Part shown: positions 1-64,000 of the stretch, piece after piece | Position numbering within the stretch: the first letter of the stretch is position 1 | How the letters are laid out: every line of letters starts with the position of its first letter | Virus record (IMG/VR): IMGVR_UViG_3300028177_000001 | Span: 186,001-250,000 of that record | DNA length: 64,000 nucleotides | Strand: one strand, 5' to 3' | Position numbers and translations under genes: made by a program | Notes under the pieces: generated by a model | Databases searched by the model: none | What the model was told of the DNA's origin: nothing | The model's input: the letters and a program-made list of their open reading frames with translations, nothing else

Positions 1-1412
1 ATGATGCCCGTCAGGATGCCGAGCAGCTTCGGGGGAAGGTCGGCCACGTTGCGCACGCAGACGTTCATGGGGAACAGCAAGGGGACCTCATCGCACCCTT
101 CGTCGTCAATGCCGACGCCGATGATCTCGACCTTGGCCTCACGGGCGATGCGAATCTGGCGCCGGACCACCGCAGAGCAGTTGGGGACCCCGTCGGTGAT
201 GACGATGACCACCCGGTGACGCTCAGGACGCGTGTTCAGCTCCTGCAGAGCGTACTGGATGCCGTCGCTCAGGGGCGTTCCACCGCGTGCCTGCACGTGG
301 GCGAAGCGGGCCAGACACTTGTTGAGGGGCTCCTCCCAGTCCTTGAAGACGTCCAGGATGATCGACTGGCTCCGGTGGAAGCGAACCGAGCCGTCGTCAC
401 GGTACTGGTCGACGCTGCTACCCCAGCCGCCCCCACCACGCGGACCCACCACCAGGCACGGAGCGCCCAGCTGGTCCATAGAGGAGGCGATGGCCAGCGC
501 ACCACGAGCCACGTCCATCCGCGACCCGCACATCGACCCGCTCTCGTCGAGCACCAGAGCCACGGCCAGGGAGCACTCCTCCTTCTGGGTGGTCCGCCAG
601 TCGGGGCGCGTTGCCCGGCGTCCCGACTTGATCTCGACGTAGCTGCCTACCAGCCGACGCTCCGACAGGCCAGTGCCCTTGCGCACCCCGTGCGTGGTCT
701 TGGGCTTCCGAGCGCGAAGGAACTTCGCCCGCATCTGGTTCCGGAGGAAGCTGGCCTGCGACCGTACACTCTCCAGAATCGCCCGAGCAGCGGGCAGGCT
801 CGACGCAGGCCCGTTGACCACCACCACCTGGTCGCTACTCGGGTCGGAGGGCCGCCAGGCCTGCTCGCCCGTCTCGACATCGGTGTCCTCGGCGTCGAGG
901 GCGTTCTCCAGAGCCTTGCTGGCGTCCTTGAGGTCGGGCTCCTCGCCCTTCTCCGCCTCGCCCATCAGGTTCTCAGCCAGGTCCTTCATGTCGAGGGGGT
1001 CGGGCTCCGTGTCGTCCCCGCCTTCGCCCCCTGCCTCGTCTCCGCCCTCACCCTCGTTGGTGGAGCCGTCGGAGTTGGAGCCCTCCTTGTCGCTATCCTC
1101 CGGCTCGTCGCCGTCGCCGTCGGACTCGCCTTCCCCCTCGGACTCGTCGTCCTCGTCGGACTCGTCGTCCTCGTCGCCTTCGCCCTCTCCGGAACCCTCG
1201 GGGTCCCCCTCGGACTCGTCCTCGCTGTCCTCGCCACCCTTGCCGGAGCCCTTGCCCTCGTCGTCGGACTCGTCTTCGCCCTCTCCCGGCTCTCCGCCAC
1301 CCTCACCTTCGTTGTCCCCGTCCTCGTCAGAGGGAACCGGGGCCAGGTCCAGGTTGGAGCCGCTCAGCGCGAGGCCAAGGCGGGCGAGAAGTTCGGAGGC
1401 AGCAAGGCTCAT
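1..1412 (-). CDS. CobT-like VWA-domain protein, C-terminal half (runs off the window edge)
   Basis: Manual translation from ATG 1412: MSLAASELL, a long D/E/G-rich linker, then VALVLDESGSM (MIDAS DxSxS), RGGTPL and VIVITDG. Not in the ORF track because it is open at position 1. Confidence 0.85.
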   Translation of the reverse strand, partial: MSLAASELLARLGLALSGSNLDLAPVPSDEDGDNEGEGGGEPGEGEDESDDEGKGSGKGGEDSEDESEGDPEGSGEGEGDEDDESDEDDESEGEGESDGDGDEPEDSDKEGSNSDGSTNEGEGGDEAGGEGGDDTEPDPLDMKDLAENLMGEAEKGEEPDLKDASKALENALDAEDTDVETGEQAWRPSDPSSDQVVVVNGPASSLPAARAILESVRSQASFLRNQMRAKFLRARKPKTTHGVRKGTGLSERRLVGSYVEIKSGRRATRPDWRTTQKEECSLAVALVLDESGSMCGSRMDVARGALAIASSMDQLGAPCLVVGPRGGGGWGSSVDQYRDDGSVRFHRSQSIILDVFKDWEEPLNKCLARFAHVQARGGTPLSDGIQYALQELNTRPERHRVVIVITDGVPNCSAVVRRQIRIAREAKVEIIGVGIDDEGCDEVPLLFPMNVCVRNVADLPPKLLGILTGI

Positions 1413-1477
1413 GGGGGACTCCCGGGGAGCTGGCGCTCCCTACACAGATCTTACGTCGGAACCCAGGGCGGGGAACC

Positions 1478-1720
1478 CTACAACCGTGCGGTGCCGTAGT
1501 TGTTCATCCGCACGGGGTTTGTCAGGACCCACTGGCCGCATAGGTTCAGCTCCCCGTGCCACTCCCACCGGACCAGGTACGAGTTTGCCACAAGTCGGGA
1601 CGGGGTGTTGTTCCACGCCGCCTCGGGGCTTCCCATCGAGGGCCTGGATGCACGATGTAGCTCCTCTGGAAGAGGCTCAACATCCGGGGGAACTGTGTGG
1701 GTGAGCCAGACGTACAGCAC
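1478..1720 (-). CDS. small hypothetical protein between the two CobT halves
   Basis: GTG-start ~80 aa ORF after an AGGAAG RBS-like sequence; no recognised motif. Confidence 0.4.
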   Translation of the reverse strand: MLYVWLTHTVPPDVEPLPEELHRASRPSMGSPEAAWNNTPSRLVANSYLVRWEWHGELNLCGQWVLTNPVRMNNYGTARL

Positions 1721-1733
1721 AAGGGTCTTCCTG

Positions 1734-2921
1734 TCAGTCGGGCTCGACCAGAGCGAACTCGAGGTCCTGGACTCCGGTCTCGTTGTCGGGCAGGCCAGCG
1801 CGGATGACTTCCACCTCACGGCCCTTGTGGGGTCCGGCCTTCAGGGTGGCGCGGTCGCCGACCTTAAAGACCTGGTGCTTGGAGGACGGGCCTCCGCCAC
1901 CCTCGCCTTCCTGCTCGGGCTCGGCACTCCCGCCACCCTCGCCTTCGTCTTCGCCCTCTCCGGGCTCGCTGCCCTCGTCGCCCTCGTCACCCTCGTCACC
2001 CTTGTTGGGCTTCGGCTCAGGCTTCGGCTTCGGGGGCTCCACTGCGGTCTCGGCGATGAGAGCGACCACTTCCATGGCCAGCCACATGCCGGACAGGTCC
2101 GGCTCAGCCGGAAGGTCGATGGCGCGGTCCATCAAGGGGCGAAGCGGTCCCCTCTCCACGAAGAGGTAGCCAGCGGGGTTCGCCTCCTTGTAGCCCTTCA
2201 GGGCGGTCACCTGCAACGGGGTGGTGTAGCCCAGGCCCAGATCCCGGAAGACTCCCATCACCACGCTCATCGCCCCCTGGGGAGCGGGCTTGCCGCCCTT
2301 GCCCGCCTTGAGGCGTCCCTCCTCTTCCTGCTCGAGAATGAGGTCCTGGAGGCACTCCATCTTGTTCAGAGCACCAGGGAAGTCCTCGCAGCCCCGACGC
2401 TCGATGCGCACGTCGTCGATGAGGTTGTCCCAGTGGAGGAGCATTCCCGTCAAGGGGGCCCAGCCTCGGTGACCGTTCGCCGGGTCGTAGGGGATCGCGG
2501 TCCAGTGGTCCAGGACCTTCGGCCACACCTCGTTGATGTGGATCCGAGTCCGACGGCTGTACTTGGTGTGCCAGGCTTCGTGGTAGCCACCCCCGACCAG
2601 GGCATAGGCCAGCTTCTTGTACAGGTCGTCCGGAGTACTGGCGATGGTGATGCCAGGGTTGTGGACCACGCTGGCGTTTGCCTTCGCTACCCAGCCCTCC
2701 ACATCGCGCCGACCGGGCGTCAGGGAAGGGTTCAGCTTTGCCCACTCGCACATCGCCGCCATGAAGGCTCGAGCCGTCCAGCCGTCTCGGTTCAAGAACC
2801 GAGCCCCGCGACTCACGACCGACCGCACGTTTGGACCGAGGACCGCGTCCACGGTTGCCTGGTGCGTGTTCCGCCAGCGCTGTCCCTTGAAGGCTGCCGG
2901 TCCCTTGCTTGTGCGCTTCAC
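1734..2921 (-). CDS. CobT N-terminal-like protein (HExxH metallopeptidase-like domain, acidic linker, small SH3/KOW-like C-terminus)
   Basis: GGGYHEAWHTKYS motif, E/G-rich linker, position directly downstream of a CobS-like ATPase. Confidence 0.7.
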   Translation of the reverse strand: MKRTSKGPAAFKGQRWRNTHQATVDAVLGPNVRSVVSRGARFLNRDGWTARAFMAAMCEWAKLNPSLTPGRRDVEGWVAKANASVVHNPGITIASTPDDLYKKLAYALVGGGYHEAWHTKYSRRTRIHINEVWPKVLDHWTAIPYDPANGHRGWAPLTGMLLHWDNLIDDVRIERRGCEDFPGALNKMECLQDLILEQEEEGRLKAGKGGKPAPQGAMSVVMGVFRDLGLGYTTPLQVTALKGYKEANPAGYLFVERGPLRPLMDRAIDLPAEPDLSGMWLAMEVVALIAETAVEPPKPKPEPKPNKGDEGDEGDEGSEPGEGEDEGEGGGSAEPEQEGEGGGGPSSKHQVFKVGDRATLKAGPHKGREVEVIRAGLPDNETGVQDLEFALVEPD

Positions 2922-3046
2922 TGTACACTCCTCCCAGTCATCTGAGTTACGTCTGAACCAGCCTCGGGGAAGCCTCCCAGAAATAACCCAGAAATAGACG
3001 CTGAAGCTGCTGCCTCCGCGTACGAGGCTGGACTCGGTTCTCGACC

Positions 3047-3289
3047 CAGCCTGGCCAGTTCCAGTAAGGTTTTGCCCCTGCAGAGTACTGGCTCGTCCTC
3101 CCCACTCCGACCCCCTGCCGAGAGGGCGCGAAACGCCTCCTCGGCCCTGGGTTCTCTGGCCAAAGACTGGGGGGTCGGAGTGGCTGGAGACGAGGCCCCT
3201 CCTCCCCGTAGACCAGCAGGAAACCGAACTGGGCTCCTGCCTCCGCCTGGCCAGTTCCAGTTGGGTCTTGCCCCTGCAGAGTACTGGCT
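3047..3289. repeat. imperfect ~45-bp direct repeat, two copies 196 bp apart
   Basis: GCCTGGCCAGTTCCAGT(AA/TG)GG(TT/TC)TTGCCCCTGCAGAGTACTGGCT ending at 3093 and 3289. Confidence 0.9.
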
Positions 3290-4525
3290 TCAGTCGTCGC
3301 CGAGGGCCCCGCCCTTCAGGTGGGGGTCGATCAGCCGGTTCGCCGTCAGACGGGACTCAGAGTCCAGACCTTCGAGCCACGCTCGCATCCCGTGCTTCAA
3401 GAGGTTGTCCGGCGTCGTGGCCGAGTAGTGGAGCACGTCCTCGCACTCGTCCAGGATAGCGCAGAGGCTACGGTGGGTGAACTCGGCGTACAGGTCCTCG
3501 TTGTCGATGGCCTTGCGCAGCGAAGCCGTCGCGTGACCCAGCTGACCCAGCTTCTTCTCGCTGGAGTCGCTGAAGATGCTCGGGTCCGCTGCGGCCACCC
3601 CTGGGTACTTCGCCCGAAGGATCTTCCCCTCGTCGACCCAGTCCATGTACTTCGCTTCCATCTTCCGTCCCAGACGGTCCATGATGGATGCGTCGATCGG
3701 GTTCGCCGAACCCATGCGACCCCGTGCGTCCCCAGTGCCGCAGCTGTTCGCCGTGCAGATGAACTGCGTCCCCGGGAAGAGAGGAACCATGCCTCCGTCC
3801 GGACCCAGGATGCGTCCCGAGATCGAATCGGTCAGGATGCGGAACCACTCGGCCTGAGCCTCGTCCGCTCGGTCCACGTCGCTCAGCAACACCAGCGCCG
3901 CTCGTGCGACCCCGTCCCGACCCTCGACGCCGTTCACCAGCGCGTTCCAGAGGTGGCCGAACTCCCAGCTCGTCCCCTCCTTGTCGATAGCCCGCGTGTA
4001 GAACCACGGCGACAAGTCCGTACCCGGTCGGAAGGTGACCATCACCACCGGCTTCCGTGTGTACGCGCTGTATGCGTGGACGATAGCGTCCTTGCCTGTC
4101 CCCGGCATGCCCCAGATGAAGGCGTTCCGACCCCGAGCCATCGCCATGATCGCCCGGCTGAACACCCCGCGTGCCGCCCCCTGTGTGGGGAACTGGTAGT
4201 TCGAAGGCAACGGCAAACACTCCGACTCCGGCACCGCCCCGTCCACCGGGATCTGGATGCCCATCAGGTTTGCCGTCAAGCCCGTCGGCGCGGGCGCTCC
4301 CCGACGTACCGCTGCCGTCTTGAGCATCTTGAGTGCCTCGTCCGAAACCGTCGCGGCTCCAGCGTGGGCGCTCAGGTAGTCTGCCACCGTCAAACCGTGG
4401 GCCTCCATCAAGTGGCTCACCAACGCGTGACTCTTGTAGCCGCACTCAGCACACTCGACCCGAGCGTCTGTCACACTCAAGGTCTGCGTAGCAGCGGGGG
4501 CGGCACTCGTAGAAGCGGTCGTCAT
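3290..4525 (-). CDS. cobS: CobS/CbbQ/MoxR-family AAA+ ATPase with N-terminal C2H2 zinc finger
   Basis: CAECGYKSHALVSHLMEAH; Walker A GMPGTGKD; Walker B LLSDVD; sensor TANSCG; DASIMDRL; adjacent to CobT-like genes. Confidence 0.85.
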   Translation of the reverse strand: MTTASTSAAPAATQTLSVTDARVECAECGYKSHALVSHLMEAHGLTVADYLSAHAGAATVSDEALKMLKTAAVRRGAPAPTGLTANLMGIQIPVDGAVPESECLPLPSNYQFPTQGAARGVFSRAIMAMARGRNAFIWGMPGTGKDAIVHAYSAYTRKPVVMVTFRPGTDLSPWFYTRAIDKEGTSWEFGHLWNALVNGVEGRDGVARAALVLLSDVDRADEAQAEWFRILTDSISGRILGPDGGMVPLFPGTQFICTANSCGTGDARGRMGSANPIDASIMDRLGRKMEAKYMDWVDEGKILRAKYPGVAAADPSIFSDSSEKKLGQLGHATASLRKAIDNEDLYAEFTHRSLCAILDECEDVLHYSATTPDNLLKHGMRAWLEGLDSESRLTANRLIDPHLKGGALGDD

Positions 4526-4745
4526 GGTCGTGTTCTCCGTGGCGGCGATGCGCGCTCAAGGTTCCCTTCGAGTGCCTTACGTCCACTCCCCACCCAGGGA
4601 ACCCTATCAAAGTACGAATACCTCCCGTTCACTGTCCTGCCTCCCGTTCACTCTGCGACCCCGAACCCTCTCGTACAACCCCGCTCTCAATCACTCCGAC
4701 CCTTCCTGCGACCCCGCCGCAATCCCGATTTATTCTGCCCGTTTA

Positions 4746-5002
4746 GAGACACTGGGCGTAGACGTGGGGAGACACTGGGCGTAGACGTGGGGAGACACTG
4801 GGCGTAGACGTGGGAGAAACGGGCTGGTGGGTAGGTAGACGTGGGAGAAACGGGCTGGTGGGTAGGTAGACGTGGGTGGAGGACACTGGGCGTAGACGTG
4901 GGTGGAGGACACTGGGCGTAGACGTGGGTGGAGGACACTGACGTGGGGGAAGTGGAGTGGGGAGTGTTCGTAGACGTGGGGGAAGTGGACGTGGGGGAAG
5001 TG
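4746..5002. repeat. G-rich nested tandem-repeat array, core GTAGACGTGGG
   Basis: 8 full GTAGACGTGGG copies (4758, 4781, 4804, 4835, 4866, 4892, 4918, 4970) plus 2 GACGTGGG; unit lengths 23, 31 and 26 bp. Confidence 0.95.
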
Positions 5003-5104
5003 AAAACGGGGTCACTATACTTGTTCTCGCGGTGGAGCAGAGGCAGCGTGGGTAAGGGTCCACCCGAGGGGACACCGACTGGGTCTCATGTCTTCGAGAC
5101 GGTA

Positions 5105-5503
5105 CTACCCAGTTTCTGAAACTCCCATCAAGGGGGGAGTGTAACCGGGGCTGAAGATCCCAGAGAGTGACTGTATCCGTTCTACGAGGGACACATGGTC
5201 CGGTTTCTGGACACAGAGTTCCGGGGGGAGGATGTTTCCGGCTTCTTTGAGGACACTTACAGAGGCCGAGTAGACAACGAAGGGGATTTGTTCCCGACTT
5301 CTTTCGCGGACCTGTTCACAGACGAGTTTCCATTGCCCATGCAGGCCATCACAGACAACGACATCCGGTCGTGAGGCAAGTAGGGGGATAGCTTCCGAGG
5401 CAGAGGCCGCTTGCGAGACTCTGGACACAGTCGGGAGCCGGGAGAGCAGACGGGAGAGTGCTTTGAGGAGCAGGGGTTCATCCTCTACGATTAGGACATG
5501 CAC
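5105..5503 (-). CDS. single-domain response regulator (REC)
   Basis: VLIVEDE, DVVVCD (phospho-Asp), VYSA, QKP. Confidence 0.85.
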   Translation of the reverse strand: MHVLIVEDEPLLLKALSRLLSRLPTVSRVSQAASASEAIPLLASRPDVVVCDGLHGQWKLVCEQVRERSREQIPFVVYSASVSVLKEAGNILPPELCVQKPDHVSLVERIQSLSGIFSPGYTPPLMGVSETG

Positions 5504-6115
5504 GGGATTTACTCATGTTCATAGAGGACGAGGGTTCCCCGTTCACGGAGTTCCGCAAGGAGTCCGAGGTATCTGGGGTATCTGGAGGAGAGGCGACGAG
5601 AGAAAGAGAAGAGGGGGCCGAGACGGGAGACTCGTGCGAGGCCGAGGGGGAGGGGGACATCCTTCCATTGAAGGACGAGGGCGACAGGTTCCTGCCCATC
5701 AGCGAAGGTGGGGCCTTCCTGATTGGTCGGGATCCATCGGACGGTGCCAGACGGTGAGGTGAAGCGTCGGGCTCGCGGGGGTTGACCGAAGCACTCACTG
5801 TTCGTCAGGAGGGCTGGGTCAGACGGGATGAACAGAATGGAGAGAGACAAGTTGGGTAGACCTCTGGGGGAGGTCATTCTCTACCCTCTCGGAGAGAGGG
5901 TGGGACTCCTTTTCAGGAGGGCGACTTGTTCAGTTCCGCTCGGCAGAGTTTCAGGGCAGCTTCCGCTTCTACGGGGGCAGAGGGGGCGGCCAGTTTGGCC
6001 CACTCAGCCAGCGCACGCATTAGCCCATCCGTCTTCAGTTCCAGGGGGGCTCGAGTATCCGGTGCTGAGTCTGACGATGTTCTCTTCAAGGACTTGAGTG
6101 AAGATGCGGACATGT

Positions 6116-6760
6116 TCAGAGTTCTCCCAGGCCCCGGAGGGCAGCGACGATGGCACCTACTTCGAGAATGATCCGACCCACAAACCAGAAGATGCCTTTG
6201 ATTTGCGCTTCGATTTCCTTCTTGCCTTTCGGGTCCGATAGGCGGACGAAAAAGTTCTTGAGCAACGGCTTCGGGGAGAGCCCATCCCGAATGTCAGTCA
6301 TCAGAGTCGCGAGTTCAGTCAGGACAGTCATTTGAGCACGGACCAGGCGTCCGGTTTCATCCTCTGTCATGCGTCGCAGGTGACGTGCTTGAGCGACCTT
6401 GACAGCACGGACGAGCGTCGTGGAGTTGGTGACTGACTTGATGAGGAGGTCATCCGCCCCTTCACGGATCATCTCTTCTTCGATGCCATCGTGATACAGC
6501 GCGGTGAGGATGACGATGCTGTTCCCGGTGAGGGCGCGCACTCGTTTGACAGTCGTGCGACCATCATAGGGCGGGACCTTGAGGTCCAGGAGAACGCACA
6601 ACCATTCCTTTCGGAGCAGTTCCTTCGAAGCTTCGGAGTCGATTTCCTCAATGTGGACGAGAGTGATGCCGCTTCCGTCGAGGAGCTCCATGACTTCCTC
6701 TGCGTAAGACGCCTTGTCCTCCACCAGGAGTACAACCCCGGTTGTATTGTTTTCAGACAT
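6116..6760 (-). CDS. REC domain plus coiled coil plus C-terminal hydrophobic/TM helix
   Basis: VLLVEDK, VLLDLKVP, VILTA, GADDLLIK; C-terminus IFWFVGRIILEVGAIVAAL. Confidence 0.8.
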   Translation of the reverse strand: MSENNTTGVVLLVEDKASYAEEVMELLDGSGITLVHIEEIDSEASKELLRKEWLCVLLDLKVPPYDGRTTVKRVRALTGNSIVILTALYHDGIEEEMIREGADDLLIKSVTNSTTLVRAVKVAQARHLRRMTEDETGRLVRAQMTVLTELATLMTDIRDGLSPKPLLKNFFVRLSDPKGKKEIEAQIKGIFWFVGRIILEVGAIVAALRGLGEL

Positions 6761-7853
6761 CCGGGGGCCCCGCTTCCATTAGATTGAAGTACACTGTTGA
6801 ACCGCTCTGGCCGTCGCTCTCCATCCAGACGGCACCCCCGTGGCGTTCGAGGATTCGTCGACAGGTCGCCAGCCCCAGTCCGTTGCCGGGGATTTCCGAG
6901 AACCGATGCAGTCGCTTCGACGGTTTGAAGATGTCCTCCAGGTATTCCGGGGGCACGCCCATGCCGTTGTCCTCTACCGAGACGAGGATCACGCCCTCGA
7001 TGTCAGTCCGGCTCGCTTTGACTTCAAGCACGAGAGGGCGGGAGGGGTGTTGGTACTTGAGAGCGTTTTGAATCAGCTGGCGGAAGACCGTCTCGATGGC
7101 GTCCCGGTTCCCTTTGACGATGTAGCCTTGGCAGTTCAGCTTCGCCGTTGTTGCGATTGATGCTCGCACAGCGGGACAGCCTTTGTTCCCGTGCTGGCAG
7201 ACGTTCCCACAGGCCAGGCATTTCGCAGCCGCTTTGAGGGCTGAGTGCAGATGGAAGGAGGCACCGTCGCCGTCCGGGGTCTTCACGTAGGACAGGAACC
7301 CTTCGGTCACGTAGTCCATGCGGTCGATCCCTTGACGCAAGAACCCCAGCCACTTCTCCGCCTTCTCAGGGAAGACGACATCTCCCCGGGAGCAGTGTTT
7401 CTCGAAGTGGGACAAGGCCGCGCCGAGTTCCCTGAGAGGGGAGAGCAGGTCATGACTGGCCGCTGCCGCGAACCACTCCAGGTCCTCTTGCCGGCGGACC
7501 GACTCGGTGATGTTCATGTACACAACGCTCACGTGCTCGTCCCCCGCTGGGGCAACGATCACATTGTAAGTCTTAGGCAACCGTCCAGCATTCGCATACC
7601 GGTAGTGGAAGGACTGGGTTTCCCCAGACTTCGAGACCTCCTGTAGGAGCGGAATGAAGTCCCCCAAGAGCTCAGGCCAGGCTTCACTGGCCGGCTGGTG
7701 GTGCTTCTGGGCCATGTCCAGCCCCCACTGCTCCGAGAACGCCTTGCGGGCTTCCTTATTGAAATCGGCCATACAGGACTTCCCGCTGTCCAGGAGGTCA
7801 ACCTTCCAGACTACGATGGCAATCCCTACAGTCTTGAAGACCTGCTTATGCAT
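6753..7853 (-). CDS. sensor histidine kinase (PAS-like, HisKA, HATPase)
   Basis: H-box ASHDLLSPL, N-box LIQNALKY, G1 VEDNGMG, F-box IFKP, G2 GNGLGLA. Confidence 0.93.
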   Translation of the reverse strand: MHKQVFKTVGIAIVVWKVDLLDSGKSCMADFNKEARKAFSEQWGLDMAQKHHQPASEAWPELLGDFIPLLQEVSKSGETQSFHYRYANAGRLPKTYNVIVAPAGDEHVSVVYMNITESVRRQEDLEWFAAAASHDLLSPLRELGAALSHFEKHCSRGDVVFPEKAEKWLGFLRQGIDRMDYVTEGFLSYVKTPDGDGASFHLHSALKAAAKCLACGNVCQHGNKGCPAVRASIATTAKLNCQGYIVKGNRDAIETVFRQLIQNALKYQHPSRPLVLEVKASRTDIEGVILVSVEDNGMGVPPEYLEDIFKPSKRLHRFSEIPGNGLGLATCRRILERHGGAVWMESDGQSGSTVYFNLMEAGPPDV

Positions 7854-8271
7854 TAGGAGCAGCGGGGAACAGGACGTGTCCGATGCGCTGCAGTATCTCG
7901 GACAACTCGCGGAAACTTACAGGCTTTGAAAGAAAGTCGTCCGGCCCCACCCCGAGTTGTTCGGCCTGCGAACGGTCCGTGGGGTTGTTGCTGGTGGTGA
8001 GTATGATGACGGGAATCTTGCCCGCCCACGAGCTCTGAGACCAGTGGGCGAGAAACTCGAGACCGTCCATCACGGGCATACCCAGGTCCAACAGGATCAG
8101 GTCGGGGATAGGTTCCTGGCCAGAAAGGAGCCATTCCAGAGCCTCCTTCCCATGGGTTGCTCGGAACAGGGACACCCCTACACCTGCCTCCTCGAAACCC
8201 TCCAAGAGGATCTCGTGAAAGACGTCGTCGTCCTCTACGTGCAGAATGATTGATTGCCTTCCGAAAATCAT
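7846..8271 (-). CDS. CheY/Rcp1-like response regulator
   Basis: ILHVEDD, PDLILLDLGMPVMDGLEFL, IPVIILTTS, FLSKP; start placed at ATG 8271. Confidence 0.92.
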   Translation of the reverse strand: MIFGRQSIILHVEDDDVFHEILLEGFEEAGVGVSLFRATHGKEALEWLLSGQEPIPDLILLDLGMPVMDGLEFLAHWSQSSWAGKIPVIILTTSNNPTDRSQAEQLGVGPDDFLSKPVSFRELSEILQRIGHVLFPAAPNA

Positions 8272-8430
8272 GACTTCGAGCTCCCTGTGAAGGGGCCCAC
8301 CTATAGCCAGGCTACTCGGTAGATCCTTCCGGCATAACAATCCACGTGGCGGGAGGGCACAACGGGTCCAGCTCTTCGATCGCTTGCGCGTGCATCATAA
8401 TGCTCCACAGGAGAATCAGTTCAAGCACGG

Positions 8431-8712
8431 TCAGTCTTCCTCTTTGGGATAGAGACGGAGTCCCCCGTAATACCCACTGCCCTCCAGAGTGAACTCCCGA
8501 CCCTGATACTCGTACGTGGTCCAGGAATCGTGCTGCCACCCGTTGGTAGTGGTGTCGTCCAGGCTTTCCGCGCCAAGGCCCGTGAGCACCTTGTCTCCGT
8601 CGGAAGGACACCCCACCTTTACACTGACCTTGGTCTTTTCTCCGTTCAGCACGGTCAGGAACTCTTCTTTGATACGGTCCCAGACGGCCAGGACCAGTTC
8701 AGCGTCAGTCAT
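8431..8712 (-). CDS. hypothetical protein
   Basis: Phage-like small ORF with overlapping start/stop in the operon. Confidence 0.6.
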   Translation of the reverse strand: MTDAELVLAVWDRIKEEFLTVLNGEKTKVSVKVGCPSDGDKVLTGLGAESLDDTTTNGWQHDSWTTYEYQGREFTLEGSGYYGGLRLYPKEED

Positions 8713-9007
8713 CCTTCAGCTCCCTGACCAAGCCGCCGATGCCGGTGGTCACAGGCACGTTCTCCTGTTCGCAGTCGGGGTTCTTACAGGCCCAGTCGGT
8801 TCCCCAGAGGTAGGTCATGGGTAGGCGACAGCCGAAGCACGGAGGCGCACGGACAATCGACGCAGCGATGAAGACAGGGTCCGTGTTGATAGCAGCACCC
8901 GCGACGTGTTCTGTGTGCCCCTTAGAGCCGCAGATCGAACACTCGGAGACTTCCACAGCACTCCCCATAGAAAGCACCAGCTTCTTGCTTGCCATCAGGA
9001 GTCCCAC
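8705..9007 (-). CDS. Cys-rich (zinc-binding) hypothetical protein
   Basis: CSIC, CFGC, CKNPDC motifs. Confidence 0.55.
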   Translation of the reverse strand: MGLLMASKKLVLSMGSAVEVSECSICGSKGHTEHVAGAAINTDPVFIAASIVRAPPCFGCRLPMTYLWGTDWACKNPDCEQENVPVTTGIGGLVRELKDD

Positions 9008-9198
9008 TCGTGTGGGGGCTGCTGCTGTCTGGCCCAGTCGGCCACCACAAGAGCGGGCAACCAGATAGGCAAAGAGAGGACCCCGCCCAGGATAGCTCCG
9101 CCGACGATAGCTCCGCCACCCGCGACGGAACCTACCACTCCGGCCAGGCGGAAGACGCGCATGAGGGCGCGACGCTTGAGACTCGGACGCTTGGTCAT
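8995..9198 (-). CDS. small membrane protein
   Basis: Basic N-terminus followed by a Gly-rich hydrophobic helix. Confidence 0.55.
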   Translation of the reverse strand: MTKRPSLKRRALMRVFRLAGVVGSVAGGGAIVGGAILGGVLSLPIWLPALVVADWARQQQPPHEWDS

Positions 9199-10001
9199 GT
9201 GCGCTCCTTGAGCAAGGAGTCGTGCTCCATGTTGTCGTAGCAGCTACCTCGGACGTGGTTCAGATAAGTCGCGAGCGCAGCCACCCCGTGCTCTGCGAGG
9301 GCTTCCGCCTCCTCCTCACCGATGATTTCCGGGGCACCGTGTAGCCGGCAGTATGTGCAAGGTGACTGGCGGACCTCGAGTTCATTCGGGGGAAGCCACC
9401 GGTGGATGCTCTCGATCATGAAGTGTTCGCCTTCCGGGTGCACGTCGACCACCTTGGTGAATCCGGGACGCGGAGTCCTCTTGATAGCCCCCCAGGCGTC
9501 CGCTGTGGGTCGGGCGAGGTCCCCGACCTTGATGTCGAGAATGAAGGGGGACGTCCCCTTGGCCGCTTCCGCAATCGCCTCCTTCAGGAAGGGTCCAGCG
9601 ACCTTCTCTACGAGCTTGCCCACACGCCGCTTGATCGCAGCGGTTGCCTCGGTCTCCAGGTCGCCGATGTCCCACATGTAGTGAACGTCTTCCAGCTGGT
9701 ACCTCAGAACGCCGTCTATGGTCTGGGTCCCCTTCACCTTGAAGTAGGGGCCGTGGGGTCGCTGCGGGAAGTTCGCCTCCCATTTGCTCTTGATCGGTCG
9801 TACACGGGCTCCCACGGCCAGGGAGTCCGGACTGGTCGGCTGAGCCTCCGAAACTACTCGCAGCTCAGGGTGCTCTTCTGCGAGCCACGTGACCACGTCC
9901 TTCAGTCCGGCAGGCTGGTATCCCGGGTCTCCATCGCTGTTCTGGCGAGAGACGCGCTCTGCGTGGTTACGCGGAGGGATCCAGACAAAGAGTTCAGACA
10001 T
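9195..10001 (-). CDS. hypothetical protein with two SH3/KOW-like segments
   Basis: LAVGARVRP and IKVGDLARP; in-operon overlaps. Confidence 0.6.
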   Translation of the reverse strand: MSELFVWIPPRNHAERVSRQNSDGDPGYQPAGLKDVVTWLAEEHPELRVVSEAQPTSPDSLAVGARVRPIKSKWEANFPQRPHGPYFKVKGTQTIDGVLRYQLEDVHYMWDIGDLETEATAAIKRRVGKLVEKVAGPFLKEAIAEAAKGTSPFILDIKVGDLARPTADAWGAIKRTPRPGFTKVVDVHPEGEHFMIESIHRWLPPNELEVRQSPCTYCRLHGAPEIIGEEEAEALAEHGVAALATYLNHVRGSCYDNMEHDSLLKERT

Positions 10002-10287
10002 AGATGACCTCGAGGCGGTGTTTCAACTCAAGCTTCAAGGCGAGAGCCTTCAGGTGTTGGGAGTTGCCGGACCTGTGGCCTACGCTGTAGACGCCGGGCA
10101 CGTGGACGGACAACCGCCAGTCGTTGTGCTGGTCAAGCTGCCATCTGTCGTCCCGACCCTGGTAGATGCGGACGGGCTCCCAGCCGGGCTCTTCGGGTTC
10201 GAGAATTCCAGCCAGGAACTGGGCAAACAGCGTTGGTGTCAGCGGGCTCTTGACTCGAAACATTGTGTGTCGTCCTCTGGGGGACAT
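9994..10287 (-). CDS. hypothetical protein
   Basis: In-operon ORF. Confidence 0.5.
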   Translation of the reverse strand: MSPRGRHTMFRVKSPLTPTLFAQFLAGILEPEEPGWEPVRIYQGRDDRWQLDQHNDWRLSVHVPGVYSVGHRSGNSQHLKALALKLELKHRLEVIYV

Positions 10288-10288
10288 A

Positions 10289-10678
10289 CTACCGTCCCTC
10301 CAGGGCTGCCACCGCTGTCTTCAGCTTCTTCCAGTCCCGGCTGTAGCCGAGCACGCAAGCTCCTACAACAGCCAGGACGTGCTTGCATGTCCCGGCCCGC
10401 CCGTGGTCGTAGCAGTCGCACTTGACGATTGCTCGTCCGCCCCCCTTGAGGGTAATGGACACTGGGTAGGCTTGAGTGCCCTGCACCAGAGCAGTGATGC
10501 TGTCCGGCTCGTCGGCTCGGACCCACTTGACCGCCCCGGACTCAAGCAAGGCTCGCGCCTTCTGGCGCCGAGCAGCTTCGGAACCCTCCACCAGCAAACG
10601 GAGTGCGCGGGAGCGCCCGAGGATCTGCCCTTGGGCTTCCTTCAGGGCGTCGATCAGGTCTTGCATTTCCTGTGTCAA
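10289..10678 (-). CDS. SWIM zinc-finger protein
   Basis: VQGTQAYPVSI ... CDCYD ... CKHVLAV. Confidence 0.85.
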   Translation of the reverse strand: MTQEMQDLIDALKEAQGQILGRSRALRLLVEGSEAARRQKARALLESGAVKWVRADEPDSITALVQGTQAYPVSITLKGGGRAIVKCDCYDHGRAGTCKHVLAVVGACVLGYSRDWKKLKTAVAALEGR

Positions 10679-10741
10679 AGCGGCCTCCGACTCTCGAAGA
10701 GTTACCGGGGTGCCCGCTTCGTAAGACCCTCCAGCAGCCCC

Positions 10742-11167
10742 CTATGAAGCCGTTTTGAGCGCCTGGCCAACAATAAGGGGCAGTGCGCTGAGAGCCTGGG
10801 TAGCGTAGCCCCACGGGTCAGTTTCGCGCTTCTCCAGGGCCTCCCGTGCGGTCCGAAGCAGAACCATCTCTACGTGCCAGGCGAGTCTGTCTTCGGGAGA
10901 GAGCCTCCGATAGGCAGATGCCACCTGCTGCCTGCTGTACTTGCAGAACGAGCCCCCGATTCCCAGGTCGTGGATGATCTTGCCCTGGGGCCACCAGCCC
11001 TTTGCCCATCGGTGTTCCGTATTCTTCCCGTCGATGAACTTGGACATCACGTCGCGGAGAGCCTGGCCTTCTGGTCCGATCTGGTGGTGGTAGCTCCGCA
11101 GGGAGTCCTCGGCCTTCTTGAGGCGCAGCCAGTTCTTGTAGATCTTCCGGGCCTGTCGTCTGTTCAT
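10742..11167 (-). CDS. hypothetical protein
   Basis: Starts MNRRQARK, typical of phage small proteins. Confidence 0.55.
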   Translation of the reverse strand: MNRRQARKIYKNWLRLKKAEDSLRSYHHQIGPEGQALRDVMSKFIDGKNTEHRWAKGWWPQGKIIHDLGIGGSFCKYSRQQVASAYRRLSPEDRLAWHVEMVLLRTAREALEKRETDPWGYATQALSALPLIVGQALKTAS

Positions 11168-11193
11168 TCGTCGTGCCTCTTCGGATTGCGCGC

Positions 11194-11760
11194 TCAGCGA
11201 GGGGAAACCTCGTACAGTCGTAGCGCGTGTGCTCGCAGCTGGGTCAGTGCCTCGACCTTCCGGTCGATCTTCTCGATCGTGGACCCTCGGTCACGAACCT
11301 TGAGGTCGTAGGCTTCAATCATCGCAGGGAGGTGTTCGATGTAGTTGCAGACGAGGTGAAGCTCGTGGTGGCCGTCCCACACTACCGACCCGCCCTCTCC
11401 GGGCAGCGCCTGGGGGGTCTCGGCTTTGAGCCCCAGGGCTTCGACCAGCAGCTTCTCTGCCTGCTTCTCCTCGTGCCGGTCAGACCATGCAGTCAGCCGA
11501 ACCCGCTTGAGGTCCTCCGTGAGTTCCACGGCCCAGGTCAACGGGGCGGCGAGGAGACGGAAGTTCCGCAGGGCTGTCCTCTTCTCCAAGGCGTGCACGT
11601 CGCGGTTGAGCTCCGTAAGCATCTCGCGCATGCCGCTCATCTGCTCGATAAGCAGGTCTCGCCTTCGGGTGAGGCGGATCAACTCAGAGCTCACGGCGTT
11701 CGACCCCGGTATTCGGCCTATCGGGGACCGATACGATGTCCTCAAATAGGAGTGCTGCAA
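11194..11760 (-). CDS. coiled-coil hypothetical protein (true start probably internal)
   Basis: Heptad-rich ORF. Confidence 0.5.
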   Translation of the reverse strand: MQHSYLRTSYRSPIGRIPGSNAVSSELIRLTRRRDLLIEQMSGMREMLTELNRDVHALEKRTALRNFRLLAAPLTWAVELTEDLKRVRLTAWSDRHEEKQAEKLLVEALGLKAETPQALPGEGGSVVWDGHHELHLVCNYIEHLPAMIEAYDLKVRDRGSTIEKIDRKVEALTQLRAHALRLYEVSPR

Positions 11761-12326
11761 TGCGCAGATTCATGGCCTTGGCCGTCCTTTCTCTGGGTCT
11801 CTTGACCCTTCCGATTACCTCTGCGTTCGCAGAAGACCCCCCGGCGGACCCCGTCGCTGAAGAGGTCTCCGCAGAGACCCCCGAAGACGCACCTGAGGCT
11901 GACGCTGAGGAAGCTGACGCGCCTGAGGCTGACGCTGAGGAAACAGAAGCCTCCGTCCCCGAGACCGACGCCGAGGCTCTCGCCGTTGCCGTGTCTATGA
12001 TCGACGCTCTCAAGGCAGGGCAGTACCCCCTGGCTGCGGGTCTGTTCCTCACCCTTCTGGTGTTCCTGGTCAACCGGTTCTCTACCAAGGACCTGATCCC
12101 CGACAAGTGGGAGCCTGTTCTGGCCTTCGGAGTCGGCTTCGCCGGTGCTACCGGAACGGGTCTGGCTATGGGTACACCTGTGGGCGAAGCTCTGGCTGCG
12201 GGTGCAATCGCGGGCCTCGCCGGTGTCGGTGGTTGGCAGATGGCCGTCAAGGCGCTGGGCGACCTGAAGCCTTCCAAGAAGGAAGCTGACCCGGAGCCTC
12301 CCGCTGAGGAAGACGCCAAGGCGTAG
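11760..12326 (+). CDS. signal peptide plus acidic linker plus 3-TM holin-like membrane protein
   Basis: Signal peptide MRRFMALAVL...SAFA, EADA repeats, LIPDKWEPVLAFGVG resembling phage holin motifs. Confidence 0.55.
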   Translation: MRRFMALAVLSLGLLTLPITSAFAEDPPADPVAEEVSAETPEDAPEADAEEADAPEADAEETEASVPETDAEALAVAVSMIDALKAGQYPLAAGLFLTLLVFLVNRFSTKDLIPDKWEPVLAFGVGFAGATGTGLAMGTPVGEALAAGAIAGLAGVGGWQMAVKALGDLKPSKKEADPEPPAEEDAKA

Positions 12327-12340
12327 CCTTCACCGATAGC

Positions 12341-12381
12341 ACAGGGGACCCCGCTGGAGTAGCCTCCAGCGGGGTCTCTGT
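12341..12381. terminator. long hairpin between convergent genes
   Basis: ACAGGGGACCCCGCTGGAG-TAGC-CTCCAGCGGGGTCTCTGT. Confidence 0.7.
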
Positions 12382-12545
12382 CTTTAGAGGGGTCTGGCGT
12401 GTGCGAGGGTCCCAGTCGTAGCCGTTGTGGCCGCAGGTGTGGGTCTGGTCGCAGTTGCCGCACCTGTACTGAGGGCGTCCGTCCTGAGCGTAGCCGTCAG
12501 GGTCGATCCGCCCCTTGAGGCATGCCTTGCATCGGCGTCCCCGCT

Positions 12546-12848
12546 TCACGGCTTCGAACCTCCGCAGAACTCCTCGGCTCTGCCGCAGTACGCACACGTC
12601 GGGGAGATAGTGAAGCCGTTCCGGTCCTCTGTGGTCAAGGACATGACGTGATCGGGTTCTGACGCCTCTGCAAGGAGGGGCTCCGGTTGGGGCCAGCGAA
12701 GGGCGGCTACGTCAATCTGAAGCCCCACAAGGTCGTCGTAGCCCTTGACGCCGGTGAGGGTCCCGTTCTCAGCAGCACACTCCACAGGGGAGCTGTGGAG
12801 GATCATGAGAACTCGCTCCAGGAGCTTGCGGTCGTTCACGTTGCTCAT
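12546..12848 (-). CDS. hypothetical protein (C-terminal CxxC)
   Basis: ORF preceded by GGAG RBS. Confidence 0.5.
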   Translation of the reverse strand: MSNVNDRKLLERVLMILHSSPVECAAENGTLTGVKGYDDLVGLQIDVAALRWPQPEPLLAEASEPDHVMSLTTEDRNGFTISPTCAYCGRAEEFCGGSKP

Positions 12849-12884
12849 AACAAGGAGTACCGTTCCTTGAACCGGGCCCCCCGG

Positions 12885-13346
12885 CTATGGCTTGAGGCCC
12901 TTCAGAAACTCACGATCGAAGGCGTCCCGGTAGCTCTCTACGCTCTGCCTCATTATTCTCTCGACAAAGCCAGGCTGCGGCTTTGAGAGCTCGTCCGCAG
13001 GAACAGTGACCGGACGAACAGTGCGCGTGGGTACAGGCGAAGCCTTGACCAGTTTGCTGAACTCGGCAAATGAGATGTCGTCCATGACGAACATCTCGGG
13101 GCCTGGGGACCCGCCGAAGAGACCTGGGGGTCGGAATAGGAAGATCTGGGGGTCGTGCACGGAGGCCCAGTTGCGCGGGTCCTTGGTCCACTTCTTCCGG
13201 ATGCGCTTCTTCTTGGAGCGAGGGAAGCGAGTCTGTACCTGCTTGTAGACAGGTCGGATGGTGTGGATGTCGACGCTCCCCAAGGAGCCCATCATAGTTT
13301 CGAGGTTCGACACGGGGTATCTCCTCCGGGTGCTGATTACAGACAA
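12885..13346 (-). CDS. hypothetical protein
   Basis: RFPRSKKKRIRKKW segment typical of phage small proteins; start probably later than annotated. Confidence 0.55.
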   Translation of the reverse strand: MSVISTRRRYPVSNLETMMGSLGSVDIHTIRPVYKQVQTRFPRSKKKRIRKKWTKDPRNWASVHDPQIFLFRPPGLFGGSPGPEMFVMDDISFAEFSKLVKASPVPTRTVRPVTVPADELSKPQPGFVERIMRQSVESYRDAFDREFLKGLKP

Positions 13347-14022
13347 GTACGTCGCCGCATGCCAGCCCAGAACGGGCTCTACCCTGCGCCGCCACGGCTT
13401 TGTGCCTGTTCTGGGAGGGCTCTCGTCTATCGAAGTCGGCGGAAAGCTCTACAACGGCCACATACCCTTGAGGTCGTTCCCGTCTGAAGTCACTGTTGGC
13501 CGAACTGGCATTGCTACGGTCCGGGATCCCTTCAGCTGGATGGCCTCGGTGTACCACTGGATGCGGGCCGTCCCCCGAAAGAGCTTCGAACAACACCTGT
13601 TAGCCTGGGGGCAGGGCTCCGCTGAATGGTCGCGGGTGCTCTACGGCTGGACTCACCCGTGGGAGGTCTCGCCGCTGTTAGGCTCGCACGCCGTTGCGAA
13701 CCCCGGAGCCCCAGACTGGGCTTCGCAGAACGAAGGGTTCTGGACCATATCCACACGCTGGTTCCACGAAGGCTCTGCCCTGGTGTTGGATGCGTCCCGA
13801 CAGAATGAAGCGTGGGCCGAGCTCTTTCCCGAACACCGAGACGCTCTGATCGCGTGTGGGCGCAAAAACGGAACCCCTCGGCCCGTTGTCGCCGACCTCT
13901 ACACTTCGGAGCAAGAGGCGTGGGTCCGGGCGAGCGACGGAGTCTTGATGGAGAAGTTGGGCTACGACGGGCTGGGGGATATAGCCCTCCCCCACCTTGT
14001 AGGTTCGTGCCCCTCGCTCTAA
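13330..14022 (+). CDS. sulfotransferase-family protein
   Basis: PRTGST (5'-PSB-like), NGHIPL, TVRDPFSWMASVY (3'-PB motif RxPxxxxxSxY). Confidence 0.75.
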   Translation: MLITDKYVAACQPRTGSTLRRHGFVPVLGGLSSIEVGGKLYNGHIPLRSFPSEVTVGRTGIATVRDPFSWMASVYHWMRAVPRKSFEQHLLAWGQGSAEWSRVLYGWTHPWEVSPLLGSHAVANPGAPDWASQNEGFWTISTRWFHEGSALVLDASRQNEAWAELFPEHRDALIACGRKNGTPRPVVADLYTSEQEAWVRASDGVLMEKLGYDGLGDIALPHLVGSCPSL

Positions 14023-14324
14023 CAGGGGTCGGAAGGTCCTGGGTAGAACGACAGGAGAGCTGAGTCGTCCGCCGGGTCGTAGGTTGCCTGAACCGTGCCC
14101 CAGTCTCCGAAGAGTGCATGCAAGCGGTCGGCCTCCTCCAGTAGGTCTACACGGGTGCTGGTCATGTGGACGTGTGGGAAGTCAAGAACGCTCTCGAATC
14201 CGCGACCTTCCTTGAACTTGGTGGCCCCGTCCCCGGAATCCGTGGTGGTGAACCCCGCCCCGTTGAGACGGAGCACCCACTCTCGAATGCCGGGGTCAAG
14301 CGCCGCTACGAGCTTCGGGTCCAT
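14019..14324 (-). CDS. hypothetical protein (LDPGI...LNGAGFTTTDSGDG family)
   Basis: Motif resembles TYW3-like small phage proteins (from memory). Confidence 0.5.
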   Translation of the reverse strand: MDPKLVAALDPGIREWVLRLNGAGFTTTDSGDGATKFKEGRGFESVLDFPHVHMTSTRVDLLEEADRLHALFGDWGTVQATYDPADDSALLSFYPGPSDPC

Positions 14325-14422
14325 GGGCTCAATGCTCCTCCGCAGTTCTTGCAGTTGGTCTGGGTGTAGTTCACCTTCAAGACGGTCCCCGCCCCTGGGT
14401 GCGTATCGAGCTGAACCACGAG

Positions 14423-15583
14423 CTATCCCCGCCAGCCCGGAGGGGCCGGGACGCTGGGGCCCGTGGACGCGGGGAAGGCTGAGGGGGTCTGGTGCAGGTC
14501 GGGGAGCGGCACGCCCCACTCCTTCAGCTTGGCGCGAACACCGTAGCGGAACACCAGGACCGCGCTGGGGGTCTCGGAGGCCCGCTTGAAGGTGGTCTCC
14601 GTCGTGTACATCCGAGCCTGCTGGCCGTAGCCCGTACCCAGGCTGGGCGCACCCTTGGTGACCCGACGACTACGAGTCGGACTGGAGGAGAGGGTGCGGC
14701 TAAACCCGTCGTCCGACTCTTCGGACGCGGCGCAAGCAGCGTTCGCCGCGTACACAGTGCCCATGTCCGCAGCACCCAGAGAGTCTGGCTCCATCGGTGC
14801 GCTATCCATGACCGCGCTGCCTTCATCGTTCCTCTGTGAGTAGAGGTCGATGTTCGGAAGCTTGCCCGAAGGGGTGGCCGATTCCATCGTCCACGTCCCG
14901 TGCAGCGGTGTGGAATGCCCGGTGTTCAAAGCGAAGTTGGTCGTGGTCGGCGCGGCTTCGTCGAAGAGAGCGACCCCGATCACACCCGTGTTCTTGGTGC
15001 CTCGTCCGGTCTTGTTGGCGTAGCTCTGCGTCGACGCGTCGAACTGGAAGGCTGCGACCTCCGAGTCCGTCCGGCGCCAGCCCTTGATGTTCGCGGTCTG
15101 GTAGGCCCCGAGCACGTAGCCTGTGCCTTCGTAGCCTGCGGTCTCGCCGTCCACGACGTTGACTCCGTCGACTGAGAGGACGGCCAGCTTGCGAACCCCG
15201 GTGGTGTTGCGGAGACGGATCTGGTACTCTCCGGCCTGGGGGACCTCGAAGTAGGACTGACCCTCATGGGTGTGCTTGCGGAGGACACGGCCTCCCTGGA
15301 CGATGTCGACTTGCACGATAGACCTCGGATTGGAAGAAACCCGAGCAATGCTGCGGGTCGGGTGGTGGAACTGAACGGGGATGGTGGTGGGATTCTGAGC
15401 ACCCAGAAGGTCGCAGGCCTCGCACTTCTTCACGAACTTGGGCCCCAGACGGGCTGAGCCTGGATCCCCAGAGCGGCGACGCTTCAACCGTCTCCGGGTT
15501 TCGTGGCCGCAAGCCAGAAGCAAGCTGGCCCATGGCCCATGTGGGTTGTCTGCTACCACGGTGAGCACCGGGATGCGGGTCAT
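14423..15583 (-). CDS. conserved hypothetical protein (beta-sandwich; LSVDGVNVVDG, NTGVIGVALFDE, LGTGYG)
   Basis: Recognisable conserved motifs; start uncertain (15583 or a later GTG). Confidence 0.7.
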   Translation of the reverse strand: MTRIPVLTVVADNPHGPWASLLLACGHETRRRLKRRRSGDPGSARLGPKFVKKCEACDLLGAQNPTTIPVQFHHPTRSIARVSSNPRSIVQVDIVQGGRVLRKHTHEGQSYFEVPQAGEYQIRLRNTTGVRKLAVLSVDGVNVVDGETAGYEGTGYVLGAYQTANIKGWRRTDSEVAAFQFDASTQSYANKTGRGTKNTGVIGVALFDEAAPTTTNFALNTGHSTPLHGTWTMESATPSGKLPNIDLYSQRNDEGSAVMDSAPMEPDSLGAADMGTVYAANAACAASEESDDGFSRTLSSSPTRSRRVTKGAPSLGTGYGQQARMYTTETTFKRASETPSAVLVFRYGVRAKLKEWGVPLPDLHQTPSAFPASTGPSVPAPPGWRG

Positions 15584-15825
15584 GAGTTCTCCTGGTACTG
15601 AGCGAAGGGTAGAGGGTGGTCTGGACTTGAACCGAGGGGTGCCTCGGTTTCTGCTGGGAAGGGGTCTGGAGCAGGAGGCTTGAGGATGATCTTTCCAGAC
15701 TGCACCGCCCGGAGCAACTCCTCGATCATTACGCTGCGGTTTGCGAACCCCAGGCGCGGCGCGGCCTTCAAGGCCCACTTGCCCACTTCTACATCCAGGT
15801 TGATACCGAACTGCTTCTTGCCCAT
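15580..15825 (-). CDS. ribbon-helix-helix (CopG-like) DNA-binding protein
   Basis: KKQFGINLD (alternating beta strand) ... NRSVMIEELLR. Confidence 0.65.
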   Translation of the reverse strand: MGKKQFGINLDVEVGKWALKAAPRLGFANRSVMIEELLRAVQSGKIILKPPAPDPFPAETEAPLGSSPDHPLPFAQYQENS

Positions 15826-15840
15826 GCTCTTACCCTACCC

Positions 15841-15872
15841 CCGCATATACGCGCATATACGCGCATATGCGG
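15841..15872. promoter_or_regulatory. tandem/palindromic operator candidate upstream of the RHH gene
   Basis: CCGCATATACGCGCATATACGCGCATATGCGG: GCATAT three times at 10-bp period with inverted ends. Confidence 0.55.
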
Positions 15873-15942
15873 CAGCGCGGCCAGATTGGGCCAGAAAGTC
15901 TCGGCCTCGCTCGAAAGCAGAGCTTCAGAGAGGCGTGACCTG

Positions 15943-17391
15943 TTAGGTCAGCGGGTCGCCGTCCTCAATGTTTTCCTTCAAGTCGTCCAGAAGCTCTCGT
16001 AGCGTCATGGCGACCTTGCCCCGGACGTACCCAGCCGCCACGGCCCGAATCCCTGCGACCTGAACGAACGTCATCGGGTCGAAGGTGAGCTGGGTGCGTG
16101 CATCAAGCACTGCGTCCGTTAGTGAAGCAGCTGCTCGCCCCCGGGAGAGAAACTGCAAGAGGATAGTGGGGTCGATGTACGCGCCCCGCGTAGTAGATGC
16201 GTTGTCGTGGTTGAGAGCACTCTGCGCTTCGGTGAGTGCTTGCCCGATGGTTTCCACCAGAGCCTCTACAACCCTCTCTCGCAGGGCTTCAGTCTCCTCC
16301 TGGGCGAAGCCCCGGATGCGCTCGTACAAGTCCTCCTGCCCATTCCTCAGCGCTGTGAGCACAGTGTCTGTGGCGCGGAGCTTCCGGAAGTCGGTCGGGT
16401 CGATGCCCTTGAAGTTCTTCTTGAAGTAGTTGTGGAGGTCGTTGTATGTGAACCGCTGCCCAGACGCATCGATGAGCACGTACTTGGACTGACCCTCCCG
16501 AGCCTTGTCCACGTAGTCCTGGAGGACGCGGATCAGCAGACCGTCGGACAACCCCGCCGTGTTCAAAGTCCCGGCCTTGCCGATGAACTCAAGCTGAGCG
16601 AAGTTGTCCCTCAAGAACCGAACGTGGGACGGACCCAGGGTCACTGCGCCGAAGGTCTCCACGGCGACGGACTCACCGTCAATCGTCTCTACGACCCCGT
16701 TGCCCACCCGTCCCGGACGGATGCCTGTCTCCATCATGATGGCCGTGGCCAGAGCGGCCAGGCGTACTTGTTCGTTGCTGCTCTTCAGATCCTTCTTCAC
16801 CCGGATCACGATGGCGTTGTACCGCTTCAGGATCAGCTTCATCCGTGCGATCTTCTTCTCCATAGTGAAGCGCTCGTTCACAAAGCGGTCCGTGACACGC
16901 TGGATGTTCCCGTCGACGTCCACGTCAACAACGATGTTGTCCGGAAGGAACGCCCGCAGTTCCAGAGGCAGAGCCTCCTTGAGAGGGGCCTGGGCCACCG
17001 CCATTTGCTGGGCCTGGTAGCCCTTAGTAGCGAGACGATCCAGCTTCTCCAGTCCCTCTCGTGCTGTTAGGTAGCCGAGACCGATGTCCCGAAAGAGCAG
17101 ACTGCCCGCAGCTCGCCAGTTTCGAGCCTTGACGTGCTCTGCGTCTGTTCCCAGATACTGTTCAAGAAACGCAGCTACCTTCGGGTCTGACCTCAGCACG
17201 GTGTTCAGAGCCCGCTTGCGAGCCTTCTGAACCTTGGCCCCCCTGCCTGGGTTCGCCTCCTTCGCTGCAGCTACCTCAGCGGACAGACCCTGAAGCACTC
17301 GGCGAAACGCCCGGCGAGCGTCGGCCTGGTGCTTAGCCAGATCGACGCGGTCGCGTCTGAACTGCTGCGCGGGGGTGGGGAACGAAGGCAT
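15943..17391 (-). CDS. DNA topoisomerase IB (viral/bacterial type)
   Basis: ETGIRPG (R), FIGKAG (K), DFRKLRAT (R), ALNH (H), GAYIDP (catalytic Y). Confidence 0.88.
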   Translation of the reverse strand: MPSFPTPAQQFRRDRVDLAKHQADARRAFRRVLQGLSAEVAAAKEANPGRGAKVQKARKRALNTVLRSDPKVAAFLEQYLGTDAEHVKARNWRAAGSLLFRDIGLGYLTAREGLEKLDRLATKGYQAQQMAVAQAPLKEALPLELRAFLPDNIVVDVDVDGNIQRVTDRFVNERFTMEKKIARMKLILKRYNAIVIRVKKDLKSSNEQVRLAALATAIMMETGIRPGRVGNGVVETIDGESVAVETFGAVTLGPSHVRFLRDNFAQLEFIGKAGTLNTAGLSDGLLIRVLQDYVDKAREGQSKYVLIDASGQRFTYNDLHNYFKKNFKGIDPTDFRKLRATDTVLTALRNGQEDLYERIRGFAQEETEALRERVVEALVETIGQALTEAQSALNHDNASTTRGAYIDPTILLQFLSRGRAAASLTDAVLDARTQLTFDPMTFVQVAGIRAVAAGYVRGKVAMTLRELLDDLKENIEDGDPLT

Positions 17392-17393
17392 CT

Positions 17394-18593
17394 CTACTGG
17401 CTTCTTGCCAGGCGGAGCAGTGTCCGACGCTCAGGCGACCCCTTTGGCAGCACTGATGCGAGACGTACCAGGGAGCTCTTTTTGTCGGCCTTCCCGCCCT
17501 TTGCGTACTTCTCGGCGGCGTCCTTCCCCTTGTAGGGGCCTCCGGCCTTCCCCTCTGGGTTCTTGGCGTACCACTTCCCCTTCTGTTGCCAGGTGGACCC
17601 CGCCTTGCGAGCAAGATCCAGAGGCTGGTTCTCGTCTACGATGTTGTCCTGAAGGTCGGCGCGGAACACACCGGGCAGATCAAAGGCAGCGGCCAGGGCC
17701 TCTTCGATAGGAGCCTCGATCACCTTCACCTTCATCTTGCGATGAGGGTCGGCCAGAAGCAGGCCTGCATAGCGGTGGTGGCCGTCAATGACTGTGGCCT
17801 TCCCCGTCTTCGGATCCCGGGCGACCAGAATGGGAAGGTCGGGGAGCTTGTCGAACTCACCCGTGAGGAACGCCTTGGCGATCCCGTAGCTCTTTCCCGC
17901 CTTGATTTCAGCCTGGGATGCAATCAACTTGCCGACCTCGATAGAGTCGTCAGTGATCTCTGTGCCCTCCGACTTCAGCTTGTCGAACCACTGCTCCTGC
18001 GTGGTCTTGTCGGACTTCGGGTCCGCCCCCGCCGCCACAGCGGCTTCCCCCTTCTTGACGTCCTTGGGGTCGTCAGAAGCCAGGAGGTCCTTCACGGACT
18101 TGTCCATGATCTGGGGCATGTTGTCCCGGGTGATGCCCAGGTTTCCTTCGCATGCGGGAGGCCTCAGGTTGCAGAAGTCCGTGGCCTTGTCGATACCCTT
18201 CTGGAGCTGCTCCGCGACGTGGATCGCCCGGGACAGATCCCCTCGGGAAACTTCACCGTCTTCCCCTGCAATCACGTTCAGCTTGAAGCTTCCGCCGAGC
18301 GCCTTGACCGCCGGATGATCCTGGAACTGCTTGAGGTCCCCGTCGCTCGCCTTGGTGGTGTCCGCGAACTCCTTCTCATCCCGGAGCACGCCCTTGTCCT
18401 CCTTGTCCTTCTTCCCCTCGCCCTCGTCAGTCTTCTTGACCTGGTGGTTCTTCGGATCCGCGCCTGGGTGTTCCTTCAGGTACTTCTTGAGGGCCTCTGG
18501 GGTGGCGAAGTCTTGCGCCAGACGCAGGAGGGCCCTCCGGTCCTCGGACCCCTGGGGGAGGACGGCGGCGAGCTTGATAAGGGGAAGGCGCAT
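17394..18593 (-). CDS. ParB/Srx-like domain protein bracketed by repeated peptide tags
   Basis: LIASQAEI, PILV, VIDGHHRYA; IKLAAVLPQGSEDRRALL at the N-terminus and VRLASVLPKGSPERRTLL at the C-terminus. Confidence 0.75.
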   Translation of the reverse strand: MRLPLIKLAAVLPQGSEDRRALLRLAQDFATPEALKKYLKEHPGADPKNHQVKKTDEGEGKKDKEDKGVLRDEKEFADTTKASDGDLKQFQDHPAVKALGGSFKLNVIAGEDGEVSRGDLSRAIHVAEQLQKGIDKATDFCNLRPPACEGNLGITRDNMPQIMDKSVKDLLASDDPKDVKKGEAAVAAGADPKSDKTTQEQWFDKLKSEGTEITDDSIEVGKLIASQAEIKAGKSYGIAKAFLTGEFDKLPDLPILVARDPKTGKATVIDGHHRYAGLLLADPHRKMKVKVIEAPIEEALAAAFDLPGVFRADLQDNIVDENQPLDLARKAGSTWQQKGKWYAKNPEGKAGGPYKGKDAAEKYAKGGKADKKSSLVRLASVLPKGSPERRTLLRLARSQ

Positions 18594-18658
18594 TCCGTCT
18601 CCGATAGAGCATTCGTACCCAGGCGCGGGTATAGGTTGCCTACTGAAGAGGAAAGGCC

Positions 18659-18847
18659 ATGCCCATCTACGAATACAGGTGCAAGGACAAGAAGTGTGAC
18701 ACCGTCACGGAGATCATCCGAAGCATCCGAGAGGCGGACGAACCCCAGCCCTGTAAGAAGTGCAAGGGCAAGACCCAGAAGATGGTGTCGCAAACCTCGT
18801 TCTCGCTCCAGGGCGGCGGCTGGGCCAGCGACGGCTACGGAAGCTGA
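18659..18847 (+). CDS. FmdB-family zinc-ribbon protein
   Basis: MPIYEYRC..C ... CKKC ... SFSLQGGGWASDGY. Confidence 0.9.
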   Translation: MPIYEYRCKDKKCDTVTEIIRSIREADEPQPCKKCKGKTQKMVSQTSFSLQGGGWASDGYGS

Positions 18848-19146
18848 TCCGCCTCGCTGGCGTCTTCGCCTGCGGCCTGGCGGAAGATTCGGTCCCACCC
18901 CTGGCGGTATGCCTCGGTGTTGACCTTGGGCGGACCCTTCCCGGTCAGAGCGATGACCTCAACGTCGGCGACGGGCGAACCCTCCCGGGGCGACACTGCG
19001 TACATGTAGTCGCTCATGATAGGAGCACCGTCGACTGCGGGCTTCAAGTTCACGGGAGCTGCACCCTTCCCGTCGGTGTACATCGCGGTGATGCTACCGT
19101 CCTCGTGCGCTGCCAGCGGAAGCAGTTGACCTTTGGTGGTTCCCAT
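18835..19146 (-). CDS. hypothetical protein
   Basis: ATG 19146; ends NTEAYRQGWDRIF. Confidence 0.55.
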   Translation of the reverse strand: MGTTKGQLLPLAAHEDGSITAMYTDGKGAAPVNLKPAVDGAPIMSDYMYAVSPREGSPVADVEVIALTGKGPPKVNTEAYRQGWDRIFRQAAGEDASEADQLP

Positions 19147-19171
19147 GGGGAGGACTACCCTTTCCGAACTC

Positions 19172-19573
19172 TCAGAGCCCCCGAGCACGGAGCATGATGT
19201 GCTCCACAAAGGCATACGGGACTCGCACGTCGTGCTCTTCGATGTAGTGCGCGAATCCGGCGGGCCATCCGTACACCCCGTCCTCGTAGCAGAACCTCTC
19301 GCCGCATGGACGCAACTTGCAAATCCGGCAAGTTGAAGACCCGCTCCATGAGTAGAGCACCTTCTGGTTGTCCCGAAGGTACTGCAGCACCAGAGCCTTC
19401 TCAGTAGGCTCCCAGTTCGGGTCCACGTGCTCCCGGGGATCTGGGTAGTAGCGCATCTTCTTCGAGATCCGCTTGGTGGCGGGCCTCCAGTAGCCGATGA
19501 AGAGTAGATCGTCTCTGGGCTCTGCGCCCGGCCACTCGGGGTGGTCTTCCACAACCATTTCTACTCGGGACAT
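19172..19573 (-). CDS. conserved hypothetical protein (SxCRIC ... WPxGxxHYxxxH)
   Basis: Metal-binding pattern. Confidence 0.65.
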   Translation of the reverse strand: MSRVEMVVEDHPEWPGAEPRDDLLFIGYWRPATKRISKKMRYYPDPREHVDPNWEPTEKALVLQYLRDNQKVLYSWSGSSTCRICKLRPCGERFCYEDGVYGWPAGFAHYIEEHDVRVPYAFVEHIMLRARGL

Positions 19574-19616
19574 GCGGAACTCCTATGTTCCCAGCATCAG
19601 GATAGCCCGAAAACCG

Positions 19617-20006
19617 TCAGCCCTGCGGACGAAACTGTCGGCGGCCCCAGGCCCGCGCCTCTGCACTACGCCTCAGTGCACGCAGGGCACAGTCTCTGGC
19701 AGTCTCGGTACGATAGCGCCGATACAGACGCCAGCCGCCTCGAGGCTCCCCTGAGAGGCTGAGGTCCCGCTTGTAGATGCTGTAGGGCTTCTTCTGCTTC
19801 CGAGTCCGCTTGGGTGGACGGGGAGTCCGCTTGCCCCGAGCCTCTTCCAGGTCCTGGATTGCCTGTAGCTCGGGGAGCGTGCGACTCTCGCCCCAAAGAC
19901 TTCGTCTGGGGTTCCCGCACATGCTGCAAGAACAGCGAACCTCTCGGTTGACGGAACGGCGGGTCTCTCCCCGCTGGTGGTTCAGGTGTGGCACTTCGAC
20001 CTCCAC
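19617..20006 (-). CDS. small basic protein with CSCSMCGNPRR motif
   Basis: Motif common in phage small proteins. Confidence 0.55.
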   Translation of the reverse strand: MEVEVPHLNHQRGETRRSVNREVRCSCSMCGNPRRSLWGESRTLPELQAIQDLEEARGKRTPRPPKRTRKQKKPYSIYKRDLSLSGEPRGGWRLYRRYRTETARDCALRALRRSAEARAWGRRQFRPQG

Positions 20007-20062
20007 GCTGTTCCCCGGCTGATCTCCGGGGCTAAAGCGTGATGTCGGGCATGCCGTTCTCC

Positions 20063-20341
20063 TTACTCACGTGAGTATAGCCCTGAACCTGACCCCTGGC
20101 GTGTGGTCTTCCCACCCAGCCAGTTCTCCTTCTTGATCCAGTCCCCGTTGCCCGAAGGGTCGGCGCAGTAGCACGTCCCGTTGATCTTCTGGTGTACGAT
20201 GGGAAAGCAGGCATCGGCGCAGAGGTGCTCCCGTCGGAGGACCTCTCGCAGATTATCGACTCGCTGGTCGTACTGATTGCCGCCCACGATCAGAGCGATC
20301 ACTACTGCGAGCAGGGTGAGAACGGCGAGGCCCTGCTTCAC
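20063..20341 (-). CDS. small membrane-anchored Cys-rich protein
   Basis: N-terminal TM; CADAC, CYC. Confidence 0.55.
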   Translation of the reverse strand: MKQGLAVLTLLAVVIALIVGGNQYDQRVDNLREVLRREHLCADACFPIVHQKINGTCYCADPSGNGDWIKKENWLGGKTTRQGSGSGLYSRE

Positions 20342-20997
20342 AGCTTGTCCCTTGACTGTATGAACGCCCGGTGCTTCTTCTCCAGAAGTTCGACTTCCTC
20401 GACCGCTGAGCGCAGGGCTGGGTCCACCGTATCCTGAATCTCAGTCACCGGCATTACAGGCACAGGCGGAGTGAACGGGCCTCGGACGACACCCCTGACA
20501 ATGAAGTCAAGAGGCGAGTCTGAGTCCCTCCACTGGAGGCGCTGGTTGGTCTTGTCTCCCCAGGCTCGGATCTTGGAGTGACTCGGACCTCTCTGGCGGG
20601 AACTCGAGCCCCTCTTGACAAGGGGGCTGTCGTCGTCCATTATCAGCGCCTGAATCCCCATGAACACACGGTGGGGGGTCCCGGTGATGCGCGTTCCGGT
20701 GATGCGCGTGATCTTTTTCTCGGAGAGGTCGGACCACCCCTTGCGGATTGTGACCTCGAGGGTCACCTCGAGACGGTCGTTCACAGCGAAGAGGCCCAGG
20801 TCCTGCTTGAGCTGGTCGATCATGACCTCAGGGTGCGCGAAGAACTCCAGCTTGAAGTGGGCCTCACCGGGAGCCGTCGGGGGGCTGCTTTCCAGCTGAC
20901 GCGCTGCCTTCCCCTTTCGCCAGAGGGCAAGATGTGCCAGGGCGGAAAGCACTAAGCCTCCCGACGTGAAGATCAGACTGGCAAGCAGGGGATCCAC
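20338..20997 (-). CDS. membrane-anchored hypothetical protein
   Basis: N-terminal TM; directly downstream of a promoter motif. Confidence 0.55.
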   Translation of the reverse strand: MDPLLASLIFTSGGLVLSALAHLALWRKGKAARQLESSPPTAPGEAHFKLEFFAHPEVMIDQLKQDLGLFAVNDRLEVTLEVTIRKGWSDLSEKKITRITGTRITGTPHRVFMGIQALIMDDDSPLVKRGSSSRQRGPSHSKIRAWGDKTNQRLQWRDSDSPLDFIVRGVVRGPFTPPVPVMPVTEIQDTVDPALRSAVEEVELLEKKHRAFIQSRDKL

Positions 20998-21050
20998 TAC
21001 ACCTCCGAGACTTGATTACGTCTCAAAGGTGCGGTGGGAACCCCTTGCCC

Positions 21051-21518
21051 CTATCCGGTGTAGGGGCAGCCTTCGTGGTCGCCGTCCGCCAGGCTGAACT
21101 CCACCGACCAGTAGGTCCCCTGCTTCCCTGCGAAGTGGGGCCAGGCATCCTTGTTCGCGATGCTCATGTTGAGCTCCGCCTGGGCCAGCCGGGACCGGTT
21201 GGTGTCCCAGCCCAGGGAGATACAGACATCCTGCTGGGACTCCATCGCTGCGACCTTCCAGAGCTTCCACGCGCCCTCGGTTCCTGCGGGCACCTCAACG
21301 ATCTTGATGAGGAAGTACTGACCCGGCTCCACGTCAACGGCGCCAGGGCTCGAGAACCGCAGGAGAGCATCCCCAGCCGGGGTCGCCTCCCAGAACTGCT
21401 TGTTCTCGTCGCAGCCGTTGGGCCAGTCTTCGTTCTTCGCGATCACGGGCTTGAACGCTGCTTCCGCGTCCTTGACGCGCAGCGTCACTGACATACACCT
21501 GAACTTTGCCTGTACCAT
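21051..21518 (-). CDS. hypothetical protein (MVQAKFRC)
   Basis: Plausible codon use; RBS GGAGAAGG. Confidence 0.6.
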   Translation of the reverse strand: MVQAKFRCMSVTLRVKDAEAAFKPVIAKNEDWPNGCDENKQFWEATPAGDALLRFSSPGAVDVEPGQYFLIKIVEVPAGTEGAWKLWKVAAMESQQDVCISLGWDTNRSRLAQAELNMSIANKDAWPHFAGKQGTYWSVEFSLADGDHEGCPYTG

Positions 21519-21601
21519 GGCACCTTCTCCGTCCCCTCACTGGGGGTGTTGTGGATTGAGGTGCCGCGCTGTTGACCCGGATCGCGACATGCCGGTGTAC
21601 C

Positions 21602-22120
21602 CTACACCAGCGATAGGGGAGGCACCGGGACGGGCTTCTCTTCTTCCGAACGGGAGTTCCAGTAGGTGCCGTCTGGAAGCTCAGCCTCCATGTAGCTCTC
21701 GTCGTCAAGCCACCGCGCAACGCCCACGATATGAACCGGGGTCCCCGCTGTGTGGTCCGGAGCCAGAGACCAGGGGGATGCCGTCTCATCCAAGTGTCGA
21801 AGAAACTGTGCCTGGTTGTCCGTGGTTCCGGTGAACAGATCCATGAACAGGCCTGCAACACCCAAGGCCTCGATATCCTCCTGCTCCTCTACGGTGTCCA
21901 CCTCCGTTCCGCAGGCCGGGCAGAAGTTTGCTCCAGCCGGGGCGTTTGAGCAGCAACCCTTCGGGGTGTTCTGCTCCCGCCAGTAGACCAGGAGTAGCTC
22001 TCGGAACGCCTCCATGGCCTCCCGAGGAGACTTGAACCCGTCCTCGTGCGTCAGGGGCAGGCAGGCGAGGGACTGGTCCTCGTGGTAGCCGTGGTGTAGT
22101 AGGAACGTGCGGTAGGTCAT
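21602..22120 (-). CDS. zinc-ribbon-containing hypothetical protein
   Basis: ANFCPACGT. Confidence 0.55.
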   Translation of the reverse strand: MTYRTFLLHHGYHEDQSLACLPLTHEDGFKSPREAMEAFRELLLVYWREQNTPKGCCSNAPAGANFCPACGTEVDTVEEQEDIEALGVAGLFMDLFTGTTDNQAQFLRHLDETASPWSLAPDHTAGTPVHIVGVARWLDDESYMEAELPDGTYWNSRSEEEKPVPVPPLSLV

Positions 22121-22162
22121 GTGGGTCCGTTGAGGGCAGCGTTTAGTGCTGCCTGTAGCTGG

Positions 22163-22669
22163 CTACGTGAAATCGATGCCGTGCAGTTTCCGCCACTCAG
22201 GCCACGTCAGGGAAATCGTTGCTCGCTTCGCTGACCAGACCATGTCCCGGAGTAGCTCAACCGTGTGATCCCGCTCAGAACGAAGACGCTGGGTGTCGCC
22301 CTGGAGTCCTGCGTTTACAACGGCCAGTTCGTTGTACTGTTCGCCCATCCTCTCGATAGTCTCCTGGGCCTCCTCCTGGTGGGCCTTGAGCGCGTCCTCC
22401 GCCCCGTGAAGGTGCTTCACGTAACCAAGTGTGATCCGCTCTTGTTCCTTCTGCCTGGCGTCGGCTTCGTCGGCGCGGGTGTTGTACTGCTTCAGTAGCT
22501 CAAACAACTCCAGGACGGTCTCCGGAGTGCAGTAGAACCCTCCGATCGAACCCAGGGGACACAACGGCTCGTGCTTCTCGCCAGGCACGCAGTCCCCGCT
22601 ACACTCAGGGTTCAAGCTGGCCAGGGCGCGGAGCCTCAGCTGCTTCAAACCGGGAGGGAGTTTCATCAC
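22163..22669 (-). CDS. coiled-coil hypothetical protein
   Basis: Heptad-rich central region. Confidence 0.55.
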   Translation of the reverse strand: MMKLPPGLKQLRLRALASLNPECSGDCVPGEKHEPLCPLGSIGGFYCTPETVLELFELLKQYNTRADEADARQKEQERITLGYVKHLHGAEDALKAHQEEAQETIERMGEQYNELAVVNAGLQGDTQRLRSERDHTVELLRDMVWSAKRATISLTWPEWRKLHGIDFT

Positions 22670-22914
22670 GACGGACCCTCCACCAAGGAGTTCAACCGGG
22701 TGACCTCGTGCTCCAGAGACTCGATCCGGATTGTCAAGAGGTGGAGCTTGGCCTCGAGTTCGAGGCGGGTCAGGCTGTGGGTTGTTCCCTGCGCTCGGAG
22801 AATCTTCTCGGCAGCGTCGACCACCCCGCCGGACAGGACCAGCGCGGCCTTGATGTCGCTCATCCCCGCGCCGGTGAGTTCCCGCAGATACTTGATCTTT
22901 TCGACTTGGGTCAC
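22666..22914 (-). CDS. stand-alone EF-Ts N-terminal (UBA-like) domain protein
   Basis: VEKIKYLRELTGAGMSDIKAALVLSGGVVDAAEKILRAQG matches the EF-Ts pattern VKELRxxTGAGMMDCKKAL...G; GTG start overlaps the upstream TGA. Confidence 0.75.
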   Translation of the reverse strand: MTQVEKIKYLRELTGAGMSDIKAALVLSGGVVDAAEKILRAQGTTHSLTRLELEAKLHLLTIRIESLEHEVTRLNSLVEGPS

Positions 22915-23257
22915 GGGAACCTCTTGAATACGGTGGGGCATTCCGGGTGGGAGCTCATGGTCTCGGTGTACCCCTGTCGTAGGAGCCATCGGTACAACCG
23001 CTTGTTGTGGAGGTTCTCCACTCGCAGGGGATCCCTCGGCTTCGCGCTTCGCGCTCGGCTATCTTCTCCATCCAGTGTGAGAAGACGCCCTGGCCTCGCG
23101 CTTCCTCGTCAACGGAGATATTGGCTACGTCCAGGGTCTCCTCGCCGACCGGCAGGTCCACGCAGTGGTAGCCCCGACGCACATAGGCGGAAAGCTCGGA
23201 CTCCCGAATCCAGGCGTTCCTGAACTTGGACCCGTAGAACTGGCCGAGGGTCATCAT
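22911..23257 (-). pseudogene. GNAT acetyltransferase with a 1-nt frameshift
   Basis: LDVANISVDEEARGQGVF; the natural continuation PLRVENLHNKRLYRWLLRQGY lies in another frame after the C4 run at 23027-23030. Confidence 0.7.
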
Positions 23258-23634
23258 GGATTCGGCCCGTACTTGGAGAGCAGCTCACGGGCCTTCTGGC
23301 GCTCGTGTGCCTCCACGCGCTCCTTCCGACGTTCTTCTGACTTCCGCTCCTTCTCCGCATTGCGATCGGCGATCGCCTGAAGGTGATCCAGGCAGGACTC
23401 GGCTTCGATCACCGTCTCCGTAAGCTCAAAGGTCACGACCTCGCAGTCGGCGTAGAACTCCTTGGCCTCCCTGCGCCCCCGGGAATAGGAGGCGAGCAGG
23501 TGGAAGTGGTTCGTTAGCCCGCCTCGAGTGGACCAGATCTTCCCCTTCTTGGTGAAACTCGGTGAGGTTCCCCCGTTAGAGAACAGGCCGTCTGACTTGC
23601 GCCGGATCTTGAAGATCCTCTTGACTGCACTCAC
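23254..23634 (-). CDS. hypothetical protein
   Basis: GLFSNGGTSPSFTKKGKIW motif typical of phage proteins. Confidence 0.6.
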   Translation of the reverse strand: MSAVKRIFKIRRKSDGLFSNGGTSPSFTKKGKIWSTRGGLTNHFHLLASYSRGRREAKEFYADCEVVTFELTETVIEAESCLDHLQAIADRNAEKERKSEERRKERVEAHERQKARELLSKYGPNP

Positions 23635-23729
23635 GGGCTACTCCGTCGGTTCGATGCCTGTGATTACCCTTGTGCAAGCTGGGCCGACCCCCGGTAGAGG
23701 GTCGGCCCAGTAGCTTCCGCCACGCGGGG

Positions 23730-24101
23730 TCAGGCGGCGTAGCGGTTGACGTCGCTGACGGCGAACTTGAAGCCCTTCCCGTTGCTGACGAGCTTCACGC
23801 TCACGGGGTAGCGGCTGGCGCGCAGGTTGATGTCCACGATGCGGTAGGTGCGACCCGACGCGGTGAACGTGGTGCCCCAGGCAGCGTTGAGGCCGATGAG
23901 CGACGCCTTGCCTGCGAACCCGACAGGCTCGCCGCTGGCCGTCTCGGCGGAGAAGGTCAGCCGGGGGGTGAAGGCGGAGCCGTCCCGCTCGAACTTGCCG
24001 CCGTTGATAGTCATGGTGACGCCGTGCTTCGCAAGAACGCCCGCAACAGCGGCCTCGATCTCACGGTTGAAGGCGGGGATGGAGTCGGCGTCGAACTTCA
24101 T
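23730..24101 (-). CDS. hypothetical phage protein
   Basis: ATG 24101 behind a promoter motif and a GGGGAG RBS. Confidence 0.7.
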   Translation of the reverse strand: MKFDADSIPAFNREIEAAVAGVLAKHGVTMTINGGKFERDGSAFTPRLTFSAETASGEPVGFAGKASLIGLNAAWGTTFTASGRTYRIVDINLRASRYPVSVKLVSNGKGFKFAVSDVNRYAA

Positions 24102-24207
24102 GGTGTGTCTCCCTTTGACACCTACCTTACGTCCGAGCAGCACCCAGGGAAGCCTCCCTCCTCCGGGTCTCGGGTAGGGTAGGGCGTAAACCTGTACGGT
24201 GACCCCC

Positions 24208-24756
24208 ATGGCTGATTCCCTCAATGACCTCGTAGAAGGCGTCCAGTACGCCGTCATGGAAGCGCAGGAGATCGCCGAAGAACACCACATGGCCCTGGTC
24301 AGCCGCTTCTTTGAGAAGGACGACGACGGCAAGGAAAAGGCGATCACGCAGACCATCTACGTCCCCAACATGAACCCGGCCACGAAAGAGGAACAGCCTT
24401 TCGTCCAGGTGGACGTGCCCCTCATCTGCCTGGCTCAACTCGGCGGGATCAAGATCAAGGAGCTCAAGGTCACCTTCGTGGCAAACCTGTCCTCCCTGGA
24501 CACGGAAGAGGAGGTCGAAGAGAAGAAGGCGGAGGAAGCCGCTGATGAAGCCGAGGCGGATGCCGCCACCCCTGAGCCCCTCAAGCGTCTCGGACGGAGG
24601 GCTCGTAAGAAGGGTCGCCGTCTGCGGATGGGCATGAAGAAGGGGGGCGGCGCGGACGAGTTTACGAAGGCCACTATCGAGATCTGCTTCGTGGGGACCG
24701 ACCCGCCCGAGGGAGCAGTCAGAGTGAACGACCGCCTGCTCAAGACGATCCCGTGA
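24208..24756 (+). CDS. DUF2589-like protein
   Basis: LNDLVEGVQYAVMEAQ ... VDVPLICLAQLGGIKIKELKVTF. Confidence 0.7.
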   Translation: MADSLNDLVEGVQYAVMEAQEIAEEHHMALVSRFFEKDDDGKEKAITQTIYVPNMNPATKEEQPFVQVDVPLICLAQLGGIKIKELKVTFVANLSSLDTEEEVEEKKAEEAADEAEADAATPEPLKRLGRRARKKGRRLRMGMKKGGGADEFTKATIEICFVGTDPPEGAVRVNDRLLKTIP

Positions 24757-24989
24757 AAGAGTTCTGGGCCGCAGTCCGAAAGGCGCTCCAGAAGAGCGTA
24801 GGCACTCCCCCAACCAGGGAGGAGCTTGAACGAGCAGCAGGCCGGGCAGTGGGGATACCGATACAGTTCCCCAACTACAAAGAGGGTGACGCGGATTCCG
24901 GGGATGCCCTGGTCTCCCTGCCCAACCCCATCACGTATCTGAGGGCGGACTTCCAGGTTGAGGTTGATCCAGATGAGCCGGATGACTAA
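24753..24989 (+). CDS. small hypothetical protein
   Basis: GTGA overlap with the upstream stop. Confidence 0.5.
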   Translation: MKEFWAAVRKALQKSVGTPPTREELERAAGRAVGIPIQFPNYKEGDADSGDALVSLPNPITYLRADFQVEVDPDEPDD

Positions 24990-25176
24990 GAACCTACGGC
25001 AGTGCCCCCTCGTGCGGGGCTCGTGGGCGGCACTCCCGGAAGCCGCTGCGAGAACCTCGTCCATGAGCTCAGACGAGGCCCTCTCCCGGGCGGACACGAA
25101 GTCCGTCCCGTGGATGGGGCAGTCGGGGTCCTCGGCGATCCAAGGTCCCCCGATCGTGTAGCACTCTCGGTCGCAG

Positions 25177-25482
25177 TCAGGCATGGGCTTCTCTCCACAG
25201 CTTGAGGCGACGGAAGCACTGGGCGCTCATCCCCCCGTAGGGAGTGGGTCCGCCGTACACAGACCCCGTGTGCTCCTCCCAGTCTCCAGCCTCGACTCCG
25301 ATGGCGCGGACCTTCTCTCGGGCTGCGGACAGACCTTGGGAGATCTCCCCTCGGTCGAGATGACCTTGCCAGAGAGCCTGGGTTGTCCGCCAGGCCTCGA
25401 AGAACTGGGGGTTGTCCCCAGGCCCGTCGATGAGTTCCTGGGCGAACGCGACAGCGTCTTCGAGGGCTTCCCGAGGCGTCAT
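25177..25482 (-). CDS. hypothetical protein
   Basis: ATG overlapping the upstream TAA (TAATG). Confidence 0.55.
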   Translation of the reverse strand: MTPREALEDAVAFAQELIDGPGDNPQFFEAWRTTQALWQGHLDRGEISQGLSAAREKVRAIGVEAGDWEEHTGSVYGGPTPYGGMSAQCFRRLKLWREAHA

Positions 25483-25952
25483 TAGAAGCCCAGGTACTCG
25501 AGTTCCTCCGGGGTGAGCTCGACCGTTCTGACGGTGTACTCGATCCCGGTCTCGGAGACCATGGTGTAGGGGCTCAGGTTCCGGACGATCCGGGCCAGCT
25601 GCTTCAGCGCGGCCTTCTCTTCGTCGATGAGAGCCTGCTCGGTGAGGAGGTTCTGGACGACGCCCGCTCCGATGAGGCGCTGCTCGCCCTCGGGGGCGGA
25701 CATGGAGTAGGACATGGAAGCGGTGTTGACCAGGCGGTTGCTCACCATCTGGTTGGCGGACTGGGTGAGGAGTTCGATGAGATCCTGGTCGGAGATCGAG
25801 AACTCCTTGCGGATCAGGGCGATGCGCTCCTTCCGCTCGGCGATCTTGGCCTTCACCTGGTCGATCTTCCCCTCCATCGCCTCCCTGACATCCGCCATGG
25901 GCTTTCGGTAGGTGAAGTTGCGGAACATGCGTGCGGTAGAGGGACTGGCCAT
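25482..25952 (-). CDS. coiled-coil hypothetical protein
   Basis: Strong codon bias; AGGAG RBS. Confidence 0.7.
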   Translation of the reverse strand: MASPSTARMFRNFTYRKPMADVREAMEGKIDQVKAKIAERKERIALIRKEFSISDQDLIELLTQSANQMVSNRLVNTASMSYSMSAPEGEQRLIGAGVVQNLLTEQALIDEEKAALKQLARIVRNLSPYTMVSETGIEYTVRTVELTPEELEYLGF

Positions 25953-26025
25953 GGGGATCTCCTGAGTGGGGAGTCACCCTACCCGGGAGACTGGAGAGCC
26001 CTTTGGAACCCCCAGTCTCCCGGGC

Positions 26026-26637
26026 TTAGTCAATCAGCTCAACAGTCCAGTAGTCAGCCCAGGGGCTGTCCGCCGGCAAGAACAGCTTCCACTCGTCCGG
26101 CACCTCGTACTTGAAGAGGGCCATCCATGCCAGCTCACGGGGCGTGGGCGGACGGGGCTTCTTCATCATGACGAGCCCAGCCTGCTTCAGCGTCAGGTCA
26201 GCCTTCCGAGCATTGCACGGACCGCACGCAGCGAGCAGGTTCCACCAGGAAGTCGGACGCACCCGCTCGTGGTGCCACGGAACCTTGACCCAGCCGTTCA
26301 CCGCCTTGGAGCGAGGAATGACGTGGTCCAGAGTCAGGAGCTCGAGATCGGGATTGCCCGACACCTTCCGGGGCTGGAATCCGCAGTACTGGCACTGGTA
26401 CATGTCCCGTGCGAACAGGTCCTTTCGGTTCAACCGAGCGGCCTTCCGAGGACGGACGTACTTGATGCGCGCCACGACAGCCGGGAACTCCAGCACGACT
26501 GATGTCGAACGGAGGAACCGGTCCGCGTAGTTCTCCACCACCCGAACCTGCTCGCGAAACATCAGGCCCACGGCCTTCTGCCACGAAACAACTTCGAGTA
26601 CGGTGTAGTCCGCGTTGAGTACGAGTACGGATTCCAT
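26026..26637 (-). CDS. HNH endonuclease (McrA-like)
   Basis: VLVLNADY, RDMYQCQYCG, LTLDHVIPRS, NLLAACGPCNARK. Confidence 0.92.
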   Translation of the reverse strand: MESVLVLNADYTVLEVVSWQKAVGLMFREQVRVVENYADRFLRSTSVVLEFPAVVARIKYVRPRKAARLNRKDLFARDMYQCQYCGFQPRKVSGNPDLELLTLDHVIPRSKAVNGWVKVPWHHERVRPTSWWNLLAACGPCNARKADLTLKQAGLVMMKKPRPPTPRELAWMALFKYEVPDEWKLFLPADSPWADYWTVELID

Positions 26638-26714
26638 GATGCTCCCTCCTCTGGGATTCTCCTGTGCGAATGTGATTGTCTGAAACGGTGGTGACCCTAT
26701 CGCAGGGATAGGGA

Positions 26715-26966
26715 GTGCAGCCCTGGGCACTGGCGTTGGTTGAGCTCATCAAAGATGATGACGTCCGGGCTGCCTTCTCTGCTGGGTTCTTTTTCGTGTA
26801 TCTGGCGTCGATGGTTGCGTTCCTGAGCTTCTTCCCGATCCCCGACGAGAACAAGAACACGGTGCACTTGATTGTGGGGGGGCTGGTCGGTGCGGGCATC
26901 GGTCCCGCGATCCAGGCCCTCCTGGACAAGAGACCACGAAGGTATCGGGACTCCGACTCAGGATAG
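26715..26966 (+). CDS. 2-TM holin-like membrane protein
   Basis: Two hydrophobic helices joined by IPDENKN; charged C-terminus. Confidence 0.5.
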   Translation: MQPWALALVELIKDDDVRAAFSAGFFFVYLASMVAFLSFFPIPDENKNTVHLIVGGLVGAGIGPAIQALLDKRPRRYRDSDSG

Positions 26967-27037
26967 CCGCGCTCAGCTACCAGGGTAGGGTGTAGTAGAA
27001 ACCTGGTTCCTCCCCGGAACCGCCCCCGGAGTCTATT

Positions 27038-27508
27038 ATGTCCGCATTCTACGAGTCAGATGTCGACGAAGTGGTTGATGATGCCACTGACCAGGCTGTT
27101 GACGCTGCTGAGAACCTCGTCCTGGACAACCTGGACGAAGCCGTCGAAGCTGGCCTGGATGAAGTGATCGATGCCTCCATCAAGGTGGTGGACGAGCACT
27201 TCGATCACCTGACCGGCAACGAGAAGGCTGACCACGTCATCTCCCTGGCTGCTGACTGGCTGGTGTCTAAGGGAGTGGAGCTCCGTGATGAGTACGAGGA
27301 TGAGATCAAGGAGGGCCTGGCCGAGTGGGTCCAGGAGCGGTTCGACGCCCTGAGGGCCGAGATCCAGGAGTGGCGCGACACCCGTCCGGAGCGCCGAGCG
27401 GAACGCCAGAAGTTCCGAGCTTCCCAGGAGGGCAAGAGCCGCGACGAGAAGAAGGCTGCCCGCAAGGAGCGCCGCCAGGCCAAGAGGGCTGCGCGCCGCG
27501 AGAGCTGA
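27038..27508 (+). CDS. acidic protein with basic C-terminal tail
   Basis: GGAG RBS; strong codon bias. Confidence 0.7.
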   Translation: MSAFYESDVDEVVDDATDQAVDAAENLVLDNLDEAVEAGLDEVIDASIKVVDEHFDHLTGNEKADHVISLAADWLVSKGVELRDEYEDEIKEGLAEWVQERFDALRAEIQEWRDTRPERRAERQKFRASQEGKSRDEKKAARKERRQAKRAARRES

Positions 27509-27551
27509 GCCCGGTCGGTTGATTATCGGCTACTTCCTCTTCGGAGGAAGT

Positions 27552-28133
27552 ATGTCGAATATCCAGTCCCGACTCCGCAGGGCCTCTGCCGAACACCCGA
27601 GTAACCGCCTCGCGGCGATGGCGGGTGATATGGAGATGGCCGAGGAGGTCCTGAGGGACATTACCTCGGCGCAGAGGAAGCTGGCCTCCCTTGCTCGTAA
27701 GGTCATCCGCGCAGCCCCTCCCCGTTCCGAGTGGTCAACCGACGGGAAGCCCAACGGACGGGTTGAGGTAGAGAAAGGCACCAGTGCCTACAGAGGCACC
27801 TCTGTCTTCACCACGGTGCGTGAAGGTCCGGTCCCGACAGTCCGCGTCTACTGGCCCCACATCGGATACGGGGCTCGCGCTGAGTACGCTGAAGGCAACC
27901 CGACTGTCACCGAAGTGGGTCGGGCGATCGGTCTTCCCCTCAAGGGTGGCCAGTGCTTCCGTCTGACCCTCTACGCGCCCCCGGCGGACTTCCTGGTGCG
28001 CAGCTGGGCGGAGTCGCCGCGAGGCACTACCGTGGCCAAGTTCTACTACTCGGTCGAGGGCTACGGAGGCATCGGTTCAGGCTTCGCCGCTGTGAAGCCT
28101 GACGGCTCCTGGATTATGGGCGGCCACGGGTAG
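27552..28133 (+). CDS. hypothetical protein
   Basis: GGAGGAAG RBS before ATG 27552. Confidence 0.6.
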   Translation: MSNIQSRLRRASAEHPSNRLAAMAGDMEMAEEVLRDITSAQRKLASLARKVIRAAPPRSEWSTDGKPNGRVEVEKGTSAYRGTSVFTTVREGPVPTVRVYWPHIGYGARAEYAEGNPTVTEVGRAIGLPLKGGQCFRLTLYAPPADFLVRSWAESPRGTTVAKFYYSVEGYGGIGSGFAAVKPDGSWIMGGHG

Positions 28134-28135
28134 TC

Positions 28136-28327
28136 TCAGCGTTCGGCCCTGCAAGGGCGACACCACGACTGGTTGGTCACCAGATCGCTACCGTCTTCGC
28201 CTCGACCCGCCATTCGTCGGAGGCCGAAGTCCTTGAGGGGCTTCTGCTTCTTGCAGTGCGGGCAGGTCCGGTGTACCACGCCGTCGACGATCTCGTCGGC
28301 CTTGATGTGTACTTCGTCGTAGGGCAT
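28136..28327 (-). CDS. small zinc-finger protein
   Basis: CPHCKKQKPLKDF ... SWCRPC. Confidence 0.7.
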   Translation of the reverse strand: MPYDEVHIKADEIVDGVVHRTCPHCKKQKPLKDFGLRRMAGRGEDGSDLVTNQSWCRPCRAER

Positions 28328-28413
28328 ACATCCTCCATAGGGAACGGACTACCGCTCGGAGGTCCTGCCAGACCCTGCTTCCCTCTTGCAGTTCTTGAGG
28401 TGCTTGTCGAAGG

Positions 28414-28487
28414 TACGCCCAGCAGGACTCGAACCTGCGACCCCCTGATTAGGAATCAGGCGCTCTATCCAGCTGAGCTATGGGCGC
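28414..28487 (-). tRNA. tRNA-Arg(CCU)
   Basis: GCGCCCA acceptor stem, D arm GCTC/GAGC, anticodon arm CCTGA-TTCCTAA-TCAGG, T loop TTCGAGT; CCA not encoded. Confidence 0.95.
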
Positions 28488-28524
28488 TCTTCGGGAACTT
28501 ACCTGGTCAGCGGCAGGCTGCCCT

Positions 28525-28866
28525 CTACCAGTTCGCGGCGACAACCCCGCTGGCGGAGGCAGGAGTCCCGGGCACGGCCCACTCGCCCCCGCCGCCGTGG
28601 GTTCGGATGCGAACCAGAACACCCTCCCTCCAGAGGGTCTCCAGAAGATCCCCCACGGGCTCGATCTCCTCGTCGCGGATCTTGTCGGACAGTGCCCAGC
28701 AGGCCTCTTCTTCGGCGGGCCAGTCGTTAGACTCAAGCTGCTCGCAAACCATGTCGTCGGCGATCCCCACGGACCGCAGGGACTGAACAGCCCGCCACAC
28801 CTCCGTCGTGGTCCACGGTACGGCAGGGTGGGTAGCGAGGGCGTTTAGGACGGCATCAGTGTTCAC
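28525..28866 (-). CDS. hypothetical protein
   Basis: GTG behind a promoter motif and GGAGG. Confidence 0.6.
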   Translation of the reverse strand: MNTDAVLNALATHPAVPWTTTEVWRAVQSLRSVGIADDMVCEQLESNDWPAEEEACWALSDKIRDEEIEPVGDLLETLWREGVLVRIRTHGGGGEWAVPGTPASASGVVAANW

Positions 28867-29004
28867 GCAGGACCTCCACGTAGAAGTTACGTCCCTTGCG
28901 AGTGCGGGGAACCCCTGGGAGTTGGGTTAGCCCCCTGAACAACCAGGGCAGGCGTCCCGCAGAGCCCGGAGCCGCATGTGGGACTCCCCGGAGGAACCCC
29001 GTTT

Positions 29005-29589
29005 TCAGGGGCAGAGGAAGTGCGGGACTCCGTCCCTGGCATCCAGGGCCATCGTACCGACAAGGGTGCTCTCGTCGGCGAAGAGATCCGCCACCAGCAT
29101 CTCCATGCCGTATGCGCCTGTTGTGTCGATGTCACACCACCCCAGCCCCTCCACGTACACGTCGTGCAGGCGACCCGTCAGGTGCATGGTCTCGTGGAGG
29201 AGGATCCAGGGAGCCGCCCGGTTCTCCGGCTCCGACCACCAGACCACACCGGTGTCCGGGTTGGCGTAAGTTCGACCCCCGGCGCGGAAGCCGTTCGTGT
29301 ACCGGGCGATGAAGTGGAACAGAGCTTCGTTGGGGTCGCCCGAGAGTGCGTTCAGCTGGGACACGAGAGTTTCATCCCGGTATTCGCTGGGCGTCAGGGT
29401 GGGGAGGTCTGCTGTGGCCACGGCCCACACGGACCGCGACACAGACAAGAGGATCTCATCCTCGATGTTGAGCAACTCCCCCAACTCCTCCTGGCAACGC
29501 TCCGACGGGTCCGCCCCAGACTGCCAGATGGTTTCTGAACAGACGGCGGGGATGTCGGGGACGCAAGCCAGGAGGAGAAGGAGGAGCAT
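29005..29589 (-). CDS. lipoprotein with HExxH zincin motif
   Basis: Lipobox in MLLLLLLAC; ILLHETMHLTG. Confidence 0.7.
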   Translation of the reverse strand: MLLLLLLACVPDIPAVCSETIWQSGADPSERCQEELGELLNIEDEILLSVSRSVWAVATADLPTLTPSEYRDETLVSQLNALSGDPNEALFHFIARYTNGFRAGGRTYANPDTGVVWWSEPENRAAPWILLHETMHLTGRLHDVYVEGLGWCDIDTTGAYGMEMLVADLFADESTLVGTMALDARDGVPHFLCP

Positions 29590-29597
29590 GGGTCAGC

Positions 29598-31523
29598 CTA
29601 CTGCTCGATACGGGTGAAGGTCAGGCGGTCCAGGTGCAGCATCTCGGCGAGGCTGCGCCACACGTCGATGGTGTCCTGGTCGTGCTGCGCCGACTTGAGG
29701 GACACGTCCAGCTCTGTGATGCGGATCTCGCCCCGCCGACTCTCCACGTAGCCTTCGAACATGAAGTCCATAAAGCCACCCCGGAAGTAGTCGCGGCCAT
29801 CGTCGGTCCGAGTGACCGGGAGGACCATGATCTCGCTGCTGCCAGGGACCATCACATGGATGAAGGACTTGATGTTGGTCTCCTCCAGGTAGTCGGAGGC
29901 ACGGACCTTCCAGAGACGCAACTCGGCCTCAACATCCCAGGGGGCGAAGCTGATCGAGGTGCGGTAGGCATCACCCCAGTCGACCTTGTTGGCCTCCTCT
30001 TCCTCGGTCTGCTCCATGCAGGTCCACTCGACCTGAACGGTGGCGGGCTCGAGCGGGTCGTAGGACTCGATGACCCAGGTGCCCAAGGACAGTGAGACCA
30101 CGTCGTACTCGATGCCGAGATCGCGCAGGTTCACCGAGTCCATGAACTCGGGGAACATCCCCCACGCGAAGCCGGGGGCCTCGAACTCGATCTTGTCGAC
30201 GGCTCCCGCCTCAAGGATACGGAAGCCCTTGAGCGCAGACTCCGCCGCGTTGTACGGCGAGCTACCGGGCTTGCCCAGCAAGATCGCCCTGTAGCGGTAT
30301 TCACCCAAGGCCTCGACGGGCATCAGGACGTACTCGTCGATGGCGGGGACGCAACCCAGGCCTCCGCTGCTGTCGGTGACCGACTTCGCAGAAGCCGACG
30401 CGGCCGACGACTCCAGCCCGTAGTAGTCCCCTCCGTCACCGGAACTGCCGTCCGTGGGCGGAGTACTCATGGAGTTGGCGCTGGTCATCTCCGTGCCCAT
30501 GCGAAGCTCGATGAAGTGCTCCGCCTCCACCTTCTTGGTGTGGCTGCCCGACGAGGAGGTGGTCTTCGTTGCGCCGAAGGTTCCCCCAGCCCCCGCTCCA
30601 ACAGAGCCGCCCGTGGACGAGACATTGCCGGAGGCGTCCACCTTGACGTTGGCGCTGGCTGACGTAGTCACCGTGCCCTGGACAGTCGAGTAGGTCTCCG
30701 AGTAGACCTCCGCGCAGTAGTCTCCGCCAGAGTCCATCGTGCCCCAGCCGCTCACCGAACCGGTCTCGGTGATCTCGAACCAGAAGCTGCTGAACAGGTC
30801 GACATCGACGGTGGCGGGCATGATGTGTGCCCCATTGCCCCCGTTGAGGTCCCACTGGCGGTGGTACACGTCACCCTTGCCGTCCACCATCGCCTCCTCG
30901 AGGTCAATGTGCAGCCGGACGTAGTCGTCGACGCTGGTGACACCTTCCACCCCTCCGTCCCAGCACGCGATCAGACCGAAGGCGTCACCGGCAGAGGTCT
31001 CGATGGCGGGGTTGCCGTACATGCAGTTCGACCGGATGATGCCGGTCATCACACCGGGACCCTGGCCGATGACGAGGTCGGACGATGCGTCCTTCGCCGC
31101 CGCATAGTCGCCGTAGGAGATCACGCTGTACAGGATCGTCCAGTCGGTCTCGTCGAAGAACTCGCGGAGGGCCTTGAGGTCGTCCGTGAGCTTGCCCTTC
31201 TTCTTGTCCGAGGCGCAGTTGGAGCCGGGGTCGATGGCAGTGGCGTCCATCCAGAACTCGGGGTACCACGCCTCGTTGAAGTGGGCGTTGATGTCGTTGC
31301 CCTCGGTCCACGACTGGCGGAGCTGCGCATTGCCCTTGCCGGAACCGGACATGCCGCCGTTGGCCCAGTCGGGACCGGTCTCGGTCGACCAGTGCTCGTT
31401 GTCGGCACCACAGCCCGCGAGGAAGTAGATCGACCCGGCAGCGACGAGGGCCGTGAGGCCGATTGCCCCCAGCGACCCCCGGACGATGCCCGGCACGGTG
31501 TTGAAGGGGGTGGGGATATTCAT
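29598..31523 (-). CDS. large secreted lipoprotein of unknown function
   Basis: Lipobox FLAGC; Ser/Thr/Gly-rich central segment; AGGATC RBS before ATG 31523. Confidence 0.7.
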   Translation of the reverse strand: MNIPTPFNTVPGIVRGSLGAIGLTALVAAGSIYFLAGCGADNEHWSTETGPDWANGGMSGSGKGNAQLRQSWTEGNDINAHFNEAWYPEFWMDATAIDPGSNCASDKKKGKLTDDLKALREFFDETDWTILYSVISYGDYAAAKDASSDLVIGQGPGVMTGIIRSNCMYGNPAIETSAGDAFGLIACWDGGVEGVTSVDDYVRLHIDLEEAMVDGKGDVYHRQWDLNGGNGAHIMPATVDVDLFSSFWFEITETGSVSGWGTMDSGGDYCAEVYSETYSTVQGTVTTSASANVKVDASGNVSSTGGSVGAGAGGTFGATKTTSSSGSHTKKVEAEHFIELRMGTEMTSANSMSTPPTDGSSGDGGDYYGLESSAASASAKSVTDSSGGLGCVPAIDEYVLMPVEALGEYRYRAILLGKPGSSPYNAAESALKGFRILEAGAVDKIEFEAPGFAWGMFPEFMDSVNLRDLGIEYDVVSLSLGTWVIESYDPLEPATVQVEWTCMEQTEEEEANKVDWGDAYRTSISFAPWDVEAELRLWKVRASDYLEETNIKSFIHVMVPGSSEIMVLPVTRTDDGRDYFRGGFMDFMFEGYVESRRGEIRITELDVSLKSAQHDQDTIDVWRSLAEMLHLDRLTFTRIEQ

Positions 31524-31935
31524 GTTCTGATCCTGGACTGAGTTTGAACTCAAACCCCACGTCGGCTCATCCGACGAAGGCTCTCGTTCGCATTCAGTGT
31601 CCGGGCAGGATCGAACACACTCCGGCGAGGCAGGACGAGCCATGCCTCAACCAGAGATACCGGGGAGTATATCCCGGGACCCCCCAGGGACCCCCAGAAA
31701 GTTTTGCTCTTTACCTGCGGTTTCGCCTGCGAGAAGCCTTCGACCTGGCTTTCGCTGGCTTTCGCTGCGCCGCGTCGCCCCGGTAGCCGCGTCGCTTCGG
31801 CGGGGTGCCGGGGAAGTCCGTAGCGGCTGTGCTGCCGGGTTCCACCTTCAACGTCAGCTTGCCGTCGTCCGGAGCTGCGTGGGTGTCTTCTACAGAGAGG
31901 GTGACCTGGTCGGGAGTAGCATGCATGCCCACACC

Positions 31936-32322
31936 CTACCCGATATCCCAACGCCCACTCTTCGAGTCGTACTCCACAGACTTCTCGACAAAGAAGTCCT
32001 TCATCTGCCTCTCCAGATCAGCCACCAGCTGGCGAGCCATCGGCCGGGGCATCTCATGCACCTTTTTCTTCAGAGCCTTGAAGGCGAAATGGTGGAGGTT
32101 CCGGGGCACGTCGTCGACGTAGGTCTCCTCGCCGTTCACCAGGATTGAGTCCCCGTTCGGAGACATCACCAGGACGTCAGACCAGACACCGTTCCGAACC
32201 GAGCCGTACGACCCCCACTGACCCGCTGCCTTGAGCAACGTCTGTCTCGAGGCGCTCCCCTTCTCCAAGGTGGAGGCCAGGCGAATGAGCGCGGCGCGGT
32301 CGGTGCGGCTAATCTTCTTCAT
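31936..32322 (-). CDS. peptide-tag-bearing hypothetical protein
   Basis: DRAALIRLASTLEKGSASRQTLL at the N-terminus. Confidence 0.7.
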   Translation of the reverse strand: MKKISRTDRAALIRLASTLEKGSASRQTLLKAAGQWGSYGSVRNGVWSDVLVMSPNGDSILVNGEETYVDDVPRNLHHFAFKALKKKVHEMPRPMARQLVADLERQMKDFFVEKSVEYDSKSGRWDIG

Positions 32323-32376
32323 GAGAGCTTCCCGGAAGGTGAGAGAACCCTCTCTGAGGATAGTCGGGCTACCGGA

Positions 32377-32634
32377 TTAGTTCCAAGGTAGCTGGATGCC
32401 CGCGTCCTCGAGCACTTTGGTCTCCGGGGCCGTCAGGTGGTAAGGCATCCGCTCCAACGCCTCCACCTTGATGTGTTCTGGGCGGGCGAGCTCCCCCTCA
32501 ATAAGGGCAGCAACTCCGAAGAGTCGAAGCTCGCGCTCGACCAGATCTGAGGTAAGGCTCACCGCCTGGTGAAAGTCGGGGTCCGCGAAGAACCGTCGTC
32601 TCCTCATCCGGGCAAAGGTAGCGAGTGAGCCCAT
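32377..32634 (-). CDS. hypothetical protein
   Basis: AGGAGG RBS. Confidence 0.55.
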   Translation of the reverse strand: MGSLATFARMRRRRFFADPDFHQAVSLTSDLVERELRLFGVAALIEGELARPEHIKVEALERMPYHLTAPETKVLEDAGIQLPWN

Positions 32635-32673
32635 AAAGTCCTCCTGAGATACTGGCGGCCCGCATAGGACCCC

Positions 32674-32746
32674 TACCCCTGCCAGGATTCGAACCTGGGA
32701 CCCTCTGCTTAGAAGGCAGATGCTCTATCCACTGAGCTACAGGGGC
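32674..32746 (-). tRNA. tRNA-Arg(UCU)
   Basis: GCCCCTG acceptor stem; anticodon arm TCTGC-CTTCTAA-GCAGA; T loop TTCGAAT. Confidence 0.95.
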
Positions 32747-32755
32747 GAAAGGGTC

Positions 32756-33526
32756 TTAGGCCCCGAAGAACGAAAACACATCCAGGGGAACGTCTTCGGG
32801 AGGCCAGTTCAAGTATGCGACGTGTTCCAGTCTCTCTACTGTACCTCCGGACCGCATGTTCGGAACCCGTCTCCGCGACACTACCTCCCAGGGGAGACCC
32901 GGGAAGGTCTCGGGGGCTGTAGAACCGTAGGTAAACACTACGGGGTTCGAACAGCCTTCTATCAGGGCGAGGGTGTGCGCGGGACTGTATGAGTCCTCGC
33001 CCACATAGTTGCCGCTGGTTCCTCTGTACGGAGGGTCTACAAACAGTAGATCCCCAGGCAGGGGAGTGTGCTTAGAACCGTCCCCGTGTTCAACCCTAAC
33101 CCGGCGTCCCGCACACAGAGCGCGCAAAGTAGTCCGGATCGGTAGCTCGTGCTGGGGATAGGTCGTCCAGCTGCTCCACTGCCCCACCACCAAGCTGCAC
33201 ACATTGATCTTGAGGTAGAGCTCGGCTCCTTGACTTAGGCCGAGTTCTCTGATGTCGAACTTAGGGGTCTGAGACCGAGCCCGTCGGTACAGGGCTCCCA
33301 GAGCACGAAGCTCCTCCGCACCGACTTCCTGCAGCCAGTGCCACAAGGCCACCACGTTCGGGTCTGTGTCGTAGCCCAGCGCCGGCAGGTCGTGGTTTAG
33401 AGAGTACGCACCACTTCCCAGGTAGGGCTCCACAATCCGGGAGCACCCGCGAGGGGGCGGGCGATAATGCTGAAGCATCCTCCCCTTGTTGCCGCTGTAG
33501 CGGAACAGCCTCTTAGGCACGAACAC
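32756..33526 (-). CDS. dam: DNA adenine methyltransferase (Dam/D12 class)
   Basis: FRYSGNK, VEPYLGSGA (motif I), FVDPPY (motif IV). Confidence 0.85.
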   Translation of the reverse strand: MFVPKRLFRYSGNKGRMLQHYRPPPRGCSRIVEPYLGSGAYSLNHDLPALGYDTDPNVVALWHWLQEVGAEELRALGALYRRARSQTPKFDIRELGLSQGAELYLKINVCSLVVGQWSSWTTYPQHELPIRTTLRALCAGRRVRVEHGDGSKHTPLPGDLLFVDPPYRGTSGNYVGEDSYSPAHTLALIEGCSNPVVFTYGSTAPETFPGLPWEVVSRRRVPNMRSGGTVERLEHVAYLNWPPEDVPLDVFSFFGA

Positions 33527-33695
33527 TCACTTCGGGGGGCTCAGTTTCCCTACAACGAAGGTGCCGGGCAACTTGTAGAAGCGTACCTCGCCCTGGTGTG
33601 TGTCGGCGTCACGTAGAGCGCGGGCCGCAGCCGAACCGTCCCCCATAATGCGGGCGACAGTCTCCACTACTTCTCGAGTCACCTGGGTGCTGGGG

Positions 33696-34220
33696 TCAGG
33701 TGCTTGCATTGTCTTCCAGACCTACTTCGCGAGGTTCGGACGGATCATTGGGGATCCGTCGGGTGGGGTTCTGTACAAGCCACTCCTCCAGGGCTCCCTG
33801 GTGGGTAGAGCACAAGACGCTCGTAAGGGGTGGCCAGGTATCCACCCCGTCGGCTCGGGCCAGCACGAAGCTGTGCCGCCCCGACAACGCGCACTCTCCA
33901 GAGCATGCTTCAGCGGTCCGCTCGGCAGGACCCCGACCTGCTCCTGTTGAGAGCTCCCTCAGAATGGACTTGCGATAGTCCGTCTCGAACTTGTCCTCCA
34001 TCCACCGTCGAGTCGGCTTGTGTGGGATCGCCCAGAGCTGGGCTGGCATCTTGTACACGCCCTTTTCGTCCGGCAAGATCGCAAACCACATGCCCAGGAA
34101 GTTCTCCTGCATGCAGATGAGCTGGTAGGTCAAGCCGTCGAACTCGTACAGGTCTCCCATGTACTTGGTCGCGGGCTCCGGGTCCGGCTTCGAGCCGAAC
34201 ATGCCTAACATGTCAAACAT
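33696..34220 (-). CDS. hypothetical protein
   Basis: AGGAG RBS; in operon. Confidence 0.55.
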   Translation of the reverse strand: MFDMLGMFGSKPDPEPATKYMGDLYEFDGLTYQLICMQENFLGMWFAILPDEKGVYKMPAQLWAIPHKPTRRWMEDKFETDYRKSILRELSTGAGRGPAERTAEACSGECALSGRHSFVLARADGVDTWPPLTSVLCSTHQGALEEWLVQNPTRRIPNDPSEPREVGLEDNAST

Positions 34221-34238
34221 CGTGTCTCCTGTAGGGGT

Positions 34239-34550
34239 CTACCCTGCGTCGAGGGCTTCCAGCTCGTTCTGAGCCCGCTCAGCCGCGTCCACGTCCGAAG
34301 GGTTGTTGGGGTCGAGCCCCGGGAAGCTCTCCAGCAACTGGAGCTGAGCCTTCTCGCTGAGCTTCTGGAAGACCTCCAGTTGCTTCGTCTTCTCCTGAGC
34401 CAGCTTCAGCTTGACCCGGTTTGTCAGTATCCCTTCAGCCCAGAGGTAGGACAGCCAGGTCATCACGAAGACGAACAGCCCAACCCACACCGGGTGGAAC
34501 TTGATGATGTACGCCAGGGCGTCGACGAAGGGGAGGATTAGTTCAGTCAT
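34239..34550 (-). CDS. membrane protein with coiled coil
   Basis: Hydrophobic helix followed by heptads. Confidence 0.6.
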   Translation of the reverse strand: MTELILPFVDALAYIIKFHPVWVGLFVFVMTWLSYLWAEGILTNRVKLKLAQEKTKQLEVFQKLSEKAQLQLLESFPGLDPNNPSDVDAAERAQNELEALDAG

Positions 34551-34863
34551 GGGGTTTCCGGCATCATGGTTTTGCCCCGAGCCGAGACCAGGTCCCGCCC
34601 CAGACTTGTTTCCTCGCGAGCCACACGGGAAGCGTGAAGCTTCTGGCGGTTGCTGGTGTAGGCTGCCAGACCCGCAGGAGTGAAGCGGTACACCGTTCGG
34701 GGGATATTCGGGAAGATATCCTGCTGGGGTCCAACGGGCTCGACCTTGACGGACACCAGGAGCCCTCGCTTGACCAGGGACGGAATGGTGCGGTTGTGCA
34801 TGTAGCCGTAGAGCTTCCCGTCCACGACGCCCTGGAGCACTGTGTACTGGTTTGAAGAGAGTC

Positions 34864-35559
34864 TCATTCCTCGGCGTCCTCGGCCAGGCGCTCGAGGAAA
34901 ACCGGAGTCACGGGGATGGGCTGGTTCCTCCGTTCTCCGTAGATCTCGGGGTTGGGGATGATGCATCCGTCCTCGACCACGACCAGGCCGTCGGCAGCGA
35001 TGAAGTCCTCCGCCAGGTAGTCAAACTGGCAAGCCCTGTGGTAGCGTCGCAGGTTCGCCCAGAGCCGCTTGAGGCCTCGGTTCTGCGAAGCCGAGACGAA
35101 AAGCTTCGCGGGCGGAGCGGGGACTTCCGTCTCGGGTGAGTTCTCGACCAGGCTGAGGTTGGATCTTGGGTCCGGCTCCTCGGAGACGGGCAGGGAGTCG
35201 AAAGGGATGGCCTCGCCCTCGGCTACCAGGACCTCGAAGTCCTTCATGGTGTGGCCATTCCTCAAGTCTGTGAGCCCCTTCCAGATGACCCGGATGGGGT
35301 GGCCTGGTGGGATCAGGGAAGCATCGACCAGCTGGATGAGCTTGGTCCCGGAGAGCATCAGGCTCTGGCCCATGGGGATGTGGATCAGCACGACCTGGTA
35401 CTGGCCGTATGCCCCCGTCTTGACGGTCTGGCCCCCGTAATAGCCGACGACCTCCTGACCTACCTCGGTGGGGCTCCAGCGTTGGGGGGCCTGGACCCTA
35501 CGCCACTTGAACTGCTCGCGGATCTGCTCGCGGATCTGCTGTGCGTGGTCGGTGCTCAT
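34864..35559 (-). CDS. possible OB-fold (SSB-like) protein
   Basis: [14 protein letters not shown]...[11 protein letters not shown]...IRVIWKG pattern resembles phage OB-fold proteins. Confidence 0.4.
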
Positions 35560-35801
35560 TCTTCATCTCCGTGGAGGGGTCGCCCGTAGTCGTCAGGTTC
35601 GTCGAGGAACTTGAGGGCTGTCTTGGGCCCCGTGGTCCGGGCAGAGATAACATGCAGCTGACCCGGCTTGAGTCCTCCGATGTCACTACCGTAGAGAAGC
35701 GGGAAGTTCCGGTTCTTGGCAGCACGACGCTGCTCCGGTGTAACCTCGTCCTCGGGGACGCCGAACATCTCGGCTGCGGTCTTGCGGTGGATGTCACTCA
35801 C
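35556..35801 (-). CDS. mini-protein: PolA fingers (O-helix) fragment fused to a DnaB-like P-loop fragment
   Basis: [36 protein letters not shown] followed by [20 protein letters not shown]. Confidence 0.7.
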
Positions 35802-35911
35802 TACTGCCACCCGCTGATGTCGAGGCACTCGCCGTCGTCTTCCTCCCTCCAGATCTTCATCTGGAGGGTTCCGCCTTCGGCCAGCTCCACCTCGATGTTG
35901 TACTCGTACAT

Positions 35912-36487
35912 TTAGGCGAGCCGCAGGTAGGAAGTCGGGGTCAGCTGGAAGCTACGCTTGGTGCCGTCCAGGAGGAACCGCTGTGCCTCCTGGGCGATGT
36001 GCCCCCCCACGATGCTGTAGAAGGGGAGAAGCACCCCGTCCTCGCAGGTCGGAACCCCGTCGTTGGCCTCCTGGTCTGCCGAGAAGTGCTCGGTCCAGAT
36101 GACCCGAGCAAAGTCACCTGTGGCGGCCAGACACCCGTGCAGGCAGGGGATGCCGTGCTCAATAGCGAACCCCTGGATGATGAGGCGGGCCTCGATGTTG
36201 TCGGTGCAGTCGATGAGCAGGTCGGCGTCGCCGAGCAGCTGCAAGGCGTTGTCCGACGTGAGTCGATGCGGAATCACCTCGCACTTCCGCTTCCACTGAG
36301 CCTGTAGACTCTGGGCCGTCGCCTGCGCCTTGTTCCGCCCCCGCGCCATCTGCGGGTACTCCTGGGCCTGCGTGTTCTTCATCTCGACCTTGTCGAAGTC
36401 GATCAGCTTCAGGGTCGCAACCCAGTTCCGGGCGTTGTGTACAGTGGGGGAACCGATAGCTCCGAGTCCAACAACAGTGACGCGCAT
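35912..36487 (-). CDS. ThiF/MoeB-family E1-like adenylyltransferase
   Basis: [29 protein letters not shown], candidate catalytic Cys in GVPTCEDG; no Zn-binding CxxC pairs. Confidence 0.88.
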
Positions 36488-36566
36488 AGGGTCTCCTCCT
36501 ATGAGGGATTACGGCCTCCGGTGTCTCGGGGAACCCTCGGTAGTTAGGAAATATCTCAGAGCCGGT

Positions 36567-37826
36567 ATGCGGCCCTCACCCCAGAAAGTAGCAGCCCGGT
36601 ATCTTCGGGCCCGTGAATGGGGGAGCCAGGAGGCTCTGGACGACTACCTACGGGAACACCCCAGGGCGATCCCCGAGAAGCACTCCGTTCGTGAACCGGC
36701 AGAGGAAACGACGGCTCCGTCTGCTAAGTCTGCACCTGATGGGTTCACCCTTCCGGACAAAGACGTCCCCGTCAAGTTTGAGATGGGCACCATCGAGGAA
36801 TATGAGGACGACCCCTCAGAGCCCGAGGGCTACCGACTTGTCTCCTCAAAGCCCCTCTTCAAGAGTGAGAAGGCGGCGCTGAAACACATGGGGCTGAAGC
36901 TTCCCTCCATGGACAAGGTCGCGGAGGCTATGGGGGTAGACGCCTTCCCCGGAAAGGTGTCCTCGGAAGTCGTTACGCGGCGCTGGTTTGGCAAGCCGGT
37001 CCTGAGTATTGTCACGCAGGGTCCCGGAATCGAAAGTCACGTGCGCTTTGTAGGGAAAGACGAGGACGGCGACACCTACATCAAGAACCAGACTTTCATC
37101 TTGAAGCCTGAGGCTCACGGCGGAGGGATCGGCACCAAGGCTCTCTACACCCAAGTGCAACAAGCGCGGAAAGCTGGGGTCTCCTACATCAAGACCAGCG
37201 CGGGCGGACCCCCAGACATGAACGGCTACTACACGTGGCCTCGCCTGGGCTACGACGGATTGCTCTCGAGCGTGAACAAGGACGAAGCCTACGAGGACAC
37301 CTCAGTCCCCGAGGACGACCCCAATCGATGGAAGAGCAGAGACATCCCTTCTATCGAGGAAGACATCAAAGCCGCCGTCAAGAAGGGTGACCTCCCCAAG
37401 GGAGCCGAGAAAGTGGAGACCGTTCGGCAGCTCATGGATCTGGAGGGAGGGTCTGCCTGGTGGAAGAAGAACGGCCGAGCGTTCTCGGCTACCTTCGACC
37501 TGGAGTCCGACGACTCGGTAGATGCGCTGGAGGACTACATCGAGGCTACAGCAGCGAAGCTGGGGGTCAGCCCCCAGGAGTGGATGGACATGAGCCCAGA
37601 CGAAATCCGAGCCTCAAAGAAGAAGTCCCCTTCCCCGAAGCGGGTCGCGAGCCTGTTCCTGGCAGCGAAGCGGCGCAAGAAGAAGGACGACGAAGACGAG
37701 GAGGACGGAAAGGGCGACCAGTCCGACCTGGATGAGTCCGACGAGGACATCCTGGATAGCGTCTGGAAGAAGCGGCGCGACAAGAAGCGCCCCTACAAGC
37801 CGTCGCGGTTCCTCAAGAGGAAGTAG
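36567..37826 (+). CDS. peptide-tagged protein with GNAT-like domain
   Basis: PSPQKVAARYL; AHGGGIGTKAL ... GYYTWPRLGYD; second tag PSPKRVASLFL. Confidence 0.75.
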   Translation: MRPSPQKVAARYLRAREWGSQEALDDYLREHPRAIPEKHSVREPAEETTAPSAKSAPDGFTLPDKDVPVKFEMGTIEEYEDDPSEPEGYRLVSSKPLFKSEKAALKHMGLKLPSMDKVAEAMGVDAFPGKVSSEVVTRRWFGKPVLSIVTQGPGIESHVRFVGKDEDGDTYIKNQTFILKPEAHGGGIGTKALYTQVQQARKAGVSYIKTSAGGPPDMNGYYTWPRLGYDGLLSSVNKDEAYEDTSVPEDDPNRWKSRDIPSIEEDIKAAVKKGDLPKGAEKVETVRQLMDLEGGSAWWKKNGRAFSATFDLESDDSVDALEDYIEATAAKLGVSPQEWMDMSPDEIRASKKKSPSPKRVASLFLAAKRRKKKDDEDEEDGKGDQSDLDESDEDILDSVWKKRRDKKRPYKPSRFLKRK

Positions 37827-37834
37827 GCAGCCTC

Positions 37835-38104
37835 TCAGTCGTCCTCGGCGATCCAAGAGGCTACGATCTCCTGGGCTTTGGCGTAGAATGGGGCGAACTC
37901 TGCGTCGTCAGTGTCGAACTGGAAGAAGTCGTCTTCGGGCTCGAACCACATCTTCTCGTGGTCGGCGAGCAGAGGGTAGCGGTCAAGCTCGTCATCGAAC
38001 AAGAGCGCGGCCAGGATGTTGACTGTCGCGTCCGGCGTGAGGGCCTGACCTTCGTGGGAGGCCCTCCTAAGGATCTGAAGCACCTGCGGGCGGAAGTCAA
38101 ACAT
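37835..38104 (-). CDS. hypothetical protein
   Basis: TGATG overlap with the upstream ORF. Confidence 0.55.
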   Translation of the reverse strand: MFDFRPQVLQILRRASHEGQALTPDATVNILAALLFDDELDRYPLLADHEKMWFEPEDDFFQFDTDDAEFAPFYAKAQEIVASWIAEDD

Positions 38105-38591
38105 CAGTCGTCCCGACTTAGGGAATTGAAGAAGTCAGTGAACCTCTGGGTCAGTCTCCGAGAGGTTCCGGTCTGCCGCCAGGCCTCCCGCACACTGACA
38201 CCCAAGGACACGTCCAACACCCAGTAGGCGGCGATGGAGACAACAATCCAGTACTCGGGGGGCACAATGCTCACGGTTCTCTCAGTCGTAGTTCCAGACG
38301 TTGTCGTTGTGGCGGGTCTTGGCGGGGAAGTCGAGGGTCTCGGGGTCGTCCCCGGCACGGAGACGCTCGAGGGCGATGCGCTCCTTCGCACGGAAGAAGC
38401 GGAAGCCAGTGACCTCCCAGGGACGGACATCGTAGGGGTAGTCCTGGCGGGCGGTCACCTTGCGGCGGTGGTTGGTCTTCACGGCTAACTCCTGGTTAGG
38501 GGGTTAGCCGAAGCCCTCGGGGTTGCTGGTCATGGGTCACTCTCCTACAAGAGAGTTACGCCGGAGGTAGCCGGAGGGAACCCTCTTCTTT

Positions 38592-39281
38592 TCAGTATTC
38601 GTCCGAGGGGCTGGTTCCGCCGTGGGGGCACCAGTCGTGGGGGCAGGGCTCCCCCTCTTGACCGTACTTGGCAGGGCAGCCAGACTCCGCGCCGCAGGCA
38701 CAGTCGGGGCACCAGCCCCCGTAGGAGGGCTCCGGGTTGACCCCGCACTCCGTGCACTTGGTCAGGTCGCCTCTTGCGTTGACCCGGTCATTTTCCCAGG
38801 TCAGCTGCCAGCGGACTTCGTTGAGCGCAGCCTCGGGCGTGGGGCCCTGACCCTTGACGGTCTCCGAGACACGGTGAAAGAGCCAGTGGTGTACCGGCTG
38901 GCCGTCCTCTTCCCAGGAGGTGCTCGATGCGACTTCCCACCCCAGGGCGGTGATGTCATAGGGGAGGTGCGGCTTAGAGGGCAGGGTGTGGTGTTCCCGC
39001 GTGCGGTCCAGGTAGCGGGCGCGTTCCTCGTCGGAGGGGCCACTCATACTCATAGAGACGGTCTGGGGGCGCATCGCTTCAGCAAGCTGCGCCCGCACCT
39101 TCGGGTCCTTGAGAGCCACCGCGATCATCTCGTCGCGACAGAGGACGCACCAGGCAGTTGCGTTCTGGTCTAAGAAGACCTCAACTTCGCCGTGGGTCTG
39201 GCAGATGATCTTCACAGTGTTGCCTCTCGGGTGTTCGGCAAGTCCCCTTCTCGCCCGGAGCCTCCGCACTGAGTGCAGCAT
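38592..39281 (-). CDS. Cys-rich hypothetical protein (true start probably internal GTG)
   Basis: CQTH, WCVLC, CTEC, CPDC motifs. Confidence 0.55.
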   Translation of the reverse strand: MLHSVRRLRARRGLAEHPRGNTVKIICQTHGEVEVFLDQNATAWCVLCRDEMIAVALKDPKVRAQLAEAMRPQTVSMSMSGPSDEERARYLDRTREHHTLPSKPHLPYDITALGWEVASSTSWEEDGQPVHHWLFHRVSETVKGQGPTPEAALNEVRWQLTWENDRVNARGDLTKCTECGVNPEPSYGGWCPDCACGAESGCPAKYGQEGEPCPHDWCPHGGTSPSDEY

Positions 39282-39423
39282 ACGGGAATGCTACCCTCTC
39301 GGATGGCATTCCCCCTGCACTTTCGGCAGACGGGCCTCGGGTCGGTCCGGAGCGTGCGCTCGCACCTGTACCGGACGCAAGGAGCCCCGTCGGCGGGGTG
39401 GCCGTTGGGGCAGGAGGAGGCCA

Positions 39424-39639
39424 TCAGTAGTCGACGCGGGCGCGGCAAGCGCGGCGAGAAGCCTTCTTGCGAGCGTCGGGGACCACGGTGCGAATGGCAC
39501 GCCAGCCGTTCAGGCCGGTGAGGGGCAAGCCCTTGGCGAAGTGCTCGGCGCGGTCGATGCCAGCCTGGGCAGCAACACCCCGGAGGGCGTTGTCGGCCTG
39601 GGCACCCTTGCGGCGATTACGGCGGATCTTGCGGGCCAT
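39424..39639 (-). CDS. small basic phage protein
   Basis: Promoter motif plus AGGAAGGAG RBS; ends DARKKASRRACR. Confidence 0.7.
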   Translation of the reverse strand: MARKIRRNRRKGAQADNALRGVAAQAGIDRAEHFAKGLPLTGLNGWRAIRTVVPDARKKASRRACRARVDY

Positions 39640-39693
39640 GAGAGTCTCCTTCCTTTCGAACTCTATTACGTCCGAGACACCGCAGGGGAACCC

Positions 39694-40227
39694 CTACACA
39701 CCCAACGCACTCCGCTGCGCTGGTGTAAGGGACGCGAGAGTCTCTGTTCGGATGATCTCCTCGACGAGGTCTACGCGGTGACCGACCACCGTAGCGTGCT
39801 CCCTGGCGTCACTGGAGTAGGTGCACTTCCGGTGGTAGATGATCTCCTCTCCGTTCGGGTCCCAGGAGCCGTCGTCGGCCAGGCGCTTCACTCGGAAGGC
39901 GGTGCCGCCACCGTAGCCTGCGTCCCGCCCGTAGAGTCCGGGGTCGCTGGCGGGCTCGGGCTTGACCGAGACCACGATGAACTTCGCAGCCGCTCGCGAA
40001 GGGTCTACGGAACTCAGGTCCGTGGTCTGGGTGGTGGTTCGGGTCCACCCGTCCTTCTCCTCCTTGAGGCCCCACTGCATCAGACCCCCTCTTCCCAGAT
40101 AGATAGGAGACGGGATAAGCACCAGCCTCCCGTCTTTGTACTGGGTGCTGTGGTGGCAGTGGGGGAAGATGCTTCCCAGAATGATGTCTCCGAGGGCTTC
40201 CATGGGGGCTCCGGGGTCTGCCTTCAT
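39694..40227 (-). CDS. hypothetical protein
   Basis: ATG embedded in the promoter TAATG. Confidence 0.6.
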   Translation of the reverse strand: MKADPGAPMEALGDIILGSIFPHCHHSTQYKDGRLVLIPSPIYLGRGGLMQWGLKEEKDGWTRTTTQTTDLSSVDPSRAAAKFIVVSVKPEPASDPGLYGRDAGYGGGTAFRVKRLADDGSWDPNGEEIIYHRKCTYSSDAREHATVVGHRVDLVEEIIRTETLASLTPAQRSALGV

Positions 40228-40263
40228 TACGCCCGAGACGCCGCAGGGAACCCCCCACAGAAA

Positions 40264-40584
40264 CTAAGACATCGACTCCACGACGGCCTGGTACTCGGGG
40301 GAGTTCTTCCGGATCATGTCTTCGGCGATGTCCTTGACGAAGTTGACCTCAGCCATGATGCCGTCCTCGTCATCGTTCTGCATGCTGAGCTCGAGCCAGT
40401 ACATCCAGTTCTGGTAGTTGCCCGGCTTGCCTCCGAACCCGAGGTTCTCTGCCGCGATCTTCAGCAACAGCATGTACTGCGGATCCTTGCGGGCCAGAGC
40501 CCCGAAGGACCAGATGTTCCGCACCTTCTTCAGTCTGGAGGTCTTGGTGTACGCGGCGACGACGCGGGCGACGGATGGGGCCAT
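40264..40584 (-). CDS. peptide-tag-bearing hypothetical protein
   Basis: MAPSVARVVAAY. Confidence 0.7.
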   Translation of the reverse strand: MAPSVARVVAAYTKTSRLKKVRNIWSFGALARKDPQYMLLLKIAAENLGFGGKPGNYQNWMYWLELSMQNDDEDGIMAEVNFVKDIAEDMIRKNSPEYQAVVESMS

Positions 40585-40636
40585 GTTGATTCCGGGTTTC
40601 GACTAAACAGGTGCCTGGGGGGTGGCTATAGGCAGT

Positions 40637-41107
40637 CTACTGCACGGCTCGAGCCAGTTCTCCTATCGCGGTGTCCCCCCACAATTTCCCTTCTGTGTGG
40701 CTTGGGAGGGCTAACCAGTCAAGGCTCTTGTGCCACACAATGTGGTGGTCGCGGCGATAGCCGAGCCGTCGAGCGATCTTCTCCAGCCTCTCGGTGATAT
40801 CGTCTCCCGGATGTGCGTCCTCAGCCAGACCTTCTGCCTGCCATGCCTCGCAACATCTACGAAGGAGCTTAGCAACCTCGAGGGCCTCCTTCTCGGTCTC
40901 GCAGGAGAAGACAGGCCAGTGGGGCGTCCGATTGCCCCTGTCCATGGAGTGTACACAGACCTCGTAGCCGTCGCACACACAAGGGCGGCGGCACTGATTC
41001 GCCGTGACCCCGAGGTGGGGGAAGTCTTGTACTGTCTCGGCCACCTTGTGGATGTCTTTGAACGCCTGGCCGTCGTAGCGCCAGGCTCTGTGGAATTTCT
41101 CAGACAT
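40637..41107 (-). CDS. hypothetical protein
   Basis: In-operon overlap. Confidence 0.55.
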   Translation of the reverse strand: MSEKFHRAWRYDGQAFKDIHKVAETVQDFPHLGVTANQCRRPCVCDGYEVCVHSMDRGNRTPHWPVFSCETEKEALEVAKLLRRCCEAWQAEGLAEDAHPGDDITERLEKIARRLGYRRDHHIVWHKSLDWLALPSHTEGKLWGDTAIGELARAVQ

Positions 41108-41666
41108 CGTCGTGGTCTGTCATCATGTTCACGAACAGGACGCCCTGGCCGATCGCGTCGGTCAAGGCGGTGTGGTCGTGTCGGGGTGCCCCGTTGAACC
41201 AGCGCTTCGGCATGTTCCGCTTCGAGGCACCCTTGAAGTCGCCGCCGAGCTTGGTCCAAGCCAGGGTCTTGAGGTCCAGGCCCTGCATGCCAAAGGGCGA
41301 CTTGCCTACAAACTTCATCATGTACCAGTACACGAACATGAAGTCGAAGGTCACCGGGTAGCCAATGACCACCGCCTTGCCTGGTAGGGCTCGAACCCAC
41401 TGGCTGAACTGGCTCATCCCGGCCACAGGGTGCTGTTGGTTCTGGCTCAGGTGGGCCCAAGCCTCGGGCTGGTTGGCCCACCACTTCATTGTGTCTGGGT
41501 CCTGGCTCGCACCTTCGAGGGGGAGCAGGTTCACCTCAAACGTGGCGACCGGCTTGCGATCCCCAAGTACGAACGCAGCCGCCCCCAGGGAGAGCATAGA
41601 GTACTCTCCGGGGATTGGCCCGTCCGCCTCGATGTCGACGCTGATGTAGATTTCGGGCTTGGCCAT
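41100..41666 (-). CDS. DEDDh 3'-5' exo(ribo)nuclease, Rv2179c-like
   Basis: ISVDIEADG, FDFMF, GLDLKT, HTALTDA. Confidence 0.88.
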   Translation of the reverse strand: MAKPEIYISVDIEADGPIPGEYSMLSLGAAAFVLGDRKPVATFEVNLLPLEGASQDPDTMKWWANQPEAWAHLSQNQQHPVAGMSQFSQWVRALPGKAVVIGYPVTFDFMFVYWYMMKFVGKSPFGMQGLDLKTLAWTKLGGDFKGASKRNMPKRWFNGAPRHDHTALTDAIGQGVLFVNMMTDHDDV

Positions 41667-42733
41667 CAGGGGCAGGCCTCCTTGACCTTCGCCACGGCTG
41701 CTGTGGATCCGGTCAGGTCAAACGTGACCACCTGGGGGGTCTGGCGGAAGGGATTGAGCTCCACAATCCAGGTTTCCCCGTCGTGGGCCTGGAAGGTGTT
41801 CAGCATGGTCTCGGGGTTCCGGAAGAAGAGACTCTTGCTGTCCTTCCCTGCGGTCCCTGTGACGTCGATGATGGGACCGTCGCCGAAGCGGTACTTGCCG
41901 GTCACTGAGTTGTAGCGGTAGTTGCTCTGGAGCATCGCCTGCGCGTTGATGTAAACATCGAGATCTCCTCCCAGGCACCGGAACACCAGCCGAGCGTTCT
42001 TGATGTCGCCGATGTAGGGGATGCCGTCCAGGCCCTCCAGCACAGCCGTGGCTTCCTTCTTGCGGGTCAGCGGGTTCTCGCTGTTGCTTCCCGCCCAGCG
42101 TCCCCCCAGCCACAGAGCCTTCTGCGCGTCATGGCTGTCCCGGGTGATCCGAAGGGCCCGCTTGAACTGGCCGTAGTCCTCGTCATCCTCTCCGATCTCG
42201 GCCAGGATACTCTCGGCCAGGTCCAGGGACTCCCCCGCCCGGTCGAACTCCCAGCCGTCCCACCAAGAACTGGTCATGGTCAGTTCCAGGTTGAACTTGC
42301 TCACCTTCTTGTCCCGGATTTCCTTTAGGCGAGCGGCCTCCGCATCCTCCGCTGCGTCGGTGTTGATGCACCAGGAGCCGTCCTCCAGACGAAGCTTGAC
42401 CGTGAACGACTTGTCGTCTGAACCTTCCCAGGATCGGATGATCCTCACGGTGGCCTCATTCCCGTCCTCGCTGAGGACCGCCGACTGCACGCTCATGGAG
42501 TCGGGAGTGTACAGAGTCTGGACGGCGGCGGCGAAGCCGTCCAGGGCGAAGACCTTCTCGTACTCTTCCTGGATGTCCTCTTTGGACGAGGCTGCCTGGT
42601 CGTCCGCGCAGACCATGTCCCACCTGGCCGCGATCCCCGCCGGAGTGATATCCTCGACGGTCTCGTATTCCACGGCCAGTGCGCTCACCTTTGATTCAGT
42701 TGAGCAGGCGAGCAAGAGGGAGAAGATCAGCAT
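41666..42733 (-). CDS. lipoprotein with a C-terminal VasI/EvfG-like domain
   Basis: Lipobox LLAC; LVFRC...LDVYIN...YRFG...TFDLTG...AC pattern. Confidence 0.65.
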   Translation of the reverse strand: MLIFSLLLACSTESKVSALAVEYETVEDITPAGIAARWDMVCADDQAASSKEDIQEEYEKVFALDGFAAAVQTLYTPDSMSVQSAVLSEDGNEATVRIIRSWEGSDDKSFTVKLRLEDGSWCINTDAAEDAEAARLKEIRDKKVSKFNLELTMTSSWWDGWEFDRAGESLDLAESILAEIGEDDEDYGQFKRALRITRDSHDAQKALWLGGRWAGSNSENPLTRKKEATAVLEGLDGIPYIGDIKNARLVFRCLGGDLDVYINAQAMLQSNYRYNSVTGKYRFGDGPIIDVTGTAGKDSKSLFFRNPETMLNTFQAHDGETWIVELNPFRQTPQVVTFDLTGSTAAVAKVKEACP

Positions 42734-43155
42734 GGGATAGTCCGGGTAGAGGGTTCAGTTGAAAGCTGTAGGCCGAAAAGGATGCCGGCATTCAGAGGCA
42801 CGTCCAGGGGGAAGTCTTCTACCGCCAGAGGACGCCCGAGAGCCTTGGCAAGGCACCCCAGGTGGGCCGTACCCCGTCCGAAGTCTGCGGCCTGCCAGAC
42901 GGGCTTGTGGACCATGTGCATGGAGTCGTTGTTCTGAGCCCCGCAGTAGATGCAATCGAACATCCCCCGGACGTTCTCCCTGCCCTGCCCCTGCGCCCAC
43001 TCCACCGCGTCCTTCTGCCGAGAAAACTCCCGAGCCTCGGGGTGGGGCTCCACCTCAGGATCGAAGGGGAGGCACTCCACTCGGATGACGTCGTCTCCAA
43101 GATGGTTGAAGATGCGCCAGTGGTCCTTGACCCGAATGATGAGGGTGTACTTCAT
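42727..43155 (-). CDS. hypothetical protein with CxxC...HxxC
   Basis: CIYC, MVHKPVW, HLGCL. Confidence 0.6.
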   Translation of the reverse strand: MKYTLIIRVKDHWRIFNHLGDDVIRVECLPFDPEVEPHPEAREFSRQKDAVEWAQGQGRENVRGMFDCIYCGAQNNDSMHMVHKPVWQAADFGRGTAHLGCLAKALGRPLAVEDFPLDVPLNAGILFGLQLSTEPSTRTIPC

Positions 43156-44010
43156 GGGATCCTGGCGGTGACCAATCGGTACTGGTCAACGGTTCGGTTG
43201 TAGGGGGCCAACATCCGAGGTTTGAACTGAGCTCCACAGCTTACGGCTGCGCACTTCAGTACCTGTCCCGGGTCGAACCTTGCTCGGAACTGCGACGGAT
43301 GGCCCGCCAGCTCTGCCGGCTCTGTCGCGGGGTGCTCGTACCGAGGCATGTAGTTGGTCGCCCGGCAAGCGGGACAGTACCACAGGTAGCCCAGAGTGGT
43401 CAGTCCAAGGGGGGTCTGAAGGGGCACCTTCCAAGTCGTGATGACCACAGCCCCCTGGCCCATGAGACCCTGGTACGTCGGGTCGTCCGGATCGGCCCAC
43501 GTCGCGCGAACCCTCGCCTCATTGGAGGTGTCTCGCCCCCGTGCCCAGATTCCTGTCAACACTTGGCCACATCCTTCGCTCGGGCCTGCGCCTCTCTCAA
43601 CGGGAGGAGAGGCCAAGGTGGGTCCACATGAGAGATGTAGGTGTCGCAGTTCAAGAGAGACCGCTTCTCAAGGGGGTGGTCCGGCTCGCAAGCCATTCGG
43701 AACAGGGCGCAGGTGATGTTCTTCTTGCACCGAGTGGCGATACACGCAGCAGGGACGGCAGGCTCCGGGTCGGGCTCGGAGATGGTTCCAACCATACAGG
43801 GGTCCTCGCCCTTCTCGTCTGCGGCCACGACCGCAGCACTTGCCGTGAGCATCCGGATCGAGTGGGGTGCTGTGTCAACGCTGGGTGTGAAGCAAGCCCT
43901 CCCAGGCTCTGCGCCGCAGAAGGGACACGCGAAGCGGAGGATCACCTCAGACCACAGCCCTCGGGGCCAGGTATTCGTGATCATGATCCGAAGGCGATTC
44001 GTCGATTCCA

Positions 44011-44607
44011 TCAGCGCTTCCGGTTCCCCTTCAGCGGGTGCCTCGGGACCGCAGCCAGCGTTGCCAGCAGAGCGTCGTTCTTGTCGAGAATCATCCCGGG
44101 CAGGTTGGCCGAGACTTTGTGGTACTCTGGGCTGCGTAGCCACTGGGCGTAAGGCATGTCGCCTCGGGTGCGGTTGCACTTCTTGCATGCTGCTACGAGG
44201 TTCGCCTCAATCGAAGGACCTCCCTCCTCCCACAGAACCAGGTGGTCCACGGTCAGGGGGACGTCGTTCGCAGCACAATAGCGACAGCGGAAATGGTCCC
44301 TGCGGTACACTGCCCACGAGACGTTCTGGCTGATCTGGCGTGCGCTCTTCCGCACCAACGCCTTGCCGACTTCTCCGTGTTCGTCCTTGACGAGGGCCAT
44401 CACCTCGACTCGGTCGGTCTGCTGGATGAACGTCTGCCACTCGGCGAGGTCCATCTCGAGGACACCCGTGTCCTCCCACCAATGGCCGTCCAGTGTCTCT
44501 CCGGGAAGGGGTGCGGCGATGAAGTTGCCGGAGCCGTCCTGGTAGATCACTCCAGCGATCTGGATCTTGGTGCCGATGTCGGTGATTTCGAGATCAGAGA
44601 GCTTCAT
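44011..44607 (-). CDS. HNH endonuclease with N-terminal extension
   Basis: RDHFRCRYCA, TVDHLVLWEEGG, NLVAACKKCNRTRG. Confidence 0.88.
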   Translation of the reverse strand: MKLSDLEITDIGTKIQIAGVIYQDGSGNFIAAPLPGETLDGHWWEDTGVLEMDLAEWQTFIQQTDRVEVMALVKDEHGEVGKALVRKSARQISQNVSWAVYRRDHFRCRYCAANDVPLTVDHLVLWEEGGPSIEANLVAACKKCNRTRGDMPYAQWLRSPEYHKVSANLPGMILDKNDALLATLAAVPRHPLKGNRKR

Positions 44608-44875
44608 GAGGTGGTTCCTGGAATGTGGGTCTGGGCGCTCTGGCGTGGCTGATTGACCCCGGTGGTGTCGTGGAGCAGGATCGCCCCTTCTTTGCACTGA
44701 ATGCGAGAGGTCCAACACTGAGGGCATCCCTGTGCGTGGGCCAGAAAGCTCTGCACGTTGCGATCGCCTACGCTGAGGCTGACACCACCTTCGAGGTCAT
44801 AGACCTTGCCCCCTTGCGCCATCCGCTCGGTGACCTTCTTCGGAGGGACGGTGCCTGCTACTGGCTCGTTCGTGG

Positions 44876-45517
44876 TCATGATTCTTCCGGTTCTGGCTGT
44901 TGGGCGATGATCTCTTCGGCGGAGGGCAGACCGAGAGCCTTGTGGCAGTCGATGCAGACCTTACAGCCGTCATCGGTGGTCCAGGCCACCTTGAGGTGGG
45001 GCGGGTCGTCTTCCTCGACCCCGTTGGGCCAAGTGGCGTAGCCCTGCCCTCCGGAGACCTTGCCGCCGAATAAGAGGGTGCGCTCGTGGGCGCAGACCCC
45101 CTGGGGACCGCCCCTGTTCTTCAGAACCATGACTTGCCCAGAGATCTTCTCGAGCAAGATTCGTTCTGCGGAGTACCTTCGGGCCGGTTCCAGCTTCTCG
45201 AGAGACTCCCCGTCCTTTTCGCGTAGCCGGAGGATCCTACCTTCTTCGTTCATGGGGTCTTCTCTCGGTCGAAACCAGGGCCAGCTGGGAAAGTCGCCCC
45301 GGACGTCACGACCTTGAGAGGCGATATGTCCGGGAGAGGAGTGGGCGAGGTAGACCACGTCCACGAACTGGTGTGGCATCAGGTAGTTCAAGCCCGCGAC
45401 CTCTTCCTGGACCACCGTGGTGAATTCCCCCAAGCCCCCGAAGCCAGCTTCTAAGCCAACGACTCGCCGGTTCGGGTCGCACTTCTGTAGTGCCTCGATA
45501 AGTTCGAAGACCTTCAC
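44876..45517 (-). CDS. hypothetical protein (possibly two fused small genes)
   Basis: MKVFELIEAL phage-like start; internal GAAGACCCC-ATG NEEG restart. Confidence 0.5.
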   Translation of the reverse strand: MKVFELIEALQKCDPNRRVVGLEAGFGGLGEFTTVVQEEVAGLNYLMPHQFVDVVYLAHSSPGHIASQGRDVRGDFPSWPWFRPREDPMNEEGRILRLREKDGESLEKLEPARRYSAERILLEKISGQVMVLKNRGGPQGVCAHERTLLFGGKVSGGQGYATWPNGVEEDDPPHLKVAWTTDDGCKVCIDCHKALGLPSAEEIIAQQPEPEES

Positions 45518-45520
45518 GAC

Positions 45521-45955
45521 CTACTCTCCCGAGGGGCGGGAGAGCGCGTGCTGCGCCCAGAACTGGGCTGCCTCTTCAGCCGCCTCGGGCGGCAGGGTCG
45601 GGTCCGTGATCTCACGGGGAGCCAGGGGGCCGCCGTAGGCAGTGAACACCGTGACCACGTCGTCCTCGCGCTTCCCGATCACCGTCATCAGACGGGTGGG
45701 TCGCTCCGCTCGGTCGCAGAGACGGCTGAGGTTCGTACGCTCGCCGCGCAGGGCCCACTCGACCTCCTCGCTCGGGACCGGTTCGTCGCCGACGATGGGC
45801 CCGTGAATGCCCGACATCAGGTCACCGCACTCGCCACCCAGGGTGACGGTCGTCACGATGAAGGTGTCCCCGTCTGCCGCTTCGAAGAGACCCCGGATGA
45901 CCGCCTCGTGCGAGGGGTCAATGCCGTGGTCAGCGTGGAGGATGTTCATGTCCAT
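45521..45955 (-). CDS. conserved hypothetical phage protein (TAYGGPLAPRE)
   Basis: Recognisable motif ...FWAQHAL. Confidence 0.7.
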   Translation of the reverse strand: MDMNILHADHGIDPSHEAVIRGLFEAADGDTFIVTTVTLGGECGDLMSGIHGPIVGDEPVPSEEVEWALRGERTNLSRLCDRAERPTRLMTVIGKREDDVVTVFTAYGGPLAPREITDPTLPPEAAEEAAQFWAQHALSRPSGE

Positions 45956-46023
45956 GGAAGGGCTCCTACGAAGGGTGGTGATGAGGTTACGTCTGGGGGA
46001 GGGTTCCCCTCCCCCGACGCAGT

Positions 46024-46452
46024 TCAGTCTTGCGTGGCCCAGGCGAGCAGGTCCTGGAAGGACTGCTCGTCGCCGACGATGGCCTGCTCACGAGGGGTCA
46101 GCCCAGCGAAGCCGGAGATGTCGGCGAAGGAGTACCGCACGAGTCCGCGCACGATGTCATCCCGACTCCGACCCAGGGGGGTCTTCGGACGGATGAACAG
46201 CCGAGCGTAGGTGATCTCGTCGGTCGGGCCGAAGCGGTCCACGACGAAGTCGGCCAGGTTGGCCTGCACTGCCTCGATGCCCGGGATGTCACCGTTGGCC
46301 ATCGCCTCCACAGCCATCTGCTTGAGGTCGCCGTCGGTGGCGTCGTAGGGAACGGGGTCCGGGAGGAACCCGTTGGTGCCGTTGTATGTGACGTTGAGCC
46401 GTGCCGCGTTGGCAGGCAGGTTGACTGCGGGAACCATGAGTACTTCGTCCAT
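46024..46452 (-). CDS. bacterial ubiquitin-like (beta-grasp) protein with C-terminal extension
   Basis: RLNVTYNG...PDPVPYDATDGD...DFVVDRF...LFIRPKTPLG followed by 48 further residues; adjacent to JAB. Confidence 0.6.
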   Translation of the reverse strand: MDEVLMVPAVNLPANAARLNVTYNGTNGFLPDPVPYDATDGDLKQMAVEAMANGDIPGIEAVQANLADFVVDRFGPTDEITYARLFIRPKTPLGRSRDDIVRGLVRYSFADISGFAGLTPREQAIVGDEQSFQDLLAWATQD

Positions 46453-46529
46453 GATGGACCTCCTCTCGTTGAACAGAGATACGGTGTAGAAACTTCGCGA
46501 ACCCCCTTCCTGGGGGCTGCGCTGGGGGT

Positions 46530-46901
46530 TTACCGGGAACGGGCCCTCAGCTCTTTGATACTGCGGTCGGACAAGCGGAACAGACCCTGCACCGAGACGT
46601 ACAGGTTGTTCTGGATATCCCAGCGGAGGTAAGACACGTCGGTGAACGTGACCACGGGCCACCAGTACAACCGACCCAGTCCTTGCTCCAGAGCGCGGAA
46701 CGTGGTCAGGTCCGTTCCCGAAGGGGACGCAGGCCCATCCCAGGGATGCGTGTGTGCCAGACCCCCGATGGCCAGACGGTTCTCCCACATGACTTCCCAG
46801 AGGCCTCGGCTGTCGGGCAGCGAGCCTCCAGTGCGTCCTGCGGGCTCGTGCCAGTGAAAGGGCTCGCCGAGCTTGTCGAAGACGAGTGCGGTTTCGATCA
46901 T
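46530..46901 (-). CDS. JAB/MPN metallopeptidase
   Basis: N-terminal E (MIETA), AHTHPW...PSGTD (HxH-x7-S-x2-D). Confidence 0.85.
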   Translation of the reverse strand: MIETALVFDKLGEPFHWHEPAGRTGGSLPDSRGLWEVMWENRLAIGGLAHTHPWDGPASPSGTDLTTFRALEQGLGRLYWWPVVTFTDVSYLRWDIQNNLYVSVQGLFRLSDRSIKELRARSR

Positions 46902-46902
46902 G

Positions 46903-47286
46903 TCAGTACAACCTGTAGACGACCTGGGAGAGAGCTTGGTCCGCCTCTTCCCCTCGGTCGCTCTGGAGATAGGCGAGGATGGCGGCCACGAGGCGGTTTG
47001 AAGTCCCCTTCCCGGTCCACGGGCCGATTCCCTCAGGGTAGCCTCCCTCCGTCATGGAGGAAATCCTCACGATGTTGGCGACATCGTAGCCCGCCTCTTT
47101 CAGGCGATGTGCCACATGGTTGCCCCTGAGACCCGGCAGGCGGTGGTCCAGCATGACCCCGTCGAAGGACAGGATGTCGTCGATGGGAACCTCGTCCCAG
47201 CGCTCGGCCACCACGTACTCATGACCCTCGGGCCAGTACTTCATGTCCAGCAGCCACGGCTGGTCTTCGATAATCAGAATCTTCAT
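46903..47286 (-). CDS. atypical receiver (REC) domain protein
   Basis: ILIIED, VMLDHRLPG, ISS. Confidence 0.7.
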   Translation of the reverse strand: MKILIIEDQPWLLDMKYWPEGHEYVVAERWDEVPIDDILSFDGVMLDHRLPGLRGNHVAHRLKEAGYDVANIVRISSMTEGGYPEGIGPWTGKGTSNRLVAAILAYLQSDRGEEADQALSQVVYRLY

Positions 47287-47567
47287 ACGTGCCCTCGGCT
47301 CTGTGAGTGTTACGTCCTCGCAGGGCTCGGGGAACCCTCTGTGTCAGAGACCTGACTCCCACAGAATACGAAGAACACCCTCTTCTGTCAGTCGATACTG
47401 CTTGCGCTCCCTGGCGGGGTGGTCCGATCGCTCCGCGTAGACAGGACCCTGGGGAAAGAAAGCCGTGCAGAGCCTTCCAGCAACGCGGGCATCCCTGGGA
47501 GAGAGCAAGCGCCACTCGTACATGACCAGAGCGTTCATCACCCGCAACTGCGCTGGGGAGAGCTTCT

Positions 47568-48140
47568 TCATGGGGTTAGTCCCGCCAGTTCGTTCATCAG
47601 ATTCAATCGAGCCTGGTCCTCGAGGCGGTCAGCCCAGAAGTCGCTGATGTAGATCCTCTCGGCGCCCAGAACATCTTGTAGGAATCGAGCTCGGCCGATC
47701 TTGTAGAGTTCAGCCGGAGCTACCGGGGCCCACTCAGCTGCAACCTGAGCCGCGTATTCACGGTAGCGGTCGGGGTTCTGCCCGAGGATGGCCATGTCGC
47801 AGTCCAGGAACAGGGCGGTGTCCCCCGCTTCATCCTGGTGTTGGCCGTGACTGGCCGTCTTGTGGATCAGGTCTTCAGCGAAGTCCAGGTCCATCCCGGG
47901 GAACCAGCGGGGAGCTTCCCTTCTCATCAGCGCTGCGCTGGCCTCCTCGTTGGTCGCGGCTCCCACCACGTAGATCGCGTCGTGCCAGAGGATTGCCGCG
48001 AAGACCTCATCCCGCTTCTCGATGAGGTGGAAGCAGAAGCGATAGTGGGCCAGGACCTCCTCCACGTGTGCGAAGGTGTGGTAGTGCCGACCAGGGGTCG
48101 AATACCACACCTGGAGGTCGTCCTTGAGGTTGGGGTTCAC
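47568..48140 (-). CDS. HD-superfamily phosphohydrolase (COG4339-like)
   Basis: YSTPGRHYHT, ILWHDAIY, NEEASA, FLDCDMAIL. Confidence 0.88.
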   Translation of the reverse strand: MNPNLKDDLQVWYSTPGRHYHTFAHVEEVLAHYRFCFHLIEKRDEVFAAILWHDAIYVVGAATNEEASAALMRREAPRWFPGMDLDFAEDLIHKTASHGQHQDEAGDTALFLDCDMAILGQNPDRYREYAAQVAAEWAPVAPAELYKIGRARFLQDVLGAERIYISDFWADRLEDQARLNLMNELAGLTP

Positions 48141-48505
48141 AGGACCCTCGCGGTGACAGTGACCTGAACGCACTGCACTACCACGTCCGCAATTGGGCTC
48201 TTGCTCCAGAACGCCAGGGCTTCCTTCTTCGAGGGGAATCTCTTACCTTGGGTGAGGTCTTGAGAGACCTCCCAGGTGTGGCTGGGTCCGGGTCCGTGGT
48301 TGTCCTCCCAGCCGACCTTCTCCCAGCACAGGTAGCGCTCGGCAGCGTACTTTCGCATGAACTGGCGGTGGCCTCCGATGGAACCTGCGTGCAGGGAGTC
48401 CATCCACGCCTTGTTCCCCTCGCGGTTGTTGGCCTTGATTTGAAGGACCACGTAGCTGCGAATCGTAGGCTTGAGGGGCTGCTCTTCAAGTACGGGGAAG
48501 CTCAT
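48137..48505 (-). CDS. hypothetical protein
   Basis: TGATG overlap with the AAA gene stop. Confidence 0.5.
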   Translation of the reverse strand: MSFPVLEEQPLKPTIRSYVVLQIKANNREGNKAWMDSLHAGSIGGHRQFMRKYAAERYLCWEKVGWEDNHGPGPSHTWEVSQDLTQGKRFPSKKEALAFWSKSPIADVVVQCVQVTVTARVL

Positions 48506-49776
48506 CAGTAGTGCTCGGGTGTAGGCACGGCTTCGTCGTTCGAAGACACGGAAGAGCGGTTGGACAGATACTCCGCACAACGGTCCCCGGAGTGGAGTTC
48601 CCGCTGCTTGCGAACTCGACCAACCTCAACCTCGTACACGTCCTCGCCCACCACCCCGGTGGACATAAGAACCTCACGCACATCCGCCGGAGCGAAGCCC
48701 ATCATGTCCTTGAGGAGGAGCTCATGGTCGAGCCCTACACCGAACTTCGCCGCGTAGTGTGCAATGACCAGCCGGAGGTAGGGCTCCTCCGGCTCCTTGA
48801 CTTCCAGGACCTCGTCGAACCGTCCCGGACGCAGCAACGCGGGGTCCAGCTGCTTGATGCTGTTGACCGTACCTACGACCGTGATGCGACCTTTGAGGAC
48901 GTGGTCAGCCTGACCCAGGACCTCCAGGAGCCCCTCCATCGCGTTCATGTTCCGGTCGATGTCGTCGAGCAGAATCACATCCGGACGAAGCATGTCGATA
49001 AACTGGAGGAGGGTGCTGCTGCTCCCGTTCCCGCTGGTGGCCTTGCCGGACATCTGCAAGAGCCGTCCCCCCAGACCCTCGGCCAGCTTGTGTGCCAGTG
49101 TGGTCTTCCCGGTGCCCGGAGGCCCGTAGAGCAGCACCTTGCGAGCATGCCCCGCCTCCAGGAAGCGGCGTGTTCTCTTGAGCATAGACTGGAGAGCCGA
49201 CTCGACCCCGTTGTCCACGGAGACGTAGTCCCCAGAACCGGTCACCGGAGTGACGTCCAGGAAGGTGTCGTCCCAGACGCGCTTCCGCACCAGCTGGAGC
49301 CCGCAGTCCTTCTCCACTGCCCACACCAGGGTGGCCACTGCCTGCTGCACTGCCTCGATAGTCCCCGGCTTGATGAAGATGTTGTAGACCCAGGTGCGGT
49401 GCTCCCCCTCGGAGATGTGTAGGTAGAGGACCTGGCCTCCGGGCAGCTGAGCCTCAACCAGTTGCTCGTCCCCCGACTGGAACACCTTCTTGGTCGTGGT
49501 GTGCTCAGCGTACCGGAGGCACAATCGGTCGATGTGGCTTGACGAACCAATCGGCTTCAAGCCCCGCTGGTTGATCTCGTCCCGGATCAACCCACCGATG
49601 GCGGTGTTCTCAAGCTTCTTGGCGTCGCGGAACTGCTGGACAGCGTGCGAACTCTGGATGACCCGGTTGACCAGCTTCAGCGCGGGGATGTCAGCTCGGT
49701 CTCCTCCCCACGTACTGGTGAGACTGGTGACCAACTCCCACAGAGGATTCGCCGCTTTGGGTGCCTCGTCCTTCAC
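48505..49776 (-). CDS. classical AAA+ ATPase (BCS1/FtsH-like module)
   Basis: LLYGPPGTGKT, ILLDDID, TVN, LDPALLRPGRFD. Confidence 0.92.
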   Translation of the reverse strand: MKDEAPKAANPLWELVTSLTSTWGGDRADIPALKLVNRVIQSSHAVQQFRDAKKLENTAIGGLIRDEINQRGLKPIGSSSHIDRLCLRYAEHTTTKKVFQSGDEQLVEAQLPGGQVLYLHISEGEHRTWVYNIFIKPGTIEAVQQAVATLVWAVEKDCGLQLVRKRVWDDTFLDVTPVTGSGDYVSVDNGVESALQSMLKRTRRFLEAGHARKVLLYGPPGTGKTTLAHKLAEGLGGRLLQMSGKATSGNGSSSTLLQFIDMLRPDVILLDDIDRNMNAMEGLLEVLGQADHVLKGRITVVGTVNSIKQLDPALLRPGRFDEVLEVKEPEEPYLRLVIAHYAAKFGVGLDHELLLKDMMGFAPADVREVLMSTGVVGEDVYEVEVGRVRKQRELHSGDRCAEYLSNRSSVSSNDEAVPTPEHY

Positions 49777-50064
49777 AGGTGCCTACTCCTTGCCGCCTGG
49801 TGTGCGGGTGTACCCTACGTCTCGCAGAAAACACTCCCCGACTGGGCTGCCCAGCCACTGGATCACCGTAGCGGCGACCTCGCACTGCTCGTCCGTTGCG
49901 CTCTTCGGAGCGAGACCGCCGTCCCCGTTCATGAGGTAGTCGACGATGCTGCGAGGATGCCTGTTCTCGTGCTCCCACAGACGTGCAAACTTGCGTTCCT
50001 GCGGGTTCTGGTCGAGCCGGTGTCGGTTCCGCCCCTGGTGTCGCTTGCTCATGCTTCCTCCCAC

Positions 50065-51096
50065 TCAGTCGTCGTAGTCATCGTCGTAATCGCGACCGGG
50101 GTCGCCGTCAACGTGGCGCCACACCACCAGCTTGTTCTGGTCCATGGCCCAGCCGATGACGCCAGGCAACGACTCCAGGGTGAAGTAGGTGTCGCCCTTC
50201 GTGCCTCGGTGATCGTCCAGGCAGACCCCGGCGTCGACGATGCGCAGCGTGCGCTTGTCTACCACACACTCCAACCGGCGCTGTCGGAAGCGATACTGCA
50301 CCACTTTCTCGTTCCGGTTGCGGCTATCCCTTGCGTCCAGTAGCTCGGCGCCAGAGAGGGCCAGAGCAGCCCTTGCAGCGGCATCGAAGTCCTGGGCGGC
50401 CAGAGCCCGAAGCCCCGGACCCGTGGTGGCGTCCTTCAACGCCTGGTTCAGCTTCTCCTGCCTGTCCAGAAGAGCAGCGGCGGCGGCGCGTTCTGCCTCC
50501 GTGCGTGCTTCGTCCTCCAGACGGAGACGCTCCACCTCGCGGGCACGTTCTTCAGCGCGCTCGCGGCCCCAGGAGATCCACTGGAAGGCGAGATCCAGAG
50601 CGGGTGTTACTCCCTTGACGTGTGCGATGCTGTCCTTGCGGTCCTGGAAGGCGATTAGAGCTTCGTCCTCGGGGCCTTCGGGCCAGAGGACCTGCAGGTA
50701 GATGAGACGCCCCTCGCGGTCTCGTAGAACTTCGGCGCGGGAGAACCTCTCCAGACCCAGTTCCACGCAGTACACAGGCTCAGTCTGTTCAATCAACTTG
50801 TCTGGGTCCGGGTCTACGTGAGCCCCGTCCTGAATGAACCGATCGCCCACGAGGTAGCCGCGCAGGACCTCCTTGCCGGCGTCCTCGGCGAACTCGGGAT
50901 CCGGGTCTGCCAGGTCTCGTCCGGCCAGACGCATGCCCCGTCCTGCGGTAGCCTCGAAGGTCCACCACCCGTGCTCGGCCGGGAGGCGTCCTTGTAGACG
51001 CCAGGTTCGGGTCAGGGAGTGCACCTGGCGACCCCCCGCATAGGGGAGCACCTGGGTCTGCTTGCCCTCGGGGGCCAGTAGGTCCTTCCAGCTCAT
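50065..51096 (-). CDS. conserved hypothetical protein, candidate E2-like partner of the ThiF/JAB/Ubl set
   Basis: C-terminal RLECVVDKRTLRIVDAGVCL...FTLESLPGVI domain; the association with Ubl operons is from memory. Confidence 0.55.
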   Translation of the reverse strand: MSWKDLLAPEGKQTQVLPYAGGRQVHSLTRTWRLQGRLPAEHGWWTFEATAGRGMRLAGRDLADPDPEFAEDAGKEVLRGYLVGDRFIQDGAHVDPDPDKLIEQTEPVYCVELGLERFSRAEVLRDREGRLIYLQVLWPEGPEDEALIAFQDRKDSIAHVKGVTPALDLAFQWISWGRERAEERAREVERLRLEDEARTEAERAAAAALLDRQEKLNQALKDATTGPGLRALAAQDFDAAARAALALSGAELLDARDSRNRNEKVVQYRFRQRRLECVVDKRTLRIVDAGVCLDDHRGTKGDTYFTLESLPGVIGWAMDQNKLVVWRHVDGDPGRDYDDDYDD

Positions 51097-51476
51097 GTAT
51101 CCTCCGAGAGAAGGAACCAGCGCCACCCTCGCAAGGGGATCCCGAGTTCCACCCAACGAGCGTCTTCCGTTTCGTTCCGCGTCTCCACAAAGACCTCTGC
51201 CGCTACCAGGCGCTTCAGCACCTCGTCGTAGAGGTACTCACCCGCGTTGTTGTAGGAGGAAGGCTTGCCCGCGATGTGCCCTTGGGTCGCCAGGAAGCTG
51301 TAGATGGACCACCACACCTCGCCGATGTAGTGCATGCCCTCCGGCTTCGGCTTCTCGTACGGGGAGTTCCAGTAGCAACAGGGCTGAAGGGCCCGAGCGA
51401 ACGCAAGGAACCCGGTCATGTCCACACTGCGAGCGATGATGTCCGCAGCCTTCTTTTCAAGTTCCAGGTCGCCCAT
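51093..51476 (-). CDS. hypothetical protein
   Basis: Promoter motif plus AAGGAG RBS. Confidence 0.6.
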   Translation of the reverse strand: MGDLELEKKAADIIARSVDMTGFLAFARALQPCCYWNSPYEKPKPEGMHYIGEVWWSIYSFLATQGHIAGKPSSYNNAGEYLYDEVLKRLVAAEVFVETRNETEDARWVELGIPLRGWRWFLLSEDT

Positions 51477-51500
51477 TAGACGGAGCTCCTTTAGCTCTGG

Positions 51501-51932
51501 TTACGTCTCTCCTGGCTTCCGGGAACCCTCCTCCAGAAGGGGCGCCAGTTCTTCACGGAGGAGGCGCAGGGCTTCCTCTCGCCTGCCTACGACCATGTGC
51601 ATGCCGATCTTGTCGAGCAGGTTGAAGTGGATCGGCTCCCAGTGCGGTCCGGGAAGCGCGTCCACGTCTGCCTGGGAGGGGGTTGCACCTGACGGCATGA
51701 CGGCCCAGTGGGTCACGTAGCTCGTGCATTCGAAGGACTTGCCGGAGCCGGGACGGTGCTGGTACCAGCGCTTCGTGAACGAGTTGTACCAGCACATCCG
51801 AGCGAAGCCCTGGGCGTACCTCTGGGTGTTCTCCAGGGGAATGTCCGCCACGTTCCGAGGCGCCATGGTCGCCAGGTAGTAGTTGCTCTGAGAGGGAGCG
51901 TGGTCGCGGGAAGCAATCCAGTCAGGGGACAT
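51501..51932 (-). CDS. hypothetical protein with DUF551-like pattern
   Basis: DWIASRDHAP ... VTHWAVMP; the stop codon is the TAA of a promoter motif. Confidence 0.55.
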   Translation of the reverse strand: MSPDWIASRDHAPSQSNYYLATMAPRNVADIPLENTQRYAQGFARMCWYNSFTKRWYQHRPGSGKSFECTSYVTHWAVMPSGATPSQADVDALPGPHWEPIHFNLLDKIGMHMVVGRREEALRLLREELAPLLEEGSRKPGET

Positions 51933-52455
51933 AGTTCGGGTCCTTCTCGTAGAACCAGGGCTCCCCCGGCTTCTTCAGGTGCTGGTGGTCCAGCTTGTTG
52001 TCCGCCAGCGGGATCCCGGCCAGCCTCAGCTGAAAGACGAGCTGGTTTTCCGTGCCCTTGAACTCGAAGTGGGACTCCATGGTTTCCGCGACCTTCTTGC
52101 CGAAACGGTCCGGCAGAAGCCCGTGGCTGTGGTGATCGGGGACGTAGCCCTCCTCGTTGATGAGAACGAACCGGGTGTACTGCCGCACGTCGAAGTGTGC
52201 CTTCCCCCACTCAAGGGTCTCTGGTCCGGGGGACCATTCCTCGTAGTGCTCGGGGTCGTTGTCAATCAGGTACCAGAACGTGGGCTCCGTCGGGCCCCGC
52301 ACGATGTTCAGGGTCACCACGTGGTGGCAGGCGCACCCCAGACTGATCTCAAGCCCGTCGTTCTTGAGGAGATAGAGGGCTTCGCTTGCCCCGCAGTGAC
52401 ACGAGGTAGGACGAACGGCGACGCGGTCACCCGCTTCCAGAACAATGGGATCCAT
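51922..52455 (-). CDS. hypothetical protein
   Basis: In-operon ORF. Confidence 0.55.
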   Translation of the reverse strand: MDPIVLEAGDRVAVRPTSCHCGASEALYLLKNDGLEISLGCACHHVVTLNIVRGPTEPTFWYLIDNDPEHYEEWSPGPETLEWGKAHFDVRQYTRFVLINEEGYVPDHHSHGLLPDRFGKKVAETMESHFEFKGTENQLVFQLRLAGIPLADNKLDHQHLKKPGEPWFYEKDPNYVP

Positions 52456-52915
52456 AGAGAGCCTCGAACTCAGGGTCGGACAAAGGAGTACCGTCTTCGT
52501 TGAGGACGTGCACTCCCAGACGCAAGACCTCGATCTCCTTTCCCATCCGGAAGAACTTCCATGTCTTGATCAGCTCCCAGCCTTGCGGGCAGTCCCAAGA
52601 CAGGATGTACGCCTCGATCTCCTCCCGGGTCTCCGTCATCGCGACGCAGCCTCCGCCTGGGAAGTAGTGCAAGCGACCTGTGTCGTCCTCGACGCAAGCC
52701 TCGTAGATGATCGAGGTCTTCCCGTTAGGGGACTCACACCGGAAGAACTCCACCTTCTTGATCCGGTGGTTGTACCCGGTACAGGAGTGGATCAGGTCTC
52801 CGGGCTTTGCGTCCAGGAGATAGTGCAACAGCTCACGGTACCAGCCTTCTGTGAAGTAGTCTGGGTTGAGCTTCTTCGCGAGGCGCTTGCGCCCTCGCCA
52901 CGCCTTATTGGCCAT
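52427..52915 (-). CDS. hypothetical protein
   Basis: In-operon ORF. Confidence 0.55.
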   Translation of the reverse strand: MANKAWRGRKRLAKKLNPDYFTEGWYRELLHYLLDAKPGDLIHSCTGYNHRIKKVEFFRCESPNGKTSIIYEACVEDDTGRLHYFPGGGCVAMTETREEIEAYILSWDCPQGWELIKTWKFFRMGKEIEVLRLGVHVLNEDGTPLSDPEFEALYGSHCSGSG

Positions 52916-52978
52916 GGTTGAATCCGAGTATGGTGTGGTAGCAGCCGCAGCAATACGGATTCCTGCACACCCTACCCG

Positions 52979-53275
52979 TTATGCCAAGGTCACGCAGGAG
53001 TGCGCGGGTCCCGAGCCGCCCTGGATGATGGTGTCCTCAGTGACGAGAACTCCCCCGACCGGGATGCTGTAGCCCAGGTGGGTGTCCGGCATCAGGTACA
53101 TGCCGATAGCTCCGGGGAACATCGCGGAGGACGCGGCCTGTGCCCAGAGCTTCTCATCCGTCTCACGGAAGAGGGGCTCGGAGAGAAAGGCGCGGACTTC
53201 GCAGCGCATGCCCCCTACGGGAGGGAGAACCCACTGGTTGGGTCCGGCCTGTACGACTTGCTGCATGAACGACAT
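52979..53275 (-). pseudogene. rtcB: truncated RtcB RNA ligase (N-terminal ~98 aa only)
   Basis: LMPDTHLGYSIPVGGVL (MPDxHxGYxxPxGG); the expected GxDIxCG is degenerate (GSGPAHSCV) and is followed by a stop; no continuation in other frames. Confidence 0.8.
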
Positions 53276-53286
53276 GGTCGGTCCTT

Positions 53287-53988
53287 CTACTTCAGGGGAA
53301 GGCTTCCGGGGACGCCCTCGGGGAGGGGGAGTAGGATGTGGGTGGGGCGGATCAGAGCCCCACCCTTTGAGAAGACAGAGGAAGTGGCAGGGTCCTGGAG
53401 TGTCCCGTCCGCCCGAGGCGGGAGGACTCCTACCACAGGCCCCAGGCCAGCCTCGACCCGCATCACCGAGCACCACCAGATTGCGGCAGCCACGAGGGGT
53501 GTGATCTTCCCTGTGGCTTCGGCCTGGATGAGCCACGTCATGTCGTAGGGGGGACGCCTCCACCCCTTCTGACACTCCCAGTCAACGCCGTCGCCCAGGC
53601 AGGGCTCCTCCCCGTGAGACCCGTCCTCGTGCGAGGCATAGTAGGTCCCGCTGCCCTTGCAGTAGGAGCACTGCTCTCCCGCCGCCAGCACCCAGTACAG
53701 CCGGGAACGAACCTCCTGGTCCGAGCAGTTGAGGCGGAGGAACACCGGACTGCGATTGTCGTGGCCGACCAGGGTGGACTCCCCGTACCACAGAGCACGA
53801 AGCTCTCCCGCTTCTCGGCGAGTACCGTGGAGGAAGCCGTCTACGCGGAAGGTGAACTCGTCCCCCTGGTGATCCTCATAGGACCAGTCCATCCAGACAG
53901 GCCCGCCTCGCCACCCGTCCAGGACAGCGTTGTTCAGCACGTCGCCCTTCAGGACCAGGTCGCTGGGGGTCAGTTCGCGGTATTCCAT
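53287..53988 (-). CDS. hypothetical protein with CxxCxGxG
   Basis: AGGAAAGG RBS before ATG 53988. Confidence 0.55.
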   Translation of the reverse strand: MEYRELTPSDLVLKGDVLNNAVLDGWRGGPVWMDWSYEDHQGDEFTFRVDGFLHGTRREAGELRALWYGESTLVGHDNRSPVFLRLNCSDQEVRSRLYWVLAAGEQCSYCKGSGTYYASHEDGSHGEEPCLGDGVDWECQKGWRRPPYDMTWLIQAEATGKITPLVAAAIWWCSVMRVEAGLGPVVGVLPPRADGTLQDPATSSVFSKGGALIRPTHILLPLPEGVPGSLPLK

Positions 53989-54005
53989 GGCCTTTCCTGC
54001 GGGTT

Positions 54006-54452
54006 CTACTTGAGTTCGACAGTGGCTCCGGCCACTCGGAGGCCGTCGGCGTAGTCTTGGATGCGTTCCGGAGTCCAGAAGTTCGGGGAACCCGGGACGT
54101 CCAGAGTCATGACGACGGGGCACGCTGTTTCAGAGAGGTACTTGGCCTCCTTCAGTCCTGTTCCTGTGTGGTTTCGGATGCACTTGATGACCTGGATCTT
54201 ATGCCCCAGGGCTGTCATAATCAGCTGGGTAGGACCCAGCTGCGGGAACTCTTCCCCGTCCTCCAGGTACGGCAGGCACGACTCCAACAGGGTGTTGTAG
54301 AGGGTCGCCAGGTTGTGGTCCCGATGCTCCGGGTCGTGGAGTGCTCGGAGCGGCGTGTCCTGAAGATCCATCCGAACCAGGAGCTGCGCCAGGTGGCGCT
54401 TGTTCAAGAGGATCATGTCCCCTGGGAGATCAAAGTCGGCCACGTAGCGCAT
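54006..54452 (-). CDS. protein with C-terminal ribosomal protein bL12 (L7/L12) CTD
   Basis: KIQVIKCIRNHTGTGLKEAKYL ... AGATVELK. Confidence 0.85.
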   Translation of the reverse strand: MRYVADFDLPGDMILLNKRHLAQLLVRMDLQDTPLRALHDPEHRDHNLATLYNTLLESCLPYLEDGEEFPQLGPTQLIMTALGHKIQVIKCIRNHTGTGLKEAKYLSETACPVVMTLDVPGSPNFWTPERIQDYADGLRVAGATVELK

Positions 54453-54619
54453 CCGAGACAGCGGGTTCTACACTGTTACGCCCCGCCCCTGGGTAGGGAA
54501 CCCCTCAGTCCGTCTGGGTCCAGACCATGAACTTGAAGTGTTCAGCCTTTTCCTTCTCGAACTCGGCTCTCTTGGCGGGGTCGCGAGGTTGCCCCGACCC
54601 CGAACCGGGGGGCGGGGCT

Positions 54620-54694
54620 GGCAACCACCAACCGCACGGGATTCGAACCCGTCCGGGTGCTCTACTGAGCGACCATCTCTGGTTGGTGGTTGCC
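54620..54694 (-). ncRNA. 75-nt tRNA-like RNA lacking an anticodon arm (Y-like RNA candidate)
   Basis: Perfect 14-bp terminal stem GGCAACCACCAACC/GGTTGGTGGTTGCC enclosing GCTC-AGTA-GAGC and ACGGG-TTCGAAT-CCCGT. Confidence 0.7.
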
Positions 54695-54710
54695 CCTCTC
54701 GAGACTGTTG

Positions 54711-56663
54711 TCAGGCTGCCCAGGCGGGTCGTTCGAGGAGCGGAGTCCGAAGAATCTGCTCAACGAGGGACACTCGCCGAACGACCCGACGCTGAGCCGG
54801 AGCTTCACCCACGGGGGTCGCCGCGATCAGGTTCGCCAGAACCTGGCTGACTGCGTAGGGGTCCTCGAAGATGTCCTCGAAGTCCTGCGCAGTCCGCGAG
54901 GCGCAGGGGATCTGGAGTCGAGCCGCCGCGTCCGTGACCGTCCGACCCAGGTTCCCGTTGCCCCACCGCCCGTTGCCGGTGAACTGACCCCAGATGAACG
55001 ACACGGGCCGAAGCCCGGAGGCCTCGATCGCAGTCGCCAGCTGGAGGCCGGACTCACCGCACCCGTCGCCGATGAAGATGAAGAGGCTGTCCTCGTCTTC
55101 CTGCGGCTTGTGGTGCTGGATCGCCCGGACGCCCTCACCGTAGCGGGTGCCCCCGGAAGCCGTGTGCTTGGAGAGCGCGTGCTCCACGGCGGCAGACCGT
55201 GCGGCCTGGATCTTGATCTCGGTCCCCATGGTGTTGAAGATCGAGACGTGGGTCCGGTCGAGAGGGAAGCCTCCGACGAACTTGCTCAGGCAACGCTTCG
55301 CCGCCTCGATAGCACCGTCCATGGAGCCGGACTTGTCGATGATGAAGTACACCCGGAGGTTCCGAGTGACCTTCTCGATCGCCTTCGCCGTTGCCACGTC
55401 AGCCGCTTCCTCGAGGATGTCCCGCATCGCGTCCGTCTTCACGTTCCGCATGGTGTGCCGCGACCGCTGGTCCGTCGCGTTCTTCACACCACGAGCCAGC
55501 TTCTGCGCCACGGAGGGGATAGCCCCCACACCCAGGTCCTCGATGGTAGGCACCAGCGTCAGGATCTGCTTGTCGGAGACGCACCCCGCCTCTACAGCTG
55601 CCACGAAGATGGCGGGGGTGAGACCCACGCCCTCCGGCAGCTGTCCGACGAGGTTCAGCCAGGAGGGCTGCTCGGCCACGATGCGCTCGCAGACCTCCCC
55701 TTCGGTCAGACCCTTCCAGGTCACCTTCTCCTCGAGCTCCATGTCGAGCGCGATGGTCCGGTGACCGTCCTTGGCCTGAGACTGCTTCCACCGCAGAGCC
55801 TTGAAGAACTCCGGGCTCTGCGCCTTGTAGCGGACCGACCGAGCCAGCTGCTCCACCGTGTTGCCCCAGCCTGCCTTCACGAGACCGGCCAGCATGCGAG
55901 GGTTGTCCTCCCGGTAGCGGAGCCACTTCTGGACCGCCTTCTTGTACCGGCGGATCTGCGGGTTCCGAGCGCTCTGGGAGAAGCCCAGCTCACGGTTGAT
56001 GGCGTGGATCTCGGGGAGACGGAGGATCTGCCCGATCAGGAGGACCTGCTTGGGCGAGAGGTCCGACCCCTTCTGCCGGTGCAGGACCATGGCCTCGCCG
56101 ACCGCCCGGAAGTCGTCGTCGTAGAACAACACCTGGCCGTTCTCGGTGACGGGCTCCCCAGCGTGCTTCTGCGTCAGCATGAAGGCTGCGAGGATGGTCT
56201 GGAGGTCGCGCCGGTCCTGAGTGAAGGCCCAGCTGGCCCAGTGGGCCGAGAAGTCGGCGTCGGTCTTGTAGACCTCGGCGACCTGGCGGTACAGGTACTC
56301 AGCCACCTCGACGTAGATGCCGGGCTCGCGCCACTCGGCGACGACCGTGCCCCGTGCGTCCAGGACACGCTTGCCGTCCGGCGCCAGGGTTCCGAGAAGA
56401 ACCTCGTTGGTCGTGGTCTTCTGCTTCTTGCCGACGCCGGTCTTGGTCAGGTCGCAACGGAAGACGTGCTTGGAGCCGTCCTCCTGCTTTCGCCAGGTGG
56501 CCTGGGACCACCGGACACCGATGTTGGTGCGAGCGTCCTTGACGACGATGCCGGGACGGTTGTGGACCAGGTGGTCCGTGAGACCAGACACCGCCTGGAT
56601 GACGCGCTCAGCCGGGCCGAGGCCCTCGAGACGCTGGGGGTCGATCTGAACTACTTCGGGCAT
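54711..56663 (-). CDS. helical-repeat plus C-terminal VWA protein, TROVE/Ro60-like
   Basis: MIDAS IIDKSGSM, SGGT, FIGDG; the large helical N-terminal region is assigned to TROVE by architecture only. Confidence 0.7.
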   Translation of the reverse strand: MPEVVQIDPQRLEGLGPAERVIQAVSGLTDHLVHNRPGIVVKDARTNIGVRWSQATWRKQEDGSKHVFRCDLTKTGVGKKQKTTTNEVLLGTLAPDGKRVLDARGTVVAEWREPGIYVEVAEYLYRQVAEVYKTDADFSAHWASWAFTQDRRDLQTILAAFMLTQKHAGEPVTENGQVLFYDDDFRAVGEAMVLHRQKGSDLSPKQVLLIGQILRLPEIHAINRELGFSQSARNPQIRRYKKAVQKWLRYREDNPRMLAGLVKAGWGNTVEQLARSVRYKAQSPEFFKALRWKQSQAKDGHRTIALDMELEEKVTWKGLTEGEVCERIVAEQPSWLNLVGQLPEGVGLTPAIFVAAVEAGCVSDKQILTLVPTIEDLGVGAIPSVAQKLARGVKNATDQRSRHTMRNVKTDAMRDILEEAADVATAKAIEKVTRNLRVYFIIDKSGSMDGAIEAAKRCLSKFVGGFPLDRTHVSIFNTMGTEIKIQAARSAAVEHALSKHTASGGTRYGEGVRAIQHHKPQEDEDSLFIFIGDGCGESGLQLATAIEASGLRPVSFIWGQFTGNGRWGNGNLGRTVTDAAARLQIPCASRTAQDFEDIFEDPYAVSQVLANLIAATPVGEAPAQRRVVRRVSLVEQILRTPLLERPAWAA

Positions 56664-56754
56664 GACAAGCTCCTTGAGCCCCCGCAGTGCAGGGGCGAGT
56701 GGATGGCAGGGAAGAATACCGCTCCCTGAAACGGAGACCCCCTCTACAGGGGTC

Positions 56755-57138
56755 TTAGGACTGGGTTCGCTCGTGCACTCGACCTTTTCCCTCTGCGGAG
56801 CCCACCAGACGGTGCTGGAGGGAGGCCAGATCCCAGATCATCCGGAAGACTTCGGGGACAGCGCGGTTCCAAGCGAGCTTCCAGGCCTGGACCTTCCAGT
56901 ACACACGGGCGAAGACCCTGTTGCGAGGAGGGTCGAAGTAAATGACCCGACGCAGGGGTGCATCGCAAGACGGACATTCATGCGGAAGATGAGGCACATA
57001 CCCCTTGCCGCAGTAGGCACAGGGTCCGATGAACAGTGGGATCTGCTCGCCTGGTCGGACCAGGTCTCCCGGCTTCTTATAGTAGGATGCCTGGGTGATG
57101 AGGTACAGGGTCTCTGAGACCTTCGTGAGCTCGTCCAT
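56755..57138 (-). CDS. zinc-ribbon hypothetical protein
   Basis: CAYCG, CPSC. Confidence 0.55.
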   Translation of the reverse strand: MDELTKVSETLYLITQASYYKKPGDLVRPGEQIPLFIGPCAYCGKGYVPHLPHECPSCDAPLRRVIYFDPPRNRVFARVYWKVQAWKLAWNRAVPEVFRMIWDLASLQHRLVGSAEGKGRVHERTQS

Positions 57139-57242
57139 GCTTCATATTACCGGTTCGGTGCCCTCCTATTACGGGTGCATGCTTATGCAACCCAGGGTTC
57201 CCCCTGGGCGTTCTCGGCGTAATAGAGGTGCAGGAGAGCGCC

Positions 57243-57575
57243 ATGGAAGTCCGCACCGAGACCTTCAACAAGTCGAACTGGTCTGGCGAGACTACCGAGC
57301 TCAAGGTTCGGAAGTACAAGGACGGTCGGGAGACCTTCAAGCTTCACGGCTACGACTTCACCCTCACCGACCCCGCAACCACGCCGTCCGACGATGGGGA
57401 CAGCGACTGGGACTTCATGTCCCGCAGCCTGGTGGGGAGCGGCTGGAAGGATCCCCTGTTCAAGGTGTGCAAGTTCCGCAAGGACAAGTACTGGACCTGC
57501 TCCCAGTACGATGTCTCTCGGGAGGACGCCGACCCGGTCGTGGCCGCTGCCAAGCTCGTCTTCATGGTGGTGTGA
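57243..57575 (+). CDS. hypothetical protein
   Basis: Promoter motif plus AGGAGAG RBS. Confidence 0.7.
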   Translation: MEVRTETFNKSNWSGETTELKVRKYKDGRETFKLHGYDFTLTDPATTPSDDGDSDWDFMSRSLVGSGWKDPLFKVCKFRKDKYWTCSQYDVSREDADPVVAAAKLVFMVV

Positions 57576-57609
57576 ACACCCGTTAGGATGCCTATCCGAC
57601 AGAGGGTGC

Positions 57610-64000: not shown

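Follow-up and report, generated by a model that had tools for sequence, protein, structure and literature searches.

The common view of phages is that they depend on the sensors of their host or on simple switches made of one protein, for example repressors, arbitrium and VqmA-type receptors. The described signalling systems closest to the locus studied here are the phytochrome pairs Cph1-Rcp1 and BphP-BphR, in which a single-domain response regulator is encoded beside a kinase carrying PAS-GAF-PHY domains and a bilin site, and the FixL-family kinases, which are built of a PAS, a DHp and a CA domain. WspR and EutV are response regulators in which a receiver (REC) domain is combined with a long helical stalk, through which they dimerise or oligomerise depending on phosphorylation. 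Receiver-fold domains of jumbo phages have been described as cREC, which never occur with histidine kinases and are linked to NAD+/ADP-ribose enzymes (Iyer et al. 2021, PMC7824862). Histidine kinases of viruses were found in Microcoleus phage My-WqHQDG (OR578706), where an overlapping kinase-receiver pair lies among replication genes, and in Agrobacterium phage Atu_ph07, uncultured Caudovirales, and Ectocarpus/Feldmannia and other giant viruses. In the literature searched, none of these viral kinases was found to be characterised, and no description of a kinase/regulator set encoded by a phage came to light.

The locus described here lies in a window of 64,000 nucleotides (positions 186,001 to 250,000 of the IMG/VR virus record IMGVR_UViG_3300028177_000001) and encodes a soluble histidine kinase (HK), a stand-alone receiver (RR1), a receiver with a helical tail (REC-tail) and a small conserved protein (sp66). 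The best PDB sequence match of HK is 8f71, the kinase domain of RpBphP2 (E 7e-23), with the H-box SHD(L/I)xxPLR common to both, and as in the phytochrome systems a single-domain regulator is encoded beside the kinase. However, HK lacks the PAS-GAF-PHY domains and the bilin site and has one PAS of about 105 residues (Pfam and model), its regulator is encoded upstream of the kinase, and the module contains an extra tailed receiver and sp66. The three-domain architecture of the FixL-family kinases is shared over the full length. The engineered kinases YF1 (4gcz) and SB2F1 (8a7f) are the best Foldseek matches of HK (E 1e-19, about 390 aligned columns), although identity is 18-20%, the place of the LOV cysteine is taken by C, T or M in the phage family and there is no conserved haem-ligand histidine. 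REC-tail has WspR (3i5a and 3bre) and EutV (6ww6) as its top Foldseek matches and shares with them a REC domain and a long helical stalk, but it carries neither GGDEF nor ANTAR, and its last 95 residues form instead a helical tail with a hydrophobic helix at its end. The other viral kinases are at most 27% identical to HK, over the core only, and are multi-sensor or hybrid proteins of 545-1186 aa; the RR1, REC-tail and sp66 set was found in none of their genomes. Like cREC, the receivers occur in a jumbo phage, but their genes are translationally coupled to that of a kinase and the classical Pfam model recognises them, which places them outside the cREC definition.

Genome context and layout of the module

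The IMG/VR record is 288,255 bp long and represents a marine jumbo phage with a CheckV completeness of about 79%. A large terminase subunit (TerL; phrog_2, 80 bits), a portal (phrog_16240, 110 bits) and a head-maturation protease (phrog_18299, 35 bits) were assigned with PHROGs on the same contig, together with topoisomerase II, RNR, ThyX and helicases, whereas the major capsid protein was not identified on it. With TerL, portal and protease together, as expected of Caudoviricetes, the contig is a true phage genome. This settles the question of viral origin raised in the first-pass annotation and goes against its caveat that the contig could be a bacterial chromosome or island. Identical pieces of the contig recur as DNA contigs in four additional sequencing runs of marine or seawater origin, which come from four studies, and this rules out an assembly artefact; the region was found in no RNA run. 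A sigma-70-family factor with regions 1.2, 2, 3 and 4 is encoded at G000:180502-181506, 11 kb from the cassette. The Rfam scan of the window returned tRNAs only. A Ros/MucR zinc finger, which bears on the host, was matched at a borderline 25.2 bits (cut-off 25.4), and a membrane-like ORF of 67 aa with a glycine zipper lies 0.7 kb upstream of the cassette (8995-9198).

Four minus-strand ORFs were confirmed within positions 5105-8271 of the window, where the first-pass annotation had placed a response regulator, a PAS histidine kinase, a REC-coil-TM protein and a further response regulator in one operon. The first three do form a tight unit. RR1 (141 aa; 7846-8271) starts at an ATG at 8271 preceded by an AGGGAG Shine-Dalgarno sequence and overlaps HK (366 aa; 6753-7853) by 8 nt, and HK in turn overlaps REC-tail (6116-6760) by 8 nt. 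The unit also includes sp66 (66 aa; 5913-6113), which had been overlooked and which starts 2 nt past the REC-tail stop. Just past the sp66 stop, two consecutive GC-rich hairpins were found on the minus strand by RNA folding (5859-5904), with a terminator-like scan match at 5880-5904 and no U-tract following. This hairpin pair is likely the 3' end of an RR1-HK-REC-tail-sp66 transcript. The fold of the 412-nt spacer (5504-5915) is unremarkable (z -1.6). The remaining ORF, which is REC-like and has a GTG start (RR4, 132 aa; 5105-5503), lies 410 nt further on, past both hairpins, and probably does not belong to the conserved unit. A PF00072 scan of the whole genome found only three REC domains, all of them in the cassette region. 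As the first-pass annotation had stated, no DNA-binding output domain is present in any cassette protein (Pfam).

Domains of the kinase, the receivers and the small protein

HK consists of a PAS at residues 12-114 (nt 7512-7820), a DHp at residues 116-190 (nt 7284-7508) and a CA domain at residues 198-360 (nt 6774-7262), with a lineage-specific Cys-rich insert at residues ~212-240. In an alignment of 35 kinases, the invariant sites are H134 (codon 7452-7454) in the H-box SHDLLSPLR, D135, N263, D295/G297/G299, F309 and G323/G325/G327, and the same catalytic residues are invariant among the four family members. The CA domain scores 77.9 bits with HATPase_c (cut-off 26.4) and has the N, G1, F and G2 boxes. 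With Pfam HisKA the score is 11.7-15 bits (cut-off 26.9); the model shows a DHp of two helices at 116-190, and the H-box aligns to that of 8f71. No Pfam match was found for the PAS, and the earlier description of the protein as a PAS histidine kinase holds by its predicted fold. The AF2 model (pLDDT 87.5) shows a 2-beta/4-alpha/3-beta topology at residues 12-114 with strands at 12-17, 27-31, 80-86, 94-102 and 107-114 and helices within 33-76 (pLDDT 87-97), which agrees with the PAS/LOV kinases recovered by Foldseek. Residues 1-115 of the four family members share neither a LOV-type Cys nor a haem-type His, nor any other Cys or His; the invariant residues there are F6, W16, D22, N32, E41, W43, G44, A55, W59, L62, Q71, E72, G77, F82, Y96 and Y112.

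RR1 contains E13/D14, the phospho-acceptor D62, T92 and K116, which are invariant in three lineages. Its best PDB sequence matches are the bacteriophytochrome response regulators 6xvu and 8avv, and Rcp1 (1i3c) and RcpB (1k66) match as well, in keeping with its earlier description as Rcp1-like. The corresponding residues in REC-tail are E14/D15, D59 (codon 6584-6586), T86 and K108. As read from their sequences, both proteins thus carry the acidic pair, acceptor Asp, Thr/Ser and Lys of a receiver, and both score above the Pfam Response_reg cut-off (71.5 and 37.4 bits respectively). The claim of intact catalytic motifs was borne out for HK, RR1 and REC-tail. A defence assignment by PADLOC was rejected, since the marginal hits to SduA (19.6 bits, REC domain) and PDC-M43B (14.6 bits, CA) reflect generic domain similarity.

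Most sequence matches of the REC domain of REC-tail are REC-GGDEF proteins. The AF2 model of the protein (pLDDT 83) comprises a REC domain at residues 8-125, a stalk helix at 113-161, two short helices and a terminal helix at ~190-212 (nt 6125-6193), with a pLDDT of 61-72 in the C-terminal part. The Kyte-Doolittle maximum over 19 residues is 2.08 and lies at the C-terminus (1.87-1.99 in homologues, three lineages in all), and the hydrophobic helix is kept in five lineages. The model and the hydropathy agree with the REC, long helix and hydrophobic end proposed in the REC-coil-TM assignment, and the terminal helix is probably membrane-inserting; however, it carries a conserved R/K and a conserved E, and with these basic and acidic residues it could instead pack in a helical bundle. 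The C-terminal 95 aa have two relatives only among 1.84 billion representatives. An ESM Atlas cluster of 234-aa REC-only proteins, commonest in Verrucomicrobiota, resembles REC-tail in shape (TM 0.72), with no sequence relation detected.

Small ORFs homologous to sp66 directly follow REC-tail in the related contigs L025, L003 and L043, and a partial one is found in L042. The invariant residues are L26, T28, A34, A39, A46, P47, C57 and L61. No match to sp66 was found in Pfam, PHROG or Atlas, and a look-alike search of the ESM Atlas with the REC-tail C-terminus and sp66 gave nothing usable. The predicted complex of REC-tail and sp66 reached a median of 0.29 against a mark of 0.32, which counts neither for nor against contact between them. 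The pair may represent a new class of response regulator output.

Conservation and phylogeny

The order RR1-HK-REC-tail-small protein recurs in the marine contigs L002, L024 and L025 (GC 52%), which carry phage NAD-salvage genes, and in L003 (GC 58%). These contigs have further genes in common with this phage, and the GC of the phage lineages with the module spans 52 to 62%. Identities to the relatives are 43% for RR1, 38-42% for HK and 31-54% for REC-tail. HK and both receivers stay together and translationally coupled in three lineages, while the genes flanking the module differ in every related contig. A phylogeny of the kinase, which the first-pass annotation had proposed as a check, places the four family kinases in a 100/100 clade of their own, whose stem of 1.67 changes per site sets it apart from the 31 nearest other kinases. 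Among 185,579 species genomes, no full-length relative was found, and the closest HK match covers the kinase core only, at 30% identity; over this core, cellular relatives reach about 36% identity at most. By these sequence comparisons the module is old and phage-specific, and its retention across diverged phage lineages contradicts the recent, decaying host capture that had been considered earlier.

Sets of a histidine kinase and response regulators are uncommon in phages, as the first-pass annotation had stated. An HK-like match was found in 46 of 50,697 phage records, none of them covering 80% of the query, and many of the 46 are unannotated fragments or look cellular. Of the viral structures in BFVD, 29 match at E<=0.001, and giant eukaryotic viruses supply most of them. 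When the viral contigs of IMG/VR were scanned, either with HK by itself or with the HK and REC-tail alignments, no other contig was confirmed; this is a weak negative because the scans were based on few peptide patterns. The PleC-like kinase of MW462191 ('Bacteriophage sp.') was rejected as a phage precedent, as its neighbours (glutamine-synthetase adenylyltransferase and aminopeptidase N) look cellular. HK-like sequences at 27-29% identity, with generic HK/RR similarity only, were observed in the metagenome contigs L026 (424 kb) and L027 (197 kb), and the relative search also returned the contig L030, which comes from a metagenome assembly of the human gut.

REC-tail also occurs where no kinase adjoins it. 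In L043, a 338,860-bp scaffold with genes in common with this phage, neither HK nor RR1 is present within 10 kb on either side, and a kinase may be encoded elsewhere in the genome of this lineage, beyond the flanks examined. Neither gene was found in L042, a contig of 963 bp with 236 nt upstream of REC-tail only. Both proteins have a glycine at position 59 and keep T/S86 and K108, and the REC-tail tree leaves the Asp to Gly change as one event or two. The loss of the acceptor Asp exactly where no kinase adjoins points to an insulated internal pathway.

A proposed phage circuit and its alternatives

With slightly better than even confidence, we read the module as a phosphotransfer circuit owned by the phage, and not as a piece of host DNA, with REC-tail and sp66 as the effector. 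The conserved synteny, the deep and phage-only kinase clade and the loss of Asp without an adjacent kinase all favour such a self-contained circuit. Since related phages keep the same module, it is probably the phage itself that monitors the condition of the infected cell, with an output that works without DNA binding. In the proposed circuit, the soluble HK would read an intracellular cue through its N-terminal PAS, autophosphorylate on H134 and pass the phosphoryl group to RR1 (D62) and REC-tail (D59), the partners being assigned from adjacency only. Phosphorylation of REC-tail would alter the pairing of its stalk helix, by analogy with WspR/EutV-type regulators, and thereby switch the activity of the C-terminal helical module with its probably membrane-inserting helix, which would work with sp66 by protein-protein contact and not by DNA binding. 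RR1 may be a second branch, either as a diffusible single-domain output or as a phosphate sink shaping the kinetics. REC-tail and sp66 would be the effector core. Other phage lineages retain the pair with no kinase next to it; this core would be phosphorylation-independent in the G59 lineages and under sensory control here. The downstream target could be a membrane process, the sigma factor of the phage or lysis.

A more far-reaching proposal is made tentatively, as it is possible but doubtful, namely that the tail-anchored receiver and its dedicated partner of 60-70 aa form a new response regulator output in an autonomous sensory circuit of marine jumbo phages. The output would be run either under a phage PAS kinase, with the Asp kept, or as a pseudo-receiver, with the Asp changed to Gly, and the circuit would read the cell state and gate a membrane-associated step of infection. 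A kinase-receiver module conserved in a clade would show that large lytic-type phages keep a multi-step sensory pathway of their own. With one soluble kinase, two receivers and a 66-aa partner, it would be a small defined system for asking what a virus must sense in its host, and the absence of the acceptor Asp together with that of the kinase is a natural experiment on the change from receiver to pseudo-receiver.

The first-pass annotation had named host-signalling interference and a phage sensing circuit side by side; the synteny, the kinase clade and the Asp loss favour the self-contained circuit. In the case of interference, which we consider rather unlikely, the receivers would drain phosphate from host kinases, or HK would phosphorylate host regulators, and host transcription would be reprogrammed without a phage DNA-binding domain. 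The cassette indeed lacks any DNA-binding output, RR1 is one of the common single-domain receivers (Rcp1/BphR type) with generic matches to many response regulators, and a precedent is reported in PIT4 of Pseudomonas phage LSL4, a phage protein perturbing host two-component systems (PMC10714779). However, a long stem parts the kinase clade from every cellular kinase, and with cellular identity over the core at or below about 36%, nothing suggests that HK imitates any one host kinase. The translational coupling of HK to both receivers in three lineages, and a phospho-acceptor that disappears only where the kinase is not adjacent, likewise argue for the self-contained circuit.

Two further alternatives keep the output within the phage, and both are improbable in our view. 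Redox or energy state is a frequent input of PAS kinases, and a tail-anchored REC-tail with sp66 might be a phosphorylation-gated inner-membrane regulator of a holin, a spanin or an exclusion function, by which lysis or superinfection is timed by the energy or redox state of the host. The conservation of the hydrophobic helix in five lineages and the glycine-zipper ORF upstream fit with this, but the membrane insertion of REC-tail is a model-based prediction, and the lysis timing suggested earlier found no specific support in the neighbourhood, where no endolysin, holin or spanin was recognised (Pfam and PHROGs) and where the turnover of flanking genes among the related contigs leaves no conserved tie to lysis genes. 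Alternatively, sp66 might be an anti-sigma-like protein or adaptor that is caught or freed by phosphorylated REC-tail or RR1 and so controls the sigma-70-family factor of the phage. Single-domain receivers control sigma factors through small partners in PhyR-NepR and RssB, the phage does encode such a factor, and sp66, a small protein, always accompanies REC-tail, yet it resembles no known anti-sigma family. Far less credible than any of these is the reading that the genes were captured from a host, recently or with decay under way, or that the contig is bacterial or an island. RR4, a degenerate orphan REC with a low GC3 (0.59), could be a decaying copy; against the capture reading stand the terminase, portal and protease on an IMG/VR virus record, the intact catalytic residues of all core genes, the conservation of the module across phage lineages of differing GC and the lack of a close cellular relative. 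For the core module, a recent capture from a host and a bacterial source are both rejected.

RR4 itself scored 28.2 bits with Pfam, under the cut-off of 30.2, and aligns to the REC alignment over residues 1-81 only, corresponding to beta1-beta4 (hhalign 92.8%). No homologue was found in the protein search or in any related contig. From its sequence it is probably a divergent orphan outside the conserved operon, and it could not be retained as the last response regulator of the cassette. The first-pass annotation had also placed a REC domain at 46903 ahead of a JAB gene; this ORF is weakly REC-like (Pfam 14.8 bits, hhalign 88.6%), and the adjoining gene is JAB-like with 24.3 bits against a cut-off of 25.

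Gene organisation and phage context

A total of four ORFs were read on the minus strand at 5105-8271 in the first-pass annotation, which took them for one operon. These are a stand-alone receiver, RR1 (7846-8271, 141 aa; Pfam Response_reg, 71.5 bits), a PAS-DHp-CA histidine kinase, HK (6753-7853, 366 aa; HATPase_c, 77.9 bits), a receiver with a helical stalk and a hydrophobic C-terminal helix, REC-tail (6116-6760, 214 aa; Response_reg, 37.4 bits), and a 'fourth RR' at 5105-5503 (132 aa, GTG start), for which the Response_reg score of 28.2 bits is under the cut-off of 30.2. The RR1/HK and HK/REC-tail junctions both overlap by 8 nt, and the three genes are translationally coupled. Overlooked in that reading was the gene for a 66-aa protein, sp66 (5913-6113, minus strand), which starts 2 nt past the REC-tail stop, has its own ribosome-binding site (GGGAGA) and is followed on the 3' side of its stop by two hairpins (5859-5904).

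Homologues of sp66 (60-70 aa) overlap or abut the REC-tail stop in all related contigs, with L26, T28, A34, A39, A46-P47, C57 and L61 being invariant. The ORF 5105-5503 lies 410 nt further downstream, past sp66 and the hairpins; it can be aligned to receivers over beta1-beta4 only, no homologue was detected in a search, and it is missing from all related contigs. Since sp66 is kept in the relatives and this ORF is not, the conserved unit is RR1-HK-REC-tail-sp66; the overlapping genes of the proposed operon stand, while the ORF 5105-5503 falls outside the unit as a lineage-specific extra that is possibly decaying. In a whole-genome scan, RR1, REC-tail and this ORF were the sole three receiver matches and HK the sole kinase, a second, weak HATPase_c match being topoisomerase II.

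The contig is a jumbo phage. The IMG/VR record is 288,255 bp long (79% complete by CheckV; the window being bases 186,001-250,000), and PHROGs matches include topoisomerase II, ribonucleotide reductase, thymidylate synthase, helicases and a tRNA nucleotidyltransferase, together with the terminase large subunit, portal and head-maturation protease that bear out its viral nature. It is neither a bacterial chromosome nor an island. Four tRNA genes occur in the window: Arg-CCT (28412-28487), Arg-TCT (32674-32746), Met-CAT (58815-58890) and Glu-CTC (59930-60011). Identical contig pieces of the cassette were also present in four other metagenome runs of marine or seawater origin, drawn from four studies, so it is not an assembly artefact and its habitat is marine.

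Kinase and receivers

The catalytic motifs had been described as intact, and the key residues of HK, RR1 and REC-tail are indeed all present. In HK, H134 (H-box SHDLLSPLR), N263, D295/G297/G299, F309 and G323/G325/G327 do not vary among the 35 kinases aligned, nor among the four phage-family members. Pfam recognised neither HisKA (11.7 bits) nor PAS in this protein; the AlphaFold model (pLDDT 87.5) has a canonical PAS domain (12-114), a DHp hairpin (116-190) and a CA domain (198-360). Over the full length, its structure is matched best by the PAS/LOV-DHp-CA kinases YF1 and SB2F1, and the nearest solved kinase by sequence is the kinase domain of the bacteriophytochrome RpBphP2 (8f71). HK is not itself a phytochrome because GAF and PHY domains are absent, and no conserved Cys or His was found in the PAS domain among family members. 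A Cys-rich insert in the CA domain (residues 212-240, window about 7134-7220; C-x2-C-x3-C-x6-C-P plus one more Cys) is lineage-specific, being missing from the three homologous kinases, and has low confidence in the model; a role as a metal or Fe-S site is possible.

In RR1, the residues E13/D14, D62, T92 and K116-P117 are kept in all three lineages, and the nearest solved receivers are a bacteriophytochrome RR and Rcp1/RcpB, so its initial description as Rcp1-like was fair. REC-tail contains E14/D15, D59, T86 and K108. In its model, the last receiver helix extends to residue 161; beyond it come short helices and, at the end, a hydrophobic helix (191-212; Kyte-Doolittle maximum 2.08, homologues 1.87-1.99). 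WspR and EutV, both REC-stalk proteins, match its structure best. As had been claimed, no DNA-binding output domain was found in the cassette.

Relatives of the module

Relatives of HK over its full length are confined to a few contigs from marine metagenomes, namely P0002 (contigs L002, L024 and L025; 42% identity), P0003 (37%) and the kinase of contig L003 (38%). Every other match is limited to the DHp-CA core at no more than 36% identity, and the top match among 185,579 species genomes reaches 30% over residues 119-358. These related contigs keep the order RR1-HK-REC-tail-small ORF at a GC content of 52% and 58%, against 62% in this phage, and they carry phage-type NAD-salvage genes, or PTH2 and Cpn10, as well as further genes common with this phage. 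A maximum-likelihood tree was built from the kinase cores of the four family members and the 31 nearest other kinases; in it the family forms a 100/100 clade with a stem of 1.67 changes per site. The family is small, with five lineages; its module is phage-specific, old and under selection. The deep kinase clade, the lack of a near cellular relative and the conserved module contradict a recent or decaying capture. In L025, nicotinamide phosphoribosyltransferase and an NMNAT/Nudix protein are encoded directly after the module (4300-7795).

When the 95-residue C-terminus of REC-tail was used for an exhaustive HMMER search of 1.84 billion representatives, just two real relatives were returned. 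One of these, P0199, occurs on 16 contigs, among them a scaffold of 338,860 bp (ENA ERZ23498905, SUTE22-1 scaffold_18) that has several genes in common with this phage. This lineage has REC-tail and the small ORF alone: the 10 kb to each side contain neither a kinase nor RR1, and Gly stands in place of the phospho-acceptor Asp. The REC-tail of L042, a 963-bp contig, likewise has Gly at the acceptor, and no kinase lies upstream within that short contig. Thr/Ser86 and Lys108 are still present in both. The Asp is kept in all three lineages with an adjacent kinase, whereas Gly occurs without one; of the evidence available, this pattern speaks most strongly for HK acting on REC-tail. It also makes REC-tail/sp66 a candidate effector core that would here have come under sensory control.

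HK-like matches were observed in 46 of 50,697 phage records, none covering 80% of the query and many being unannotated fragments or cellular-looking. Microcoleus phage My-WqHQDG, with an overlapping HK-receiver pair, is a credible precedent. The 29 structural matches in BFVD (E<=0.001) belong mostly to Ectocarpus/Feldmannia and other giant viruses, with a few uncultured phages and a weaker match in Agrobacterium phage Atu_ph07. None of the viral kinases found, including the Microcoleus pair, shares the architecture of the present module. The jumbo-phage survey of Iyer et al. reported only divergent cREC, never linked to kinases (PMC7824862), and one preprint lists two-component genes among the auxiliary genes of Nitrosospira phages with no analysis of them; exact-phrase literature searches on kinases, regulators or two-component systems encoded by phages brought up nothing relevant. 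The module joins a classical phosphotransfer core with an unusual, phage-restricted output pair (REC-tail/sp66), and the observation made at first pass was largely right and more than chance.

Proposed signalling and neighbouring loci

The kinase is complete, two receivers are canonical, the module is conserved and the acceptor Asp co-occurs with the kinase. HK would autophosphorylate on H134 in a PAS-dependent manner and pass the phosphoryl group to RR1 (D62) and REC-tail (D59). The C-terminal module of REC-tail would then be switched via the stalk, in the manner of WspR and EutV, and act together with sp66, probably at the membrane, where REC-tail may be anchored. Of the two roles first proposed, the evidence leans towards a phage sensing circuit rather than host interference. 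Candidate targets, whether as rivals or as sub-cases of this reading, include cross-talk with host pathways. Timing of lysis or exclusion is another candidate role, but no lysis gene was recognised near the cassette. A possible target is the phage's own sigma-70-family factor (334 aa, regions 1.2, 2, 3 and 4; G000:C1:180502-181506, L049:1003-2007, minus strand), encoded 5.5 kb before the first base of the window and about 11 kb from the cassette.

In one intergenic region (4758-4979), CCACGTCTAC recurs eight times in direct orientation (minus strand, 23-31-nt spacing), with 0.1 copies expected by chance and just two more in the 288-kb genome. The copies look like an iteron or operator array and lie between the ORF 5105-5503 and a gene at 3290-4525 (minus strand; phrog_249, annotated 'porphyrin biosynthesis'), which encodes one protein carrying both a CobS-like AAA_5 ATPase and a borderline Ros/MucR zinc finger. 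A CobT-like VWA protein (3-1412, minus strand) accompanies this ATPase downstream of the cassette, with a 395-aa gene of unknown function between them. Upstream of RR1 by 0.7 kb, a 67-aa ORF (8995-9198, minus strand) with a glycine-zipper-like hydrophobic stretch may perhaps be a small membrane protein; it has no family match over threshold.

A further REC domain had been placed at 46903 ahead of JAB. The adjacency holds: the ORF 46903-47286 (minus strand), with the acceptor-Asp position filled (VMLDHRLPG), is only weakly REC-like (hhalign 88.6%, Pfam 14.8 bits), and the JAB/MPN-like ORF directly downstream (46530-46901, minus strand; HTHP...S..D motif) scores 24.3 bits for Prok-JAB, just below the cut-off of 25.

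L043, a piece of the 338,860-bp scaffold, has an endonuclease-like DUF559/MTES_1575 gene along with several GIY-YIG (SegE-like) paralogues (11586-12134 and 17925-18830, also 13354-14238 and 20113-20673). The paralogues are likewise related to g301 in this phage (G000:261168-261815), which suggests mobile homing endonucleases in the phage clade.

What the first reader, a model, noticed from the sequence alone, without database searches (positions are those of the whole stretch)
35912..51096. Dispersed phage-encoded ubiquitin-like conjugation set (E1, JAB, Ubl, candidate E2)
Seen: a minimal ThiF E1 (35912-36487) with a GVPTC Cys and no Zn motifs; a JAB peptidase (46530-46901) directly upstream of a beta-grasp-like ORF containing RPKTPLG (46024-46452); and a conserved Cys-bearing ORF (50065-51096). 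The E1 gene and the REC-JAB operon each start at a copy of the shared promoter, so they should be co-expressed. No ThiS/MoaD, ThiG or other sulfur-cofactor genes are present. Known: E1-E2-Ubl-JAB sets (e.g. Bil systems) conjugate Ubls to proteins in anti-phage defence. Inference: the phage carries its own protein-tagging or counter-defence system, split across the genome; the VWA and AAA+ proteins may act as adaptor or unfoldase.
Basis: partly seen in the sequence, partly recalled or inferred. Interest (0 to 1): 0.8.

Follow-up and report, generated by a model that had tools for sequence, protein, structure and literature searches.

The report
Jumbo-phage ubiquitin-like activation gene cassette
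A marine jumbo phage and about 70 uncultured relatives carry the same five-gene set (a small ubiquitin-like protein, the enzyme that activates it, a protease that trims it, and two unknown partner proteins), which suggests these phages attach a ubiquitin-like tag to something during infection.

Summary
35912-36487 is a minimal ThiF/MoeB-type E1 with an invariant loop Cys. 46530-46901 is a JAMM/JAB peptidase with a full metal site. 46024-46452 is predicted with high confidence to be a beta-grasp protein whose conserved core ends in RPKTP[F/L]G. 50065-51096 is a conserved Cys-bearing protein.

The four genes are functionally linked. With the vWA protein at 54711-56663 they form one cassette, VWA -> p343 -> JAB -> Ubl -> E1. 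It is present in 57 viral loci (56 apart from the window's own contig; same order in all) and 14 MAG loci (same order in 12), often contiguous (4.0-4.6 kb). The window's 20.7-kb spread comes from inserted genes, including an HNH endonuclease and an AAA+ ATPase.

146 of 150 family representatives keep the terminal Gly, and more than 90% carry a hypervariable tail behind it, so trimming is needed before adenylation.

Not supported: p343 as an E2 (no UBC signal in any search), the AAA+ and REC genes as members, and a promoter specific to the set (the motif occurs 11 times in the window).

Protein conjugation versus sulfur transfer is unresolved. No prior description was found, and only one GenBank phage, the uncultured Rctr197k, carries the cassette.

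The parts
54711..56663 (-). VWA650: 650-aa protein with an unassigned N-terminal region of about 430 aa and a C-terminal vWA domain with an intact MIDAS motif (D-x-S-x-S). First gene of the cassette.
   Evidence: Pfam VWA_2 E=1.4e-6, matched in 47/47 family members. MIDAS D443/S445/S447 (align_proteins numbering) and C325, C587 are invariant. Present upstream of p343 in 56/57 viral loci and 12/14 MAG loci. N-terminal TROVE/DUF2828 likeness is an ESM Atlas lead only (0.83), not confirmed by HMM.
50065..51096 (-). p343: 343-aa protein with a beta-rich OB-like N-domain (14-136), a 60-residue helix (165-224) and a C-terminal alpha/beta domain carrying the invariant G290-[I/V]-C292-L293. Second gene of the cassette. 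Role unknown; a transfer (E2-like) or adaptor role is possible.
   Evidence: More than 853 homologues, the closest at 54-69% identity. AF2 model pLDDT 91.9. Best Foldseek hit is the Mpa coiled-coil/OB region, E=0.018, prob 0.91. Conservation. Present in 57/57 viral and 13/14 MAG loci.
46530..46901 (-). JAB/JAMM metallopeptidase, 123 aa. Predicted to cut the Ubl precursor after Gly94, and possibly to act as a deconjugase.
   Evidence: Pfam Prok-JAB E=3e-5. E3, H50, H52, S61 and D64 conserved. The core aligns weakly with Rpn11. Directly upstream of the Ubl gene, median gap 12 nt across 51 loci.
46171..46452 (-). Ubl core, residues 1-94: a predicted beta-grasp domain ending in RPKTPLG.
   Evidence: AF2 pLDDT 92-97 for residues 11-90, with strands 16-23 and 26-29, helix 40-53, strands 69-74 and 83-89. 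Top Foldseek hits are ubiquitin-fold domains, but the best E is 0.2. The family has 321 clusters. The terminal Gly is kept in 146/150 and the residue before it is F, Y, L or V.
46024..46170 (-). C-terminal tail of the Ubl precursor (48 aa plus the stop codon). Not conserved; predicted to be removed.
   Evidence: Low pLDDT of 58-71. Tail length runs from 0 to over 60 aa across the family. 52 long tails share no similarity apart from one pair.
35912..36487 (-). Minimal E1-like adenylyltransferase (ThiF/MoeB type, 191 aa) with the invariant crossover-loop Cys148. Last gene of the cassette.
   Evidence: Pfam ThiF E=4.4e-30. The family profile is closest to MoeB (2e-16), then ThiF, Uba4 and UBA5. 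G7/G9/G12, D30, K53, D93, D96, R101 and C148 are invariant. Found downstream of the Ubl gene in 54/57 viral and 14/14 MAG loci.
36508..36535 (-). Promoter-like motif GGTTCCC-N14-CGTAAT, about 20 nt upstream of the E1 start codon.
47309..47336 (-). The same promoter-like motif upstream of 46903-47286, which precedes the JAB and Ubl genes.
51500..51527 (-). Degenerate copy of the motif upstream of 51093-51476, which precedes p343.

Best explanation
The five genes form one conserved functional module of a clade of uncultured jumbo phages: a ubiquitin-like activation and transfer system.

Proposed mechanism:
1. The Ubl is made as a precursor with a variable C-terminal tail.
2. The JAB metallopeptidase, encoded immediately upstream, cuts after the conserved aromatic-Gly end (Gly94 here).
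3. The minimal MoeB-like E1, probably a homodimer, adenylates the exposed Gly carboxylate with ATP and takes the Ubl onto its invariant loop Cys148.
4. The Ubl is then passed to an acceptor, most likely a lysine of a phage or host protein. p343 (invariant Cys292, a possible relay) and the vWA/MIDAS protein would act as transfer or target-recognition partners.
5. JAB could also reverse the modification.

Shown here: domain identities, conservation of catalytic residues, the terminal Gly with variable tails, and strict gene linkage.
Inferred: every biochemical step, the nature of the acceptor, and the roles of p343 and the vWA protein.

Because the module is kept in a fixed order across phages of 32-74% G+C, it behaves like a core gene set of this phage lineage, not like an accessory counter-defence gene.
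For: Linkage:
- VWA -> p343 -> JAB -> Ubl -> E1 in the same order and strand in all 57 viral loci (JAB, Ubl and p343 57/57, VWA 56/57, E1 54/57) and in 12 of 14 MAG loci.
- 9 of 46 complete loci span 4.6 kb or less, with overlapping or abutting genes.
- No other gene family is conserved nearby.
- Independent gene calls agree.
- Pairwise distances of the five proteins are correlated, r=0.50-0.74.

Ubl:
- Confident beta-grasp model.
- Terminal Gly in 146/150 representatives. Tails of 0 aa in 14, 1-5 aa in 72 and over 20 aa in 53.
- Long tails are unrelated to one another.

E1: ThiF E=4e-30. Nucleotide, Mg and Cys residues are invariant. Cys148 aligns with the MoeB loop Cys.

JAB: complete E...HxH...S..D motif.

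Precedent: in Bil systems the JAB DUB pre-processes the Ubl to expose its Gly for E1 adenylation (bioRxiv 10.1101/2023.09.26.559546).

Against the sulfur-relay alternative: no desulfurase, rhodanese, PP-loop or ThiG/MoaE-type acceptor is conserved in the module, and two large non-enzymatic-looking partners, one with a vWA domain, are.
Against: - No E2 could be recognised.
- The E1 is closest to the sulfur-carrier activators MoeB, ThiF and Uba4, not to Cap2-type conjugating E1s.
- The E1 lacks the equivalent of MoeB Arg73 (Ala41 here), the N-terminal helix that carries MoeB Arg14, and the zinc-binding C-terminal region. Its competence for adenylation is therefore assumed, not shown.
- Fold support for the Ubl is by topology and by the kind of top hits only (best Foldseek E=0.2).
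- No expression data: no listed RNA run holds the locus.
- No target is known.
Confidence: 0.55

Rival explanations
1. Sulfur-carrier relay. The Ubl is trimmed by JAB and adenylated by the MoeB-like E1. It is then converted to a C-terminal thiocarboxylate that donates sulfur to a small molecule, a tRNA/RNA base or a DNA base, as with ThiS/ThiF, MoaD/MoeB, CysO/MoeZ/Mec+, TtuB/TtuC/TtuD and Urm1/Uba4. p343, with its OB-like N-domain and conserved cysteines, and the vWA protein would be the acceptor machinery.
For: - The E1 family profile is closest to MoeB (2e-16), ThiF and Uba4.
- The invariant loop Cys corresponds to the ThiF/MoeB Cys.
- JAB peptidases also trim sulfur carriers, for example Mec+ and QbsD (own knowledge; Iyer et al. 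2006, PMC1779556).
- The p343 N-domain resembles nucleic-acid-binding OB folds such as CSD, eIF1A and HIN, and C277/C292 are conserved.
- These phages carry tRNA genes. The window has 4, and Rctr197k has large tRNA arrays next to its cassette.
Against: - No cysteine desulfurase, rhodanese, PP-loop ATPase, ThiG, MoaE or CysM-like acceptor is conserved with the cassette or detected in p343 or VWA.
- The E1 has no rhodanese domain.
- The Ubl ends in aromatic-Gly, not the Gly-Gly of known sulfur carriers (the comparison is from own knowledge).
Confidence: 0.22
2. Non-conjugating assembly or release module. The beta-grasp domain acts as a chaperone-like or cleavable carrier, as proposed for lambda tail assembly protein I with the JAB of protein K, or as ubiquitin-fusion proteins do. 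JAB cleavage releases the Ubl and its variable tail, and the E1-like protein has a different substrate.
For: - Phage Ubl-JAB pairs without conjugation are known from tail-assembly clusters (PMC1779556).
- The window JAB weakly matches a PHROG annotated as a tail protein (E=5e-4).
- The tails are hypervariable and sometimes long.
Against: - A ThiF-type E1 with invariant catalytic residues is kept next to the Ubl in 54/57 viral loci, which is hard to explain without C-terminal activation.
- The cassette lies in a non-structural region with a topoisomerase, a dNK and tRNAs.
- The JAB is not fused to NlpC/P60.
- 14 of 150 Ubls have no tail at all.
Confidence: 0.1
3. Counter-defence device. The phage uses its own Ubl/E1/JAB to interfere with bacterial Ubl-based immunity (CBASS Cap2/Cap3, Bil, Bub), for instance by decoy conjugation or by stripping host conjugates.
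For: - Bacterial Ubl pathways act in anti-phage immunity.
- The E1 matches PADLOC E1-E2 (Cap2) models at 1e-14.
Against: - The cassette behaves as a vertically inherited core module: fixed order, correlated divergence, and loci from 32% to 74% G+C. It does not behave like a patchy accessory gene.
- A lone JAB would be enough for deconjugation.
- The E1 is nearer to MoeB than to Cap2.
- This reading overlaps with the best explanation, because it is one possible purpose of conjugation.
Confidence: 0.1

Closest known systems
BilABCD (bacterial ISG15-like) ubiquitination system
   Same: A Ubl with a C-terminal Gly hidden behind an extension, a JAB/JAMM peptidase encoded in the same operon that exposes the Gly, and an E1 that adenylates it.
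   Different: The Bil E1 has inactive and active adenylation domains plus a mobile CYS domain; here the E1 is a single 191-aa MoeB-like domain with a loop Cys. Bil has a recognisable UBC-type E2 and none is detectable here. Bil is a bacterial defence operon, whereas this is a phage core module. The vWA and p343 partners have no Bil counterparts.
MoeB/MoaD, ThiF/ThiS, CysO/MoeZ/Mec+ and TtuB/TtuC/TtuD sulfur-carrier systems
   Same: Closest E1 relatives by sequence. A small beta-grasp protein with a C-terminal Gly. A JAB peptidase occurs in some of these systems. A single-domain, presumably homodimeric E1 with a loop Cys.
   Different: No sulfur donor or acceptor enzymes are linked. The Ubl ends in F/Y-Gly, not Gly-Gly. 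The E1 lacks the zinc motifs, the N-terminal Arg-finger helix and any rhodanese domain. There are two extra conserved large proteins.
Archaeal SAMP/UbaA/HvJAMM1 and Thermus TtuB dual-function systems
   Same: Conjugation without a recognisable E2, using a MoeB-like E1, a beta-grasp modifier and a JAMM protease. This shows that a missing E2 does not rule out protein tagging (own knowledge; PMC4443979 is listed).
   Different: Those are cellular, use Gly-Gly ends, and have no vWA or p343 partners.
Lambda/T1 tail assembly proteins I (Ubl) and K (JAB + NlpC/P60)
   Same: A phage-encoded beta-grasp protein with a conserved C-terminal Gly next to a JAB peptidase (PMC1779556).
   Different: That system has no E1, sits in the tail gene cluster, and has its JAB fused to NlpC/P60. 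The present cassette has an E1, a vWA protein and p343, and lies among non-structural genes.
Eukaryotic JAMM-vWA assemblies (proteasome lid Rpn11/Rpn10; BRISC/BRCA1-A BRCC36/MERIT40/BRE)
   Same: A JAMM peptidase is associated with a vWA-domain subunit, and in BRISC with E2-variant domains as well. The JAB core aligns best with Rpn11.
   Different: This is an analogy from own knowledge only. No homology beyond the domains was tested, and the JAB match is weak (E=0.35).

Membership tests
E1-like adenylyltransferases (ThiF/MoeB/E1 superfamily) | Rossmann-type nucleotide-binding fold with a GxGxxG motif | tested here: met
   Pfam ThiF E=4.4e-30. G7, G9 and G12 are invariant.
E1-like adenylyltransferases (ThiF/MoeB/E1 superfamily) | ATP/Mg-binding residues (MoeB D62, K86, D130, R135 equivalents) | tested here: met
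   D30, K53, D96 and R101 are invariant and align with these MoeB residues.
E1-like adenylyltransferases (ThiF/MoeB/E1 superfamily) | Arginine fingers (MoeB R14 from the N-terminal helix, and R73) | tested here: not met
   The protein starts at the position of MoeB residue 32, and the R73 equivalent is Ala41. R20 is invariant and might compensate, but this was not tested.
E1-like adenylyltransferases (ThiF/MoeB/E1 superfamily) | Cys in the crossover loop (thioester or acyl-disulfide site) | tested here: met
   C148 aligns with the MoeB loop Cys in 'ALTCVEAGV' and is 100% conserved.
E1-like adenylyltransferases (ThiF/MoeB/E1 superfamily) | C-terminal zinc-binding CxxC pairs of MoeB/ThiF | tested here: not met
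   The protein ends at residue 191, and its alignment to MoeB stops at MoeB residue 213 of 249. The sequence has no CxxC pair.
E1-like adenylyltransferases (ThiF/MoeB/E1 superfamily) | ATP-dependent adenylation of a Ubl C-terminus | not testable with these tools
   Needs biochemistry.
Ubiquitin-like beta-grasp modifiers / sulfur carriers | Beta-grasp fold | tested here: inconclusive
   The AF2 model is confident (pLDDT 92-97) with beta-beta-alpha-beta-beta topology. The top Foldseek hits are ubiquitin-fold domains, but the best E is 0.2 and TM-scores are 0.3-0.46. No Pfam or PDB sequence match.
Ubiquitin-like beta-grasp modifiers / sulfur carriers | Conserved C-terminal Gly directly after the last strand, free or exposed by processing | tested here: met
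   146/150 representatives keep the Gly. 14 end exactly there, and the rest have tails of 1 to over 60 aa.
Ubiquitin-like beta-grasp modifiers / sulfur carriers | Gly-Gly terminus | tested here: not met
   The residue before the Gly is F in 120, Y in 18, L in 4 and V in 4.
Ubiquitin-like beta-grasp modifiers / sulfur carriers | Genomic linkage to an E1-like enzyme | tested here: met
   An E1 lies downstream in 54/57 viral and 14/14 MAG loci.
JAMM/MPN+ metallopeptidases | E...HxH...S-x-x-D zinc and catalytic motif | tested here: met
   E3, H50, H52, S61 and D64 are conserved. The spacing is HxH-x8-S-x2-D. The core aligns with Rpn11.
JAMM/MPN+ metallopeptidases | Score above the family threshold | tested here: inconclusive
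   Prok-JAB scores 24.3 bits against a gathering cutoff of 25.
UBC/E2 conjugating enzymes (for p343) | UBC fold detectable by sequence or structure comparison | tested here: not met
   No E2, UEV or RWD family or structure appears in Pfam (0 of 68 members), the PDB profile search, the listed top 50 of Foldseek PDB, the listed top 50 of Foldseek BFVD or the ESM Atlas.
UBC/E2 conjugating enzymes (for p343) | Catalytic Cys in the loop after the four-stranded sheet, in a G-x-[IV]-C-L-[DS]-like context | tested here: inconclusive
   The invariant G290-[I/V]-C292-L293-[T/D]-D follows strands 251-288 and precedes helices 301-319. This resembles the UBC motif known from memory but is not a test.
UBC/E2 conjugating enzymes (for p343) | HPN motif upstream of the Cys | tested here: not met
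   Residues 285-291 read R-I-[IV]-D-A-G-[IV]. There is no H-P-N.
Bil (BilABCD) systems | E1 with an inactive adenylation domain, an active adenylation domain and an inserted CYS domain | tested here: not met
   The E1 is a single domain of 191 aa. The Bil architecture is as described.
Bil (BilABCD) systems | Four-gene Ubl/E2/JAB/E1 operon in bacterial defence contexts | tested here: not met
   This is a five-gene cassette with vWA and p343 on jumbo-phage contigs. PADLOC matches only the E1.
vWA domain proteins | vWA fold with a MIDAS D-x-S-x-S motif | tested here: met
   VWA_2 is matched in 47/47 members. The D, S and S residues are invariant.
Ro60/TROVE proteins (for VWA650) | TROVE HEAT-repeat ring N-terminal to the vWA domain | tested here: inconclusive
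   ESM Atlas feature hits to TROVE/DUF2828 score 0.83, which is a lead only. No TROVE hit in Pfam for 47 members. No Ro60 chain in the PDB profile search at E<=10. No Y-RNA family in the window.
ThiS/MoaD-type sulfur-transfer pathways | A linked sulfur donor or acceptor enzyme (ThiG, MoaE, CysM, TtuA, rhodanese or desulfurase) | tested here: not met
   Only five families are conserved around the cassette, and none has such a domain.
Lambda-type tail assembly Ubl/JAB (TAPI/TAPK) | JAB fused to NlpC/P60, located in the tail gene cluster, with no E1 | tested here: not met
   The JAB is a stand-alone 123-aa protein, an E1 is present, and the neighbours are non-structural genes.

The most novel reading that the evidence does not exclude
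A clade of uncultured jumbo phages encodes its own complete protein-tagging system, built from a new Ubl family (aromatic-Gly end, hypervariable pro-tails) and the smallest known E1. It works without a canonical E2. Instead it uses two new partner proteins: p343, with an invariant Cys on a new fold, as the transfer enzyme, and a vWA/MIDAS protein as the substrate receptor. The system modifies phage or host proteins as an essential step of infection. That would make it a virus-encoded ubiquitin-like conjugation pathway in bacteria with a non-UBC transfer component.
Probability: 0.3. Interest if true: 0.9.

Novelty: new variant of a known kind. Interest (0 to 1): 0.72.

Why it matters
Ubiquitin-like conjugation in bacteria has so far been tied to host anti-phage defence (CBASS Cap2/3, Bil, Bub) or to sulfur metabolism. 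This is a Ubl/E1/JAB set on the virus side. It is conserved as a fixed five-gene module across dozens of jumbo phages from hosts of very different G+C content, with two conserved partners of unknown fold relationship.

If it conjugates proteins, it would show that phages, like eukaryotic viruses, bring their own tagging machinery. It would also offer a very small E1 (about 190 aa) and a possible non-UBC transfer protein for mechanistic study. If it relays sulfur, it would point to an unknown phage-directed thio-modification.

Either way, the cassette is compact enough (about 4 kb in its contiguous forms) to synthesise and test directly.

Tried and rejected
- Near-identity DNA search against GenBank phages: no match. 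Protein searches found the cassette only in the uncultured Virus Rctr197k.
- p343 as an E2: Pfam on 68 members, PDB profile search, Foldseek PDB, Foldseek BFVD and two ESM Atlas searches of the C-terminal domain. None gave E2, UEV or RWD.
- Obtaining genuine prokaryotic E2 sequences from plasmid ThiF operons for a profile-profile test: those operons contained no annotated E2, so I dropped this route.
- VWA N-terminal region as TROVE/Ro60: an Atlas lead that Pfam, the PDB profile search and Rfam Y-RNA families did not confirm.
- AAA+ ATPase 48505-49776 and the 'REC' ORF 46903-47286 as components: no homologues in 70 related cassette loci, and no close AAA+ relatives on other viral contigs. Rejected as members.
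- Extra conserved members: clustering all ORFs from 52 loci left only the five families, alternative-frame artefacts and mobile HNH genes.
- Domain fusions of the Ubl with JAB, E1, p343 or VWA: none among 150 representatives. Pfam on 10 long-tailed Ubls found nothing meaningful.
- Expression evidence: no listed RNA run holds the locus. Three metatranscriptomes from a study that has the phage DNA gave no coverage, while a DNA run covered the whole stretch without differences.
- PADLOC defence models: only the E1 matches Cap2-type models.
- Sigma-70 promoter and terminator scan: not above chance.

Full report
**What the window is.** The window is about 62% G+C with densely packed, mostly minus-strand genes. 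It is part of the 288,255-bp IMG/VR contig IMGVR_UViG_3300028177_000001, so it belongs to a jumbo phage. It has no near DNA match among 50,697 GenBank phage records. The same sequence occurs in at least 12 marine or seawater metagenome runs from several studies, and one DNA run reproduces the 45.9-51.2 kb stretch without differences. The surrounding genes are non-structural: a type IB topoisomerase-like protein, a GHKL ATPase, a deoxynucleoside kinase, an exonuclease, HNH endonucleases and four tRNAs.

**Checking the observation.**
- E1, 35912-36487 (-): a 191-aa ThiF-family protein (Pfam E=4.4e-30). Its closest solved relatives are MoeB, ThiF, Uba4 and UBA5. The Cys in GVPTC (C148) aligns with the crossover-loop Cys of MoeB and is invariant in 48 homologues, as are the GxGxxG glycines and D30, K53, D93, D96 and R101. 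The protein is truncated at both ends relative to MoeB. It lacks the N-terminal helix that carries MoeB Arg14 and the C-terminal zinc region, and it has Ala at the MoeB Arg73 position.
- JAB, 46530-46901 (-): scores just under the Prok-JAB threshold (24.3 against 25 bits), but E3, H50-x-H52, S61 and D64 are conserved across about 50 homologues. The core aligns with Rpn11.
- Ubl candidate, 46024-46452 (-): starts at an ATG with GGAGG 7 nt upstream, and RPKTPLG ends at Gly94.
- p343, 50065-51096 (-): conserved, with C292 invariant and C277 at 98%.

**The genes form one cassette.** In Virus Rctr197k, the only GenBank phage with relatives of these proteins, the JAB, Ubl and E1 homologues lie in one co-directional string, with p343 and a 650-aa vWA protein just upstream. 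A scan of IMG/VR with the Ubl family alignment returned 57 loci, almost all on contigs of 100-618 kb.

| Gene | Viral loci with a homologue within 10 kb |
|---|---|
| JAB | 57 of 57 |
| Ubl | 57 of 57 |
| p343 | 57 of 57 |
| vWA | 56 of 57 |
| E1 | 54 of 57 (one of the three is cut at the contig end) |

The order and strand are always VWA -> p343 -> JAB -> Ubl -> E1. A scan of about 185,000 species genomes found only 14 loci. All are MAG contigs and none is an isolate. All carry the cassette, 12 in the standard order (L068 has Ubl before JAB, and no JAB was found in L064). Clustering all ORFs from 52 loci showed no sixth conserved family; the other recurrent clusters are alternative-frame artefacts or mobile HNH genes. 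Independent gene calls on other contigs agree.

Of 46 complete loci, 9 span 4.6 kb or less and 20 span 5.5 kb or less. The median JAB-Ubl gap is 12 nt. The window's copy spans 20.75 kb because 3.6, 3.2 and 9.5 kb of other genes lie between the members. Among them are an HNH endonuclease, whose relatives sit at varying positions in 16 other loci, and a PAN/CDC48-like AAA+ ATPase with no homologue near any other cassette. 'Dispersed' is therefore a derived state. Pairwise divergences of the five proteins are correlated across 47 loci (r=0.50-0.74, Mantel p=0.001). This fits co-inheritance, though shared phage phylogeny alone would give the same result. Cassette loci range from 32% to 74% G+C.

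**The Ubl.** An exhaustive profile search found 321 clusters at 50% identity (235 at E<=1e-10) among 1.84 billion representatives. AlphaFold2 with an 86-sequence alignment gives pLDDT 92-97 for residues 11-90. The topology is strand, strand, helix, strand, strand, and the last strand runs into the conserved Gly. The 48-residue tail has low confidence. Foldseek finds nothing significant (best E=0.2), but the top hits are almost all ubiquitin-fold domains: FAF1 UBL, PI3K Ras-binding domains, FERM F1, PB1, Bilbo1-NTD, SUMO and ubiquitin.

The strongest evidence is at the C-terminus. Of 150 representatives, 146 keep the Gly, and the residue before it is F (120), Y (18), L (4) or V (4). 14 proteins end exactly at the Gly, 72 have 1-5 extra residues, 7 have 6-20 and 53 have more than 20. 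The long tails are unrelated to one another and contain no recognisable domains. This is the pattern of a modifier whose C-terminal carboxylate must be exposed by a protease, and the JAB gene lies immediately upstream. In Bil systems the JAB enzyme does exactly this job.

**p343 and the vWA protein.** The p343 model is confident (pLDDT 91.9). It has three parts:
- a beta-rich N-domain whose nearest structural matches are OB-type domains (the Mpa coiled-coil/OB region at E=0.018, prob 0.91, then CSD, HIN and eIF1A);
- a 60-residue helix;
- a C-terminal domain ordered helix, four strands, loop with the invariant G290-[I/V]-C292-L293, then helices.

That order and motif recall a UBC core, from my own knowledge. 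But no search gave any E2, UEV or RWD hit, and there is no HPN motif. I therefore do not file p343 as an E2. An E2-like relay through Cys292 remains possible but unshown.

The 650-aa protein has a C-terminal vWA domain with an intact MIDAS motif in all 47 members. Its N-terminal 430 residues resemble TROVE/DUF2828 only by language-model features (0.83). Pfam, the PDB profile search and Rfam gave no support.

**Promoter.** The motif upstream of the E1 and of the gene preceding JAB is real. In the form GGTTCCC-N13/14-CGTAAY it occurs 11 times in the window (0.09 expected), each copy 20-30 nt upstream of a gene start and in the gene's orientation. One copy precedes the gene before p343, and there is none directly before the vWA gene. 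It is a general phage promoter class. It allows co-expression but is not specific to this set.

**Mechanism and rivals.** The best-supported reading is a Ubl activation and transfer module: JAB trims the precursor, the minimal E1 adenylates Gly94 and probably forms a Cys148 thioester, and the Ubl then passes to an acceptor with help from p343 and the vWA protein. I put about 0.85 on the five genes being one Ubl/E1/JAB-centred functional unit. I put about 0.55 on the full statement with a protein acceptor.

The main rival is a sulfur relay (0.22). It is favoured by the E1's closeness to MoeB, ThiF and Uba4. It is weakened by the absence of any linked sulfur enzyme and by the aromatic-Gly end. 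A cleavage-only assembly role (0.1) does not explain the conserved E1. A counter-defence purpose (0.1) overlaps with the best explanation and is possible, but it fits poorly with the core-like, vertically inherited behaviour of the cassette.

**Prior knowledge.** Full-text searches found no description of a phage-encoded Ubl/E1/JAB/vWA cassette. The jumbo-phage survey by Iyer et al. 2021 does not mention one. The known phage Ubl-JAB pair, lambda tail assembly proteins I and K, has no E1. Rctr197k is mentioned only for its capsid and terminase phylogeny near PaBG-like jumbo phages. I rate this a new variant of a known kind: the Ubl/E1/JAB logic is known, while the Ubl family, the minimal E1, the two partners and the viral setting are new.

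Noticed in passing
window 44011-44727 (-): An HNH endonuclease lies inside the cassette. Homologues sit at different positions in or around the cassette in 16 of 57 viral loci. This suggests mobile homing-type insertions that repeatedly break up the operon.
   Followed up: partly
window 48505-49776 (-): A classic-clade AAA+ ATPase (PAN/Mpa/CDC48-like, NCBIfam E=2e-17) with an unassigned 190-aa N-terminal region lies between p343 and JAB. It has no homologue near any other cassette and no close relative on other viral contigs.
   Followed up: yes
window 21015, 28886, 36508, 38555, 39665, 40226, 47309, 51500, 54475, 63574 (-) and 57196 (+): A phage promoter-like motif, GGTTCCC-N13/14-CGTAAY, occurs 11 times (0.09 expected). 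Each copy is 20-30 nt upstream of a start codon. It does not resemble a sigma-70 promoter, so it may be read by a phage-specific factor or polymerase.
   Followed up: partly
window 15943-17391 (-); L077 13880-14288: A eukaryotic-type topoisomerase IB catalytic core (Pfam Topoisom_I, E=8e-8). The same family also appears near the cassette on another contig.
   Followed up: no
window 3290-4525 (-): A fusion of a ROS/MucR-like zinc-finger region with an AAA_5 (MoxR/dynein-type) ATPase. MoxR ATPases often pair with vWA proteins, but this gene is 50 kb from the vWA gene.
   Followed up: no
window 36330-37826 (+): A plus-strand ORF with coding-like GC3 (0.76) in an otherwise minus-strand region. AT skew flips at 36-38 kb. 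It diverges from the E1 gene and would overlap the E1 5' end if it used its first TTG. No Pfam match.
   Followed up: no
L001 (KX853510.1) 18285-19307 (-) and 19235-21226 (-): In the GenBank record of Virus Rctr197k the p343 orthologue is not annotated; an ORF (gp234) is called on the opposite strand. The vWA orthologue is listed only as a misc_feature. tblastn recovers p343 in two pieces, so there may be a frameshift.
   Followed up: partly
window 46903-47286 (-): A small protein with weak receiver-domain similarity (Pfam E=0.033; PDB response regulators E=0.004) lies directly upstream of JAB. It is not conserved with the cassette.
   Followed up: yes
L012, L018, L031, L037, L044, L053 and others: Insertions accumulate mainly at the p343/JAB and Ubl/E1 junctions (gaps over 300 nt in 29/51 and 29/47 loci). 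The JAB/Ubl junction is rarely interrupted (9/51), which suggests selection to keep those two genes coupled.
   Followed up: partly
L068 and L064 (MAG loci): Two variants of the cassette. In L068 the Ubl gene precedes JAB. In L064 no JAB was detected between p343 and the Ubl, whose match extends into a tail.
   Followed up: no
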